Origin: Candidatus Sericytochromatia bacterium
Lineage (GTDB): Bacteria > Cyanobacteriota > Sericytochromatia > S15B-MN24 > VGJW01
Assembly (NCBI GenBank): GCA_035285865.1
Contig: JAYKHS010000018.1
Coordinates: forward strand, 1-60,506
DNA length: 60,506 nt
Direction: 5' to 3'
The notes under the pieces are model-generated. The model ran no database searches and had not been told where the DNA came from. It was given only the letters and a program-made list of their open reading frames with translations. Below, piece after piece: positions 1 through 60,506 of the stretch. The first letter of the stretch is position 1. Each line of letters begins with the position of its first letter. Both the position numbers and the translations under genes were made by a program.

Positions 1-316
1 CGGCCAGATCTTCCGGGGTCTTGAGCACCCCGCCACCGAAACTCAACCGCAGGACAGGGTGCTTGACCGACCAATCCCAATGATCGTCGGCGTGCAAGCC
101 GGTGAAGAGCGCCCGGTTCCCCTCGAAGAGCTCCTTGAGCGTGTCGAGGAACAGGCTCTTTCCGAAGCGGCGGGGACGGGACAGGAAGTAATGCTTGCCG
201 TTGGCGACGAGGCGCAAGGCCATAGCCGTCTTGTCGACGTAGTAGTGTCCGTTCTCCCGGATCTCGCGGAAGGTCTGGATCCCCAGCGGCAGCTTCTTGC
301 GTGGCGTCGCGCCCAT
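1..316 (-). CDS. AAA-ATPase-like protein (family usually fused to a C-terminal PD-(D/E)XK nuclease); only the N-terminal part is present, truncated by the window start
   Basis: Not in the ORF track. Manual translation from ATG at 316 gives MGATPRKKLPLGIQTFREIRENGHYYVDKT...YFLSRPRRFGKSLFLDTL, with the family motifs LPxGIQTF, YYVDKT and Walker A RPRRFGKS. Confidence 0.9.
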   Translation of the reverse strand, partial: MGATPRKKLPLGIQTFREIRENGHYYVDKTAMALRLVANGKHYFLSRPRRFGKSLFLDTLKELFEGNRALFTGLHADDHWDWSVKHPVLRLSFGGGVLKTPEDLA

Positions 317-409
317 GGAGGTCATCATACCCGTGCGTCCGGACGCGCGCCCACCGCCGGCACCACCCGCATCGGACAAGTAGAATGAGCCATCGGAACG
401 GAGTACCTG

Positions 410-1057
410 ATGTCGGTTGCAAGAAGCCAGCCCGTGCCCATGGCAGGACGAGGCGGCCTTGCGGTCGTTGCCGGCATCGGGGCAGTCATGCTCGCGAGCA
501 AGCCTGTTTCCGCCTCCACCTTGCCGACGCTTGACTTCCAACCCGACTGGACGACCCTCTCGGCAGGATGGCTGACGCTGGCCTGCGATCGCGCGCTGGA
601 TGACAGGACCTCAATCGGGGCAGCGGCCTCTCCCCTGCTGGGCGTCGTCGGCTTGCGCTGGACCCGTCGGCTATCCGGAGATGCGGATACGGCGTCGCTG
701 GGCTTCAGCATGCACCTCGGCACCACGCTCCCCGACTTCACGGGCATGCCCAAGACCGACTTCTACGGTTCCTTGCTGGCTCCGATGCAGGACATCACCT
801 ACCGCACGGACACCTATGCCGGATGGACGACGGTCCTTCACCCACAACTGATTGCATCACTCCCGCTGGGCCCCCTGAGGCTCCGCGTGGCTGTGGGACC
901 GGCAGCCCTGCTCAGCAGCCTGACCCATGGAACAGGCCAGAAGCTTCGAAGCGACCTGGTTCTGGTGGTCAACCCCGAACTGGCCCTGCGCATCCTGCCC
1001 GGTACCGAACTGACCCTTCTCGGACAGGGGCTGGCGGGCGTGAGGACCACGCTGTGA
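410..1057 (+). CDS. Hypothetical exported protein, possibly a small outer-membrane beta-barrel (start may be 440)
   Basis: Signal-peptide-like MAGRGGLAVVAGIGAVMLASKPVSA, followed by alternating amphipathic strand patterns. The stop overlaps the GTG of the next gene. Confidence 0.55.
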   Translation: MSVARSQPVPMAGRGGLAVVAGIGAVMLASKPVSASTLPTLDFQPDWTTLSAGWLTLACDRALDDRTSIGAAASPLLGVVGLRWTRRLSGDADTASLGFSMHLGTTLPDFTGMPKTDFYGSLLAPMQDITYRTDTYAGWTTVLHPQLIASLPLGPLRLRVAVGPAALLSSLTHGTGQKLRSDLVLVVNPELALRILPGTELTLLGQGLAGVRTTL

Positions 1058-1431
1058 GCCTTCGCGCGGCGACCCACCCCACCCGCCTGCTCGTGCTTCT
1101 GGCGCTGGCCGGATGCTTCAACATCCCCCTCGCCTCAGGCTACTGGGTCATCCGGCCGGAAGACGGCTGTTCGCCCGTGAGCGGATCGAAGCGGATGAGA
1201 GACCTGCCCGACTGCCCTGAGGCCACGCCCAGCGCCACACCTTCGGCCGAGGCGAGCGCGACGCCACGAACGACGCCTGCGTCGGATCCGACGCCAACGC
1301 CCTCTCCATCACCGACGCCGACACCGTCCCCCAGCCCCGCGGCATCCCCGACACCCGAACCGACGGACACGCCGTCACCCTCGCCCGCTCCGCCGCTCAC
1401 GCCCACGGATCCTCCGCTGCTCGAGACCTGA
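1054..1431 (+). CDS. Lipoprotein with a Pro/Thr/Ser-rich tail
   Basis: GTG at 1054 overlaps the upstream TGA. Lipobox LLALAGC, then (PT/PS)n repeats. Confidence 0.7.
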   Translation: MSLRAATHPTRLLVLLALAGCFNIPLASGYWVIRPEDGCSPVSGSKRMRDLPDCPEATPSATPSAEASATPRTTPASDPTPTPSPSPTPTPSPSPAASPTPEPTDTPSPSPAPPLTPTDPPLLET

Positions 1432-1514
1432 GAGGGTCCTTGCGCCAAATCCCGAATGGTTCCGGCCATCTCTTCGCCACACACCCATGGGCGGCCGGGT
1501 ACGATATCTTCGGC

Positions 1515-1697
1515 ATGCAAATCCGACGCCTCAAGCTCGGGGAACCTGAGCCAGACGACTGGTCGGGAAAGTCCCCCTCCGAACGTTTGCTGGCGGTATG
1601 GGACCTGACACGCACGGCGTGGGCCTTCAAGACGGGAGGAACTGTTGACCCCCGACTACCTCGACATGTTGCGCGTCTTGTCCGAAGAAAACGTTGA
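1515..1697 (+). CDS. Small hypothetical protein (60 aa), likely partner of the downstream nucleotidyltransferase
   Basis: MQIRRLKLGEPEPDDWSGKSPSERLLAVWDLT...PRLPRHVARLVRRKR; overlaps the NTase gene. Confidence 0.55.
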   Translation: MQIRRLKLGEPEPDDWSGKSPSERLLAVWDLTRTAWAFKTGGTVDPRLPRHVARLVRRKR

Positions 1698-2097
1698 CTT
1701 TTTGGTCGTCGGTGCGCACGCCCGATCGGTTCACGGCACCCCGAGGGCAACCGGCGACCTTGACATTTTCATTCGGCGCACACCGGAGAACGTCCGTAAG
1801 GCACTGGAGGCCCTGAGACGATTCGGGGCACCTTTGGCCGAGATCAGCGAAGCCGACCTTCTGGAACCCGAGACGGTCTTCCAGATTGGCGTCACCCCCA
1901 ATCGGATCGACCTGCTCAATGACCTGTCCGGCGTCACCTTCGAAGAGGCCTGGCCGCAGCGGACGTCAGCCCTGATCGGTGACCTGAGTATTCCAGTCAT
2001 CGGACGAGAAGCCTACCTGCGAAACAAGCGTGCGACCGGCCGCCTGAAGGATCTCGCGGATGTCGAGGATGTCGAAGGCCATCCGTCGCAGGAGTGA
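1645..2097 (+). CDS. Minimal nucleotidyltransferase (DUF6036/AbiEii-like Pol-beta fold)
   Basis: VVGAHA...HGTPRATGDLD, RIDLL and C-terminal NKRATGRLKDLAD motifs. Confidence 0.8.
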   Translation: MTPDYLDMLRVLSEENVDFLVVGAHARSVHGTPRATGDLDIFIRRTPENVRKALEALRRFGAPLAEISEADLLEPETVFQIGVTPNRIDLLNDLSGVTFEEAWPQRTSALIGDLSIPVIGREAYLRNKRATGRLKDLADVEDVEGHPSQE

Positions 2098-2137
2098 GTC
2101 CGCTTGTACTTGCCTGAACCCGCCGCCAAGGGTCAGG

Positions 2138-2956
2138 ATGAACCCGATGCCTCACGTCCCTTTTGTCCCTCTGCTGCTCGCCTGCCTGCTGCCCCTCGGA
2201 CCGCTGGCAGCCGCCGCACCGAAACCAGTCGCAGCGACCGGGACCGAACCTACCCTGCGCTTCGTGAAGGTGACCGGTGGAATCCGGCCAGACGGTGTGC
2301 AGGTCCGCCCCTTCCTGCTCCAGGCAACCGAGGTGACCCAGCGTCAGTGGCGCGCCTTGTTGCATAGCGAGCCATCCGCTTTCACGGCCTGCGACGACTG
2401 CCCGGTCGAGTCCGTCAACTGGACCGAGGCGGCGGCATTCGCCAACGCGCTCTCGCGTCGGGATGGGCTGCCCGAAAGCTACATCCTGGAAAAGTGCCGC
2501 GCCTATCCGGGCACCGGGACGACCTGCAAGATCGTCCGGCTGGCCAGCCCCGATCCCCAGTCCCTGAAGGGCTACCGACTGCCAACGGAAGCCGAATGGG
2601 CATGGGCGGCGGGCGCCGCGAGGAAACCTGCCGGACCGTCGGCCAAGACCCACCCGGCAGGTTGGCTCAAGGCCAATGCCGGGAATCGGACCCACGCCGT
2701 CGGCGGACTTCCATCCCAGCCTCCCGGCGTCCATGACCTTTTCGGCAATGTCTGGGAGTGGTGCCACGACATCGCCATCGATCCCAACAAGCAACGCCGA
2801 GGACAGCCCGAAGATCCCGCCAGGGGCACGTACAGGGTCGTGAAGGGCGGATCATGGGCGACTGGCCCGGAGGCGGCCCGCCCGGAAGGCCGGGAACCCG
2901 TGCACATGAATTACCGGGATCCCAGCGTGGGCTTCCGGCTGGCCCGAAGCCTCTGA
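2138..2956 (+). CDS. Exported FGE-sulfatase (SUMF1/EgtB/PvdO) domain protein
   Basis: Signal peptide, then TEVTQ, PVESVNW, YRLPTEAEW, DLFGNVWEW, RVVKGGSW and GFRLAR. Confidence 0.9.
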   Translation: MNPMPHVPFVPLLLACLLPLGPLAAAAPKPVAATGTEPTLRFVKVTGGIRPDGVQVRPFLLQATEVTQRQWRALLHSEPSAFTACDDCPVESVNWTEAAAFANALSRRDGLPESYILEKCRAYPGTGTTCKIVRLASPDPQSLKGYRLPTEAEWAWAAGAARKPAGPSAKTHPAGWLKANAGNRTHAVGGLPSQPPGVHDLFGNVWEWCHDIAIDPNKQRRGQPEDPARGTYRVVKGGSWATGPEAARPEGREPVHMNYRDPSVGFRLARSL

Positions 2957-2982
2957 GGGACAGGGGCCCCGGACAAGAAAGC

Positions 2983-3280
2983 GGGCGCGAAGGCCCCCCG
3001 ACCTTCGCGCCCACCGAGCAATCCATCTCGCCACATATCGGGCTTGCCGGCCCCCCGACCGGCGCGCCCTTCACAGGGATGTCATCGGCCGCAAAGCGAC
3101 CAGGTGCGCTAGATTTCATCGCATCGTAACAATGCCGCGGACTCAGCCTCGGGGGGTGAATCGCCCCGCCCCCAAATGGTGCAGGGCGCAAAGGCCCCCC
3201 GACCTTCGCGCCCCGCCACGCCACCGATTTTCCTGCCCCCCTCTTGCCTTTGCCGGCCATCCGACCGGCGCGTCCCTCAC
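2983..3280. repeat. Duplicated REP/BIME-like palindromic units, period about 200 bp
   Basis: GGGCGC(G/A)AAGG-CCCCCCGA-CCTTCGCGCCC at 2983-3012 and 3184-3213. TTGCCGGCC..CCGACCGGCGCG.CC.TCAC at 3044-3074 and 3250-3280. Confidence 0.75.
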
Positions 3281-3648
3281 ACGAGGAATATGGGGCGTTC
3301 TTCAGGCCCCAGCGTTATCTTTCATCAATCCGAAACAGAATGGCCGGCCGGCAAGCCCGGGTCTGATGCGTGCGGGAGTCAACTCGCTCCAAGCAAAATT
3401 CCCCGATCTTTCCGGCCCAAGCCCGCCGACCCGGGGAGTGCTCAATCGGTCACAAGCCTTTGAAAGCCAGATGACCGGGGTCGGAGCCGGTCATCTGACG
3501 GCACGCAAGTCTCCGCGGTGAACCACCCCACTCGGCCTTCGCGCCACACCCGGCGGCCAGGCGGTCTCCCCGAGGTCATCTCAAGGATTGCCTCGCCCCC
3601 CGTTCCCATGCCGTACAATGGGGCGCCCCCCGACCGACCAACGGACCC

Positions 3649-4101
3649 ATGCGCATCGCGATCGGCAGCGACCACGGCGGCTTCCCGCTCAAGGAAGCGC
3701 TGCGTGCCTATGTGCAGGGCCTGGGGCACATCGTGACGGACGTGGGCACCTACAGCACGGTGGCCTGCGACTATCCGGACTACGCCCTGAAGGTAGCCGG
3801 CGCCGTGGCGACGGGCGAGGCCGACTGCGGCATCATGATCGACGGCGCAGGCATCGGCAGCAGCATGGTCGCCAACAAGCTGCCGGGTATCCGTGCCGCC
3901 CTGTGCAACGACATGTACGCCGCCCGCAACGCCCGCGAGCACAATGACGCCAACGTGCTCACGCTGGGCGCGCGCGTCATCGGGCCGGGCCTTGCGGAAG
4001 AGGTCGTGCGCCTGTTCCTCGACACGGCCTTCGCCAGTCGTCACCAGCCCCGCATCGACAAGATCCACGCCCTCGAGCGCGAGCTCCATCGGAACGGATG
4101 A
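3649..4101 (+). CDS. rpiB: Ribose-5-phosphate isomerase B (BMC-associated)
   Basis: [39 protein letters not shown]. Confidence 0.93.
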
Positions 4102-5318
4102 CCTCCATGTCCACGTCCGGCCGCCGCACCCTCGTCCTCTACACCGAGGACCACCGCAACCTGCCTGCCGTCCTCGACGCGACGCAGGCCGCCGGCCACA
4201 AGGTCCGCCTGTGGCAGCCCCGCTGGGCCCGCCCGCTCAAGGCCCTCGCGGTCGAGACGCTGGCCGCCGAGACAGCCGATCCGGCCAAGGTCCTGGGCGA
4301 CACGGACCTCATCGTGCTGCCGTCCGTCCCGGACAGCCTGATCAAATTGCTGGCCTCCCCCGACGAGGAGAGCCCGACCATCCGCCTGGTGCGCCAAGCC
4401 CGCAGGCGGGGAATCCCGATGGTCGCCCTTGCCGCCGACACTCAGGCCAAGGCCCTCGCGGCCGTCGGCATCGCACCCGTCACCATCAAGGAAGTGGCGA
4501 CTCCCGAGAAGGCCATCGCCGAACTGCCTTCCTGCGACACGTGTGCCAAGCAGTCGACCTGCGCCGTCCGTTGCAGCGGCCGGGTGCAGGACCTCGTCAC
4601 CCTCGGGGCCGCGCGCATCGGGGCCGGCGAAGGCGTGGGCGCGCCCAACCCCAAGCTGGCCCGCATGATCGACCACACCCTCCTCAAGGCCGATGCCACC
4701 GAGGACGAGATCCGCAAGCTGTGTGCCGAAGCCCGCCAGCAACGCTTCATGAGCGTCTGCGTGAACCCGGGCTGGGTGAAGCTCTCAGCCCAGCTGCTCA
4801 AGGACAGCGGCGTCAAGGTCTGCACCGTCGTGGGCTTCCCGCTGGGGGCCACCGACACGGCGACCAAGGTCTTCGAGACGCAGGAAGCCATCCGCAACGG
4901 CGCGACCGAGATCGACATGGTCATCAACGTGGGCGCGCTCAAGAGCAAGGACTACGAGACCGTCGAGAACGACATCCGGGGCGTTGTCCAGGCCTGCCCC
5001 AAGGGCATCGTCAGCAAGGTCATCCTCGAGACCGCCCTGCTCGACGACGAGCAGAAGGTCGTCGCCTGCGCCCTGTCCAAGAGCGCCGGGGCCGACTTCG
5101 TGAAGACCTCGACGGGCTTCTCGACCGGCGGGGCCACCGTGCGCGACATCGCGCTCATGCGGGCCACCGTCGGCCCCGAGCTGGGCGTCAAGGCCTCGGG
5201 CGGCATCCGCGACACCAGGACCGCCCAGGACATGATTGCCGCCGGCGCCACCCGCATCGGGGCGAGTGCCTCGGTCGCGATTGTCAAAGGTGTCTCCGCC
5301 GGGGCAGGTAGTTACTAG
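4098..5318 (+). CDS. deoC: Deoxyribose-phosphate aldolase with an approximately 185-aa N-terminal extension (Rossmann-like segment plus Cys4 motif)
   Basis: [48 protein letters not shown]-terminal [14 protein letters not shown]. Confidence 0.95.
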
Positions 5319-5375
5319 CCCCTTCGCATCCCCTTCCGTCCCCCGTCCCCACCCGCATCCGCCCCGAGGGCTCCC

Positions 5376-6011
5376 ATGGCCGAGAACGTCCAGCTTCGCA
5401 CCTTCTGCTACATCGACGCGATGCAGCCGCAGTTCGCGGCCTTCATGGCCTCGGTCGCGTCCGGCTATCTGCCGGTCGAGGGCCAGGCAGCCCTCTATGT
5501 CGAAGTCGCACCCGGCATGGAGATCAACCGCCTGATGGACGTGGCGCTCAAGGCCACCAAGGTCACGCCCGCCGAGCAGATCGTCGAACGCCAGTACGGC
5601 ATGCTGGAGCTGCACGCCGACGAGCAGGCCGAGGTCCGGCAGGCCGGGGACGCCATCCTGCGCGCGATGGGCAAGACCGAAGCCGACCGCCTCAAGCCCA
5701 AGGTCGTCTCGAACCAGATTATCCACCGCGTCACGGACCATCAGGCCATGCTGATCAACCGCAGCGGCCGCAAAGGCATGATGCTGGTCGCCAAGCAGAC
5801 CCTCTTCATCATGGAGACCTATCCCGCCGGCTATGCCGCCCTCGCCGCCAACGAGGCCGAGAAGGCAGCCGACGTGAACATCGTCATCATCCGGCCGACG
5901 GGTGCCTTCGGGCGCCTGTACCTGGCCGGCGACGAGGCCGAGATCCGGATTGCCCGGGATGCCGCCATGCAGGCGGTCTCGGACCTCGACGGCATCGACG
6001 AGAAGCGTTGA
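5376..6011 (+). CDS. BMC shell trimer, stacked double-ring type (BMC-Tdp, CcmP/CsoS1D-like)
   Basis: LRTFCYIDAMQPQ, EVAPG, VERQYGMLELH, ETYPAGYA, ANEAEKAA, GAFGRLYLAG. Confidence 0.93.
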   Translation: MAENVQLRTFCYIDAMQPQFAAFMASVASGYLPVEGQAALYVEVAPGMEINRLMDVALKATKVTPAEQIVERQYGMLELHADEQAEVRQAGDAILRAMGKTEADRLKPKVVSNQIIHRVTDHQAMLINRSGRKGMMLVAKQTLFIMETYPAGYAALAANEAEKAADVNIVIIRPTGAFGRLYLAGDEAEIRIARDAAMQAVSDLDGIDEKR

Positions 6012-6054
6012 CCCCTCGCCCCCTACCCAACCCAGAACCTAAGGAGAAACACCC

Positions 6055-6348
6055 ATGGCTGATGCGCTCGGCATGATCGAGACCAAGAGCTTTGCCGCCC
6101 TCGTCGAGGCGTCGGACGCGATGGTCAAGGCCGCCAAGGTCGAACTGGTGACCTACGAGAAGACCGGCGGCGGTTTCGTGACCGCCATCGTCCGCGGTGA
6201 CGTCGCCGCCGTGAAGGCCGCCACCGAGGCCGGCTCCCGCGCCGCCGAGAAGGTCGGCGAGGTCGTGGCCGTCCACGTCATCGCCCGCCCGCACGCCAAC
6301 ATCGACGCGGTCATGCCGCTCGGTCGCGGCGACGGCGCCAAGGCCTGA
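6055..6348 (+). CDS. BMC shell hexamer (BMC-H, PduA/EutM/CcmK family)
   Basis: [35 protein letters not shown]; strong RBS AAGGAG. Confidence 0.97.
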
Positions 6349-6421
6349 TCGACCCCCTTCGTGACGCCCGGGCCCGGCCCCAGTGCCGGGTCCCGGACCG
6401 TCGCCTGACCGGAGGACCCGG

Positions 6422-6736
6422 ATGCTGATCGGACGCGTCGTCGGCACGCTCGTCGCCGACCAGAAGGACCCCAAGCTGCTGGGCAGCAAGCTGCTGGTGG
6501 TCCAGCAACTGGACATCGAGGCCCGCGACACCTCGGGCTACGTCATCGCCGCGGACTCCGTGGGCGCGGGCGAGGGCGAGGTCGTGCTCTATGCCACGGG
6601 CTCCAGCGCCCGCAACACCCACGCCACCGAGGGCAAGCCCATCGACGCGACGATCATGGCGATCGTCGACACGTGGGACGTCCACGGCGTCACCCGGTTC
6701 CAGAAAGACACGGCGCTGCCCGTCGCGTCCTGGTAG
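6422..6736 (+). CDS. BMC vertex pentamer (BMC-P, EutN/CcmL family)
   Basis: MLIGRVVGTLVA...DSVGAGEGEVV...GSSAR...PIDATIMAIVD; RBS GGAGG. Confidence 0.95.
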   Translation: MLIGRVVGTLVADQKDPKLLGSKLLVVQQLDIEARDTSGYVIAADSVGAGEGEVVLYATGSSARNTHATEGKPIDATIMAIVDTWDVHGVTRFQKDTALPVASW

Positions 6737-6784
6737 GCCGTCCGCCGGCCCCTTCCGCGTCCCCCACCCGGAGACTTCCCGCCC

Positions 6785-8218
6785 ATGTCGATGTCCCAGG
6801 CCCAGCTGAGCGCCCTCGTCCAACGCGTCCTCCAGCGCGTCGAGGATGGCGGGGGCGGCCACATCGCGGCCGTGCCCGGCGGCGGAACCGTGGAAGGGGT
6901 CTACCCGACGCTGGATGCTGCCGTCGCCGCGGCCAACAAGGCCCAGCAGACCCTCGAGTGGCACCGGTCGATGGCGGATCGGGCCCGGATCATCGAAGCC
7001 ATGCGCGCGATGATGCGCGACAACCTCGAGACCATCGCCCGCCTCGCGGTGGAAGAGACCGGCCTCGGGCGCGTCGATCACAAGGTCATCAAGAACCGGC
7101 TCGTCACCAACAAGACGCCCGGCACAGAGGACCTGACCTCGCAGGTCTGGACCGGCGACCACGGCCTGACGCTGTACGAGTTCGCGCCCTGGGGCGTCAT
7201 CGGGGCCATCTGCCCCACGACCAACCCTTCCGAGACCGTCATCTGCAACGCCATCGGGATGATCGCCGCCGGCAACGCGGTGGTCTTCCAGCCCCACCCC
7301 AGCGCGAAGCGCGTCACGCATCTGACGATCGGCCTGCTCAACCGGGCCATCGTCTCGGCCGGCGGTCCGCCCGATCTCATCACCACCATCGCCGAGCCCA
7401 CCATGGAAACGGCGACCGCGCTGATGAAGCATCCCGGCATCCGCCTGCTGGTCGTCACGGGCGGCCCCGGCGTGGTCAAGGCAGCGATGGCCTCGGGCAA
7501 GAAGACCATTGCGGCAGGCCCTGGCAACCCGCCCTCCCTCTGCGACGAGACGGCCGACCTCGAGAAGGCCGGCCGCGACATGGTCAACGGGGCTTCCTTC
7601 GACAACAACATCATCTGCTGCGACGAGAAAGAATTCATCGCCGTCGCGTCCATCGCGGACGAACTCAAGGGCCACATGCGCAAGGCTGGGGCCTTCGAGG
7701 TCGATGCCGACCAGGCCGAGCGCCTGATGAAGGCCATCCTCGCCACCGACCGCGGCCCCGGCCAGCATTCCGACGTCAACAAGAAGTTCGTCGGCAAGGA
7801 TGCGGGCGTGATTCTGCGCGAGATCGGCATCAACGTCGGCCCCGAGATCAAGCTCGTCATCGCCGAGGTCAACCGCAACCACACCCTCCTCCACACCGAG
7901 CAACTGATGCCCGTCATCCCCTTCACGCGGGTGCGGGACTTCCACGAGGGGCTGGAACTGGCGCGCGAGGTCGAGCATGGCTACGGCCATACCTCGAGCA
8001 TCCACAGCCGCCGCATCGACCGCATGAGCGAGATGGCCCGGGTGATGAACACGGCCATCTTCGTGAAGAACGGCGCCCACTACTCGGGACTGGGCGAAGG
8101 TGGCGAAGGCCCGACCTCGTTCACCATCGCCCATCCCACGGGCGAAGGCCTGACCTACGCCCGGCACTTCTCGCGCATGCGCCGCTGCGCGCTCGTCGAC
8201 GCCCTGCGGATCGTCTGA
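6785..8218 (+). CDS. Acylating aldehyde dehydrogenase (EutE/PduP family) with an N-terminal encapsulation peptide
   Basis: PWGVIGAICPTTNP, TGGPGVV, AGPGNPP, FDNNIICCDEKE, EQLMP, TGEG. N-terminal amphipathic helix LSALVQRVLQRV followed by a Gly linker. Confidence 0.95.
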   Translation: MSMSQAQLSALVQRVLQRVEDGGGGHIAAVPGGGTVEGVYPTLDAAVAAANKAQQTLEWHRSMADRARIIEAMRAMMRDNLETIARLAVEETGLGRVDHKVIKNRLVTNKTPGTEDLTSQVWTGDHGLTLYEFAPWGVIGAICPTTNPSETVICNAIGMIAAGNAVVFQPHPSAKRVTHLTIGLLNRAIVSAGGPPDLITTIAEPTMETATALMKHPGIRLLVVTGGPGVVKAAMASGKKTIAAGPGNPPSLCDETADLEKAGRDMVNGASFDNNIICCDEKEFIAVASIADELKGHMRKAGAFEVDADQAERLMKAILATDRGPGQHSDVNKKFVGKDAGVILREIGINVGPEIKLVIAEVNRNHTLLHTEQLMPVIPFTRVRDFHEGLELAREVEHGYGHTSSIHSRRIDRMSEMARVMNTAIFVKNGAHYSGLGEGGEGPTSFTIAHPTGEGLTYARHFSRMRRCALVDALRIV

Positions 8219-8231
8219 CACGCAGATCGCC

Positions 8232-9608
8232 ATGGCCCTCCACGCCGCCTCCGCACGTCCCGCCGCCCTCGCCGCGGCAGCTCGGGATGCCGGCCTGCTG
8301 GATGGCCAGGGCCGCCCCCTGCATCTGCGTCTCGCGGCAGCGTGGCAGCGTGTCCTCATCGTCCCCTCGTCGGCCGATCCGGCCTGTCCGACCGATGCAA
8401 TGCTCTGGCTGCACCAGACCACGGAGCTGCTGCTGGCCCTCGAGGTACTCGCCGGTTGCCACGGCGGCGCCCGCGACCGTATCGAGGTGGCGCTCTCTTC
8501 GACGACGGCTCGTCTGCTCGACCTCGACGCCCTGCGACCCGAGCTCGAGGGGGTGGGCGTGCTGGTGCTTCCGGACCGCTACCCTGCCGCCGCGACGGAA
8601 CATGCCTGGCTGGCCCGGATGGGCCGAGCCTTTCCAGGTTGGCAGGCCGCCGCGGACGAGGGAACCCTCGTGCTGGATTCCGTGGCGCTCTGGCAACTGG
8701 GCCTGCGCGCCGGTGGCATCGTCCCGGCGCCGCGGATTCTCTCCATGACGGATGCCGGAGGCACGGCACGAGCGTGGATCCTGCCGCTGGGCAGTCCGCT
8801 GGCCCCGCTGCTCGAGGCCTTGCCTGCGGGCGAGGCTTGGGCCGGGGGTGCCCTCGCGGGGCGTCGCCTCGAAAAGGGTGACGTGCTCGGTGCCGATCTC
8901 CACTGGATTCAAGTCCTGCCAGAGGACCATGCTGCCTCGCGCCACCGTCGCGTCCCCGTCGACGTCGCGCTCAAGCGGGCGCTGTCGCTCTGCGGCACCT
9001 GCACGGCATGCACCGACTGGTGCCCCTCGGCCGACGTCCCGGCATCCGGGGGCGCCGGGGCCCCGGCACAGGCCACGACCGGCCTCGTGCCCCATCGTCT
9101 GGTTCGCCTCGCCGCGCACGGCCAAGAGGGCCAGGCAGAGCTCCTGCTGGGTGCCCGGCACTGCGGCGCCTGCGGCATCTGCAGCGTGGCGGCCTGTCCG
9201 TCCGAGGTCAATCCGGCAGCCCTGCTGGTGGCCCTGCGCGAGGGACTGGTCACGGGCGGCGTGCCCCGAACGGCGGCACCGACGGGAACGCCATCCAGGA
9301 TGACGGGAGCCATGAGCGGCCCGGCCGCGCACCACTTCCGACTCGGCGAGGACGCCCTGCTGGAGCGGTTGCGCGTCGGCCGCCCCACGGTCCTCCCCGA
9401 ACCCGCCGTGCACCAGCCGCGCAAGGTCCGCCTGCCCCTCATCGGCGACGGTCAGGTCCCGTTGGCCCCGCTGTGGCCCGAGGATGGCCAGGTCAAGGCC
9501 GGCCAGCCGGTCGCCCTCGCGCCGCGCGAGCACGGCGGCTGGCGCCTGATTGCGCCGATCTCGGGCCGCCTCGCCTGGAGCCCCGGCCAACTCGAGGTCC
9601 TGGCGTGA
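8232..9608 (+). CDS. Divergent PduS/RnfC-like Fe-S protein
   Basis: Two ferredoxin motifs, CGTCTACTDWCP and CGACGICSVAACP. The C-terminal sandwich domain PRKVRLPL...VKAGQPVA...APISG matches PduS. The N-terminal flavin/NADH motifs are eroded. Confidence 0.8.
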   Translation: MALHAASARPAALAAAARDAGLLDGQGRPLHLRLAAAWQRVLIVPSSADPACPTDAMLWLHQTTELLLALEVLAGCHGGARDRIEVALSSTTARLLDLDALRPELEGVGVLVLPDRYPAAATEHAWLARMGRAFPGWQAAADEGTLVLDSVALWQLGLRAGGIVPAPRILSMTDAGGTARAWILPLGSPLAPLLEALPAGEAWAGGALAGRRLEKGDVLGADLHWIQVLPEDHAASRHRRVPVDVALKRALSLCGTCTACTDWCPSADVPASGGAGAPAQATTGLVPHRLVRLAAHGQEGQAELLLGARHCGACGICSVAACPSEVNPAALLVALREGLVTGGVPRTAAPTGTPSRMTGAMSGPAAHHFRLGEDALLERLRVGRPTVLPEPAVHQPRKVRLPLIGDGQVPLAPLWPEDGQVKAGQPVALAPREHGGWRLIAPISGRLAWSPGQLEVLA

Positions 9609-10579
9609 CGGACGAGATCCGCGACTCGTTCCCGTTCAAGCCACGGCTGCCCGAACGGGAGCCCGGCGGCCAGCCGGTCCGTCCGCCGGCAGAGCAGGAC
9701 CGGGGACACCAGCTGCCGCCCGGCCCCGAGCCCGATGCCCCCTTGCTGCAGGACGAGGCATGGCCCGACCCCGAGTTCGACCGACCCATCCACGCGGATG
9801 AGGTGCCCGAAGCCGGAGTCCTGCAATCTGTCGCGGAGTCCGATGCCCCGGCCCTGCTGGAGGAGGCTTGGCCCGACCCCGAATTCGACGTGCCGCCCCC
9901 CGAGGACGAGTTCTGGCCCGAGCCGACGACCGAGCCGGTGAATGATCAGGTGATAGAGGCCGCCGTCGTTCCGGGCACCGGCCCCGCTTGGCGCGGCTTG
10001 CGCGGCGGACGCCCCACCGAGGACGCACCGGCACTGGCCATGCTCGAGTTCGGCTCCATCGTGGCGGCATGGGAGGCAGCAGATGCCGTCTGCAAGCGCG
10101 CGGCGGTCGACCTCCTGCTGGTCCGGCCCGCGAGTCCCGGCAAGGGTCTGGTGGTCTTCGCGGGACCGGTGGCCGAGGTCGAGGAGTCGATGCAAGCGGG
10201 TCGCGCCGTGGCGCCCGAGGTCCTGGTGGATGCAATGCTCCTGCCGCAGGCCTCGACAGCGCTGCTGGACCGCCTGCGCTCGGGGACGACGGCGCCCTCC
10301 GCCGGCACGCCGGTCGCGCTTGTGGAAGCCTTTGCATGCGCCGGGGCGCTTGCGGCTGCGGATGCCGCCCTCAAGGCCGCGGCAGTCGATCTGCACCTGC
10401 TGAAGCTGGCTGACGGCTTGGGCGGCAAGGGCTGGTTCGTTCTGGGCGGCGACCTCGAACAGCTCGACGTGGCCGTCGCGGCGGCCCGCGCGCATCTCGA
10501 TCCCCTGGGCCTGACTTGCCGGACGCTGGTGCTGCCCAGCCCCCATCCGGACCTGCTGGTCCACTGGCAGGAGGCCTGA
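9605..10579 (+). CDS. BMC shell trimer (PduT-like BMC-Ts) with an approximately 140-aa acidic, Pro-rich N-terminal extension
   Basis: GTG overlaps the upstream TGA. Tandem BMC domains: ALAMLEFGSI...ADAVCK...SPGK and ALVEA...AADAALKAA...LGGKG...PSPH. Confidence 0.88.
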   Translation: MTDEIRDSFPFKPRLPEREPGGQPVRPPAEQDRGHQLPPGPEPDAPLLQDEAWPDPEFDRPIHADEVPEAGVLQSVAESDAPALLEEAWPDPEFDVPPPEDEFWPEPTTEPVNDQVIEAAVVPGTGPAWRGLRGGRPTEDAPALAMLEFGSIVAAWEAADAVCKRAAVDLLLVRPASPGKGLVVFAGPVAEVEESMQAGRAVAPEVLVDAMLLPQASTALLDRLRSGTTAPSAGTPVALVEAFACAGALAAADAALKAAAVDLHLLKLADGLGGKGWFVLGGDLEQLDVAVAAARAHLDPLGLTCRTLVLPSPHPDLLVHWQEA

Positions 10580-10583
10580 CCCC

Positions 10584-10859
10584 ATGTTCGTCGGCGACGT
10601 CATCGGCACGTTGGTGGCCACCATCAAGGACCCTGCACTGGCAGGCATCAAGCTGATGCTCGTGCAACCCCTGGACGACGAGGGACGGCCCGCGGGGCAG
10701 CCCCTCGTGGCCACCGACAGCATCGGCGTGGGGGTCGGCGAGCGTGCCTTCTGCGTCCTCGGGCGCGAGGCAGCCTTGGCCTTGCCGAACAGCTTTGCCC
10801 CGGTCGATGCCGGCATCGTCGGCATCGTCGATCGGGCGGACAAGGACGAGGAGGCCTAG
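10584..10859 (+). CDS. BMC vertex pentamer (BMC-P)
   Basis: MFVGDVIGTLVATIK...DSIGVGVGE...PVDAGIVGIVD. Confidence 0.95.
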   Translation: MFVGDVIGTLVATIKDPALAGIKLMLVQPLDDEGRPAGQPLVATDSIGVGVGERAFCVLGREAALALPNSFAPVDAGIVGIVDRADKDEEA

Positions 10860-10862
10860 GAC

Positions 10863-11144
10863 ATGCTGCTGGCCAAGGTCACGGGTACCGTCGTCGCCAC
10901 GTTGAAGCATCCCGATCTCGAGGGCCACAAGCTGATGCAGGTGCAGCCCATCCAGCCCGACGGCTCGCCCAAGGGAGCAGCCTTCGTGGCAATCGACCTC
11001 GTCCAGGCCGGCCCGGGGGCCACGGTGCTCGTCGCCCGGGAAGGCGGCAGCGCCCGCATCGCGGTGGGCAAGGACGACGCCCCCGTGCACGCCGTCATCC
11101 TCGGGATCGTCGACGCTGTGGCGGGCCGACCCGTCACCACGTGA
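10863..11144 (+). CDS. BMC vertex pentamer (BMC-P)
   Basis: MLLAKVTGTVVATLK...DLVQAGPG...EGGSAR...PVHAVILGIVD. Confidence 0.95.
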   Translation: MLLAKVTGTVVATLKHPDLEGHKLMQVQPIQPDGSPKGAAFVAIDLVQAGPGATVLVAREGGSARIAVGKDDAPVHAVILGIVDAVAGRPVTT

Positions 11145-11251
11145 CGCCGCCCCACCCCGGGCCTGTGTCGCACGTCCTTGACGCCATCGGGCGGGCGGGG
11201 TAGGTGGAGATCAGGCGACCTGCCGCGTGCGGGTGCCCAGGAGGTTCTGTC

Positions 11252-12736
11252 GTGCTCCGCCGATTCCCGATGCGTCGCCTGCCGGGCGCCACCCTGCTGG
11301 CCCTGGCGCTGGCCGGTGCTGCCGCCGGCTGTTTCTGGCCAAACCCGATCATCAACTCCATCGCGGCGCAGAACAACCAGCTTTATGTCGGCGAATCGAC
11401 GACGATCACCGTCACCGCCAGCACCAACCCCGGGCGCGAGTTGCAGTTCCAGGCCACGGCCGCCCGCGGTCGGATCCTGCAACCGGACACACGCAGCCGG
11501 ACCTTCACCTACATCGCGCCGTTCACGGCCGCGGCACCGGACAACGCGGGCAACCAGGTCATCGGCGACCGCATCACCATCCGCGTCATCGACGGCACCG
11601 CAGTCGTGGACCAGGTGCTGAACATCAACCTGAACGGCAGCAGCGTCATCTTCAAGGACGAGAACGGCGCGACGACCGGCCAAGGGCAGCCTTGCGAACC
11701 GGGGGCAACCCTGACGGACTGCAACGGGCCCCTCTACGTCGGCGTCGTCGACGAGGTCAGCCAGGTGGTCCGCAACATCCGCCCCCTGAAGAACAGGGCA
11801 GGCCAGGCGCTTCGCGGGACGCAGGCAGCCATCTCCCCCGACGGGCGACGCATCGCCTACGTCGAGTACTCGGGCACGACAGGCGGCTCCGCCATCCAGA
11901 CCGTGGACTCGGCCGGGGACGTCCGCACCGTCGTCATCGCGGAACCGGCGGTGCTCAACGTGGACCCGACGTGGACGGGACCGGGCAACGAGATTCTCTT
12001 CGCCAGCAACCGTGGCAACCAGGGCTTCGACATCTACCGCGCCATTCCCGACCAGCAGGGATCCGTCCCGACGCGACTGACCTCCTCGGCGGCCGACGAG
12101 CGCTTCCCGTCCGCCAACCCCAACCTGACGGGCCAGATCGACCTCGTGGTGTCTGCTCAGGCGAATGTGATGGGGGACCTCAACAACCGCAACCCGAGTG
12201 CCGCCTGGAACCTCTTCACCTTCGACCGCCAGACCGGCACCACCGGCGGACAGGGCTACGTCGACCAGCTCACGAACCTCTCCCAAACGGGGGACTATGC
12301 CGTGGAGGCCCGTTGGCGTCCCGACGGGCAGTGGATTGCCTACACGCAAAACGGGCCTGTCGCCAATGCGCTGTCGACCTCGGCACGGTTCCAGCGGGTC
12401 GTCATCCAGGACATCACCAAGCCCCGGGGCTCCGGTTGCGCCCTGACGGTCGCCGTCACGGCCAACCAGGCGGACTACAAGGAAGGAAACCCGGTCTGGA
12501 GCCCGCGCAATCAGGAGCTCTTCTATCTGGACACCAACGGTCCTGACATCATCCCGGGCGCCACCCAGCTGCGCCGCATCCTGCCCAATCTGGGCTGCGC
12601 CTCGGGCCAGCAGGGCGGCAGCCAGCAGGTGCCGCAGCCCGTCGGCATCACGGGGGTCTCGCGCCCCTCGGTCCTTCGCGTCACGGTAGGCAACGGCAAC
12701 AACATCGTGGGCGGCTGGGGGATGGACTGGCGCTGA
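11252..12736 (+). CDS. Lipoprotein with an Ig-like domain and a TolB-like (PD40) beta-propeller
   Basis: AGGAGG then GTG at 11252. Lipobox AAAGC; SPDGRRIAY, PTWT..LFASNR, WRPDGQWIAY, PVWSP. Confidence 0.8.
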   Translation: MLRRFPMRRLPGATLLALALAGAAAGCFWPNPIINSIAAQNNQLYVGESTTITVTASTNPGRELQFQATAARGRILQPDTRSRTFTYIAPFTAAAPDNAGNQVIGDRITIRVIDGTAVVDQVLNINLNGSSVIFKDENGATTGQGQPCEPGATLTDCNGPLYVGVVDEVSQVVRNIRPLKNRAGQALRGTQAAISPDGRRIAYVEYSGTTGGSAIQTVDSAGDVRTVVIAEPAVLNVDPTWTGPGNEILFASNRGNQGFDIYRAIPDQQGSVPTRLTSSAADERFPSANPNLTGQIDLVVSAQANVMGDLNNRNPSAAWNLFTFDRQTGTTGGQGYVDQLTNLSQTGDYAVEARWRPDGQWIAYTQNGPVANALSTSARFQRVVIQDITKPRGSGCALTVAVTANQADYKEGNPVWSPRNQELFYLDTNGPDIIPGATQLRRILPNLGCASGQQGGSQQVPQPVGITGVSRPSVLRVTVGNGNNIVGGWGMDWR

Positions 12737-12762
12737 CGCGTCGGCGCACCCCGTAGCGTCCT

Positions 12763-13179
12763 TCAGGACTGAACGGCGGCCGCCTCCATCAGATCGGCGA
12801 ACTGCAGCAGGTCATCGAGTCCCTCGTCAAGGACAAGCTGGACCACCACCGGGTCGACACGATCATCGGTGTGCACCAGCGTGTTGCGAAAGGCCACCAT
12901 GCGCGTCAGGCGGGCTGCCAGGTCCCGAGGAACGATCCCAGCCCGCTCCAGCAGCAGGATAGCCTCGCGTCTGTCCGTGACCATCGCGGACTTCAGGGAC
13001 CGAACCCAGCGCAAGGCACCGTCCATGGCACACTCGCAGGCACGTTGCAGGTTGACGGCCACGCCGTCCTGGACCATGAAATCCACGTCGTTCCAGGCCC
13101 TGCCGGCCATGTAGTTCCGAGCCTGTTCGGTCGCCCGCCTCATCCGCACGGCCTTGACCCGCAGCACGTCATCCGGCAC
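12763..13179 (-). CDS. hepT: HEPN (DUF86/HepT) RNase toxin
   Basis: NLQRACE..D and the R-X4-H motif FRNTLVH. GTG start at 13179 with GGGAGG upstream; overlaps the MNT gene. Confidence 0.85.
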   Translation of the reverse strand: MPDDVLRVKAVRMRRATEQARNYMAGRAWNDVDFMVQDGVAVNLQRACECAMDGALRWVRSLKSAMVTDRREAILLLERAGIVPRDLAARLTRMVAFRNTLVHTDDRVDPVVVQLVLDEGLDDLLQFADLMEAAAVQS

Positions 13180-13573
13180 GGCGGCCTCCCTCATCCTGCG
13201 GCCGCGAGAACTCCTTGTCGCGCAGCGCCTCTCCCTCCCGGAAATCCAGCAAGTCCGACCAAGCGCCGAGCAGAAAGGACTCGGCCTCGGTCACGTCGCC
13301 AGCCCAGAGCAGACGTCCTTCTCTCATGACCTCCACAACGAGCAGATCACTCGCCATCCGCAGGTCGACCAGGTCCACATCTTGGCCGACCAACCGCGCG
13401 ATCTCGGCAGAGAGGTCCAGCAAGGCCAGCGGATCCAGCACGCCCGCCCCCATCAGGCCCAGGTCCAGATCACTGTCTGCAACGGCATCCCCGCGAGCCC
13501 GGCTCCCGAAGATTCAGACAGCCTGCAGGTCCGGCCACCTGCCTCTGAGCAACGCCACGATCCGCTCGTCCAC
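13169..13573 (-). pseudogene. mntA: MNT (MntA) antitoxin interrupted by an in-frame TGA at codon 20
   Basis: The frame reads VDERIVALLRGRWPDLQAV*IFGSRARGDAVADSDLD...VDLVDL. The GSX10DXD motif is intact; the stop lies at 13514-13516. Confidence 0.8.
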
Positions 13574-13600
13574 GGTCTCAGCCTACCCACGTGCGTCACC

Positions 13601-13610
13601 TGCTAGCATG
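13601..13610. promoter_or_regulatory. TGCTAGCATG element (extended -10-like, palindromic core) between divergent mntA and proS
   Basis: The same decamer occurs at 23155 and 45247, both upstream of genes. Confidence 0.45.
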
Positions 13611-13654
13611 GTCCGGGACGCCAACGCCCTGCGTCCCTTGAGGAGAACGCCACG

Positions 13655-15436
13655 ATGCGGATGAGCCGCCTGCTCGCGCCCACCCTGCGCGAAGTCCCCG
13701 GCGACGCCGAGATCGCCAGCCACCAGCTGCTGCTGCGGGCCGGCTTCATTCGTCGCGTCTCGCCGGGCGTCTACAACTTCCTGCCGCTCATGGAGCGCGT
13801 CGTGCGCAAGGTGGCGCAGATCGTCCGCGAGGAGATGGACCGTTCAGGGGCCCAGGAGATCCGGATGCCGATCCTGTGCCCCGCCGACCTCTGGCAGCAG
13901 TCCGGTCGCTGGGGCGCCTACGGCAAGGAGATGTTCCGCCTGAAGAACCGCCATGATCGCGACGAGCTGCTGGGCCCGACCCACGAGGAAGTCGTCACGG
14001 CCATCGCCCGCGAGGAAGTCCGCAGCTACCGCCAGCTACCGCTGAACCTCTACCAGATCCAGACCAAGTTCCGGGACGAGATCCGGCCGCGCTTCGGCCT
14101 GCTGCGGGGGCGGGAGTTCCTGATGAAGGACGCCTACAGCTTCCACGGCGACACGGCCGACCTCGAGCGCGAATACGCCGTCATGTGCGACACCTACACG
14201 TCGATCTTCAACCGCTGCGGCCTCGCGACGCGTGCCGTGGAGTCCGACGTCGGCGCCATCGGCGGTTCGGCCGCGCATGAGTTCATGGTCATCGTCGACA
14301 CCCCGGGCGGGGAGTGCGACATTCTCTACAGCGACGCGTGCGACTACGCAGCCAACGTCGAACGGGCCGAGACGCGTGTCGCGCCGGCCACCTACACGCC
14401 GACCGACGCCGCGCGCGAGAAGGTCCACACCCCCGCCATCCGCACCGTGGCCGAACAGGCCGCGATGCTGGGCATCCCGGTGGACCAGGTCGTCAAGACC
14501 GTCGTGACGCTGGCGACGTGGTTCGACGGCCCCGAGGGCAAGCCGCGCCACGTGGCGGTGGTCGCCGTCCTGCGTGGCGACCTCAAGCTCAACCTCGTCA
14601 AGCTGCAGAACCACCTGGGCTGTCACGAGCTCCGCACGGCAAGCGACGAGGAAGTGCTGGCGCACACCGGCGTCGTGCCCGGATTCGTGGGGCCTTTCGA
14701 CCTGCCCGAAGGCGTCCTTCTGGTCGGGGACCGCTCGGTCGAGGCCTTGCGCGACTTCTCGACCGGAGCAGGCGAAAAGGACATGCACTACATCCACGCC
14801 TCTTGGTCCGAGGCCTGCCGTCCCGCGTCCTTCGCGGACCTCGTCCAGGCCGAGGCCGGCATGCCTTGTCCGAGGACGCCGAACGGAACCCTCAGGGCCA
14901 CCAAAGGCATCGAGGTGGGCAACACCTTCAAACTGGGAACCAAGTACTCCAAGGCTATGGGAGCGACCTTCACCACCGCGGAAGGCGCAGAGGAGCCTTT
15001 CGTGATGGGCTGCTACGGCATCGGCGTCACCCGCACGGCGCAGGCGGCGGCCGAGGCTTGCCACGATGCCAACGGCATCGCCTGGCCGGTGGCCATCGCC
15101 CCTTACCATCTGGTGATCATTCCGGCGAACCCCAAGGACGAAGCCGTCATGGCGGCTGCCGAGGCCCTCTATGCCGAGGCCGGCAGGATGGGTGTCGAAG
15201 CCGTGATCGACGACCGGGATGAACGGGCCGGGGTCAAGTTCAAGGACGCTGACCTCATCGGCTTCCCGTACCGCATCACGGTCGGCAAGGCCCTGGCCGA
15301 AGGCAGGGTCGAGTTCAAGCCGCGCCTCGCCGGCGAGGTCGCGACGATCCCGGTCGATTCGGCCATCCGCCACGTGGCCGATCTGGTCCGGGAAGCCGTC
15401 GCGGGCCCGGTGCCGCAGGTGCCCGTCACGGCCTGA
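13655..15436 (+). CDS. proS: Proline--tRNA ligase (bacterial type, with INS editing domain)
   Basis: SHQLLLRAG, LGPTHEE, YQIQTKFRDEIRPRFG, GIEVGN.FKLG, MGCYGIG, KFKDADLIG. Confidence 0.98.
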   Translation: MRMSRLLAPTLREVPGDAEIASHQLLLRAGFIRRVSPGVYNFLPLMERVVRKVAQIVREEMDRSGAQEIRMPILCPADLWQQSGRWGAYGKEMFRLKNRHDRDELLGPTHEEVVTAIAREEVRSYRQLPLNLYQIQTKFRDEIRPRFGLLRGREFLMKDAYSFHGDTADLEREYAVMCDTYTSIFNRCGLATRAVESDVGAIGGSAAHEFMVIVDTPGGECDILYSDACDYAANVERAETRVAPATYTPTDAAREKVHTPAIRTVAEQAAMLGIPVDQVVKTVVTLATWFDGPEGKPRHVAVVAVLRGDLKLNLVKLQNHLGCHELRTASDEEVLAHTGVVPGFVGPFDLPEGVLLVGDRSVEALRDFSTGAGEKDMHYIHASWSEACRPASFADLVQAEAGMPCPRTPNGTLRATKGIEVGNTFKLGTKYSKAMGATFTTAEGAEEPFVMGCYGIGVTRTAQAAAEACHDANGIAWPVAIAPYHLVIIPANPKDEAVMAAAEALYAEAGRMGVEAVIDDRDERAGVKFKDADLIGFPYRITVGKALAEGRVEFKPRLAGEVATIPVDSAIRHVADLVREAVAGPVPQVPVTA

Positions 15437-15487
15437 TCCACGGGGCCGGGAGACAAGTCGAGGCGCGGTTTCGGGTATAACCCCATC

Positions 15488-17473
15488 ATGTACGTCCGCT
15501 CCAGGCTCCTCTCGGCCTTCGTCGCACTCCTCGCTGCGTCCAGCTTGGGCTGCACGGTTGCCCGGACGACCCCGATCGCGTCTCAATCCAGCGACGCCTT
15601 GATGCAGCGCGCCCTGTCGATGATCGAGGGTCAGGTCTCCGGTCCTCCCGGACTCATCGCCAATGGCAGCGCCGGACTCATCGCCAACGGCAGCGCCGGC
15701 TTGATTGCCAACGGCAGCGCGGGGCTGGTGACCCGTTCGACCCAGGCGCTGCGGCGGCCCGGCGAACGTTTCTTGCCCGGCCAGGTCATCTATCTGAACC
15801 GTCCGGACGGCGAGTTCTTCCGCGACCAGTTGGGCCGCCCCGTCTCGACCGTCACCGACGGTTCCGGCTACTACATGCTGCGCGACGACATCCCGCAGAA
15901 CGTTCCGGTCATCATCAGCGTGCTGCTGCCCGGCGACCGCAGGCTGGTCGGCTTCACCAAGCCCTCGGCCGGCAGCAACCGGGTGGATGTCTCGGTGGCC
16001 ACGACCATCGTGACGGAGTACCTGCGGGAGCAGGCTCCCGGCGACAAGAGCTCGATCGCGTCTTTCGACCTGACGCTCATCCCGGACCTCACGGACCGGA
16101 CCGAACAACTGCTGGAGTCGGGCCGCATGACCGCGCCCAGCCTGCGTATCGGCGACATTGCCGAAATGAATCGCATGTACGCCGTGGCCATCGGGCAGAA
16201 TCTCTTCGGACTGGGCGAGGCCTGGAAGAAGATGATCAGCCGTCGCATCGTCGCCGGCGTCACCTTCGCAGGAACGGGAGATCCCTATTCGACCGTCCGC
16301 GACGGCACGTCCGCCCTGCAAGCCGGCTTCTCGGTGCCCAAGGGCATCGTGGCCGACGCCCTCGGCAATGTCTACGTCGCCGAGGAGGGTGGCCACCTCA
16401 TCCGCAAGATCGCGCCGTCCGGCAAGGTCACCATCCTGGGCGGCGTGGCCGTCGCCGACGTGGGACGCCCGGGCTACCCGGGCAAGGATCCTCGCGCCAC
16501 GGCTTCGTACTTCAACTGGCCCCGCACGCTCGCACTGGGTCCTGACGGCAATCTCTACGTCGCGGACGTCTTCAACATGCGGATCAGGGCGATCTGCCTG
16601 AAGCCCGCCATCACCTTCGGTCGCGACATGGCCGAGCAGGGCAACGTGTATACGGTCGTGGGAAAGCCCAACTGCCGCGAGGGTGCCTCGCAGTGCGACA
16701 ACGGCTTCGAGCGCGACGAGGCGGCTGCAGCAGGTGGCGAGGGCGTTCCCGCCGACGAGGCACGCCTTACGGGCGTGCGCGGCATGGCCTTCGACGCACA
16801 TGGCAACCTGGTCTTCTCGGACAGTTGGGGCTGGCCCGAGAAAGGCAAAGAGAACGAACCCAACGTCGCCGTACGGCACCGCATCCGCGTTCTGGCCGCA
16901 AAGGCCGGCACGTTCTATGGCGTCACCATGAAGGCCGGACATGTCCACACCATCGCCGGCAAGGACGGCATCACGGGCAATGCAGGCGATAACGCCCAGC
17001 CGGCCCTGGGTGCTCCCATCGGCTATCCTCAGGCCGTGATCGTCCGCAAGGACGGCAGCATCCTGTTCACCGAGGCCGACACCGACCGCATCCGGAGGAT
17101 CTCCCCGGATGGCGTCCTGACCACCTTCGCGGGCGGTGGGTCAAAGCCCGCCTCAGGCGAGGCCTTGACCTACGGGGATGGCGGATCGGCCCTGCAGGCC
17201 TATATCGGCCGCCCGTTCGGCCTTGCCGAGGATGCATCCGGCAATGTGTACGTGACCATGCGCTCGGTCAACCTCATCCGGCGCATCGATCCGGCAGGCA
17301 TCATCCAGACCGTGGCCGGCACGGATGGCATCGGCATCCGGGGCGACCATGACGCGCGGCGCATGACGCTCAATCAACCCTTCGACCTGGCTGTCCTGCC
17401 CGACGGCAGCCTGCTGGCCTCCGAAGCCCGCGGTCACCGACTGCTGCGCTTCTTCGTCCAGTGGGGCCTGTAG
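15488..17473 (+). CDS. NHL-repeat beta-propeller lipoprotein with (G)LIANGSA repeats
   Basis: Lipobox SLGC. NHL repeats P.GI..D..GN.YVAE, PRTLALGPDGNLYVAD and PFGLAEDASGNVYV. Confidence 0.88.
   Translation: MYVRSRLLSAFVALLAASSLGCTVARTTPIASQSSDALMQRALSMIEGQVSGPPGLIANGSAGLIANGSAGLIANGSAGLVTRSTQALRRPGERFLPGQVIYLNRPDGEFFRDQLGRPVSTVTDGSGYYMLRDDIPQNVPVIISVLLPGDRRLVGFTKPSAGSNRVDVSVATTIVTEYLREQAPGDKSSIASFDLTLIPDLTDRTEQLLESGRMTAPSLRIGDIAEMNRMYAVAIGQNLFGLGEAWKKMISRRIVAGVTFAGTGDPYSTVRDGTSALQAGFSVPKGIVADALGNVYVAEEGGHLIRKIAPSGKVTILGGVAVADVGRPGYPGKDPRATASYFNWPRTLALGPDGNLYVADVFNMRIRAICLKPAITFGRDMAEQGNVYTVVGKPNCREGASQCDNGFERDEAAAAGGEGVPADEARLTGVRGMAFDAHGNLVFSDSWGWPEKGKENEPNVAVRHRIRVLAAKAGTFYGVTMKAGHVHTIAGKDGITGNAGDNAQPALGAPIGYPQAVIVRKDGSILFTEADTDRIRRISPDGVLTTFAGGGSKPASGEALTYGDGGSALQAYIGRPFGLAEDASGNVYVTMRSVNLIRRIDPAGIIQTVAGTDGIGIRGDHDARRMTLNQPFDLAVLPDGSLLASEARGHRLLRFFVQWGL
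15650..15721 (+). repeat. Three tandem 24-bp coding repeats (GLIANGSA)
   Basis: ggactcatcgccaatggcagcgcc / ggactcatcgccaacggcagcgcc / ggcttgattgccaacggcagcgcg. Confidence 0.95.
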
Positions 17474-17481
17474 GTCCCGGC

Positions 17482-17772
17482 ATGGAACCCGTCAGCACCA
17501 TCAGCGAACCCAGCCTCCTGCAGATGCTGGCGCAACGCGTTCCGGACGAGATGGCCCTGCCGCTGCTCGAGTCCTGCCTCGAGGTCGTGGGCCAGCCCCG
17601 CAAGCCTGTCTACACGATGGACGATGTCATCGCCATCGGCGAGGTCCTTACCGCAGCAGCAGCGGCTTTGCTCGACGAAGGGCTCGGCGTGCTCGAGGCC
17701 GAGGCCGCCCCGGGTACCGAAGTCGTCATTCAGCCTGCCGACGCTTCGGCGAGGGATACCGGCAAGCTCTAG
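17482..17772 (+). CDS. Small acidic hypothetical protein
   Basis: ATG 8 nt after the NHL gene stop; helical, GC3-rich coding pattern. Confidence 0.55.
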   Translation: MEPVSTISEPSLLQMLAQRVPDEMALPLLESCLEVVGQPRKPVYTMDDVIAIGEVLTAAAAALLDEGLGVLEAEAAPGTEVVIQPADASARDTGKL

Positions 17773-17860
17773 GGGTCGCCTTCGCCGACCTCTGCGCAAG
17801 CAGCGAGGGCCGGCTCAGGATGAGCCGACCCTCGAAACCCGCTGCCCGGCGGGACGTGCG

Positions 17861-19015
17861 TCAACCGCCGAAACTGAAGAGCTTCTTCACGCCGCCGAAG
17901 ACGCTGCCGGCCTTCTTCAGGCCGTCGCCCACGATGCCACTGGCGGCATCGACCAGCTTGCCCGCCTCCTTGACGGCGGCATTGGCAACCTTCCTGGACG
18001 TGGCGCCGGGATCCCGGAAGAAATCCGCAGCCGTCCGGGCAACCTCGGTACCCACCCTGATGGCAGCCTTGCCGCCAGCCACGATCTTGTCCTTGTTCGC
18101 CACGCCGTAGCGAATGAGATCCAGCCCCAGAGCTGCCACCTTGAGACCAGCACCAATCACCGGACCGGCAGGCGGCATCAGCATGGCCACGTTGCCCGCC
18201 ATGTTGAGCGCATTGCTGGCCAGTTCGGCTCCGTTCTTCCACGTGAGCCCGTTCTTGGCGATGTCCGTCGCCGCACCCATGACACCAGCGGCACCGGCCA
18301 CGATGCCCGTCACGGGGTTGAGCTTCGCCACGAACCCGGTCTTGCCAGCCAATTGCGCCACACCACCGACGCCGTTCAGCGTCGTCAACGCATCGCGGCC
18401 AATCCCCTTCACGAACTCGGGGTCGGCGAGCTTGCGCGGATCCTTCGCGGCGGCCACCAGGGACTTGCTCATGTTGAACGCCGAGACAGCCCCGCGCGCC
18501 ACATCGATACCCACGCCAATCTTGGCGGCAGTACCCAAGGGCTTCGCGTCACCGATGGCAGGTTTCTTAGCCTCGAAGGGCTGACCGCTGGCCTTGGCGT
18601 CGAGATAGGTGCGCAGGTCGGTGCGCAACGTACCTTTCTCGCGCATGAACTTGTTGAACTTGTCGACCCCCTCCTTGGAGGCCTGGGCGCCTTCGATGGT
18701 CGCCGCCACGTCGTCCTTGCCCGTCAGCCGCGCGACGGTGCCCGCCACGGCCATGCCGGCGGTGGCGACCATCTCGGGCTTGATCTGCCTGACCATCCCG
18801 ACCAGCTTCTTGGCTTCATCGAGCCCGAGTTTCTCGGAAAAACCGCCCGTGGGCCGGACTCCTTCGAGTTGCCCCGAGCCCTTGAAGGCGTCACCAGGGA
18901 GCACACCCGTGGGAGAGGCCGGTGCCTTCGATGGCAGCGGCACGCTGCCTCTCGAACCCAGCGCCTGACTTCCCAGCGGCTGGGTGCCCGCAGGACGATT
19001 CGCGTTGACGCTCAT
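17861..19015 (-). CDS. Hypothetical Gly/Ala-rich helical protein with hydrophobic hairpins and a disordered N-terminus
   Basis: GAGGT RBS; no Sec signal; segments such as PVTGIVAGAAGVMGAA and MPPAGPVIGAGLKVAALG. Confidence 0.75.
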   Translation of the reverse strand: MSVNANRPAGTQPLGSQALGSRGSVPLPSKAPASPTGVLPGDAFKGSGQLEGVRPTGGFSEKLGLDEAKKLVGMVRQIKPEMVATAGMAVAGTVARLTGKDDVAATIEGAQASKEGVDKFNKFMREKGTLRTDLRTYLDAKASGQPFEAKKPAIGDAKPLGTAAKIGVGIDVARGAVSAFNMSKSLVAAAKDPRKLADPEFVKGIGRDALTTLNGVGGVAQLAGKTGFVAKLNPVTGIVAGAAGVMGAATDIAKNGLTWKNGAELASNALNMAGNVAMLMPPAGPVIGAGLKVAALGLDLIRYGVANKDKIVAGGKAAIRVGTEVARTAADFFRDPGATSRKVANAAVKEAGKLVDAASGIVGDGLKKAGSVFGGVKKLFSFGG

Positions 19016-19108
19016 GGACAGGTCACCTCACATGCATCGTCCGCAGTCGGAGGCCCGCCTCTGTCCTCATTCAAGAAGTCTTGGAGAACAATTGATGCCG
19101 CTTAATGT

Positions 19109-20500
19109 TCAGAGCGTCTTCGAGAAGATTCGGCCCCGCTCGGGTGCCTGTCGGAGGTAGGCATCGAAGACCATGCAGATGTTGCGAATCAGCATCTGGC
19201 CGACCGGCGTCACCTCGAGTGCGGCAGGCAGGCGCCGGACCAGGCCGTCCTCTTCGAAGGCACCGAGCTCGGCCCATTCCGTGGCAAAGACCTCATCGAA
19301 ATCCACGCCGTGCCTTGCCGCAACCCTGGCCTTGTCCAAACGACCATGACCGATGAGCGTGTTGATGACGTCGCGCCGCAACCGATCGTCGGCCGACAGG
19401 TGCATGCCCTTGGCGACCGGACCGTCCGGTCCCTCCATGGCCGCCATGTAGGCTGCCAAGGTCCGCTGGTTCTGGTAGTAGGCACCATCCAGGTCACTGA
19501 TGGCCGACATCCCGAAGGACAGCAGGTCACTCTCGGCACAGGTCGTGTAGCCCATGAAGTTCCGCCTGAGCGACCCGTCCTTGCGGGCGTGCGTCAGCTC
19601 ATTATCCGGGCGCGCGAAGTGATCCATGCCGATGTAGGCCATCCCGGCATCCACGAACGTGTCGATGGCCCGCTCGAAGAGACGCAACTTGAGATCAGAG
19701 TCCGGCAGGTTCTTCAGGTTGCGCTGGTGCGGGAAGACGGACGGCAGGTGCGCGTAGTGGAAGAGCGCCAGGCGATCGGGGGCGATCTCGAGGACCTGCT
19801 CCAACGTCCTCACGAAGCCGTCCCAAGTCTGCTCGGGCAAGCCATACATCAGGTCCAGGTTGACGCTGATGAAGCCCAGGTCGCGGCACATCGCCACGAG
19901 GTCCCGGGTCAGCTCGTAGGACTGCAGGCGGTTCACGGCCTTCTGGACCACCGGGTCGAAGTCCTGGACGCCCATGCTGATGCGGTTGAAGCCCAGTCTG
20001 GCCAGGGTCTCGACATGCGCACGGGTCGTCACGTTCGGATGCACCTCGAGCGAGACTTCAGCCCCTTCCGCCAGCCGGAAATGCCTGAAAAGCATGCCGT
20101 GAAGGCGCTCGATCTCGTCGGGCTGCAGATGGGTGGGCGTCCCGCCCCCCCAGTGCAACTGGACCACGGGCCGGGTGACGTCGACCTGTCCGGCAACCCA
20201 CGCGATTTCCCGCTCGACGGCGTCCAGATAAGCCGTGACGCGCGCCCGAGCCTTGTTCAGCTGGATGTTGCAGCCGCAGTAGAAGCAGAGCTTCTCGCAG
20301 AACGGGATGTGCACATAGAGAGACAGGGGAACGCCGGCCCGCTCGCGGGCATTGGTCGCCAGCGCCTCGCGCGCGCCCTCGGGCCCGAATTCCGCCGTCC
20401 ACTCGGGGGCCGTCGGATAGCTGGTGTACCGGGGACCGGACTGGGCATACCGCTCCAGGAGCTCGCGCGGAACCCGGAAAGTCGAGGCGGGGGGCGCCAT
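19109..20500 (-). CDS. hemN: Oxygen-independent coproporphyrinogen III oxidase
   Basis: GPRYTSYPTA, radical SAM HIPFCEKLCFYCGC, HWGGGTP, YIGMDHFA, RNFMGY, FSKTL. The ATG overlaps the hemE TGA. Confidence 0.97.
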   Translation of the reverse strand: MAPPASTFRVPRELLERYAQSGPRYTSYPTAPEWTAEFGPEGAREALATNARERAGVPLSLYVHIPFCEKLCFYCGCNIQLNKARARVTAYLDAVEREIAWVAGQVDVTRPVVQLHWGGGTPTHLQPDEIERLHGMLFRHFRLAEGAEVSLEVHPNVTTRAHVETLARLGFNRISMGVQDFDPVVQKAVNRLQSYELTRDLVAMCRDLGFISVNLDLMYGLPEQTWDGFVRTLEQVLEIAPDRLALFHYAHLPSVFPHQRNLKNLPDSDLKLRLFERAIDTFVDAGMAYIGMDHFARPDNELTHARKDGSLRRNFMGYTTCAESDLLSFGMSAISDLDGAYYQNQRTLAAYMAAMEGPDGPVAKGMHLSADDRLRRDVINTLIGHGRLDKARVAARHGVDFDEVFATEWAELGAFEEDGLVRRLPAALEVTPVGQMLIRNICMVFDAYLRQAPERGRIFSKTL

Positions 20501-21558
20501 CAGCGGGTGTCCTCGGCGCCCATCGGATCCCGTGTGGCCTCCACGAAGGCCTTCACGTGGGCGACGGGGATGTCGGGAAGCAGGCCGTGGCCCAGGTTCC
20601 AGACGTGGCCGGGACGTCCGGCGACGGCCTCGGCCAGCGCGCGGACCCGCTGCCGGATACGCTCGGGTGCGGCATACAGCAGACACGGATCGACGTTGCC
20701 CTGCAGGGCCACCTTGTCGCCATGGCGGTCCATCACGGCAGGCAGGTCACAACGCCAGTCCAGAGAGAGCATGTCGGCTCCGGAATCGACCATCGCCTCG
20801 ACAAGGTGCGGACTCATGCCGACATAGAGCGTGACGGGGACACCCACGAGCTGCAGGGCCCGGACAATCTTGCGGATGGGGGGCAGCGCGATTGCCCGCC
20901 ACGTCGCCTCATCGAGGACGCCGCCCCACGAGTCGAAGACCTGGACCATGCGGGCCCCGCCACGGACCTGATCGGCCAACGAGCTGGCCACCGTGTCGGC
21001 GAGGCGATCCAGCAGCTGGGCAAAGGCCGCCGGATGCTCGGCAAGGAAACGCCGAGTACGGGACCAGTCCTTGCTGCCACCGCCGTCGATGGCATAACAG
21101 GCAAGCGTGAAGGGCGCCCCCGCAAATCCGATGACCGGCACGCGACCGGCCAGGCGATCGCAGACTTCCGCGACGGCCTCGCGGACGAAGGGAAGGTCCG
21201 TGGCGGCATCCGCCACGCGCACCCGGTCCAGGTCGCCAAGCGCACGCACGGGGTTGGCGATGCGGGGCCCTTTGTCCAGGAAGGCCACCTCGAAGCCCAT
21301 GGCCTCGAGCGGGACAAGGATATCGGAGAACAGGATCGCGGCATCGACGCCCAGGATGTCCACGGGTTGGACGGTAACCTCGGCCGCCAACTCGGGCGTC
21401 CGACACATGGTCAGAAAGTCGGCCTTCTCCCGGACTGCGCGGTACTCGGGCAAATAGCGCCCTGCCTGTCGCATCATCCAGACCGGGGCCCGATCCACGG
21501 GTTGCCGGCGCGCTGCGGCGAGAATCCTGGGAGCCGTGCCCGGTGTCGCGGTGGTCAT
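20500..21558 (-). CDS. hemE: Uroporphyrinogen decarboxylase
   Basis: PVWMMRQAGRYLPEYR, DAAILFSDIL, GFAGAPFTL, QVFDSW, QGNVDP, NLGHG. Confidence 0.97.
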   Translation of the reverse strand: MTTATPGTAPRILAAARRQPVDRAPVWMMRQAGRYLPEYRAVREKADFLTMCRTPELAAEVTVQPVDILGVDAAILFSDILVPLEAMGFEVAFLDKGPRIANPVRALGDLDRVRVADAATDLPFVREAVAEVCDRLAGRVPVIGFAGAPFTLACYAIDGGGSKDWSRTRRFLAEHPAAFAQLLDRLADTVASSLADQVRGGARMVQVFDSWGGVLDEATWRAIALPPIRKIVRALQLVGVPVTLYVGMSPHLVEAMVDSGADMLSLDWRCDLPAVMDRHGDKVALQGNVDPCLLYAAPERIRQRVRALAEAVAGRPGHVWNLGHGLLPDIPVAHVKAFVEATRDPMGAEDTR

Positions 21559-21592
21559 GCGCTCCATGGTAACGCACGCCACCGGCACCGGG

Positions 21593-22174
21593 TCAGGATT
21601 CGAGGCGCTCCAGAATCTCCCGAACGTAGACGCGTGTCTCCTTGAATGGCGGCACCCCCCCGTACTTGCGCACGTTGCCGGGTCCGGCGTTGTAGGCGGC
21701 CAGCGCCAGCTGCCGATCCCCGTTGAAGGTCTCGAGCTGTTCCTTCAGGTAACGCGCGCCCCCGCGCACGCTCTGAATCGGATCGAAGGGGTCCTTGACG
21801 CCCATGGCACGAGCCGTCGCCGGCATCAGCTGCATGAGGCCCTTGGCGCCTGCCGGAGAGACCAGATGGGGACGACCGCCGGACTCCTTCTGCATCTGTG
21901 AGGCCAAGAGGTGGGGGTCCAGTCCGAACTCCCGAGCGACATCTTGAATCTGGGGCCACCAACGCTTCACCGCAGGCACGGCCCAATCAGGCGCAGCCAG
22001 CCCACCGGCGGCCACTTTGGGAGCCGAATTCGCCAAGGTGTCCCGCGCCACGGGCCCCGTCCCACGCTGTGATGCAGCAAGGGAAGCATCCGGCACCGGC
22101 GCTGTCGCGGACCCACGCGCGGGCGTACCCTGCGGCGGGCTCACCGACGACGACCTCGCGATCTGCGGCACCAT
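21593..22174 (-). CDS. SLT-family lytic transglycosylase with a low-complexity N-terminus
   Basis: ESGG, SPAGAKGLMQLMPATA, ALAAYNAG, PPFKETRVYV; RBS GGAGG. Confidence 0.92.
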   Translation of the reverse strand: MVPQIARSSSVSPPQGTPARGSATAPVPDASLAASQRGTGPVARDTLANSAPKVAAGGLAAPDWAVPAVKRWWPQIQDVAREFGLDPHLLASQMQKESGGRPHLVSPAGAKGLMQLMPATARAMGVKDPFDPIQSVRGGARYLKEQLETFNGDRQLALAAYNAGPGNVRKYGGVPPFKETRVYVREILERLES

Positions 22175-22260
22175 GACCTCCGGACCTTGCCTTCTCCATA
22201 CCCGCAGTGAGCACGTCCCCTGCGCCGGGCGTGGCATGATGACGGTCGGGGGTAGCCTGC

Positions 22261-23139
22261 GTGCCGCAACACTCGGAGTTCATCGTCTTCGACGTGGAAA
22301 CCACGGGCCTAAGCCCGACCCAGGACGCACTCATCGAAGTCGCCGCCCTGCGCTTCGATGCCACGGGCGCCACGATGGATACCTTCCACACCTTCGTGCG
22401 GCCGCCCCGGGACTACATCCCCCACAAGATCCAGGAGCTTACCGGCATCCGCCCCCAGGACGTCCGCGAAGCGCCCGGACCCGACCGGGTCCTGCCGGAC
22501 TTCCGTGCGTGGCTGGGCGATGGGTGCACGCCGATGCTCGCGCACAACGCCGTCTTCGATCTCGACTTTCTGGGTCCCGCGATGGCGCGGCTCGGCCTGT
22601 CGCTTCCCGGAGCGCCGGTGTTCGACACCTTGGCGATGGCCCGCTCCCTGCTGCCGGACTTGGTGAACCACAAACTCGTGACGGTCGGGGAAGCCCTGGG
22701 CCTGGCTTCCGAGACACTGCACCGGGCCGACGCAGATGGCGCCCTCCTGAAAGACATCTTCCTCGCCCTGCGGCGCCTTTCTGGCCTCGAGAGCGCCGAG
22801 GCTCTGGCCTCGCGATTCTCGCCTTTGCGCTTTCTTGCGGGCCCGCAACCGCGCGTCGAACCCGAGCTCCTGCCCGTCCCGCACGACCCCCCGGGCTTCG
22901 AGGGCCTGCAACGGGCCATCGCCGCGCGCGCCGCCATCCGCTTCGTGTATCAGGGGGGACGCGATCCCGGCCTGGCACGCACGATTGTCCCGACCCGCCT
23001 CGGCCGTCTGGGTCAGAACGTCTATCTGAAAGGCGTGCCACCCGGCAGCAGCAGCGAACTGACCTATCGCCTCGAGCTTGTTTCCTCGTGGCAGTTGCTT
23101 TCGGGAGACACTCCGCCCACGACGCAGCATGGACCGTGA
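22261..23139 (+). CDS. DEDDh 3'-5' exonuclease (DnaQ-like) fused to a C-terminal WYL-like domain
   Basis: FDVETTG, AHNAVFD and HRADAD. C-terminal AIAARAAIRFVY...RTIVP...YLKG...TYRLE. Confidence 0.88.
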   Translation: MPQHSEFIVFDVETTGLSPTQDALIEVAALRFDATGATMDTFHTFVRPPRDYIPHKIQELTGIRPQDVREAPGPDRVLPDFRAWLGDGCTPMLAHNAVFDLDFLGPAMARLGLSLPGAPVFDTLAMARSLLPDLVNHKLVTVGEALGLASETLHRADADGALLKDIFLALRRLSGLESAEALASRFSPLRFLAGPQPRVEPELLPVPHDPPGFEGLQRAIAARAAIRFVYQGGRDPGLARTIVPTRLGRLGQNVYLKGVPPGSSSELTYRLELVSSWQLLSGDTPPTTQHGP

Positions 23140-23187
23140 TGGCGGATGGGCCCGTGCTAGCATGACCTACCCCTTTCAGCGAGTCGC

Positions 23188-25329
23188 ATGCTTCTCGGCC
23201 ATCAGCCCAATATCCGCTTCGCCTTCGGCCTGCACCTGCACCAACCCGTCGGCAACTCTGACGAGGTCGCGACCCGCGTCTGCGATCAGGCCTACTTGCC
23301 CTTCCTGAGGGTCCTCGAGCGCCATCCCGCGATCCCGGTTGCCCTGCATTTCAGTGGTTCGATTCTGGATCGCTTCGCCGCGCACCGTCCCGAGTTGCTG
23401 GCCATCGTCCGCGGACTCGTGGCACGCGGTCAGGTCGAAGTCATCGGGGGAGCCTACCACGAGCCCATCCTGGCCCTGATCCCGGATCAGGATCGCCGAG
23501 ATCAGGTCACGGCACTCTCCGATCGCCTGCATGAACTCTTCGGCAAACGTCCGACAGGCTTGTGGCTGACGGAACGCGCCTGGGAACCTCACCTCGCCGA
23601 TGCCATCGGTCGCACGGGCCTCGGCTGGACCGTGCTGGATGACGAACATCTGCAGGCTGGTGGCCTGCGCGGCCCCCAGCGATTCGGCAACTGGATCACC
23701 GAGGACGGTGGCACAGCCCTGCGCATCCTGCCGATGCACACGGAACTCAGGCTCCTCATCCCCAACGCCGAACCCGAGGAAGTGTTGCGTTACCTGCAGG
23801 ACCACGCCACGCCCGACGGCAGCAGGATTGCCGTGTTCTTCGACGACGCCTCCCGCTTCGGAGCCTGGCCCGGCACCCATCAACGCCTCTACTCCGAAGG
23901 CTGGCTCGACCGCTTCTTCACGCTGTTGCAAGACAACGCGAGCTGGGTCCGTTGCGACACCCCCTCCGCGCACCTCGCCGCACTGGCACCGTGGGGCCAG
24001 ATCTACATTCCAGCCATGAGCTACCGGGAGATGGCCGGCTGGTCGCTGCCCCCGGAACTCGAGCCGGCACATGCCCGCGCCGTCTCCGCCCTTGGGCCGG
24101 AGTTGGCCCCGTTCCTCGGCGGCGGATTCATCCGCCGCTTCCTCGCCCGGTACCCCGAGGCCAACCTCCTGCACAAGCGGATGCTCGACGTTTCCCGCCG
24201 CCTCGGGGAAGTCCGCGACTCGCTCGCCGACAAGACAGACGCTCGCGTGGCCGAAGCGCGGGAAGCCCTCTGGAGAGGCCAGGCCAACGAGCCGCTCTGG
24301 CATGGTGTCTTCGGGGGCCTCTACCTGGCCAACCTCCGCGACGCAGGCTGGCGTGCCCTCATCGAGGCCGACAGGCTGATCGATGGCCTGCGACACGGCG
24401 ATGCACCGTTTGTCGAAGTCCAGAGCCAGGACCTGGACCGGGACGGCCGGGAAGAAACGCTCGTGCGCACCCGGGACGTGACTGCCGTCGTCACCTGGCA
24501 GGGCGGTGCGTTGCTCGAACTGGACCTCAAGCGATGGGCGCGAAACGTGCTGGATACGCTGACCCGCCACCCCGAGGCCTATCACGCGCCTTTGGTGATG
24601 GCCTCGGCGCGGCATGCGGCCCACGAAGCAAATGGCACGGGCCAGCGGGCTGCCCAGGAGCTGGTGATGATCAAGGAAGCCGCCCGCCCAGCCATGGCCC
24701 GCGACTGGCACCGACGCGCCTCGTGCCTCGACCATCTGCTCCACCCGGACAGCACCCGCGAACAATGGGCGGAAGCCACCTACGGCGAGCAGGGCGACTT
24801 CGTGCTCGAGCCTTATAGGCTGTCCACCAGCGCGGACACTTCGGGCGTGGTCGTGACTGCCGAACGCGACGGCCACGTGTGGGTCGGACAGGAATTCCGC
24901 CCGCTGATCATCCGAAAGTCCTTCCGCTTCGCCGAGGAGGGTCTGGGTTTCAACGTCACGATCACGCTCGAGAATCCGGGCGACACGCCCTTGGACCTCT
25001 GGTACGGCACCTCCTCGACCGTGGCGATCGTGCCTGGCGCGGACCCCGGGCACACGTGGGAAGTGGGCGGGACATCCGGACCAGTGGCCAACTGCCACGA
25101 GGCTCAGGAGGCTACAGGCATCCGGTTTGCCGACGACCGTTCCGGACGTGCGCTGGCTCTGGACTGGTCCGAACCCGGGACCGTCTGGACCACGCCCGTC
25201 GAAACGCGCTCACAGGGGGCGGAAGGCATCGAGCGACTCTTCCAAGGTTGCGCCGTGCTCACGCACTGGCGGCTCAGGCTCGAGCCCGAGCGACCCTGGA
25301 CCGTCGCGGTGCGCTGGTCAGGCGATTAG
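23188..25329 (+). CDS. GH57 alpha-amylase/4-alpha-glucanotransferase (DUF1925/DUF1926 architecture)
   Basis: HLHQPVGN, WLTERAW (nucleophile Glu), DDASRFGAWPGT, SYREM..W.L, WHGVFGGLY. Confidence 0.9.
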   Translation: MLLGHQPNIRFAFGLHLHQPVGNSDEVATRVCDQAYLPFLRVLERHPAIPVALHFSGSILDRFAAHRPELLAIVRGLVARGQVEVIGGAYHEPILALIPDQDRRDQVTALSDRLHELFGKRPTGLWLTERAWEPHLADAIGRTGLGWTVLDDEHLQAGGLRGPQRFGNWITEDGGTALRILPMHTELRLLIPNAEPEEVLRYLQDHATPDGSRIAVFFDDASRFGAWPGTHQRLYSEGWLDRFFTLLQDNASWVRCDTPSAHLAALAPWGQIYIPAMSYREMAGWSLPPELEPAHARAVSALGPELAPFLGGGFIRRFLARYPEANLLHKRMLDVSRRLGEVRDSLADKTDARVAEAREALWRGQANEPLWHGVFGGLYLANLRDAGWRALIEADRLIDGLRHGDAPFVEVQSQDLDRDGREETLVRTRDVTAVVTWQGGALLELDLKRWARNVLDTLTRHPEAYHAPLVMASARHAAHEANGTGQRAAQELVMIKEAARPAMARDWHRRASCLDHLLHPDSTREQWAEATYGEQGDFVLEPYRLSTSADTSGVVVTAERDGHVWVGQEFRPLIIRKSFRFAEEGLGFNVTITLENPGDTPLDLWYGTSSTVAIVPGADPGHTWEVGGTSGPVANCHEAQEATGIRFADDRSGRALALDWSEPGTVWTTPVETRSQGAEGIERLFQGCAVLTHWRLRLEPERPWTVAVRWSGD

Positions 25330-25931
25330 CGGCGGATGATCAGCTCGTCCTTGGGGAAACCCTTGGCGAGGATCCACTGCTCCATCAGGGCCGTTTCGCG
25401 GCGACGGACGGGATCGAGCCCCCCGAGAAGCACATGGGCTCGGGCCGCACCCTGATAGGCACCGATGGCCTCCTGACGCAAGCTGTCGAGACGACGATCC
25501 AGCACCCGGGTGGAGGAGGCATTCTTGCGCGCCTCCGTGATGTCGTAGGAAGACGACGACCGCAGGAAAGTGTCGCGGCTCATGCGGTACGCGCCCGAGG
25601 CCTCCTCGGACTTGATTCTGGCAACTTCCGCTGCCGGGGTGCCGACACGCAGCAACTGCTGCTCGACATCGGCAAAGGGCTTGCCCGAGCGGATATAGTC
25701 GCGGATGGCGGCACGGAAAGCCACATCCAGGGACCGGGGCCTGCCCGTATTGGCCGGCGTGCGGATGACCTCGCCATCGGCGTGCAGGCCGGACAGTGCC
25801 ATGCTGTCCCGATCGAGGCGCGGGTCATGATGGACCGGTTCGGACCGGACCGGCGCAACGCGCTCGTGCATCGGGGCAACGGGTGCCGGTCCCGAAGGAA
25901 CGCCGCGAATATGGGCCTGCATGTCTGCCAT
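25326..25931 (-). CDS. Hypothetical protein with a Pro-rich N-terminus
   Basis: Convergent overlap with the GH57 stop; fills the gap before the divergent nitroreductase; helical C-terminal half. Confidence 0.55.
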
Positions 25932-26032
25932 GCATCCCTTATGCCTCGAAAGGCTCCGGATCTTGCCTCCGGGGACCGAGACCAGGACGGCCGGGACGCA
26001 CGGGCGTGCGATGGTGCATGATGGTCCTGTCC

Positions 26033-26818
26033 ATGGAACTGCACGACGCCATCCTTCGCCGCCGGACGACCAACGGTCCCTTCCTGCCCGACCCTGTCCG
26101 TCCGGAACACCAGCGTCGCATCATCGAGGCTGCCAGCAGGGCCCCGAGCCACTTCAACAGCCAGCCATGGCGCTTCGTACTCATCGATGAACCGGCACGC
26201 ATCGGCCGTATCGCAGGCCTGGCCGGCGCGAGCATGACCAAGCTGATCGAGGACGGCCTGTTCTTCGAGCGCTACAAGCGCTACTTCCGATTCTCCCGGG
26301 AAGAAATGGATTTTCGCCGAGACGGCATTTTCATCGACCACCTGCCCGCTCCGCTGCGCCCGTTCATCCAGAAGGTCTTCAGCGAGACTGGCCTCAAGGT
26401 GATGAGAACCCTGGGCGTGCCGGAGCGCCTCGGCAAGGACAACGAGAAACTCGTGGCCGGCAGTCCCCTGCTGCTCGCCGTGATGCTGGACCGCGAGGAG
26501 TATGTCCCCGACAGGCTCAGCGGCTTCTACAGCCTCTTCGGCATGGGGGCCGCCATGGAGAACGTCTGGCTCACCGTCGGCGACCTGGGCATGGGCATCC
26601 AGTTCGTCAGCACCCCGATGGAGGTCCCCGACTGCTGGCAGGAGATCCAGGACCTGCTCGAGGTACCGCCCGAGCTTGCCCTGATGGCCATCTATCGCCT
26701 CGGCTATCTGCCCCCCGATGCCCGCAGGCCGGCCATCGACTGGACCAGCCAGGAGCGCAAGCCCTTCGAGCGCTTCGTCTTCCGCAACAGCTGCAGCCAG
26801 CCGGAGCCCCTCGCATGA
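26033..26818 (+). CDS. Nitroreductase family protein
   Basis: [29 protein letters not shown]...LGMG, YRLGY. Confidence 0.9.
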
Positions 26819-27858
26819 CCGCCTTCATCAGGGCGATGGCCACGGCCACCCCGGAGCATGCCGTCGGGCAGACGGAGGCATTGGCACTGGCGGCCAACCT
26901 TTATCCCGAACTTGCCGCCATACCCCGGATCGCCCGCGTGTTCGCCAACTCGGGCATCGACCGTCGCTACCTCGCCCGACCGCTGGCGTGGTTCGGCGAA
27001 GGTCACGATTTCGCCGCACGTAACGAGGCGTGGATCGAGACGGCCGACTTCCTGGGCCGCGAGGTCATCACGGCAGCCTTGCTCGCAGCCGCGCTCGAAC
27101 CCGGGGACATCGACGGTCTCGTCATGGTGACGACGACGGGGTTGCGGACCCCGAGCCTGGATGCCCGGTGGATCGACACCCTGGGCTTCCGCCGGACCAT
27201 CACCCGGCTGCCCGTCTGGGGGCTCGGATGCGCCGGAGGGGCCGCCGGCCTGGCTCGCGCCGCGGACCTCGTGCGGGCCGGACGCCGCAACGTCCTGCTC
27301 GTGGTCGTCGAATGCTGTTCCCTGACCTTCGTCCGCGAGGATGCCCGCCGCAGCAACTTCACGGCAACGGCGCTGTTCGGCGACGGGGCAGCCGCCGTCG
27401 TGCTCTCGGCCGAGGGACCGGGCCCCCGCATCCTCGGCAGCAGCAGCACCCTCCTCGAGGATTCGGACGACATCATGGGCTGGGATCTCGCGCCCGAAGG
27501 CCTCAAGGTCCGCTTCGCCCGCGACATTCCCAATCTCGTGTCCCGCCACGTGCCGGACAGCCTCGCGGCGGCCTGCGCGGCGCAAGGCCTCTCCCCGACG
27601 GACATCCGCCACCACGTCGTGCATCCCGGCGGCCCCAAGGTCCTCGCGGCCTACGAGGAGCTGCTGGGCACCGAGGAAGGGGGGCTCACGGACGCCCGAA
27701 GCGTGCTGCGCGCGTTCGGCAACATGAGCGCCCCGACCGTGCTCTTCGTTCTCGACCGGATGCTGCGACAGGGCCTTGAGCCGGGGGTCGGGATCCTGAC
27801 GGCCATGGGGCCGGGCTTCTCCATCGAACACGTGGTCTTCGAGGTGCCCGAGGCATGA
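26815..27858 (+). CDS. Type III polyketide synthase (BpsA/SrsA-like)
   Basis: Cys-His-Asn triad in GLGCAGG, VHPGGPK and [17 protein letters not shown]. Confidence 0.95.
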
Positions 27859-28937
27859 TGACCCCGCTCGGCGGTTCGTGGGCCGTACTGGGCCTCGCGG
27901 CGCTCGTCATCGTCCAGCGGCTGGCAGAACTGCGCATCGCGAGGAAGCACGAAGCCTGGGCGCGGGCTCAGGGCGCCGTCGAACACGGCCGTGACCATTA
28001 CCCCTGGTTCTTCCTGCTCCACGGCGGCTGGCTGGTGGCATGGATTGCCGAAGGCTGGCGTGCAGGTTCGGGCCTGCATCCTCTCTATGCCGCGATCTGG
28101 CTGCTGCTGCAACTTGCCCGTGTCTGGGTCATCCGGTCGCTGGGCCCCTACTGGAACACCCGCATCCTGATCGTCCCCGGAGCCGAGCCCATCCGACGCG
28201 GCCCCTACCGCTGGCTCAAGCACCCCAACTACGTGGTGGTCGCAGCCGAGATGATCGTGACCCCTCTTGCCGTGGGCGCACCCTGGACCGCCTTTGCGGG
28301 CACTTTGGCCAACGCCGTGATGATGGCCGTGCGCATTCCTGCCGAGAATCGGGCGCTCGCCACCATGAAGCCGGTTGTGCTCGCGGCCGTGGTCGCCTCG
28401 GGTCTGGTCGCCTGCGCGACACCGCCGATGCTTGCCGGCGCCTCGGCCGCGCGCGCAACCATCGAGGCCCGTCTGGACGGCCAGCCCTTTCCCCACGGCA
28501 GCGTCCGGATCATCTCGACCTTCGGCGACGAACTGGCGCGTCTGGGCGGCCACAGTGCTGCCGAGGGCAAGTTTGCCGTGACTTGGCCGGACGAGGGCCT
28601 CACCGTGGCCCTCGTGCTCGATGGCACGCGACCGGACGGCAGTCCGGTGATGGTATCCGCGCTGCTGCGGACGAGCGGGGAGAAACTGGTGGACGAGGCG
28701 ACTTCGGTCATCTGCGAGAAGGCCCTGTCGCGGTCGGGTGGGCTAGGGCCCCAACTGGCCGCGCGCCTGACGGTAGCCGATCTCGACCGGCTGGAGACGG
28801 CGGCGCGTGCTGCCTTGAGTCCTGACGAGGCGAGACGCGCGGCGACCGATGGCGAAGGCTTCGCGAGCCTTTTCCCGAGCCTGCTCGCGCGCAGCCCGGC
28901 TCTGGTCGACGCCTGGCGCATCGCCGGCGGCAACTGA
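27855..28937 (+). CDS. Isoprenylcysteine carboxyl methyltransferase (BpsB/SrsB-like), fused in frame to a lipoprotein-like domain
   Basis: QRLAEL, LGPYWNTRI, GPYRWLKHPNY and RIPAENRAL, followed by MKPVVLAAVVASGLVAC from 28365. Confidence 0.85.
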   Translation: MMTPLGGSWAVLGLAALVIVQRLAELRIARKHEAWARAQGAVEHGRDHYPWFFLLHGGWLVAWIAEGWRAGSGLHPLYAAIWLLLQLARVWVIRSLGPYWNTRILIVPGAEPIRRGPYRWLKHPNYVVVAAEMIVTPLAVGAPWTAFAGTLANAVMMAVRIPAENRALATMKPVVLAAVVASGLVACATPPMLAGASAARATIEARLDGQPFPHGSVRIISTFGDELARLGGHSAAEGKFAVTWPDEGLTVALVLDGTRPDGSPVMVSALLRTSGEKLVDEATSVICEKALSRSGGLGPQLAARLTVADLDRLETAARAALSPDEARRAATDGEGFASLFPSLLARSPALVDAWRIAGGN

Positions 28938-28938
28938 A

Positions 28939-30564
28939 TCAGTCGTCGTCCGGAGACCAGGCCGGCTCCGCAGCCGGGTACGCCCAGGCCGGGTCGAGCC
29001 GGACGAAGGCATTGTCGAGCGCCTCGTAACGTTCGACCAGACTCTCGTCGGGTTCACCCGCATCGACCATGTCGGCCAGCCGACGGAATCGATCGAGATG
29101 GTCCCGGATCCGCGCCGCAGCGTAATCCGCCGATCCGCCGCCAGCTCCCACCATGCGGGGCCAATCCCCGGAAGCCAGCAGGAGGGCCTCGCGCTGTGCC
29201 TGAGCAAGCGCCCGCATCATCAAGGGACGCCCGTCGCCGCCCCGATGACCCACAAGCGACTCGGCGTGATCGGCTGTCCCGGCAACCTGCTGCCAATACC
29301 AATCGGAGTTGAGGGGCTGCCACGGCTGCAAGGTCCCGGAACGATCCCAGGACGAAGGCAGGACGGCGGAGAGGGGACGACAAGGCGACCAGGCCGCGAT
29401 TTCCCCAGCCGAGCGCAGGGTGAGCCCGGCCTCGGGCGCACGCTCGAGAAGCTGTTGCAGCCAGCGCTTGCCCTCGGGCCACGCGAGGAAGCGTTCGGCA
29501 TCCACGGGCAGCAGCAGGGAGGCCCGACCGGAAGCACGGTCCGTGGCGGTGTCGAGGAACTGCCGGGCCAGAGCAAGGGCACTGGCGGCATGGCGGTCGG
29601 CTAGGTCGCGGGCCTGCTCCGGAAGATAGGGCTGTCCGGTGCCCCCCGATTCGCCCTCGTCTGCGCCACCACGCGCCAGCAGCGGACCCGCAGGCGCGAC
29701 GGAGAAGAACCCATCGGGCAGCGTGTCCAGATACCCGCCCTCGCCGGGGAAGCCTGAAAGCGGATCGAGGCATGCGGCCATGAAGCTGTCCGGCGGCGCC
29801 AGATGCACGAGGCCCTCGGGCGAGACAGCCGGACCGAAGGGCTCGCGCGAGCCGATGCCGTCATCCTGGTCCACCCAGCCTCGGGCACTGTCCAGCACGT
29901 AGCGGAAGCCGACCTCCGCCGCAAGTGCGTCGAGGGACCAACCGCCACGCGCTGCCGAGGCCCATGCTCCCTCCGGCGTCCACAGGCCCTCCGGCGCGGC
30001 GCCCATCAGGTCATCCAGCGTCGCACGAGCCACTTGCAACTGCATTCGGACAGCCGACGGACGCGGCGCCAGCGGCAGGATCGCACCCGTAGCCGGCGTG
30101 GCCAGGATTTCCACCAATCCGTCCGCCTGCAGGGCGGCAAGCGCGGCCAACGGCTGTTGCCCAAGGCTCCCGAACCAAGCCTCTTCGACCTCTCCCGTCC
30201 GTTCGCGCTCCCAGTGCCAGGCGCGTTCGAGCTCGGCAGGAAGACCCGAAGGAAGCTCGCGCACGGCCTCCCAGCGCCGTCTGATCCATTGGCCGATGCC
30301 GCGCAGGATCTCGCGATCCGCAAGCTGGGCAGCCAAGACCGGAGACAAGGCCACGGAAATGCGAATGGGGACGCGACAATGTCGCCAGGCCATGAGCAAG
30401 GGCACCAGCACCTCTGCGGCGTGGCGATGGAGCTGATGCTCCCCGAAGGGCCAAGCACCCGCACGCCGGACGTAGGGGACGTGCAGCAGAACCGCCGGCA
30501 CCAGCGCGCGCTCGGACATGTCCTCACCATCCCCCGATGGCCGCCGGGCGTCAACCGAAGACAT
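28939..30564 (-). CDS. Divergent GH57 branching-enzyme-like protein (DUF1957)
   Basis: LHVPYVR..G.WP.GE, WTPEG (Glu), PVDAERF (Asp), SSW, QREALLLASGDWP, DNAF. Confidence 0.85.
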   Translation of the reverse strand: MSSVDARRPSGDGEDMSERALVPAVLLHVPYVRRAGAWPFGEHQLHRHAAEVLVPLLMAWRHCRVPIRISVALSPVLAAQLADREILRGIGQWIRRRWEAVRELPSGLPAELERAWHWERERTGEVEEAWFGSLGQQPLAALAALQADGLVEILATPATGAILPLAPRPSAVRMQLQVARATLDDLMGAAPEGLWTPEGAWASAARGGWSLDALAAEVGFRYVLDSARGWVDQDDGIGSREPFGPAVSPEGLVHLAPPDSFMAACLDPLSGFPGEGGYLDTLPDGFFSVAPAGPLLARGGADEGESGGTGQPYLPEQARDLADRHAASALALARQFLDTATDRASGRASLLLPVDAERFLAWPEGKRWLQQLLERAPEAGLTLRSAGEIAAWSPCRPLSAVLPSSWDRSGTLQPWQPLNSDWYWQQVAGTADHAESLVGHRGGDGRPLMMRALAQAQREALLLASGDWPRMVGAGGGSADYAAARIRDHLDRFRRLADMVDAGEPDESLVERYEALDNAFVRLDPAWAYPAAEPAWSPDDD

Positions 30565-30599
30565 GCACCAGAGACAGGGCTTTTCCGGTTCTTCTCCTG

Positions 30600-30637
30600 A
30601 GGTTTACCAAGTGCGGACGCATTGATGCCGACAACCC
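30600..30637 (+). promoter_or_regulatory. Conserved upstream element AGGTTTACC-N21-GACAACCC (copy 1)
   Basis: 30 nt upstream of ATG 30668; same boxes as at 34316-34352 and 52594-52630. Confidence 0.75.
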
Positions 30638-30667
30638 ACACAGACCCCCAAGCCGGAGCTTACCCAG

Positions 30668-32347
30668 ATGACCGCGATCCGCAGGCTGAACACCCCGCAG
30701 GGTGCGTCCCCGCGTGTCCAGGCCGGCGGCGGCCCTGCGAAGCCGGCGATGCGCTGGATCCCGTCGGTAAATCACAACGCCCGGCCCGGCGGCCCCGGCG
30801 ACCTCGACACGATTGTCCTGCACCACACGGGCGGCGGCTCGCTGGAAAGCAACATCGCGTGGATGAACAACCCCGCCAGCAAGGTGTCCGCCCACTACAC
30901 GGTCGGCAAGGACGGCCGCATCGTGAACAGCGTCCGCGACCAGGACCGGGCCTGGCATGCCGGTGTCAGCCGCTACCAGGGCCGTGACGACGTCAACGAT
31001 TTCTCGGTCGGCATCGAGATCGTCAACAAGGGCGACCATGTGGACCCCTATCCTCCCGAGCAGATGGAGGCCGTGGCGCACCTCGTCGCATGGCTGATGA
31101 CGACCCACGGCATCAGCTTCGAGCGCGTGACCGGCCATCGGGACGTGGCCCTGCCCAGGGGGCGCAAGGTCGACCCCTCGAACAACTTCGACTGGCAGGA
31201 TCTCAAGAACCGGGTCCAGCGGCATCTGGGCAACAACCCGACGTCACCCGGCGGTCCCCCCGCCTCTCCCCCGGCCGCACCGGTGGACCAGGCCCCCGCG
31301 CCACGCCCGGCGCCGGCACCTGCTCGCCCCGACGGCACCATCACCGTGCGCAAGGGGGACACGCTCTGGCATCTGGCGCAGGTTCATCTGGGCGACGCCC
31401 ATCGCTGGCGCGAGCTCTACGAAGCCAATCGCGACCGCCTCAAGGACCCCAATCTCATCCTTCCGGGCCAGGTGCTGCGCCTTCCCGGCGCGACGGCAAC
31501 GCCGACGCCCTCACCAGCACCCGCGCCGGGCCAGCCGGCTCCCGCCCAGCCCGCACCCGTGCCCGGTCAACCCGCACCGGTCCAGCCTGCACCCGGCGGC
31601 ACGATTCTGCCGGTGCATCCTCCGGCCGCACCCATGCCCGGCCGCCCCTATGTGCCGCCCGTGCGCGAGATCGCTCCGCCGCCCCCGGCACAGCCCCCCC
31701 AGCAGGCCCAGCCCCAGCCAGCACCATCGCCGAACCCGCTCCCATCCCCCGCGCCGGCACCGCAGCCGACGCCCGGCACGGGCGTGGATCGTCTGGGCTG
31801 GGCCCTGCGCGGCGGTACCCCGCTCGCCGGCGGCCTGCTTTCCGGAGGCCTCGGCCAGAACTGGGGCGGAGCCGGTACCCGCCTGGGCTCGGGGCTTCGC
31901 GTTCCCGGCGGCCTGATGGGGTCAGCCTTGTTAGCGGGCCTCGGCGCCACCCTATCCAATGTCCTGGATTGGCGCGCCGGCAGAATCAGCGGTCGCCAGG
32001 CCCTCGTGGGCACGGCCGTGGACACGGCGGCCTACACGGGAATTGCGGCGGCTTCGACCTGGATCGGGGGCCTCGCCGGAAGCATCCTTCCCGGACTTGG
32101 CACCGTCATCGGCATGGCGGTCGGTACGGTCGCCGGGGTCGGGCTCTCGTGGCTCTACGAGAAGTTCGTCCGGTCCCGGGGCGTCGCGATGGCCGGCTCA
32201 GCCACGCAGGGCATCGGCAACGACCTGGTGCCGCGTCCCGCAACGGTCGGGATCATTCCGTCGACCGGCACCGTCAGCACGACAGCTGCTCCCGCCGCCC
32301 CGCGCCCGTCCTTCGACAGCAGCTCCCTGATCCCTCAGGCCCGCTGA
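30668..32347 (+). CDS. N-acetylmuramoyl-L-alanine amidase (Amidase_2) + LysM + Pro-rich linker + C-terminal glycine-zipper membrane domain
   Basis: IVLHHT, SAHY, AWHAG, SVGIEIVN, GHRDV..RKVDP; LysM TVRKGDTLW...NLILPGQVL. Confidence 0.92.
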   Translation: MTAIRRLNTPQGASPRVQAGGGPAKPAMRWIPSVNHNARPGGPGDLDTIVLHHTGGGSLESNIAWMNNPASKVSAHYTVGKDGRIVNSVRDQDRAWHAGVSRYQGRDDVNDFSVGIEIVNKGDHVDPYPPEQMEAVAHLVAWLMTTHGISFERVTGHRDVALPRGRKVDPSNNFDWQDLKNRVQRHLGNNPTSPGGPPASPPAAPVDQAPAPRPAPAPARPDGTITVRKGDTLWHLAQVHLGDAHRWRELYEANRDRLKDPNLILPGQVLRLPGATATPTPSPAPAPGQPAPAQPAPVPGQPAPVQPAPGGTILPVHPPAAPMPGRPYVPPVREIAPPPPAQPPQQAQPQPAPSPNPLPSPAPAPQPTPGTGVDRLGWALRGGTPLAGGLLSGGLGQNWGGAGTRLGSGLRVPGGLMGSALLAGLGATLSNVLDWRAGRISGRQALVGTAVDTAAYTGIAAASTWIGGLAGSILPGLGTVIGMAVGTVAGVGLSWLYEKFVRSRGVAMAGSATQGIGNDLVPRPATVGIIPSTGTVSTTAAPAAPRPSFDSSSLIPQAR

Positions 32348-32373
32348 CCGGCGCCAAACGCAGGGTCGCCCCT

Positions 32374-33453
32374 TCAGCCGAGGCGCTTCTCGGAAGACGG
32401 ATCGAAGAGGTGCACGCGTGCGGGGCGCACCGAGAAGACGGCCCGGGCTCCGGGTGCCGGCGTGGCCTCGATCGGCACGCGGGCCAGTGCCGGGCCACGG
32501 GCCGAGGTGGCGCTCAGATGGACGTAGCTCTCGGACCCGAGGGTCTCGACGACATCGACATCCGCCTCCAGGACACACCCCCCGGAGGCCTGTCCCGGCT
32601 CCAGATGCTCGGGCCTCAGGCCGACGACCACCTTGCCGGGACGATGATGCGGCTCGGCCGGAAGGTCGAGCGAGAGGCCGGGGGCCGTCACACGGGCTCG
32701 GCCACCGGAAACTTCGAGTACCGCGTCGAAGAGGTTCATCTGGGGCGAGCCGATGAAGGTAGCCACGAAAAGATTTGCAGGTCTGTCGTAGACCTCGAGC
32801 GGGGATCCGTGCTGCTGCAGGTCGCCGCCACGCATCACGGCAATGCGGTCCCCCAAGGTCATGGCCTCGGTCTGGTCGTGGGTGACGTAGACGAAGGTCG
32901 TCGCCAGGCGCTGATGCAGTTTCTTGATCTCGGCCCGCATCGACACGCGCAGCTTGGCATCCAGATTGGAAAGCGGCTCGTCCATCAGGAAGACCTTGGG
33001 CTCGCGGACGATGGCCCGACCGATGGCGACGCGCTGGCGCTGGCCACCTGAAAGCGCCTTGGGCTTGCGCTCGAGGAGGTGCTCGATCTCGAGTGAGCGC
33101 GCAGCCTCCCGGACCTTGGTATCAATCTCGGCCACAGGCAGCTTGCGCAGCTTCAGCGCGAAGGCCATGTTCTCGTAGACCGTCATGTGCGGGTAAAGCG
33201 CGTAGTTCTGGAAGACCATCGCGATATCGCGTGCCTTGGGGTGCAGGTCGTTGACGACGACCTCTCCGATTCGGAGATGACCGCCCGTGATCTCCTCGAG
33301 CCCCGCGATCATCCTGAGTGCCGTCGACTTGCCGCAACCGGACGGTCCGACGAGGACCAGGAACTCCTTGTCCTCGACCGACAGGGACAGCTCACGGATG
33401 ACCACGTTGTCCCCGTAGCGCTTCTCGACCTTGTCGAAATCCACCTTGGCCAT
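32374..33453 (-). CDS. Orphan carbohydrate ABC transporter ATPase (MalK/UgpC/MsmX family)
   Basis: GPSGCGKST, FQNYALYPH, LSGGQRQR, DEPLSNLD, VTHDQ, TOBE tail. Confidence 0.95.
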   Translation of the reverse strand: MAKVDFDKVEKRYGDNVVIRELSLSVEDKEFLVLVGPSGCGKSTALRMIAGLEEITGGHLRIGEVVVNDLHPKARDIAMVFQNYALYPHMTVYENMAFALKLRKLPVAEIDTKVREAARSLEIEHLLERKPKALSGGQRQRVAIGRAIVREPKVFLMDEPLSNLDAKLRVSMRAEIKKLHQRLATTFVYVTHDQTEAMTLGDRIAVMRGGDLQQHGSPLEVYDRPANLFVATFIGSPQMNLFDAVLEVSGGRARVTAPGLSLDLPAEPHHRPGKVVVGLRPEHLEPGQASGGCVLEADVDVVETLGSESYVHLSATSARGPALARVPIEATPAPGARAVFSVRPARVHLFDPSSEKRLG

Positions 33454-33525
33454 GCGTCGGCTCTCCTGACCGGGCGAGTCCGTATGCCAACCGTTCATCC
33501 CGGATAAGGAATCCTAACAGAATCA

Positions 33526-33563
33526 AGGCCCCTCGGGCGGCTTCGTGCGCGCCCGAGAGGCCT
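33526..33563 (-). terminator. Probable intrinsic terminator of the 33580-34272 gene
   Basis: Hairpin AGGCC.CTCGGGCG / CGCCCGAG.GGCCT, followed on the minus strand by TGATTCTGTT. Confidence 0.6.
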
Positions 33564-33579
33564 GACTTCGGACAGGAAA

Positions 33580-34272
33580 TCAGCTGGCGACGGGGATGAC
33601 CGACGACCGAGCCTGCGCCGGGGTCACGGCCTGAGCCTGGACAGGGGCCTGGGGCGTGGCGGCCGCGGCAGGCGCCGTGGGGGCCGACGGAACGGGTGTC
33701 GTGGAGGACTGGTTCGTCAGACCCTCGAGCTGGCCCTGAATGGCTCCATTGAAACCGGGACGGACCTTGTTCTCGTAGAACTTGCCCGCAAAGTAGCTGA
33801 ACAGCGCACCGACGCCGATGCCCACGACGGTACCGATGCCGGGGACGAGGCTGCCGACGAGGCCGCCCAGCATCGTCGCGGTGGCGCCGATGCCGGTGTA
33901 GGCGACAGTATCGCCGGCGGTGCTGGCCACGAACTTCGTGAACGAACTGCGGCCGCTGACAAGATCAATCGCGTTGGTGAAGACCGACATCAGGCCGGCG
34001 AGTGCGAAGTTCGACTTGAGCAGACCGGGCAACGTGCGCAGGCTGGTGCTGATGGCGCTGCCGATGCCCGAGAAGAATCCGCCACCGACACCCACTCCGC
34101 CGGCAACCATCGCCCGGGTCGCATCGGCACCGGCGCGGGACAGCTGGAAGGCATCGCGGGCTGCACCCAGTGCCTTGGCCGACTGGATGACCGGCACGGC
34201 GACGCGCAAGCCACCGTGCATGTCGGTGTTGGCGAAGGGGCCGACAGGTGCGGCAGGTCCGTTGATGGCCAT
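33580..34272 (-). CDS. Hypothetical protein carrying the shared 68-aa glycine-zipper domain (paralog 2)
   Basis: GAGGT RBS and ATG at 34272 (MAINGPAAP...); domain at 33772-33975. Confidence 0.8.
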   Translation of the reverse strand: MAINGPAAPVGPFANTDMHGGLRVAVPVIQSAKALGAARDAFQLSRAGADATRAMVAGGVGVGGGFFSGIGSAISTSLRTLPGLLKSNFALAGLMSVFTNAIDLVSGRSSFTKFVASTAGDTVAYTGIGATATMLGGLVGSLVPGIGTVVGIGVGALFSYFAGKFYENKVRPGFNGAIQGQLEGLTNQSSTTPVPSAPTAPAAAATPQAPVQAQAVTPAQARSSVIPVAS

Positions 34273-34315
34273 CGGGAATACCTCGCTCAGGGGGGGAGCC
34301 AAGGGGGTGACGATG

Positions 34316-34352
34316 GGGTTGTCCGGAGAACCTTCGACAATCCGGTAAACCT
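34316..34352 (-). promoter_or_regulatory. Conserved upstream element AGGTTTACC-N20-GACAACCC (copy 2)
   Basis: Minus strand reads CAGGTTTACC ggattgtcgaaggttctccg GACAACCCC, 43 nt before the ATG. Confidence 0.75.
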
Positions 34353-34428
34353 GCGGTGAAGAAAATCCCAATTCCGGGAGAAGGATCATCACCCCTGACG
34401 GTGGTACAAAGCTCAAGCAGGCTTCTTC

Positions 34429-36288
34429 ATGCAATTCGGACGCCGCCCCGCCATCGAGCAGTTCTACGCCATCCGCAAGACACGCGGCCTGGCGCTCTCG
34501 GCTGACGGGCAGACGGCGGCCTTCGTCACCAACATCACGGGTACTCCAGAGGTCTGGACCGTGCCGACGGCCGGAGGCTGGCCCCATCAGCTGACCTTCG
34601 GGGAACAGGCCGTGCAGCAGGTGCTGTGGGCCGACGACGGCGAGAGCCTGATCGTGTCGATGGACCATGATGGCGACGAGGACTTCGAGATCTTTCGCGT
34701 CCCTCGGGCCGGAGGCATTCCTACGCGACTGCACGCTGCCGTCAAGGAACAGACCCACCTCGGGGGCGTCTCCCCGGACGGATCCCTGTTGGCCTATGCC
34801 AGCAACCAGGGCCATCCGGCCTCGTTCGACATCCTGCTTCATGACCTGAGGTCGGGCGAGGAGCGGGTGCTCTGGCGCAGCGACCTCGTGGATTTGCCCC
34901 TCGAGTTCTCGCCCTGCGGCCGCTGGCTGCTCGCCTACCGCTTCGAACAGAACGCCAACCAGGATCTGCTGCTCATCGAGGTCGCCACGGGGGAAGGCCG
35001 CATCCTCACGCCGCACGAAGGCCTCGTGCGCAACCACAGTGCCGTGTGGATACCCGGCAGCGCCTCATTCCTGTTCCTGACGGATAGGGACCGGGACTTC
35101 ATGGGCGTGGGACGCTACGACCTCGACTCGGGCAACTGGACGTGGGCCCACGCCCCCGAATGCGACGTGATGGAACTGGCCGTCTCGGCGGACGGACGAT
35201 GGTGGGCATTCATCGAGAATCGGGACGGACATTTCGTGCCGGTCCTCCACGACCCGACGACCGGTGCGCGGATCGACCTTCCCGAATACGCCACGGGTGT
35301 AGCCAGCGAACCGCGCTTCTCGCGCGACGGCCGGACCCTCGCCTTCTGCCACGAGTCCCCCGTACGTCCGCGTGACGTCCATGTCTTGGACCTGGCCCAC
35401 GCCAACCGACCAGGTCGGCAGATTACCTTCTCGCAGATCGGCGGCCTGTCCGCTCGAGATCTGGTGATGCCCGAAACCCTCCGCTTCCCGTCATTCGACG
35501 GGCTGGAGATCACCGGCTGGCTGTTCACCCCGCGCGGCGAGGCCCCTCCCGGAGGCTTCCCGGCGATCATCTGGCCGCACGGAGGCCCGGACGCCCAGGT
35601 CATCGCCAACTTCCAGCACTGGTTCCAGGTCTTCGCCGGCGCCGGCTACGTGGTCCTCGCCCCCAACTTCCGCGGCAGCACCGGCTACGGCAAGGCCTTC
35701 CAGGCCCTGAACCGCCGGGACTGGGGCGGAGCCAGCTTCCGCGACATCGTGGCAGGCGCCGATCATCTGGTCGGGACCGGCATCGTGGATCCGACGCGCG
35801 TTTCGGTCGTGGGCGGATCGTTCGGTGGCTTCATGGCCCTCACGGCCGCGACGCGCGAACCGGACAAGTGGGGGGCCGTCGTCGACATCTTCGGCATCAG
35901 CAATCTGTTCACCTTCATCGAAACGACTCCGGCCTGGTGGAAGCCCTACCTGCATCAGATGGTGGGGCACCCCGAAGAAGACCGCGCCTTGCTCGAGGAG
36001 CGCAGTCCCATCAACTTCATCGATCAGGTCAAGGCCCCCATCCTCGTCATCCAGGGAGCCAACGACGCACGCGTGGTCAAGGCCGAATCCGACCAGGTCG
36101 TCGAACGCTTGCGCAGCCGTGGCGGCACCGTCGAGTATCTGGTTTTCGAGGACGAGGGCCACGGTTTCAGCCATGTCACCAACGAGATCCAGGCAGCAAG
36201 CGCCATCGTCGGCTTTCTCGATCGCCACATGCCTGCGGCCAAGGCGCGCGAGGCCGCCCTGCTCCCCGAACAGGGACAGCCCGCTTAA
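34429..36288 (+). CDS. S9 family serine peptidase (prolyl oligopeptidase/acylaminoacyl peptidase-like) with beta-propeller
   Basis: HGGP, PNFRGSTGYG, GGSFGG, QGANDARV, DEGH. Confidence 0.95.
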   Translation: MQFGRRPAIEQFYAIRKTRGLALSADGQTAAFVTNITGTPEVWTVPTAGGWPHQLTFGEQAVQQVLWADDGESLIVSMDHDGDEDFEIFRVPRAGGIPTRLHAAVKEQTHLGGVSPDGSLLAYASNQGHPASFDILLHDLRSGEERVLWRSDLVDLPLEFSPCGRWLLAYRFEQNANQDLLLIEVATGEGRILTPHEGLVRNHSAVWIPGSASFLFLTDRDRDFMGVGRYDLDSGNWTWAHAPECDVMELAVSADGRWWAFIENRDGHFVPVLHDPTTGARIDLPEYATGVASEPRFSRDGRTLAFCHESPVRPRDVHVLDLAHANRPGRQITFSQIGGLSARDLVMPETLRFPSFDGLEITGWLFTPRGEAPPGGFPAIIWPHGGPDAQVIANFQHWFQVFAGAGYVVLAPNFRGSTGYGKAFQALNRRDWGGASFRDIVAGADHLVGTGIVDPTRVSVVGGSFGGFMALTAATREPDKWGAVVDIFGISNLFTFIETTPAWWKPYLHQMVGHPEEDRALLEERSPINFIDQVKAPILVIQGANDARVVKAESDQVVERLRSRGGTVEYLVFEDEGHGFSHVTNEIQAASAIVGFLDRHMPAAKAREAALLPEQGQPA

Positions 36289-36833
36289 GGCAGGAAAAGG
36301 CCGGTGCGGGCATCCAGCCTGAAAGTCCCCTCGGGGGCATCCAGGGTCCACGTCGCCCGACGCTGAGGGTTGACTTGATCCAGGCGAATGACGTCGAAAC
36401 GCCCAGGCGTCATGCCCTGACGGACAGCCACGGCAGCGGCCTGATCGCTATCGATGCGCGGCCTGTCGGCAAGGGCCTCGAGCTCAGGATCCCGCAGGGC
36501 AACACGGGTCGACATGCCCTGCTCCCCGTACTGCAGGACGACCATCTCGCGAGGGCGCTTGCCGGAGACGAAGGCATAGGTCCAGTCGTGAACCATGTAG
36601 CCGGACATCATCGGTCCGCCGACGATGCGGGCGAGACGCGCCCGATCGTCCCATGCGAGGGCCGCACGCTCTGCGGCAGCAAGGCCGGAAAGCGCCGTAA
36701 GGACACCCGCCGACCGAGCCAGCATCCCGGCATCACCCGTGGCGGCCAGGCCAGGCCGCTGGGGCGGAGCCCAGCCACAGCCCGCGAGTGCCAGGACGGC
36801 ACACGACAAGAGCCGAAGCAAGCGTGAGGGCAT
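36285..36833 (-). CDS. Hypothetical lipoprotein (PepSY-like C-terminus)
   Basis: Lipobox LALAGC; IDSDQAAAVA...RLDARTG. Confidence 0.7.
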   Translation of the reverse strand: MPSRLLRLLSCAVLALAGCGWAPPQRPGLAATGDAGMLARSAGVLTALSGLAAAERAALAWDDRARLARIVGGPMMSGYMVHDWTYAFVSGKRPREMVVLQYGEQGMSTRVALRDPELEALADRPRIDSDQAAAVAVRQGMTPGRFDVIRLDQVNPQRRATWTLDAPEGTFRLDARTGLFLP

Positions 36834-36957
36834 TATGAAGAAATCCTATAATATAACGATAAATTAACACAGGCGGCCAATCCGGACAACTCCGGGCCCG
36901 ACGGGGGCCGGAGGGTACAATGGAGAGCCCCGTTCCCCTGCTGGAGCCCCGTCGCCC

Positions 36958-38499
36958 ATGCCCCGACGCCCCGACCAACCGACCGGCACCGTTCGGCGCG
37001 CCTGCGTGCCGGCGTCGACCGCCCTCGCGGTCATCGGTGCCCTTGCAGCCGGACCGTTTCTGGGGACGATGCCCGCCAGCGCCGCCGAAGGCCCCAAAGC
37101 CTCGGCACTGACGGACGTTCCGCCCAATCACTGGGCCTATAACGCCATCAAGGTGCTGATGGAACGCTACCGCATCATGGGCAGCTTCCCGGACAACACC
37201 TTCCGTGGGGAGAAGGTGGTCAGCCGCTACGAACTGGCGGCCATCCTGGCACTGGTCATGGACCGCGTCAACGCGCGCGGCGACGAACGCCTTACGGACG
37301 CAAACCGCGCCCTCGTCGACAAGCTGGCGGCAGAGTTCCGCACCGAACTCGCGTCGCGGGCCGCGATGCAGGAGCGCCTGAGCCAGCTCGAGAAGCAGCA
37401 GGGCGAGCTGACGACCCAGCTCACGGAGCTCAAGCAGCAGATCGGGGGCACCAACAAGGTCTCGGCGCATGTCGACAGCTCGATCATCGACGATCCCGAA
37501 GACAAGCTCTATCCCCACTGGACCAGTTCGACCCGCGTCGGTTTCTCCGGCAAGGTCAACGATGTCACCACAGCCACCTTCGGCATCGGCGGCGGCTACG
37601 GGGCTCGACAGACCAGCGTCTCACCCGCCATCGCCGGCGCCTCGAAGCCACCGGCCGGTGAGATGCGTCTGTCCGGCACGGCGGCCTTCACGACGAAGCT
37701 CAAGGGCGACCAGACACTGACGACCCGCTTCGGCTCCTTCGGTTTGGGTGCCCTGATGAACCTCAAGGGCTATGCCAGCCACTGGGGGGACGGCCTCATC
37801 GGCTCCGGTCTTGCCGAACCCTCGGGCTATGTTTCCCGCGGTGGTCGGGACCAGGGCTTCGCGGCCAAGGTGGACATGTCCGGGCTGTCCGTCGCCGCCG
37901 GCGTGAACTCGTACCTGATGGCAGGCTATGTCGGCTATGACTTCGGCCTGGGCGACCTGAACCTGATCGCTGACGTGGACCACAACAGCATCGGCGCCGT
38001 GACCCTGCCCCAGGCACAGGCATTCGCGGTGTCTTCGGCCCTGAACCTGGGTTCCGAGCAGTTGGGCCTGCAGCTTCAGGGCGGCGTCCGTGGCAGCCTC
38101 AGCCCGAACGGCATTCTGCAGAACATGACGACGGCGGCAGGCGCCCAGACAATCGCCAACCTCTGGGGCATGGAGGTCGCTGCAGGCGCCGGCCTGAGGC
38201 AGGGCCCCGAGAAAACCAACACCACCCTGCAGCTCCAACCGGCCGCCTATGTGTTCCGCCCCGCCGACGGATGGATTCCGTCCGTCCTGCTGGGCACGAC
38301 GACACCGTTCACGCTGGCCGGCAAGAAGACGGGCGAAGGCTCGCTGCTGGGCGACAAGGCCGGCTGGACGGTCCAGCTCGGCATCGACAACCCCATCCTG
38401 CCCAACCTCGTGGTCGAAGCCAGCCTCCAGCAGGACATCCTCTTCGGCAGCAAGTACGACGGCTGGGCCTACGCCATCTTCAGCGGGGTGGACTTCTGA
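36958..38499 (+). CDS. SLH-domain outer-membrane porin-like protein (cyanobacterial SLH/coiled-coil/beta-barrel architecture)
   Basis: Signal peptide, SLH TDVPPNHWAYNAI...FPDNTFRG...SRYELA, coiled coil, beta-strands and terminal Phe (GVDF). Confidence 0.88.
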   Translation: MPRRPDQPTGTVRRACVPASTALAVIGALAAGPFLGTMPASAAEGPKASALTDVPPNHWAYNAIKVLMERYRIMGSFPDNTFRGEKVVSRYELAAILALVMDRVNARGDERLTDANRALVDKLAAEFRTELASRAAMQERLSQLEKQQGELTTQLTELKQQIGGTNKVSAHVDSSIIDDPEDKLYPHWTSSTRVGFSGKVNDVTTATFGIGGGYGARQTSVSPAIAGASKPPAGEMRLSGTAAFTTKLKGDQTLTTRFGSFGLGALMNLKGYASHWGDGLIGSGLAEPSGYVSRGGRDQGFAAKVDMSGLSVAAGVNSYLMAGYVGYDFGLGDLNLIADVDHNSIGAVTLPQAQAFAVSSALNLGSEQLGLQLQGGVRGSLSPNGILQNMTTAAGAQTIANLWGMEVAAGAGLRQGPEKTNTTLQLQPAAYVFRPADGWIPSVLLGTTTPFTLAGKKTGEGSLLGDKAGWTVQLGIDNPILPNLVVEASLQQDILFGSKYDGWAYAIFSGVDF

Positions 38500-39233
38500 T
38501 CCGACGGTCGGCACCTGCGGGACTGGCCCTGCTGCTGGCCGCCCCGCTCGCCGCCTGTCCCGGATCGGGGATTTCCCTGTCGGCCGGCGCCCTTGGCGGC
38601 AAGCTGACCTATCTGGATCGTCCCGCCCCCGGCAAGCGGGTCTCTCTGCTCACTCTGAAGGGCAGCAACTGGGTCGATGCCTTGGACACCAACGGCAGCC
38701 CGTTGACGGCCCAGGCCGATGGCGCAGGCGTCTACCAGTTCGCCGCGCTGTCAGGCGGAACTTACCGCGTGGTGTACCTTGCGCAGGAGGTGCCCGACGG
38801 CAACGGTGCCCCGCTGCCATCCCGCGAGGTCGCGACGTGGACCAGCGCGGACATCGGCCATCGGACCGGTGGAACTTCTGCCGTGCCCGACATCGAAGTC
38901 ACCTACAACGGCCTCGTCTATCCGGACACCGGACAGTCCTACCCGGTCTCGGCCGAACTGCCCCTGCCCTTCCACTGGGCCACGCACCGCCACGGCAGGC
39001 GCTATCGCCTGATCGTGTACGGCAACCGGGAGGGACGCCCGCCCGCGTTCTACCAGGGGCCCTGGACCGAAACGCCCTCAGCCGTGCTGGCGCAAGAAGC
39101 ACAGCCGGACCTCTACGCCTGGGAAGTATTCATCGACGGCGGGCCCAATGGCGAAGGGCGCTCCGGGCGACGCAATCTGGACCTGAAACCACCGGCCCAG
39201 ACCGAACCCCCGGCGGAGGAGCCCGCTCCCTAG
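38496..39233 (+). CDS. Lipoprotein with carboxypeptidase-regulatory-like/Ig domains (probable CTG start)
   Basis: (M)IRRSAPAGLALLLAAPLAAC lipobox; ADGAGVYQF..L.GGTYRV; CTGA overlap with the porin stop. Confidence 0.65.
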   Translation: MIRRSAPAGLALLLAAPLAACPGSGISLSAGALGGKLTYLDRPAPGKRVSLLTLKGSNWVDALDTNGSPLTAQADGAGVYQFAALSGGTYRVVYLAQEVPDGNGAPLPSREVATWTSADIGHRTGGTSAVPDIEVTYNGLVYPDTGQSYPVSAELPLPFHWATHRHGRRYRLIVYGNREGRPPAFYQGPWTETPSAVLAQEAQPDLYAWEVFIDGGPNGEGRSGRRNLDLKPPAQTEPPAEEPAP

Positions 39234-39940
39234 GAGCGCCCCTTCGACCTGCTGCGCACGCTCCGCGGACGACGCCTGATGTCCGGCCAGACCCGAACGG
39301 CGGCGAGGCCCACCATGAAGCCGCCGACGTGGGCCCACCAGGCGACTCCCCCGCCAGCAGCAGAAGCCACGTCCAGTCGGGACACGGTGGCCGAGAAAGC
39401 CTGCACCACGAACCACCAGGCCAGGAACCACCATGCACGGATCTTCGGGAACAGCACGAAGATGCCGAGCAGGAGCAACGTGCGGACCCGGGCGTCCGGG
39501 AAGAGGACCATGTAAAGCCCAAGCACGCCCGCGATGGCACCCGAGGCCCCGATGATCGGCACGGTGGATCCCGGCTCGATCAGGGCCTGCGCCACGAAGG
39601 CCAGGGCACCGGCGAGCAGGTAGAAGAATAGGTAGCGGACGTGCCCGAGGCGACCCTCGACGTTGTCCCCGAAGACGAACAGAAACCACATGTTGCCCAA
39701 CAGGTGAAGCCAGCCGCCGTGCAGGAAGATGGCCGTCAGCAGGACATCCAGACCATCGGCCCGGCCGCGGGCAAGGGCGCCCCAGAAGCTCGCCGGCACC
39801 ACGCCATGCCGCTCCATGACGCCGCCGAGCGCATCCCCCAGTTGCAACTGCCAGAGAAAGGTTCCCGCAGTCAGCAGGATCAGGCCCAGATTGACGAACG
39901 CAAAGCGCTCGGAAGGCAAGTCGTCCTTGAGTGGAAACAT
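39230..39940 (-). CDS. Rhomboid intramembrane serine protease
   Basis: FLHGGWLHLLGNM, GASGAIAG, AHVGGF. Confidence 0.95.
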   Translation of the reverse strand: MFPLKDDLPSERFAFVNLGLILLTAGTFLWQLQLGDALGGVMERHGVVPASFWGALARGRADGLDVLLTAIFLHGGWLHLLGNMWFLFVFGDNVEGRLGHVRYLFFYLLAGALAFVAQALIEPGSTVPIIGASGAIAGVLGLYMVLFPDARVRTLLLLGIFVLFPKIRAWWFLAWWFVVQAFSATVSRLDVASAAGGGVAWWAHVGGFMVGLAAVRVWPDIRRRPRSVRSRSKGRS

Positions 39941-39949
39941 CGGCTCTCG

Positions 39950-41809
39950 TCAGCGGAAGGACGCCGTCGCCACGAGGTGAGCACCCGTGCGCGTGAATGA
40001 GTCATCCGATGAAAGATAGTACTCGTTGCCCTCTCGGGGGCCCTTCCACTCGTTGGCTCCGTCCGCCGCAGTACCCTTCGGCCAGACCTCGAAGTACCCG
40101 GTCCGGTCGATGAAACCGGACGTCGAGGAAACGATGCTATTGGGCGAATCGACGAGCGGCTCGTTCGGGCTGGGTGTCTTGCCGGCCGCAGGCGTCCGGA
40201 TCAGCGGTGGCTCGAGCAGGGGATTGACGAAGGGCGTGCGGTGCCACGTCCAGCTGTCGGTCGCCGCCGGGTTGGCGCGGTCGTAGGACATCCAGATGAA
40301 GTTGGTATTCGCCTCGACGTAGGCGGTCGTCGTGTTGGTCTTGTCCGGGCGAGCATCCTCCCAGAGATAGAAGAAGGTCTGCATGGGCGGCGCATTGAAT
40401 TTATTGACCGTGCCATCCGGATAGAAGTACTGCTGCAGGTCTCCGGGTGCCGGGGTCACGGGGACCGAGTCCGCACCCCACTGGTAGCGCCCGTAGGTCA
40501 CGAGCCTGTAACCCAGATTTCCATCCGCCCTGAAGACCTGGCCGGACATGGTCGCTCCGGCCGACAGGCTCCGGCCGACGTTGTCGAGCACGCCAGGGAA
40601 CCAATTGAAATCCGGAGGCACCGTGTTGGCACCGAGCTCCGTCTCCACCGACTCACGGGAAACGTTGAGCGCCTTGAGCTCCATGCCGCCACTGGAAACG
40701 TAGATGTACTTGCCGGTGATTTCCGATGGCTTGAAGGTCTGTTTGTCCCCCTTGCCGTCGATGCGGCCCTCCGTGACGGCCGCAAGGTAGAAGCGCAGCA
40801 AGCGGTCCGAGCGACGCTGATCGACACCCAGGGTCGCCGCGGTGCCCGCAAGATATTCCCTCAGGTCCAGACGACAATAGACGGCCACACGCCCGCCGCT
40901 GGGCATCTCGTAGAGCTTCTTGTAGAAAGGCGTGTCCAGCAGGTTCATCGGGGCCGGATACTCGGCCGTCCTGTTGGGCCACTGCTCCCCGGTCGGCCGA
41001 TAGGTGGATTCAGCCGGGATGTACTTGGCTTCGAGGGGAGTCGGCGAAGGTCCGGGAACGGAGGGAGCCGGGGTCGCGGGCAAGCCGGTGGCGGCCGCAC
41101 CCGCAGTCAGGGGCAACAACTGCTCGTACCAGAAGCTGTGCTTGACCGCCTTGTGGCCATTGCGCGGATCGCCGCCCGCGCTCACGGTCGTCAGATAACC
41201 GTCGCCGGGGAACAGCGCACCCGTCTGGGCGTCCTTTCGCTGCGCGATGATGATCGGAAAGGACGTCACTCCGGCACCGGTGTACCAGTCGTCATCGATC
41301 TTCGTGTCGCGGGGCACCAGGCGCCAGTATCGGGTCATCGCGGCAAAGGAGGCTGCGCTGCTGTTCCAATTGCCGTCGAACAGGCGCCAGTCGCAGAACG
41401 CGGGCCAATTTCGGGGATTGGCCAGCAGGGTCAACTGCAGCAGCGGCTTGTGACGCAGCATCGCGTCGGCAGTCTGGGCCGGGTAGAGCGCATTGATGTC
41501 CAATTCCGACGTGGTGCGCGTGGTCGCGGCCGAGTAGTGTCCGGCCTCGACGGTCGGGCTGAACGTACCGTTCACCGTCCAGTAGGCCATCAGCATCTTG
41601 TCCATGCCGGACAGGATTTCCGTTTCGGCGAACCGCAAGGCCAGATCGGCATCCTCTCGGGAGGACAGTTGCCGCGCGAGGTTCTTGCCCACCTTCTGAT
41701 CCGTGAGCACGCGCAACACGACCGCCGTCACCAGGCCTGTCATGACCACCGAGATCACGATCGCGAAGACCAACGCGAAACCCCGCGACGCCCGGCCTCG
41801 GTCACGCAT
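39950..41809 (-). CDS. Large PilX/GspK-like minor pilin
   Basis: Class III signal RG|FALVFAIV lacking Glu5; third gene of a translationally coupled pilin trio. Confidence 0.75.
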   Translation of the reverse strand: MRDRGRASRGFALVFAIVISVVMTGLVTAVVLRVLTDQKVGKNLARQLSSREDADLALRFAETEILSGMDKMLMAYWTVNGTFSPTVEAGHYSAATTRTTSELDINALYPAQTADAMLRHKPLLQLTLLANPRNWPAFCDWRLFDGNWNSSAASFAAMTRYWRLVPRDTKIDDDWYTGAGVTSFPIIIAQRKDAQTGALFPGDGYLTTVSAGGDPRNGHKAVKHSFWYEQLLPLTAGAAATGLPATPAPSVPGPSPTPLEAKYIPAESTYRPTGEQWPNRTAEYPAPMNLLDTPFYKKLYEMPSGGRVAVYCRLDLREYLAGTAATLGVDQRRSDRLLRFYLAAVTEGRIDGKGDKQTFKPSEITGKYIYVSSGGMELKALNVSRESVETELGANTVPPDFNWFPGVLDNVGRSLSAGATMSGQVFRADGNLGYRLVTYGRYQWGADSVPVTPAPGDLQQYFYPDGTVNKFNAPPMQTFFYLWEDARPDKTNTTTAYVEANTNFIWMSYDRANPAATDSWTWHRTPFVNPLLEPPLIRTPAAGKTPSPNEPLVDSPNSIVSSTSGFIDRTGYFEVWPKGTAADGANEWKGPREGNEYYLSSDDSFTRTGAHLVATASFR

Positions 41810-42783
41810 CACAAGGACCCTCCCTGGGGAAGCGGTACGTTGCGGGCATAGGCATAACCCTCGACCACCACGCCGTCCAAGGGCTCGCCATCCCCGTTGC
41901 GCTGGTTGCCGCCCGGAAGCGCTGCCCGGCCCGGATCGCCAGCCATGAAATTCCAGGCCACTTCATAGGGGCTCAGCAAGTTCGAGTTGGCCGCCGGATG
42001 ATCGAGCAGCAGACGAAAAACCGTCTTGACGCCCTCAGGGGCATAGACGGGCAAGCCGTCCGGTCCCTCGCCGGGCACGACCGTCGCAAGCACCAGACCC
42101 TGCGTCGCCCCGCAATTCAGCGTCGCAGCGGTGTTGCTCGCCCCCGTCCAGTGCTGGCCATTGAGCGCCGTGTCGGACGCCACGAAGCGGACGACATGCT
42201 CGGGCAGCGGGCCACCCGCCGCGCGGTAGTTGACGTCCATGCGAAACTGCTCGCCCGTGGCCGTATTGATGGTGCCGGTACAGGCCATCGACAACCGGAT
42301 CAGACGGTTCCAGAGCCCCTCCCCCTTGCGCTCGTCGGCCGTGGGATTGCGCGGATCCGCAGGGCCATTCGTCCGCATGTAGGCCACGAATTGGGGCGTC
42401 TCCATCGTGCCCAGCAACATCACGAGGGCGTCCGTGGGCAGGCCGTTGGAGAGCGAACCCGAGCGCAGCTCGTCGCCCCAAGCGGCAGGGACGGTCATCT
42501 GCCCGTTGCCCGGAAGCCATGTCGACACGGACAGGCCGCCAACCTTGACCCCGGAATCCACCACGATCCGGGTCGAATGATAGATGTAGCGGGCTACACG
42601 GATGTCATCACCCAGCCGGACGGTCGCGAAGCGCGACTGCCCCAGCGCGGAGGACTTGGCGTTGACCTTGGCGGCGTACCCGCCCCAGCGACGCGTCAGT
42701 TCAAAGGAGGTCGCCACCACGATCGAAAATACGACGATGCCGGAAACCAGCTCGACCAGCGTGAACCCCCGACGCCTGCTCAT
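41809..42783 (-). CDS. PilW/GspJ-like minor pilin
   Basis: MSRRRG|FTLVELVSGIVV prepilin motif. Confidence 0.85.
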   Translation of the reverse strand: MSRRRGFTLVELVSGIVVFSIVVATSFELTRRWGGYAAKVNAKSSALGQSRFATVRLGDDIRVARYIYHSTRIVVDSGVKVGGLSVSTWLPGNGQMTVPAAWGDELRSGSLSNGLPTDALVMLLGTMETPQFVAYMRTNGPADPRNPTADERKGEGLWNRLIRLSMACTGTINTATGEQFRMDVNYRAAGGPLPEHVVRFVASDTALNGQHWTGASNTAATLNCGATQGLVLATVVPGEGPDGLPVYAPEGVKTVFRLLLDHPAANSNLLSPYEVAWNFMAGDPGRAALPGGNQRNGDGEPLDGVVVEGYAYARNVPLPQGGSL

Positions 42784-43772
42784 TGCCCCAGCACCCGACC
42801 CGAAATGACGACGGAGGAGCTGGCGAGTTCCTTTTGGTACTTGCCCCCGTCCACGAAGGACCAGTCGCCCGAGAAGTCTTTGGCCTGATACGTTCTTGCG
42901 ACCACGATACGGGTCATGCAATCGACGAACTCGCTCGAGAAGCCACCGCGCTCGGAAGGCTTTCGGCCCGCCCGTGTATCGAACACGAAGAGACGGCCCG
43001 TGTCTAGACGGCCGGCGGTGCGCGGCGAACCGATGGCCGAATCGGCCAGCAGGGCGTAGGCCCTGCTCGATAGGCCGGTGGCGGGCAGAATGCCGGATGC
43101 ATCCGAACCCACGTGGATGGTGTTGGCCGACTCCGTGATGCCGGACATGTCCTCGGTGCCCTTCTCGACGTTGCGCATCGCCGCGTCGGACAGGCCGAAG
43201 CACTGCAGGCGCACGACATACCGCACGCCGTTAGGCTCTGCAAGCGACGTCGCGAACTCGCTCTGCTCATCCACGACTGTGGACAGCTCGCGACCGGAAT
43301 TATTGAACTTGAAGGGCGTGGCGAAGGGGGTCTCGTTAAACCAGTCGCCATAGAGATTGGAGACGTCCAGCACGAGCTGACCATTGACCGTCTTGGTCGG
43401 AATGGCCGCCAGGGAGCGGCCTGGCGGAGCCTCGATGGGTCTGCCGTTGTCCGGAAAGAGGTCGAAGAAATACTGAGTGACTTGAGCACGCTGCTGAAGC
43501 AGGCGATAGGCCCGGTCATAGCGCTGGCCGTCCGTCATGAACGCCAACGAATTCTCGGTGGCGAGATCGGCGAGGATGCCATCCAGCACACGATCCGACA
43601 GGCTCTGCGCGTAGGGTCCCTCCATGGCCCTGTTGCCCGATCTCGAGAAATTCATCAGCAGTTGGGCCATGGAACTCAGGACGATGCCCATCACGGCCGC
43701 AGCCACGAGGTTCTCGACGAGCGTGAAACCCCTCGCCCGCCACCGCGTGGGGAAAGAGCCCGAAGGTCGCAT
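42780..43772 (-). CDS. PilV/GspI-like minor pilin
   Basis: RARG|FTLVENLVAAAVMGIV prepilin motif. Confidence 0.85.
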   Translation of the reverse strand: MRPSGSFPTRWRARGFTLVENLVAAAVMGIVLSSMAQLLMNFSRSGNRAMEGPYAQSLSDRVLDGILADLATENSLAFMTDGQRYDRAYRLLQQRAQVTQYFFDLFPDNGRPIEAPPGRSLAAIPTKTVNGQLVLDVSNLYGDWFNETPFATPFKFNNSGRELSTVVDEQSEFATSLAEPNGVRYVVRLQCFGLSDAAMRNVEKGTEDMSGITESANTIHVGSDASGILPATGLSSRAYALLADSAIGSPRTAGRLDTGRLFVFDTRAGRKPSERGGFSSEFVDCMTRIVVARTYQAKDFSGDWSFVDGGKYQKELASSSVVISGRVLGQ

Positions 43773-43854
43773 GCCTGCATCGTTCCCCCCCTTTCCGCAT
43801 GCCTAACGGACGAGGGTCCCTTGACGACCGGGTCACCAGGGGCAACCTCACCGC

Positions 43855-44706
43855 ATGCGTCCGAGACGGCTCCTGGCGGATGCGATCCTCGTGGGCCTCG
43901 CGGCATGGTGTTCGGGGTGTCTCTGGGGCCTGACGGCCCAGGTGTCCTCAGCCGGGAGAGGATCGGCGCTGCCGGGCAGAACGGCCGCCCGGGACAGAGT
44001 CCTGATGGTCGCCGTCCTCGACGACCTGCGGCCTCCGGGGGCGCAGGCCCTGCAAGGGCACGCCGACGCGCTGCTGCTGATACGCCGCTCTTCCAAAGGC
44101 CTGCAACTCCTGGCGATACCCCGGGACACTTGGCTAGAGCGTGCCGGATGCAAGGCCAATGGCCTGAACTGGCGCCTGCCCCCGAAACAAGCGCGCCTGG
44201 CGCTCGGCGAGGCCCTCGGCATCCGCATCGACGGGCACGTGGTGATGACCCTCGACGCAGTCGCTCGGATCGTGGACGGCCTGGGCGGCACCCTGGTCGA
44301 CATCCCGCACGCCCTGCACGACGAGGACCGGACGGCGGGCTGGCACATCAACATTCCGGCCGGACACCGCCGCCTCGACGGGCGGAGCACCGTCCAGTGG
44401 CTGCGATACCGGGGCGAGGGCAGCGACCTCGATCGCATGCGGCGATTGGCGGCACTGGGCCCGCGACTGGTCCGGGCCCTGCCGGATCCGGTGGGACTGG
44501 TCGGACTGGCAACGGCCCTGTCCGGCACGTGGTCGTGTGACGAGCCCGTGACCGAGTGGGGCTCCTGGCGCACGGCCGGCCGGGGTCCGATCACTTGGAA
44601 CGGCCTGCCCGGCCGACCGGAACGCATCGGGGACCGCTGGGTGTGGCGGGCACGGACGGAGGAGGCCCGGCATTTGCTGGGCCTCGAGGCGCGTCAGTCC
44701 AGATAG
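43855..44706 (+). CDS. LytR-CpsA-Psr (LCP) family protein, divergent
   Basis: AIPRDT, IVDGLGG, LDG...LRYR...SDLDRMRR. Confidence 0.8.
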   Translation: MRPRRLLADAILVGLAAWCSGCLWGLTAQVSSAGRGSALPGRTAARDRVLMVAVLDDLRPPGAQALQGHADALLLIRRSSKGLQLLAIPRDTWLERAGCKANGLNWRLPPKQARLALGEALGIRIDGHVVMTLDAVARIVDGLGGTLVDIPHALHDEDRTAGWHINIPAGHRRLDGRSTVQWLRYRGEGSDLDRMRRLAALGPRLVRALPDPVGLVGLATALSGTWSCDEPVTEWGSWRTAGRGPITWNGLPGRPERIGDRWVWRARTEEARHLLGLEARQSR

Positions 44707-45200
44707 AAACTGGTGACGACCTTGTGCTTCTCCTGAGCGTATTTCACGGAATCCATCAGGGTCGTGCTGCTGTGGTAGAGGAAGCAGATCAGTTGCTGGC
44801 AGGAGTCGATGATCTCCTGGTTGCACATCTGCGACGCCTGAGCCAAGGTCAACAGGCGCCGTTCGGCGTGCTCGCGGACAGTGGGAAGCGCCTGCAGAAG
44901 CTCCTGACTCTCGGACGACTGCTGGGAGAGGGTCTGGGGCAGAATGACCTGAAGATTGCCGGGGTTTGCACGCTGGACACCCTTGATGACGGCAGAGTTG
45001 GTTCCGGCCGCACCGCTGGTGATGATGGTATTTCCGGTAAGGGCCAGCGCGTAGGCCAGCATCTCGATCAGCTGCTGGTGGGTCAGCGAGATGTGCCGGG
45101 TGCCCAGAATGGCGATCTTCTTCGCCCCGGACGTCTGGATGGTCTGGAGCTCTGCCATGAAGGCATCCACGGTGGCGGGAACCTGGATCGAAGTATCCAT
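44694..45200 (-). CDS. Short DprA/Smf-like Rossmann-fold protein (cyanobacterial DNA recombination-mediator A type)
   Basis: KKIAILGTRH, ITSGAAGTNSAVI.G, VILPQ, CNQEII, H.S.TL. Confidence 0.8.
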   Translation of the reverse strand: MDTSIQVPATVDAFMAELQTIQTSGAKKIAILGTRHISLTHQQLIEMLAYALALTGNTIITSGAAGTNSAVIKGVQRANPGNLQVILPQTLSQQSSESQELLQALPTVREHAERRLLTLAQASQMCNQEIIDSCQQLICFLYHSSTTLMDSVKYAQEKHKVVTSFYLD

Positions 45201-45244
45201 GCGCGGTCGAGACCTGCTGACGTTGGAGTGCCTTGCTTGTGCCG

Positions 45245-45256
45245 CATGCTAGCATG
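45245..45256. promoter_or_regulatory. Perfect palindrome CATGCTAGCATG between the divergent dprA-like gene and pcrA
   Basis: Reads as the extended -10 TGnTAGCAT on both strands. Confidence 0.5.
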
Positions 45257-45264
45257 GGGGTCCC

Positions 45265-47568
45265 GTGTCGTCGATCGAAGGCCTCAACCCCTCCCAGCTC
45301 CGCGCGGCGACCCACCCCGGCGGCCCCCTGCTGGTCCTCGCCGGTGCAGGAGCCGGCAAGACCCGGGTGCTGACGGAACGTGTCGCCTGGCTGCTGGCCG
45401 AAGGCCACGCCGAGCCGTGGCAGATCATGGCCGTGACCTTCACCAACAAGGCTGCGCGCCAGTTGCGGGAACGCATCGGCCGCCGCCTGAGACCGGACCT
45501 GTCGGCAGAAGAAGCCGCACGCGCCTACCCCTCCATGTGGGTCGGGACGTTCCACGGGCTATGCGCCAGGCTGCTGCGGACCGAGGCCGACAAGCTGCCG
45601 ACGCCCTGGGGCCCCGGCTTCAGCATCTACGACACCGGCGATCAGGAGCGCCTGATGCGGCAGGTGCTCGAAGAGCAAGACATTCCGCAGGAGTTGCTCA
45701 CGACCCGCCAGGCCCTTTCGGCCATCTCGCACGCGAAGGCGACGGGTCGCGAGGCCGAGGCTTTCGCCGCTGCGGCACGCCATCGACTCGAAGACGCCAT
45801 CGCCAGAGCCTGGACGAGTTACGACACAGCCCTCGCCCGACAGAACGCCCTGGACTTCGACGACCTCCTGCTGCTGCCGACGCGGCTGCTCGAGGGCCAG
45901 CCCGACGTCCTGGCGTACTGGCAACAGCGGTTCCGCCACATCCTTGTCGACGAGTATCAAGACACGAATCAGGCCCAGTACCGCCTGATCCGGCTGCTTT
46001 CGGGCGGACATCGCAACCTGACGGTCGTCGGTGACGTGGACCAGAGCATCTACTCGTTCCGAGCCGCCGACTTCCGCATCCTGTTGCAGTTCGAGCAGGA
46101 CCACCCGGACGCCGTACGCGTGACGCTCGAGGAAAACTACCGGTCCCGAAGCGCCATCCTCGAACTGGCCAACAGCCTCATTGCCCACAATCTGGAGCGC
46201 TACCCGAAGACGCTGCGCCCGGTACGCGAGGGCCAGGCGAGCGTGCAGCTCTACTGCGCCAGCGACGAGGCGGATGAGGCCGAATGGCTCGTGACGCGCA
46301 TCCGACAGGAGGGTATCGACCCGGACGACGTATGCGTCCTCTACAGGACGCACGCCATGTCCCGCGCCCTTGAAGAGGCCTTCAGCCGGGCAGGCATCGC
46401 CTACCGACTCGTCGGCGGCATCCGCTACTTCGACCGCAAGGAAGTACGCGACGCGCTCGCTTGGCTCAGGCTGGCGGTCAATCCGAGGGACGACGCCGCT
46501 TTCGTCAGGGCCTCCGCGGCCCCTCGCCGGGGCCTGGGCGCCGCAACGATGGCGCGCCTGCAGGAGCACGCTGCCCGCAGCGGCGGCGCGCTCTGGCCGA
46601 CGCTCGCCGACAGCCTTCCCGAGGACCTCAAGGGTGCGGCACGGAAGAAAGTCCAAGCCTACCTCGAGGCACTCCACGACGTAGCGGCCGCCGTTCGCGG
46701 ACAACCACCTTCCGTGGCGGTTGCTTCGGCGCTCGAACGGAGCGGCCTTGCCGCCGAATGGGGCGCGGATGGGGACGACGAGGCGATGGCCCGCCTCGAG
46801 AACATTCAGGAACTGGTCTCGCGGGCCGCGGCCATGGAGGAGGCCGGCGAGGCGGGCAATCTGGAGGAGTTTCTGGCCACCGTTCCACTGGCCGGAGCCG
46901 ACGACGAACCCGGCGACGGCGAGAACCGGAGTCGGGCCACGCTGATGACGCTGCATGCGGCCAAGGGTCTCGAATTCCCCGTCGTCTTCCTCATCGGGCT
47001 CGAGGAGGGAGTCTTCCCCCATCAGCGGGCCCTGGATGACCCCACGGCCATGGAAGAGGAGCGTCGGCTTTGCTACGTCGGCGTCACACGCGCCGAGGAC
47101 CGGCTGTTCCTGAGCTATGCCGAGGGCCGGAGACTCTCGGGCCAGACGCGCTGGAACCTGCCCTCCCGATTCGTGGGCGAGATGCCGCGCGAACTGCTGC
47201 CCCGGACCGAATCACGCTGGCTGCGTCGCTCCGTCGAGGCCTGGGACGCCCGGACCCGGCGCGAACAAGCCGTCCGGTGGATGGACGACACGCCCGCGGA
47301 GGTTGGCGACGACATCCCGCCGGCAGGCCACAATCGCTTCACGCGTCCGACCGAACGCATCCGCGACGAGGAAGTGGTCTGGAGTCAGGACATGGACCTC
47401 GCCCTGCCCGAGTTCCAAGAAGGCGAGCGCGTGATTCACCCGAGGTTCGGCGAAGGGACCGTCACCCACGTCCGGGAACGGCGCGGGCAGATCGACCTGA
47501 CGGTCGAATTCGTCCGCTTCGGGCCCAAGACGCTCGACGCCCGCCACGCCGGGCTGACGCGCCCCTAG
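45265..47568 (+). CDS. pcrA: ATP-dependent DNA helicase PcrA/UvrD
   Basis: AGAGAGKT, TFTNKAA, VDEYQDTN, VGDVDQSIYSFR, NYRS, HAAKGLEF, YVGVTRA, C-terminal Tudor-like domain. Confidence 0.97.
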   Translation: MSSIEGLNPSQLRAATHPGGPLLVLAGAGAGKTRVLTERVAWLLAEGHAEPWQIMAVTFTNKAARQLRERIGRRLRPDLSAEEAARAYPSMWVGTFHGLCARLLRTEADKLPTPWGPGFSIYDTGDQERLMRQVLEEQDIPQELLTTRQALSAISHAKATGREAEAFAAAARHRLEDAIARAWTSYDTALARQNALDFDDLLLLPTRLLEGQPDVLAYWQQRFRHILVDEYQDTNQAQYRLIRLLSGGHRNLTVVGDVDQSIYSFRAADFRILLQFEQDHPDAVRVTLEENYRSRSAILELANSLIAHNLERYPKTLRPVREGQASVQLYCASDEADEAEWLVTRIRQEGIDPDDVCVLYRTHAMSRALEEAFSRAGIAYRLVGGIRYFDRKEVRDALAWLRLAVNPRDDAAFVRASAAPRRGLGAATMARLQEHAARSGGALWPTLADSLPEDLKGAARKKVQAYLEALHDVAAAVRGQPPSVAVASALERSGLAAEWGADGDDEAMARLENIQELVSRAAAMEEAGEAGNLEEFLATVPLAGADDEPGDGENRSRATLMTLHAAKGLEFPVVFLIGLEEGVFPHQRALDDPTAMEEERRLCYVGVTRAEDRLFLSYAEGRRLSGQTRWNLPSRFVGEMPRELLPRTESRWLRRSVEAWDARTRREQAVRWMDDTPAEVGDDIPPAGHNRFTRPTERIRDEEVVWSQDMDLALPEFQEGERVIHPRFGEGTVTHVRERRGQIDLTVEFVRFGPKTLDARHAGLTRP

Positions 47569-48113
47569 AAGCCGAGACGCGACCAGAAGCCCTTGCGGGC
47601 CGCCAATTTCTCGCCCTTCACGCGAGCACCCTGCATGGTTTCGGCCACGGCATCGATGATGTCCTCCTCGACCTTGGCCTTGTGCAGCAGGGTAAACACG
47701 CGATCGATGCGCTCGTTCGTTCCGGAAAGCCGCTCGGCCAGCGTACGGGCGACCTGAAGCAGGATGGCCGGGTTCTTCGCCAGTAGCGACTCGAAATTGC
47801 GGTACACCGTGAAGGTGCACGGCGTGAGCGCACGCACCGTGGCGGATCGCGGCTTGCGCAGCAAGGCCCCGACCTCACCGAGAACCGCACCGGGCCCCTT
47901 GACCACGGCGACACGTTCGTCGCCGACCAGAACCTCGACCTCGCCCTCGTCGAGGACGATGACGTCGAAACTCGTCTCACCATCCTTGAAAACCGACTTG
48001 CCGGGGCCGCAGGTCCAGTTGCGCGGGGGCGTCACGGCATCGGGCGGCGGAGGGGCCGCCTTGCCTTGCGCAGGGCGATCCCATCCGGGGGACTTCTTGG
48101 GATTCTCGGTCAT
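47565..48113 (-). CDS. Stand-alone cyclic-nucleotide-binding domain protein
   Basis: VFKDGE...LDEGEVEV...GEVGALLRKPRSATVRA; ATG at 48113 with GGAGG RBS. Confidence 0.88.
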   Translation of the reverse strand: MTENPKKSPGWDRPAQGKAAPPPPDAVTPPRNWTCGPGKSVFKDGETSFDVIVLDEGEVEVLVGDERVAVVKGPGAVLGEVGALLRKPRSATVRALTPCTFTVYRNFESLLAKNPAILLQVARTLAERLSGTNERIDRVFTLLHKAKVEEDIIDAVAETMQGARVKGEKLAARKGFWSRLGF

Positions 48114-48163
48114 GTCGTCCTCCGTGGGGGGCGTTGAAGCGCGCGCAATCCCGCGAAACGGCC

Positions 48164-48193
48164 TTGACCCCCTGCTTGATTCTTTCGTAACAT
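48164..48193 (+). promoter_or_regulatory. Putative sigma70 promoter of hppA
   Basis: TTGACC-N18-TAACAT in an AT-enriched intergenic stretch. Confidence 0.5.
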
Positions 48194-48317
48194 ACCCTTT
48201 CAGTCTCCCTTTGTCGTCTCTTTTCCTGACCTTGGTTCTCCGAGGCAACGGTCGACGTCGCGGCGACGCCCCGGAAACGGCCAGCGCGCCCTCCCAGCAA
48301 GGAAGGTTCCCGAACCC

Positions 48318-50444
48318 ATGGCTCCAGACCAGATTTTTCATCTGATCACGTGGTTCTCCATTGCCGCATCCCTGGCGGCACTCGTGGTCGCAGGCGGCCT
48401 GACCGGATGGGTGCTGAAGCAGCCCGCCGGCAATGCCCGCATGCAGGAGATCGCCGGAGCCATCCAGGAAGGCGCCGCCGCCTACCTGAACCGGCAGTAC
48501 ACCACCATCGCCGGCGTGTCGGTGGTGCTGGCCGCCCTCATCTTCTTCTTCTTCCGCACGGCCGATGACGCCATGCACGGCCTCGTGCCCGCGCTGGGCT
48601 TCGTCGTCGGCGCCGTGTTCTCGGGCTTCGCCGGATATGCCGGCATGAACATCTCGGTTCGTGCCAACGTCCGCACGACGGCCGCTGCCGAGCGGGGCCT
48701 GCCCCAGGCGCTGGACGTGGCCTTCCGCGGTGGCGCCGTCACCGGCTTCGCCATCGTCGGCCTGGGCCTGCTGGGCGTCGCCGCCTTCTTCATGTGGCTC
48801 TTCCCGACGGATGCGGCGGCCACGGGCGCAGAGCACAACCGCGAGCTGTTCAACCTGGCCCTCGAGGGCATGGGCTTCGGCGCCAGCCTCATCTCGCTGT
48901 TCGCCCGCGTGGGCGGCGGCATCTTCACGAAGGCCGCCGACGTCGGCGGTGACCTCGTCGGCAAGGTCGAAGCGGGCATTCCCGAGGACGATCCCCGCAA
49001 TCCGGCCACCATCGCCGACAACGTCGGTGACAACGTCGGCGACTGCGCCGGCATGGGTGCCGACCTGTTCGAGACCTACGTCGTCACGATGATTGCCGGC
49101 ATGCTGCTCGGCCAGTTCGCCTTCCCCGGCAGCGCGCAGGGCGTGCTGCTGCCCCTCGCACTCGGTGCCGCCGCCATCGTGGCCTCGATCGTCGGGTCGT
49201 TCTTCGTCCGCCTGAGCGCGAACGAGAACATCATGGGCGCCCTCTACAAGGGCCTCTTCGCCACGACGGCAGTCGCCGTGGGCCTGTTCTACTACCTCGT
49301 CGAGAAGGTCATGGGCGACAGCGCGATGCCCTTCTTCTGGGCAGGTTCGATCGGTCTCGCCGTCATGGTGCTGATCACCCTCATCACCGAGTACTACACC
49401 TCGACGAACTTCCGCCCCGTCAAGGTCATCGCCGAGTCGTCGCAGACCGGTCCCGCGACCAACATCATTTCGGGCCTGGCCGTCGGCATGGAATCCACCG
49501 CCGTGCCCATCGTGATCATCATCGCCGGCATCGCCGGGTCGTTCTTCATGACCCAGGGTCTTGCGGCCGAGGGCGTCGAGCCGCTCATCATGGGCGCCTA
49601 CGGCATCGCCATCGCGGCGGTCGGCATGCTCTCCACCGCCGGCATGGTCGTGGCCATCGACTCCTATGGGCCCATCACGGACAACGCGGGCGGCATCGCC
49701 GAGATGAGCGAGTTGCCTGGGACCGTCCGCGAGATCACGGACAAGCTGGACGCCGTCGGCAACACGACCAAGGCCGTCACCAAGGGCTACGCCATCGGCT
49801 CCGCCGGTCTGGGCGCCCTGGCCCTGTTCATCACCTTCACGAAGAAGGTCGATGGCTTCGAGAACCTCAAGGGCATCGTCTACACGCTGCAGGATCCGAT
49901 GATCATCATCGGTCTCTTCCTGGGCGGCATGTTGCCCTTCCTGGCCTCCTCGATGTTCATGAACGCCGTCGGCAAGGCGGCACAAGCCGTCATCGTCGAA
50001 GTGCGTCGTCAGTTCCGCGAGATGCCCGGCATCATGGATCGGACCCAGAAGCCCGATTACGGCAAGGCCGTCGACCTGGTCACGCGTGCCGCCATCCGCG
50101 AGATGCTGCTGCCCGGTGCCATCGCCGTCATCGCACCGGTCGTGGCCGCATTCGTCGGCATCAAGCTGCTGGCCGGCATGCTGTCCGGAGCCATCCTGAC
50201 GGGCATGCTGATGGCGCTCATGATGGCTACCGGTGGTGGTGCCTGGGACAACGCCAAGAAGTACATCGAGCTGGGCAGCTTCGGCGGCAAGGGCTCCGAT
50301 GCACACAAGGCGGCCGTCGTGGGCGACACAGTCGGTGATCCCTTCAAGGACACCGCCGGCCCCGCACTGAACCCGATGATCAAGATCCTGAACATCGTGG
50401 CGCTGCTCGTGGTCACGGCGTTCGCGACCCAGCTGCATCCGTAG
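48318..50444 (+). CDS. hppA: Membrane-bound H+-translocating pyrophosphatase, K+-independent type
   Basis: [46 protein letters not shown] carries the Lys diagnostic of K+-independent enzymes. Confidence 0.96.
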
Positions 50445-50458
50445 CGCGGACCAGCCAC

Positions 50459-50498
50459 GGAAGCCCCCGTACACCTCGACAGGTGCACGGGGGCTTCC
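50459..50498 (+). terminator. Stem-loop downstream of hppA
   Basis: GGAAGCCCCCGT.CACCT-cgac-AGGTG.ACGGGGGCTTCC; weak U-tract. Confidence 0.6.
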
Positions 50499-50646
50499 CG
50501 TCTCCGAGGACGCCAGCGTACATCGTCACGTCTGCCGATGAGCCGGGTATGGAGCAGACAAGACGCCCCCGTCGAGGGAGCCGCGTCTCGGCGGACGGAC
50601 CGCCGGGCAAGCCTTGGTCGAGATCCGGCCATAATCCGGTAGCAGC

Positions 50647-51789
50647 ATGGAGACCCCCATTCGGAATGGCAGGCCTGCAGTCACGCAGGGCCAGTCTGCC
50701 GGCGCGCGCAAACGCCCGGAGGCCCCCCCGCGGGCCGTGATTCGACAGGAGAGGCCGGGGTCGGTGGATGCCCGCCAACTCTCCGCACCCGCATCCCGTG
50801 CTGAGGAACAGTCACTGCTGGCAGCCGGCTGGCTGCCGCCGGAATACGCGAAGGCGCGAGGACGCAGTCGCGAGGCCGCCGAAGCCCTTGCCATGCGCCC
50901 AGGCAGCCCTCCGCGCTCCATGAGCTACACGGACCCGGCCATCATGCTGCGGGGTGCCCGCACGCTCGCAGGCACGCCCGAACTCCAGGAGCTGGCTAGG
51001 ACGGTCAGGCGCGGGGATATTGTCCTGACTGCGGAATTCCTGCCCGGAGATCCCGTGACCGGGATGACGGGCGGACCGTTCAATCACGCGATGATCTGCA
51101 TCAAGGACGGGCCCCAGCCCGAGTTCATCGAGGCCATCGGCGTCACGGGCGGCAAGGACGATCCCACGGGCAGCCGTGTCCGCCAATCGCGGATTCAGGA
51201 CTATGCCATCCGCCACATCGCCTTTCGGGTGCTGCGCCCCGCCGACGCCCTGCCGCCCGGCAAGCGCGAGGCCGCGATCGACCGGGCAGTAGCCTATGCC
51301 GAACGCCAGCTGGGTCGCCCATACGACTACGCCTTCACCAACCACGATCAGGGCAAGGGCGGGGAAAAGGCCTTCTACTGCAGCGAACTCGTTTATCTGG
51401 CGTGGGCCTCCCGCGAAGGGGCCGGGGTCGCGATGCCGATCGCGCGCGACGATTCACTGAATCAGGGCATGCGGGCTGTCCATGCCGTACTGGATGCAGC
51501 TGGCCCCGTCCGCCCCAATGAAACGCTGCGTCCCATCGTGCGCGACGTGATGGACGGTCGGCCGCCCCTCGAGATCATCAAGACGCTGCTGGGGCGCGTC
51601 CTGCCCAGACTCCGAGGACCGGATCTCAAGGCGCTCGGCGAAGACCTCGTCGCCAAGGCCACCGGGAAGGCCACCGAACGCCAGACTGTCCCCCGGTTCG
51701 TATCGCCGACGGATCTGGCGTGGGGCGGACAGCCCGTGCGAGACTTCAACACCAAGGGCCGCAATTTGGATCCCGACGCCCCCCGGTAA
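50647..51789 (+). CDS. Permuted papain-like NlpC/P60 (YiiX/YebB-like) cysteine hydrolase with a disordered N-terminus
   Basis: RRGDIVL, FNHAMI (His), LGRPYDY, FYCSELV (Cys), VSPTDL. Confidence 0.85.
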   Translation: METPIRNGRPAVTQGQSAGARKRPEAPPRAVIRQERPGSVDARQLSAPASRAEEQSLLAAGWLPPEYAKARGRSREAAEALAMRPGSPPRSMSYTDPAIMLRGARTLAGTPELQELARTVRRGDIVLTAEFLPGDPVTGMTGGPFNHAMICIKDGPQPEFIEAIGVTGGKDDPTGSRVRQSRIQDYAIRHIAFRVLRPADALPPGKREAAIDRAVAYAERQLGRPYDYAFTNHDQGKGGEKAFYCSELVYLAWASREGAGVAMPIARDDSLNQGMRAVHAVLDAAGPVRPNETLRPIVRDVMDGRPPLEIIKTLLGRVLPRLRGPDLKALGEDLVAKATGKATERQTVPRFVSPTDLAWGGQPVRDFNTKGRNLDPDAPR

Positions 51790-51843
51790 CGGTGGCGCCC
51801 ATGGCCTCCCGAAGCACGAGCGGCGAGGGTGGTTACCGAGCGT

Positions 51844-52557
51844 TCAGCCCTGGAACATCTTCGCTTCGACAGTCTTTCGGAAGTCGGGCTTCAGGAGCTT
51901 GTCGTACATCTCGCTCGCAAGGATGCCGACGCCAGCACCAACCAGCATGCCGATGAGCGTGCCCGCCACAGGCACGATCGAGCCGACAAGCCCGCCGATG
52001 GCGGTGCCGAGCGATCCGGCCACCGTGTAGCCGATGCCGTCTGCCACGGTACCGGCCAGCATCTGATTCTGCGTGATCTGGCCCTTGCGCATGTCGATGA
52101 AGTTCTGCACGAACGCCAGCGGGAAGCTGATGAGCGCGCCCAGCTTGAGGCTGCGGAAAACATTGAGCGGATTCAGGGCCTGGCCCAGCGCAGCCCCGAA
52201 GGTCGGCTTCAGGCCTTTGAGGCCATCCACCGAGGCCTTGAGCATCAAGCCGGCATCCGCAGACCGCGCAACGGCCGACACTGCCGCACGGTTCATCATC
52301 TCGGGAATCATCCGCACCGGAGCCACGGCGCCGATGACATTCAGGGTGTGCGCACCCGGGCGGGCCATAGGATCGACAGGTGCAGCACCCGGAGCTTGAG
52401 GCATCAAAGGCGCGGAGGGCCCCTGCACGAAGCGATCCGGCTGGGGAGCAGGAAGCGGCTGCGGAAGCTGGCCGGGCTGGGGCATCGGGGCCAGCGCGGG
52501 AGGCGTGGGCACGACGCTGGATGCGGACCAGGGCGAGACGGCGGGGACCATCGTCAT
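51844..52557 (-). CDS. Hypothetical protein carrying the shared 68-aa glycine-zipper domain (paralog 3)
   Basis: GAGGT RBS and ATG at 52557; Pro-rich N-terminus; domain at 51901-52104. Confidence 0.8.
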   Translation of the reverse strand: MTMVPAVSPWSASSVVPTPPALAPMPQPGQLPQPLPAPQPDRFVQGPSAPLMPQAPGAAPVDPMARPGAHTLNVIGAVAPVRMIPEMMNRAAVSAVARSADAGLMLKASVDGLKGLKPTFGAALGQALNPLNVFRSLKLGALISFPLAFVQNFIDMRKGQITQNQMLAGTVADGIGYTVAGSLGTAIGGLVGSIVPVAGTLIGMLVGAGVGILASEMYDKLLKPDFRKTVEAKMFQG

Positions 52558-52593
52558 CGGGAGGACCTCGGACAGCATGAGAAGGTGACAAGG

Positions 52594-52630
52594 GGGTTGT
52601 CCGCGATTGTCCCCGCCGCTCGGTAAACCT
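52594..52630 (-). promoter_or_regulatory. Conserved upstream element AGGTTTACC-N20-GACAACCC (copy 3)
   Basis: Minus strand reads CAGGTTTACC gagcggcggggacaatcgcg GACAACCCC, 36 nt before the ATG. Confidence 0.75.
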
Positions 52631-52640
52631 GCGCCATGTT

Positions 52641-53393
52641 TCAGGTAAAGGTTTGCTCGCCATTGCCCCGTCTTGCGGCCCCGGCAACCTCAGAAAGCTG
52701 CAGCAGATAGCCGACTCCGGGGATGTTGCGCAGGCGCTCGGGGCGATCCGGACAGCGCTCGAGCTTCACCCTGAGGTTGCGGATGTGATTCCGCACCGCC
52801 TCTGGGCTCCCTTGCCCGGCTGGATGACCGAGGCCCTCGAGCAGGAGGCGATCCATCGTCACGACCTGGCCCGGCTCCTCCAGCAAACACTCCAGCAGGG
52901 CAGCCTCGAGCGGCGTGACGTGCACGCAACGCTCCCCCTCCCGCCATTCGGCGCGATCCAGATCCAGCACGACGTCCCCACGGACCAGGAGCCCGCGGCG
53001 ATGGCCTGTTCCCCCTTGACGCAGGCGAGCTTGCAGCAGCAGGAACAGTTCCGTGACCTCGAAAGGAGGCAGCAGGACATCGGTTGCTCCCTCTGCGAAC
53101 CAGGCCGCCCGATCGGACGCCATCGCCATGGGGGCCACCAGGATGACGGGCCTGCCCCGGAAGACGCCGCGTCCGTCCAGACACCAGTCTGCCAGCGGCG
53201 GCCGGGGCCAGATGGCGAGATCAAGAACAATGCCGCCGTGGGGACCATGGGACAACAGGCGCTCCAGCTCGCCTCTGGAACGAATCGGACGCAACGGAAA
53301 TCGACCGTCCTGCCACATGGCGAGCAACAGGCGCTCCAGCCCGTCGTCCCCCATGGCCAAAAGGACCTCATTGCGGGCAACGAGACGTCTCAG
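52641..53393 (-). CDS. OmpR/RpaA-like response regulator with an atypical receiver domain (probable CTG start)
   Basis: wHTH TPLEAALL...VRNHIRNLRVKLE..P..P..L..IPGVGY; receiver IVLDL present but the conserved Lys is absent; AAGGAGGT SD before CTG 53393. Confidence 0.85.
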   Translation of the reverse strand: MRRLVARNEVLLAMGDDGLERLLLAMWQDGRFPLRPIRSRGELERLLSHGPHGGIVLDLAIWPRPPLADWCLDGRGVFRGRPVILVAPMAMASDRAAWFAEGATDVLLPPFEVTELFLLLQARLRQGGTGHRRGLLVRGDVVLDLDRAEWREGERCVHVTPLEAALLECLLEEPGQVVTMDRLLLEGLGHPAGQGSPEAVRNHIRNLRVKLERCPDRPERLRNIPGVGYLLQLSEVAGAARRGNGEQTFT

Positions 53394-53546
53394 GGTGCAC
53401 CTCCTTCAGGTCGGGACGCCTCCTCTATCCCCCGACGGCCATGCCAGTCCCTTGGACGATCCTTACGGTTTCTCCCGGCCATCCTGATGGTCGGCCACGT
53501 CGCGGCCCGGCAGGATCAAGGCCAAACCGACAGAGGAGACGAAACC

Positions 53547-54281
53547 ATGGAGCTGTGGAGCCTCGGGGCATCCGGACAGGTGATGCGGAGCATCGTCGAA
53601 ACGGCACGCCGACATGGTTGGCGGCTGACCACCCTCGAAACCTGGAGCGGGCTGCGCACCCTCGAGAGCGACAGTCCACGGCCACGGGTCGGTCACGTCC
53701 ACCTCCCGGGCGAAGGCATCGAGCAGGGGACGCGGCTCGCCGCCATCCTGAGCGGCTCTGCGGGCCGCCTCGGCCCGGTGCTGGTGACACTCGACCACGC
53801 GGGCGCCAGAGCCCGTCACCTGGCCTGGGCAACGGGCTGCTCCGAGGTTCTCGTCGCTCCGCTCGATCCCCTCGAGCTCGACATGCGACTCGCCGCACTG
53901 GCCAGGCGTGCCCTGAGGGCGAGACCAAGGGCACAGGAGCCTCAGGAGCCGACGGGCACGCCGTGGATCCAGGTGGACGATCAGCTGGTCCGGCTGACTC
54001 CCTCCGAGGCTGCCATTCTCCACTATCTGGCTCACCGCCCCGGCCGCCACGTGAGCGCCCGGGAACTCCTTGCCTGCGCTCTTGGCTACGAGCCCGGTGA
54101 GGGTCACCCCGACATCATCCGCACGCACATGCGCCGCCTGAGAGGGAAGCTGGGCAGCAGCAGAAACGCCGTCGGCACACGCGCCGGACAGGGCTACCGC
54201 TGGGATGGGGCTACAGGGCTCCGGATACGAGAAGGCCTTCCCCGAATCGTCGATCCGGAGAAGGCCACCCGAATGGCTTGA
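53547..54281 (+). CDS. OmpR-family regulator with a pseudo-receiver domain
   Basis: AGAGGAG RBS and ATG at 53547; wHTH LTPSEAAIL...IRTHMRRLRGKL...GQGYR; receiver lacks the phospho-Asp and Lys. Confidence 0.8.
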   Translation: MELWSLGASGQVMRSIVETARRHGWRLTTLETWSGLRTLESDSPRPRVGHVHLPGEGIEQGTRLAAILSGSAGRLGPVLVTLDHAGARARHLAWATGCSEVLVAPLDPLELDMRLAALARRALRARPRAQEPQEPTGTPWIQVDDQLVRLTPSEAAILHYLAHRPGRHVSARELLACALGYEPGEGHPDIIRTHMRRLRGKLGSSRNAVGTRAGQGYRWDGATGLRIREGLPRIVDPEKATRMA

Positions 54282-54288
54282 GCGCGCG

Positions 54289-54708
54289 TCAGACCTGGGG
54301 ACGCAGCTTGATGCGCCGACCACCCAGGATCTCGACCGCCCGGAGGCGGACCAAGGCACGCGCGAGTGCGGCCTCGCCCTCGGTCGTCCGGGTCCGATCG
54401 ATCTCGAGCTCGGCACGCTTGCGGGCCTCCTCGGCGCGCAGCTTGTCGATGTCCTCGGCGCGCTCGGCGGCAGGCGTCAGGACGGTGACCCGTCCCGGCG
54501 ACACCTCGAGGAACCCGCCCATGACCGCCAGCACCATCTCGTCACCGCCCTTGCGGGCGACCACGACGTCGCTACGCAGGGCCGTGAACAAGGGGGCGTG
54601 CCCGGGAAGAACCCCGAGTTCGCCCTCGAGCGCACGCGCCGAGACGAAGTCGACCTCCTCGGAGAGCACCGTGCGCTCCGGGGTAATCACATCCAGGGTG
54701 AGCGGCAT
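54289..54708 (-). CDS. atpC: ATP synthase F1 epsilon subunit
   Basis: ITPER, GELGVLPGHAPL, MGGFLEV. Confidence 0.96.
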   Translation of the reverse strand: MPLTLDVITPERTVLSEEVDFVSARALEGELGVLPGHAPLFTALRSDVVVARKGGDEMVLAVMGGFLEVSPGRVTVLTPAAERAEDIDKLRAEEARKRAELEIDRTRTTEGEAALARALVRLRAVEILGGRRIKLRPQV

Positions 54709-54719
54709 GCCGGCCTACC

Positions 54720-57046
<2,327 letters not shown>

Positions 57047-57056
57047 GCGTTTCCCC

Positions 57057-58580
57057 CTAGGCCTTGGCCGCCAGGAAGGCGGTGGACTTGAAGAGGTTGA
57101 CAGCCTCGGTGACGGCCTTCATGTCGGCCTCCTCGAAGGTGCCCCGGCTGGTGATGCCGTCGACCAGTTCGGCCTTCTGCGCCTTGAGCCAGGTCAGCAG
57201 CTCGGACTTGAAGCGGGACACCGCCGAAACTTCGACCTCATCCAGCAAGCCGTTGGTCGCGGCGTAGATCAGGATGACCTGCTGACCGACGGACAGGGGC
57301 GCGTACTGAGGCTGCTTGAGCAGCTCGGTCAGGCGCTGACCGCGAGAGAGCTGGGCTTGGGTGCTCTTGTCGAGGTCCGAAGCGAACTGGGCGAAAGCCG
57401 CCAGCTCACGGTACTGGGCGAGCTCGAGACGAAGCTTGCCGGCGACCTTCTTCATGGCCTTGGTCTGCGCCGCACCACCGACGCGGGACACCGAGATACC
57501 GGCATTGATGGCAGGGCGGATACCGGCGTTGAACAGATCCGTCTCGAGGAAGATCTGGCCGTCGGTGATGGAGATGACGTTGGTCGGAATGTATGCCGAG
57601 ACGTCGCCCGCCTGAGTTTCGATGATCGGCAGGGCCGTCAGCGAACCGGCACCATTGGCATCGGACAGCTTGGCCGCGCGCTCGAGAAGGCGGCTGTGGA
57701 GATAGAAGACGTCGCCGGGATAGGCCTCACGGCCGGGCGGACGGCGAAGCAGCAGGGACATCTCGCGATAGGCCCACGCCTGCTTCGTGAGATCGTCGTA
57801 CACGCACAGGACGTGCTGGCCCTTGTTCATGAAGTACTCGCCGATGGCCGTACCCGTCAGGGGGGCAAGGTACTGCATCGGCGCGACTTCATCGGCCTGA
57901 GCGACGACGACGACGGTATATTCCATCGCGCCGGCATCCTCGAAGGCCTTGATGACGCGGGCGACGGTCGAGGTCTTCTGGCCCACGGCCACGTAGACGC
58001 AGACCATGTCCTTGCCCTTCTGGTTGATGATCGTGTCAATCGCGATGGCCGTCTTGCCGGTCTGACGATCGCCGATGATCAGCTCGCGCTGGCCACGGCC
58101 GACGGGAATCATGCCGTCGACGGACATGATGCCGGTCTGGACGGGCTCATGGACCGACTTGCGGGACACGATGCCGGGAGCCTTGCGCTCGATGGGCAGG
58201 GTGCCGACGGTCTCGATGGGGCCCTTGCCGTCGATCGGCTGACCCAGGGCGTTGACGACACGACCGAGCATGCCGGGGCCGACGCCGACGGATGCGATAC
58301 GGCCGGTGGTTTCGACCTTGTCGCCTTCCTTGACGGTCTTGGTGTCACCCAGGATGACCGCACCGACGTGGTCCTCGACCAAGTCGAAGACCAGACCCTC
58401 GACGCCCGAAGAGAAGGTCAGCAGCTCGCCGGCCATGGCCTTCTGCAAGCCGTGGATGCGGGCGATGCCATCACCGACCTCGAGGACCGTACCCGTGGTC
58501 TTGGCCTCGAGGGCGGTCGAATACTTCTCGATCTGCTCCTGGATGACCGACGCGATCTCGTCGGGGCGAATGCTCAACAT
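57057..58580 (-). CDS. atpA: ATP synthase F1 alpha subunit
   Basis: [31 protein letters not shown]. Confidence 0.99.
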
Positions 58581-58625
58581 ATGCGGAACGTCTCCTCTGG
58601 GTGGGGGAAGGCTGTCAGGAAAGGG

Positions 58626-59162
58626 TCAGGGGCGAAGCAGCTGCTGCTTCAGGGAGTCCAGGCGGGCACGCAGGCTGCCGTCCAGCACCTCGTCATCCAC
58701 GCGAAGGCGCGCACCGGCAACCAGTTCGGCGTCGACGACGATGTCCAGTTCGACCTGCTTCTGCCACGAAGCCTCGAGCCGCGCGCGAAGGCGGGCCACC
58801 GCCTCCTCGCCGGGATGGCGAGCGACGCGCAGGTGCGCGGTCGTGCGGCGTGCGCTCTGCGCCACCAACTGATGGAAGCGGGCCTGGATGGCCTCGAGCA
58901 GGATCCCGCGGCCACGGTCCTGCAGCAGTTGCAGGAAGTTGAGGGTGATGCCGTCCACCTTGCCGGTGAAGAGGCGACGCACCATCTGGGTCTTGTCGGC
59001 CTTGGCCACGAGCGGATGCTCGAGCAGCAGGCGCAGGTCCTGGCTCTCGGCCACGGTCTGCGTCGCCAGACCGAGGTCCTTGTCGACGGCCTCGAGCAGG
59101 CCCCGATCCTTCGCGAGGCGGAAGAGCGCCTCGGCATACCGGTTGGCGATGACCTGACTCAT
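58626..59162 (-). CDS. atpH: ATP synthase F1 delta subunit
   Basis: ANRYAEALF, LDGSLRARL; operon position. Confidence 0.93.
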   Translation of the reverse strand: MSQVIANRYAEALFRLAKDRGLLEAVDKDLGLATQTVAESQDLRLLLEHPLVAKADKTQMVRRLFTGKVDGITLNFLQLLQDRGRGILLEAIQARFHQLVAQSARRTTAHLRVARHPGEEAVARLRARLEASWQKQVELDIVVDAELVAGARLRVDDEVLDGSLRARLDSLKQQLLRP

Positions 59163-59695
59163 GGCGTCACCTCAGCGACCTTGACGGTGAAGTCGTCGAA
59201 CAGGGCGGCGTGGTCGTCGGGGCCGAGTCGCTTGGCGAGCTGGGCCTCGGCCCGGACGAAGGCGGCCTCGAGCAGACGGCGGCGAACCTCTTCCGAGAAG
59301 GCCCGACGAATCCGATCCGACTCGGCTGCGGCCGAAGCCTTGATCCGCGAGGCCTCGGCCTCGCTCTCGGCCCGAATGCCGGACACGAGGCTGGCAGCCA
59401 TCGCACGGGCACCCGCGCCAATCTGATCCAGCTGGGCCTTGCCCGCATCAGCCTCGCCCTTCTGACGACCCAGGATGCCCTGGGCCTCTGCCAAGCCGCG
59501 CTCCAGCTGCTCCACCTCGTCCGCGACACGCAGACGGCGGGACTCGAGGGCAGCCTTGATGGGGGCTCCACCGAAGCGGACCAGCAGGACCACGAGCAAG
59601 ACGAAATTGATCAGGGACCAGAGGTCCCCATTGCTCCACACGGACACGCCCGAGGCGTGCTCCGAGAGCATCGGCAGGACGCTGAGCAAAGTCAC
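59159..59695 (-). CDS. atpF: ATP synthase Fo subunit b
   Basis: N-terminal TM LINFVLLVVLL...LESRR followed by a coiled coil. Confidence 0.9.
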   Translation of the reverse strand: MTLLSVLPMLSEHASGVSVWSNGDLWSLINFVLLVVLLVRFGGAPIKAALESRRLRVADEVEQLERGLAEAQGILGRQKGEADAGKAQLDQIGAGARAMAASLVSGIRAESEAEASRIKASAAAESDRIRRAFSEEVRRRLLEAAFVRAEAQLAKRLGPDDHAALFDDFTVKVAEVTP

Positions 59696-60138
59696 GCGCT
59701 GGCTCCCTCCCGGGCACGATCCGTGGTGAGGACCTGGCCCACGATGCGTTCGGCGATCCGATCGACCTCGCCCTCGAGCGAGCCCAGTGCACGATCGCGC
59801 TCCTCGGTCAAAGCCTTACGGGCCTGATCGAGCGAGGCAGCGGCCTCCTGGGTTGCGGCAGCCACGACACCAGCCTTCTCGGCACGGGCCTCGGCTACGG
59901 CCTTGTCGACAACGGCCTGGGCTTCGCGCTGCGCGTCGACGAGACGCTGCTGCTGCTCGGCCACCAGACCTCGGGTCTCCTGATTGAGACGGTCGATTTC
60001 CGTCCGCCGCTCCTGCAGGAAGCGCTCACGCTGCTCCAGATGGCGCAACACCGGCCGGAAGAACAACCGGTCCAGCAGCCCCGCAAACACCAGGAAGCTG
60101 ACCATCTGGACGATCAGCGTCAGGTTCAGGTCGAGCAT
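59692..60138 (-). CDS. ATP synthase Fo subunit b'
   Basis: MLDLNLTL..Q...F......L..LFFRPV...LEQRE; second b-type gene in the operon. Confidence 0.9.
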   Translation of the reverse strand: MLDLNLTLIVQMVSFLVFAGLLDRLFFRPVLRHLEQRERFLQERRTEIDRLNQETRGLVAEQQQRLVDAQREAQAVVDKAVAEARAEKAGVVAAATQEAAASLDQARKALTEERDRALGSLEGEVDRIAERIVGQVLTTDRAREGASA

Positions 60139-60177
60139 GGATGAGTGCCTCCGCAGGAAACGACAGACAAGGGACGC

Positions 60178-60506
<329 letters not shown>

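Follow-up and report, generated by a model that had tools for sequence, protein, structure and literature searches.

Three dispersed genes in the 60,506-nt stretch of Sericytochromatia DNA analysed here (the window) are ancient paralogues that share an unnamed module, here called X, and each lies behind the same promoter-like motif; we hold with high confidence that both the family and its regulon are real. The genes encode amidase-X, of 559 aa (30668..32347, + strand); X2, of 230 aa and beginning MAING (33580..34272, - strand), with a GAGGT Shine-Dalgarno (SD) sequence and ATG; and X3, of 237 aa from the ATG at 52557 (51844..52557, - strand), with GAGGT-N7-ATG as for X2. A first-pass annotation, made from the letters alone, had proposed that the three share exactly 68 aa, at 31958..32161 (+), 33772..33975 (-) and 51901..52104 (-). 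These coordinates are right and map to aa 431-498 of amidase-X, 100-167 of X2 and 152-219 of X3, matching a three-row profile with E-values of 1.9e-35, 9.0e-35 and 9.6e-35, respectively. The gapless core also stands, MAFFT aligning the segments over 68 columns with no gaps and at 46% identity to the amidase segment for each of the other two, but the proposed boundary does not, as homology runs about 20 aa further on the N-terminal side, through a hydrophobic helix ("LKSNF...N"), and about 8 aa further on the C-terminal side ("YEKFxRP"). As read from the alignment, the 68 aa form the core of a larger module, about 100 aa long, in which a hydrophobic helix precedes a predicted glycine-zipper helical hairpin.

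The C-terminal half of the core, GGLxGSxxPxxGTxxGxxVG, is a GxxxG-type helical hairpin; an additional conserved half reads N-x2-D-x3-G-x10-T-x2-D-x3-YT, and a helix precedes it. The residue pattern proposed earlier was borne out with the addition of T34, giving 20 invariant columns (N1, D4, G8, T19, D22, Y26, T27, T34, G37, G38, L39, G41, S42, P45, G48, T49, G52, V55, G56 and Y67). Moreover, the similarity lies far above that of composition-matched decoys: local BLOSUM62 scores between segments were 133-155, whereas 2000 composition-preserving shuffles per pair averaged about 34 and never exceeded 67 (z = 15.4-18.6; 0/2000 shuffles reaching the observed score), and the first 28 positions, which lie outside the glycine-rich part, alone gave z = 5.9-7.0.

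One member does carry the peptidoglycan hydrolase ascribed to it. Amidase-X comprises Amidase_2 (aa 45-171; 121.7 bits, Pfam cut-off 26), LysM (aa 225-273; 35.4 bits, cut-off 20.9), a Pro-rich linker and the X module (about aa 412-505), and its orthologues in the same genus are 62-78% identical. X2 combines a helical N-terminal region, bearing the motif GGLRVAVPVI, with a Gly-rich stretch, the X module and a tail rich in Pro and Ala; its orthologues within the genus are 87-89% identical. X3 has a Pro-rich N-terminus, a helical part and a C-terminal X module (orthologues, 82-91%). The Pro/Ala-rich flanks that had been described are visible in the translations. The three N-termini have no hydrophobic signal-like stretch, and neither a lipoprotein nor a Sec signal; in agreement with this earlier observation, a 19-residue hydropathy scan found no segment before aa 412 of amidase-X, aa 56 of X2 or aa 132 of X3.

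X is, to judge from profile searches, a module restricted to one Sericytochromatia order, being matched in 27/27 searched genomes of that order, 0/20 genomes of the rest of the class and 3/254 of the rest of the phylum. Among 1.84 billion protein clusters, 115 representatives matched at E <= 1e-3, of which 26 also passed E <= 1e-10. The X proteins are small (about 180-560 aa), chromosomal and vertically inherited, with one copy of each type in conserved synteny and housekeeping surroundings across families; the X3-type clade, which spans three families, has support of 99/97. As anticipated, the three form a genuine paralogue family outside the reach of named models: on the X module of the window's proteins nothing in Pfam or NCBIfam attains its threshold, and only sub-threshold glycine-zipper models are touched (Gly-zipper_Omp, DUF1269 and DUF6861, all on X positions of about 28-68), Gly-zipper_Omp scoring 17.0 bits on X3 against a cut-off of 25 and having no match to amidase-X or X2.

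The upstream DNA element that had been noted as common to the three genes is equally well defined. The 2.82-Mb assembly contains exactly three copies of the pattern AGGTTTACC-N20/21-GACAACCC, one each upstream of amidase-X (30600..30637, +, N21, ending 30 nt short of the ATG at 30668 and followed by a GGAG SD), X2 (34316..34352, -, N20, with SD and start 45 nt downstream) and X3 (52594..52630, -, N20), against 0 in the reversed control and 0.00 expected in the window. The looser TTTACC-N19-21-GAYAAC has five sites in the genome, each followed at a distance of 19-45 nt by an SD and start codon; the additional two precede the genes of a lipoprotein and an Flp pilin. When all 27 genomes of the order were scanned, the looser pattern gave 95 sites (reversed control, 19), and a stricter one gave 78 (control, 4) within the order and 27 (control, 65) in genomes beyond it. 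These counts are not independent, as the genomes are kin; the pattern was, besides, derived from the same feature that was then counted. An SD and start codon follow in 84/93 sites, and the spacer is 20 nt in 69/93 and 21 nt in 23/93; the consensus is T-N9-CTTTACCG-N-CCCGATAACCC, with the extra T, ten bases upstream of the -35 part, conserved in 85% of sites. The motif is conserved upstream of X orthologues across the order, including the amidase-X sites of G001, G002 and G003. Of the 31 X genes that were examined, about 12 lack the exact motif, which weakens the regulon reading, although most of these have close variants. Taken together, a motif unique to these genes in this genome and kept at their orthologues strongly indicates that the three are co-regulated, in line with the co-expression first suggested.

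The undescribed regulon proposed from the window proved larger than claimed. In this genome it comprises the three X genes, the Flp pilin and the lipoprotein, and its only wall enzyme is amidase-X itself. Across the order, however, the motif precedes X-family genes, lipoproteins and many signal-less peptidoglycan hydrolases or binders, including Glucosaminidase with LysM or PG_binding_1 (4), NlpC/P60, SLT, Amidase_2, GH19 with LysM and C39-like (4) enzymes, as well as six proteins with LysM or PG_binding_1 only. Ordinary Sec lipoproteins are numerous, and the lipoproteins of the regulon are large enzymes or EF-hand proteins. N-termini in the regulon are disordered, with an MA[IV] start in 19/73.

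What X does is less secure. From its moderate hydropathy and its likeness to glycine zippers we consider that it probably inserts in a membrane. Our preferred, though tentative, reading is that X could be a Sec-independent insertion or pore element that delivers signal-less wall enzymes to the wall. X would enter the cytoplasmic membrane of the producer independently of a Sec signal and oligomerise there, with itself or with other members, into a lesion or channel, comparable in action to a holin or to the membrane segments with glycine zippers in the tape-measure and tail-lysin proteins of phages, and the fused amidase and co-expressed signal-less wall enzymes would reach peptidoglycan via X. 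That X may stand in place of a signal peptide is suggested by the hydrolase-X and LysM-X fusions examined (P0003, P0014, P0017, P0021, P0044, P0053, P0075 and orthologues), all without a signal peptide, and by an Amidase_2+LysM paralogue without X in this genome, whose N-terminus is a lipoprotein signal and whose gene lacks the motif. If true, this would be an undescribed way of taking wall enzymes across the membrane, in a non-photosynthetic cyanobacterial relative.

Several observations weaken an export role. The Kyte-Doolittle hydropathy of the X helices is 1.3-2.1, two of the three reaching only 1.3-1.4, which is marginal for transmembrane segments; the AF2 model of X2, with four helices, is weak (mean pLDDT 63.5, pTM 0.29), and a fold search with it gave no match. 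Moreover, this genome offers X2 and X3 no obvious cargo, and many regulon members are ordinary Sec lipoproteins. Holin/endolysin cassettes and type 10 secretion share the logic of signal-less wall hydrolases co-expressed with small membrane proteins, with lipoproteins in the set. A holin-like role is nevertheless weakened because no holin family matched the X proteins in Pfam or PHROGs and these exceed the usual holin size; the genes are also dispersed rather than in a cassette, and the regulon lipoproteins are not spanins. By analogy, the resemblance may indicate a possible way of working, not family membership. In favour of the preferred reading, glycine zippers in tape-measure C-termini and in the N-terminus of a T6SS effector are reported to permeabilise or cross membranes (PMC10240207). 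Phage tape-measure and tail-lysin proteins (PHROG 167, 1047 and 16692; PDB 9ki1) combine a wall hydrolase and a glycine-zipper hydrophobic segment in one polypeptide, and family members matched phrog_16692 (16/43; best E 4.8e-12), the "tail associated lysin" phrog_1047 (10/43) and the tape-measure phrog_167 (7/43). The best PDB sequence match of X is 9ki1 chain g, "probable tape measure protein" (E 0.052), and the distant representatives P0047-P0052 include tape-measure proteins. However, X genes lie outside prophage, and X has one zipper unit against the 3-7 repeats of tape-measure proteins; these weak matches may reflect a shared motif more than common descent.

A different export route would leave X as a passive C-terminal anchor or scaffold, an explanation that we think rather unlikely. 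The hydrolases would be exported otherwise, most plausibly by the flagellar type III apparatus, whose late genes are transcribed with sigma-28, and would locally open or tether the wall for the insertion of flagella and Flp/Tad pili, the regulon being a late-flagellar-like class for polar organelle assembly. Wall enzymes that lack a signal, FlgJ among them, are known to leave by this apparatus, and its wide presence (40/41 genomes searched) further weakens an export role for X. The sigma-28 consensus is TAAAGTTT-N11-GCCGATAA; the -10 part of our motif, (G/C)CCGAYAA, and its 8-mer-N11-8-mer geometry match this consensus, the full CCGAYAAC resembling GCCGATAA, and the flagellin promoters of this genome, TCAAGGGT-N11-GCCGATGA, have the same N11. 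From these likenesses we infer that the motif may be the promoter of a FliA-family sigma factor. The genome encodes a true FliA (258 bits, cut-off 189.6), a second FliA-like sigma factor inside a flagellar cluster and two FlhA genes; its FlgJ is a rod-binding domain only, without its own muramidase, and signal-less Glucosaminidase enzymes of FlgJ type lie behind the motif in four sister genomes. The Flp pilin, the disordered N-termini and the recurrent MA[IV] start fit the anchor explanation too. The motif departs from sigma-28 promoters in its -35 part, (TTTA)CCGRWTT or (TTT)ACCAAGT instead of TAAAG/TCAAG, and in the additional upstream T, and it precedes genes for proteins of the envelope rather than for flagellins or chemotaxis. 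Against the anchor explanation, the flagellin promoters have another -35 element, and FlhA and the second sigma factor occur throughout the class, whereas X and the enrichment of the motif are limited to a single order. Furthermore, the regulon holds about ten kinds of wall enzyme, beyond the expected need of organelle insertion, and many Sec lipoproteins, and a C-terminal multi-helix hydrophobic module would be unusual for a type III substrate.

We consider it improbable that the X proteins are offensive, with a wall-cutting head and a membrane-permeabilising tail delivered to prey or competitors and the regulon serving as an attack programme, possibly linked to Flp/Tad. The hydrolase-LysM-glycine-zipper architecture does mirror phage tail-associated lysins and tape-measure proteins, and the regulon is rich in wall-degrading enzymes besides its Flp pilin. 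In TelE, a T7SS LXG effector, the glycine zipper is reportedly required for toxicity (10.1101/2022.09.07.506920). Among the distant profile matches of X are LXG, DUF4280 (PAAR-like) and RHS proteins in which the zipper is C-terminal (P0054, an LXG protein, P0079 and P0091), although they cover only the generic Gly-rich positions of about 20-68, at E 1e-4 to 1e-5. The glycine zipper in the N-terminus of the T6SS effector Tde1 is likewise reported to be required for entry into target cells (PMC10240207). However, the T6SS sheath protein TssC was found in 0/27 genomes of the order, delivery domains of LXG, PAAR or RHS type are absent from the core family, and no delivery route was found. The X genes are single-copy, syntenic and conserved rather than polymorphic, with no small conserved neighbour fit for immunity, which argues against a polymorphic toxin.

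Pfam glycine-zipper families (Gly-zipper_Omp, PF13488; Gly-zipper_YMGG, PF13441; Rick_17kDa_Anti or "glycine zipper 2TM", PF05433), DUF1269 (PF06897) and DUF6861 (PF21724) were also compared with X; the glycine-zipper families resemble X in the C-terminal GxxxG-type hairpin and through weak matches, and differ in the extra conserved half and preceding helix of X, its order-restricted distribution and its tie to a promoter of its own. That X is nothing specific, whether generic Gly-rich transmembrane composition or ordinary Gly-zipper_Omp, SlyB/Pcp-like lipoproteins with a housekeeping role, has a very small probability and is largely refuted by the invariant columns (with the polar N1, D4, T19, D22, Y26 and T27), the shuffle tests (15-19 SD; z = 6-7 for the non-Gly half) and the order-limited distribution, as well as being at odds with the absence of lipoprotein or Sec signals from amidase-X, X2 and X3, the dedicated promoter and scores under every curated cut-off for the window's proteins, despite weak matches to PF13488, PF06897 and PF04306, a core-family representative (P0020) above the PF13488 cut-off (27.6 against 25 bits) and, as a lead only, a first protein-atlas neighbour cluster with 19% PF13488 members (score 0.90).

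The surroundings of the three genes provide context. Between amidase-X and X2 lies a gene for a MalK/MsiK-type ABC ATPase (32374..33498, -; Pfam ABC_tran, OB_MalK and TOBE_2), the sole MalK-type ATPase of the assembly, whose position is kept in families f1 and f3. Convergent with X3 is a gene for a Peptidase_C92 (permuted papain-like amidase; 50647..51789, +; 30.4 bits, Pfam cut-off 27), a neighbourhood kept within the genus. Directly upstream of X3, an OmpR/PhoB-type winged-helix regulator (52641..53360, -; Pfam Trans_reg_C, 56.3 bits), which adjoins X3 in the genus and more loosely so in G004, is a candidate regulator.

The three open reading frames described by the first-pass annotation are present as it drew them, namely the amidase gene (amidase-X) at 30668-32347(+), encoding 559 aa, X2 at 33580-34272(-), encoding 230 aa, and X3 at 51844-52557(-), encoding 237 aa; gene calls and start codons are the product of our own heuristics. 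The X3 start (ATG 52557) lies in the context GAGGT-N7-ATG, identical to that of the X2 start at 34272. The segments common to the three proteins, here termed X, align without a gap, and the residue pattern previously read from them holds, the 20 invariant columns comprising that pattern and one addition, T34. The claim that the homology covers exactly 68 aa stood only in part: the gapless alignment is confirmed, but homology runs on at both sides, upstream as a hydrophobic helix ('LKSNFxxxxxxSxxxN') and downstream as the motif 'YEKFxRP', so that the conserved module measures ~100 aa. Identity to the amidase-X segment is 46% for both X2 and X3. With 2000 composition-preserving shuffles of each pair as background, local scores of 133-155 stood against a shuffle mean of ~34 and a maximum of 67 (z = 15.4-18.6 for the three pairs; 0/2000 shuffles as high as observed), and positions 1-28, which lie outside the Gly-rich zipper, gave z = 5.9-7.0 by themselves. 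The similarity is therefore significant against composition-matched Gly-rich decoys and, together with the gapless alignment and the X-type clades of the tree described below, it bears out the proposed paralogue family. Exactly three X copies were found by profile search in the genome's own assembly (2.82 Mb, 82.67% complete).

One member was said to carry a peptidoglycan hydrolase, and amidase-X indeed matches both Amidase_2 (PF01510, N-acetylmuramoyl-L-alanine amidase; 121.7 bits at aa 45-171, cut-off 26 bits) and LysM (PF01476; 35.4 bits at aa 225-273, cut-off 20.9 bits). Its assignment to AmpD (NF008758), a cytoplasmic anhydro-muramyl amidase, was rejected on a score of 109 bits against the NCBIfam cut-off of 143, and the LysM and X modules are also a misfit. 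The reported lack of a Sec signal was likewise borne out, as the N-termini of all three proteins (MTAIRRLNTPQG..., MAINGPAAPV... and MTMVPAVSPW...) are without a hydrophobic signal-like stretch and show neither h-region nor lipobox.

With nothing above cut-off on the shared part in Pfam or NCBIfam, X cannot be assigned to a named family, as had been stated. The X part of amidase-X and X2 has no Pfam match, even below threshold, and the scores of X3 led us to reject Gly-zipper_Omp (PF13488; 17.0 bits vs cut-off 25), DUF1269 (PF06897; 17.6 vs 26.9) and DUF456 (PF04306; 14.2 vs 29.4). A Gly-zipper_Omp or SlyB/Pcp-like outer-membrane lipoprotein was ruled out because the three N-termini hold no lipobox cysteine signal. 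NCBIfam matches to the X part all fell below cut-off (MamC, E 0.03; YiaD, E 0.25). A profile built from the three segments and searched over 1.84 billion cluster representatives matched only 115 proteins at E <= 1e-3 (26 at E <= 1e-10), for which reason we consider that the family deserves a name. Good matches are mostly small proteins of 160-360 aa, most without a Pfam domain on the X part, and P0020 is the sole one of the 26 best representatives to exceed the PF13488 cut-off (27.6 bits vs 25). Among the matches are fusions of the type Amidase_2+LysM+X (P0003, P0017), CHAP/DUF1287+LysM+X (P0014) and LysM+X (P0007, P0021, P0044, P0053, P0075). The weak tail covers positions ~20-68 only and consists of generic glycine-zipper proteins, including phage tape-measure proteins with 3-7 zipper repeats and P22 gp7-like proteins, together with one LXG, one DUF4280 and one RHS protein.

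Phage families recur in the remaining comparisons. Out of 43 family members, 16 matched phrog_16692 (unknown function; best E 4.8e-12), 10 the 'tail associated lysin' phrog_1047 (best E 6e-5) and 7 the tape-measure family phrog_167 (best E 1.4e-5). A marginal PDB profile search likewise placed a tape-measure protein first (E 0.052), its other rows being at chance level (E > 0.3). A set of 5.8 billion proteins yielded 8 close homologues with no precomputed Pfam domain, called 'hypothetical protein [Candidatus Sericytochromatia bacterium]' where named. The AF2 model of X2 (43-row alignment; mean pLDDT 63.5, pTM 0.29) has four helices and is too weak to define a fold; Foldseek returned nothing for it from the PDB at E <= 0.001 (best E 2.9, Orai channel). 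As leads only, ESM Atlas neighbours include a cluster at 0.90 in which 19% of members carry PF13488, colicin-like pore formers at 0.86 and MamC at 0.85. We conclude that X is an unnamed family whose C-terminal half is of the broad glycine-zipper kind, and that its nearest relatives outside the lineage appear to be membrane segments of phage tail proteins.

The distribution of X is narrow. It occurs in 27/27 genomes of the same order (four families, own genome included) at 1-6 copies each, in 0/20 genomes from other families of the class, and in 3/254 genomes of the rest of the phylum, all three of one genus with genomes of 1.7-1.8 Mb. These last matches are weak (G072:C1:92672-92857, G136:C6:20616-20801 and G174:C11:31022-31198; E 3e-9 to 4e-7) and lie inside ORFs of 450-478 aa in a genus from a different family of the phylum. 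X is an unnamed and lineage-restricted family, its predicted hairpin being of the known glycine-zipper kind. In a maximum-likelihood tree built on 31 modules, an X3-type clade (support 99/97) stands apart from one of X2-type and hydrolase-fused copies; since the former has members from families f1, f3 and f4, the X paralogues predate the order's radiation. That distinct paralogue types are kept throughout the order is compatible with the hetero-oligomerisation suggested in the first-pass annotation.

The loci themselves are also conserved. The gene order GH57 / amidase-X > < MalK-like ATPase < X2 / S9 peptidase is kept in f1 and f3, and X3 adjoins an H+-pyrophosphatase gene in both, so that the synteny too is old. 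In the window, housekeeping genes (glycogen enzymes, UvrD, ATP synthase) surround the loci, which, taken with the synteny, argues for a vertically inherited, cell-biological function and against a mobile toxin/immunity module. The ATPase gene between amidase-X and X2 (32374-33498(-)) codes for an ABC ATPase of the MalK/MsiK type, TOBE domain included, with no permease next to it; it follows X2 on the same strand after a gap of 81 nt, a position kept in f1 and f3. It was set aside for now as a partner of amidase-X and X2, and is probably a shared sugar-importer ATPase because the assembly has no other of MalK type. Two divergent OmpR/PhoB-type winged-helix genes (52641-53360(-) and ~53440-54281(+)), both with Pfam Trans_reg_C only and no receiver domain, adjoin X3. 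Convergent with X3 is a Peptidase_C92 gene (50647-51789(+); YaeF/YiiX-type permuted papain-like amidase) with no signal peptide; about 110 nt ahead of its start stands a GCCGATGA box that resembles the -10 element of the flagellin genes. Elsewhere in the window, 41809-43772(-) holds two ORFs with an N-terminal methylation (type IV pilin-like) motif, adjoining a rhomboid protease gene and a LytR_cpsA_psr gene. A run at 25796-28937(+) comprises a nitroreductase-family gene, a type III polyketide synthase (chalcone/stilbene synthase-like) and an ICMT-family methyltransferase, an arrangement that seems reminiscent of phenolic-lipid (alkylresorcinol) operons.

An upstream DNA element common to the three X genes had been reported, and each gene does have one site 15-45 nt 5' of its start. 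In its stricter form, AGGTTTACC-N20/21-GACAACCC, the element has 3 sites in the whole assembly against 0 in the reversed control, and it is retained upstream of X orthologues within the genus; both the confinement and the retention strongly favour the proposed co-regulation of the three genes. The core TTTACC-N~20-(C)CGA[CT]AAC recurs 5' of X-family members in the order's other families, and X genes without the exact core mostly have near variants (e.g., GATAGT, GATAAG, GATATC, TTAACC). As TTTACC-N19-21-GAYAAC, the motif has five exact sites in the own genome, all 19-45 nt before an SD and ATG: one ahead of each X gene, one ahead of a 53-aa Flp pilin and one ahead of a 227-aa lipoprotein. Allowing one mismatch gave 22 sites vs 13 in the control, mostly noise, the only further likely member being a lipoprotein with a subtilase-like motif behind the site at C11:160101. 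Across the 27 genomes of the order there are 95 core sites vs 19 in the reversed control, and with one more fixed base 78 vs 4, as against 27 vs 65 in 20 genomes of other families; these counts come from genomes that are kin to one another and from a pattern derived from the feature later counted, with the reversed pattern as sole guard. The enrichment is thus distributed as X itself is.

Among 93 distinct readable sites, 84 have an SD and start codon within the following 160 nt, and the spacer measures 20 nt in 69, 21 nt in 23 and 19 nt in 1. Their consensus is T-N9-CTTTACCG-N-CCCGATAACCC, where the -10 part CCCGATAACCC has C before GA in 80% and T at the Y position in 69%; the window's own three sites read GCCGACAA, CCGGACAA and GCGGACAA. 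An additional conserved T stands exactly 10 nt 5' of TTTACC in 85% of the 93 sites (loci L002-L145), often inside TTAG or TTAA, which hints at a further, third promoter element or at the half-site of an activator.

Sigma-28 promoters have the -10 consensus GCCGATAA and, at N11 from this 8-mer, the -35 consensus TAAA / TAAAGTTT. The motif fits the former, and its 8-mer-N11-8-mer geometry is that of sigma-28 promoters and of the genome's own flagellin promoters, but the -35 bases differ from both: CCGRWTT or CAAGT follows TTTA in the motif, whereas the flagellin genes have TAAAGG or TCAAGG (e.g., TCAAGGGT-N11-GCCGATGA). From this likeness we infer a putative promoter for a sigma factor of the FliA family. 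The own genome has FliA-family sigma factors at C22:93524-94189 and C26:115412-116134: it encodes a true FliA (258 bits) and, within a cluster of flagellar genes, a second FliA-like factor (the one on C26). Phyletic pairing did not single out the latter as the motif's reader, since it occurs class-wide, as does FlhA; both thus track neither X nor the motif, and neither explains an order-specific motif.

The genes behind the motif form a predicted regulon of distinctive content. Its 92 products comprise 18-21 X-family proteins and, by heuristic classes, ~15-19 lipoproteins, 2 Flp pilins and ~70 proteins without any signal, a class that includes a few mis-called starts or chance sites. The pilin on contig C26 (53 aa) matches Flp/Fap (PF04964) at 33.1 bits vs a cut-off of 32.2. 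Pfam was run on the 67 non-X products, and the signal-less proteins among them include four with Glucosaminidase plus LysM or PG_binding_1, one each with NlpC/P60, SLT and Amidase_2, one GH19-like with LysM, four Peptidase_C39-like, two LysM-only and four PG_binding_1-only; the lipoproteins include CarboxypepD_reg (4), EF-hand (3) and Peptidase_C11 (2). About 30 of the 67 have no family, and a few, GCV_T, CorA and UvrD-like genes among them, are evident chance sites. N-termini of the signal-less proteins are disordered, with an MA[IV] start in 19/73. The predicted regulon is thus made up chiefly of proteins whose target must be peptidoglycan but in which Sec, Tat and lipoprotein signals are all missing; in the own genus amidase-X is its only wall enzyme.

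A signal is absent from every hydrolase-X or LysM-X fusion examined, including the window's amidase, its orthologues in six genomes, P0003, P0014 and P0017, and also the LysM-X fusions P0021, P0044, P0053 and P0075. An X-less Amidase_2+LysM paralogue in the own genome (C4:34770-35468(+); 42% identity to amidase-X over aa 26-273) has a classical lipoprotein signal (…LTLAGCG…) and no TTTACC motif. Together, these fusions and the X-less paralogue point to X as a possible substitute for a signal peptide. Known ways of bringing signal-less wall enzymes across the cytoplasmic membrane are holins, type 10 secretion and flagellar FlgJ export. Glycine zippers of a T6SS effector and of tape-measure proteins reportedly permeabilise or cross membranes (PMC10240207). 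X would insert unaided into the cytoplasmic membrane and build an oligomeric lesion or channel, through which both the amidase fused to it and the signal-less enzymes expressed alongside could reach the wall. Such a holin-like or type-10-secretion-like access route is the most economical reading, tentative as it is and in our estimation somewhat short of an even chance, given the missing signals, the likeness to phage tail zippers, the reported permeabilisation and the lack of the T6SS sheath TssC (0/27 genomes). Positive residues lie in the loops before and after the hairpin and the PGxGT turn is neutral, a charge distribution that, as read from the sequence, fits a hairpin with both ends cytoplasmic. 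Against the access-route reading, two of the three X helices are of marginal hydrophobicity, the AF2 model is poor, the regulon in the own genus has amidase-X as its sole wall enzyme, and no holin family was matched in Pfam or among the 25 listed of the 28 PHROG families matched by family members. A more specific proposal, which we regard as possible but doubtful, would make X the membrane part of an export or lysis system that is new to science and needs no signal peptide, its origin lying in the membrane segments of phage tape-measure and tail-lysin proteins or in convergence with them. A single order of these non-photosynthetic cyanobacterial relatives would use it, under a FliA-family sigma factor, to deploy a battery of wall hydrolases; it could serve controlled autolysis, secretion, or an attack on other cells together with an Flp/Tad pilus.

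Rather unlikely, in our view, is that X segments are passive anchors of proteins exported by the flagellar type III system and serving the insertion of flagellum and pilus through the wall. The sigma-28-like promoter, an own FlgJ that is a rod-binding domain only, and the FlgJ-type Glucosaminidase members and Flp pilin in the regulon would all suit this, but flagellar genes are class-wide whereas the regulon is order-specific, and the variety of wall enzymes is great. We give little credence to an offensive device against other cells, which the tail-lysin-like architecture and distant toxin matches would favour and the synteny of X loci, with no immunity candidate and no delivery apparatus, speaks against. 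A polymorphic toxin with immunity (T6SS/T7SS/CDI type) was rejected on the missing TssC (0/27 genomes), the conserved housekeeping neighbours and the lack of a delivery domain, with no LXG, PAAR or RHS domain in the core X family. A phage tape-measure protein or tail-associated lysin proper was rejected too: X matches phrog_167 and phrog_1047 weakly, but its loci have housekeeping surroundings without phage genes nearby and are syntenic across families. A compositional artefact or an ordinary Gly-zipper_Omp lipoprotein is most improbable, being contradicted by the alignment, the sub-threshold Pfam scores, the shuffle test and the order-limited distribution.

To our knowledge, the Sericytochromatia are uncultured, non-photosynthetic relatives of Cyanobacteria whose cell biology is essentially unknown, and the open-access literature searched held no description of the X family, the motif or the regulon. 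Here a lineage-specific regulon, recognisable from sequence alone, brings together an unnamed membrane module and a dozen kinds of signal-less wall-cutting or wall-binding proteins under what may be a second sigma-28-type promoter class. Should X be an export or lysis device, as the access-route reading has it, it would represent a new solution for folded or signal-less wall enzymes crossing the cytoplasmic membrane, and one tied to the glycine zippers that phage tail proteins carry. Were X no more than an anchor, the motif would still serve to predict which envelope genes are co-expressed across the 27 genomes searched, and would probably define that second promoter class alongside the flagellin promoters. 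We consider the finding real, coherent and testable; from it, in an uncultured lineage, a new mechanism of export or lysis could plausibly emerge.

The flagellar genes of the own genome offer some further observations. Flagellar sets lie on two contigs, with two full-length FlhA (FHIPEP) genes (C22:98567-100531(-) and C26:119467-121464(+)); two such copies occur in nearly all 41 class genomes searched, many of which add stand-alone ORFs of the FlhA C-terminal domain. The FlgJ homologue of the flagellar cluster (L069:10987-11415(+), i.e., C26:114987-115415) is a 142-aa rod-binding domain with no muramidase part, so that the flagellar wall hydrolase must be encoded elsewhere. In addition, a 640-aa ORF (L069:13473-15395(+), i.e., C26:117473-119395) joins YscJ_FliF and YscJ_FliF_C to a FliG middle domain, and looks like a natural FliF-FliG fusion.
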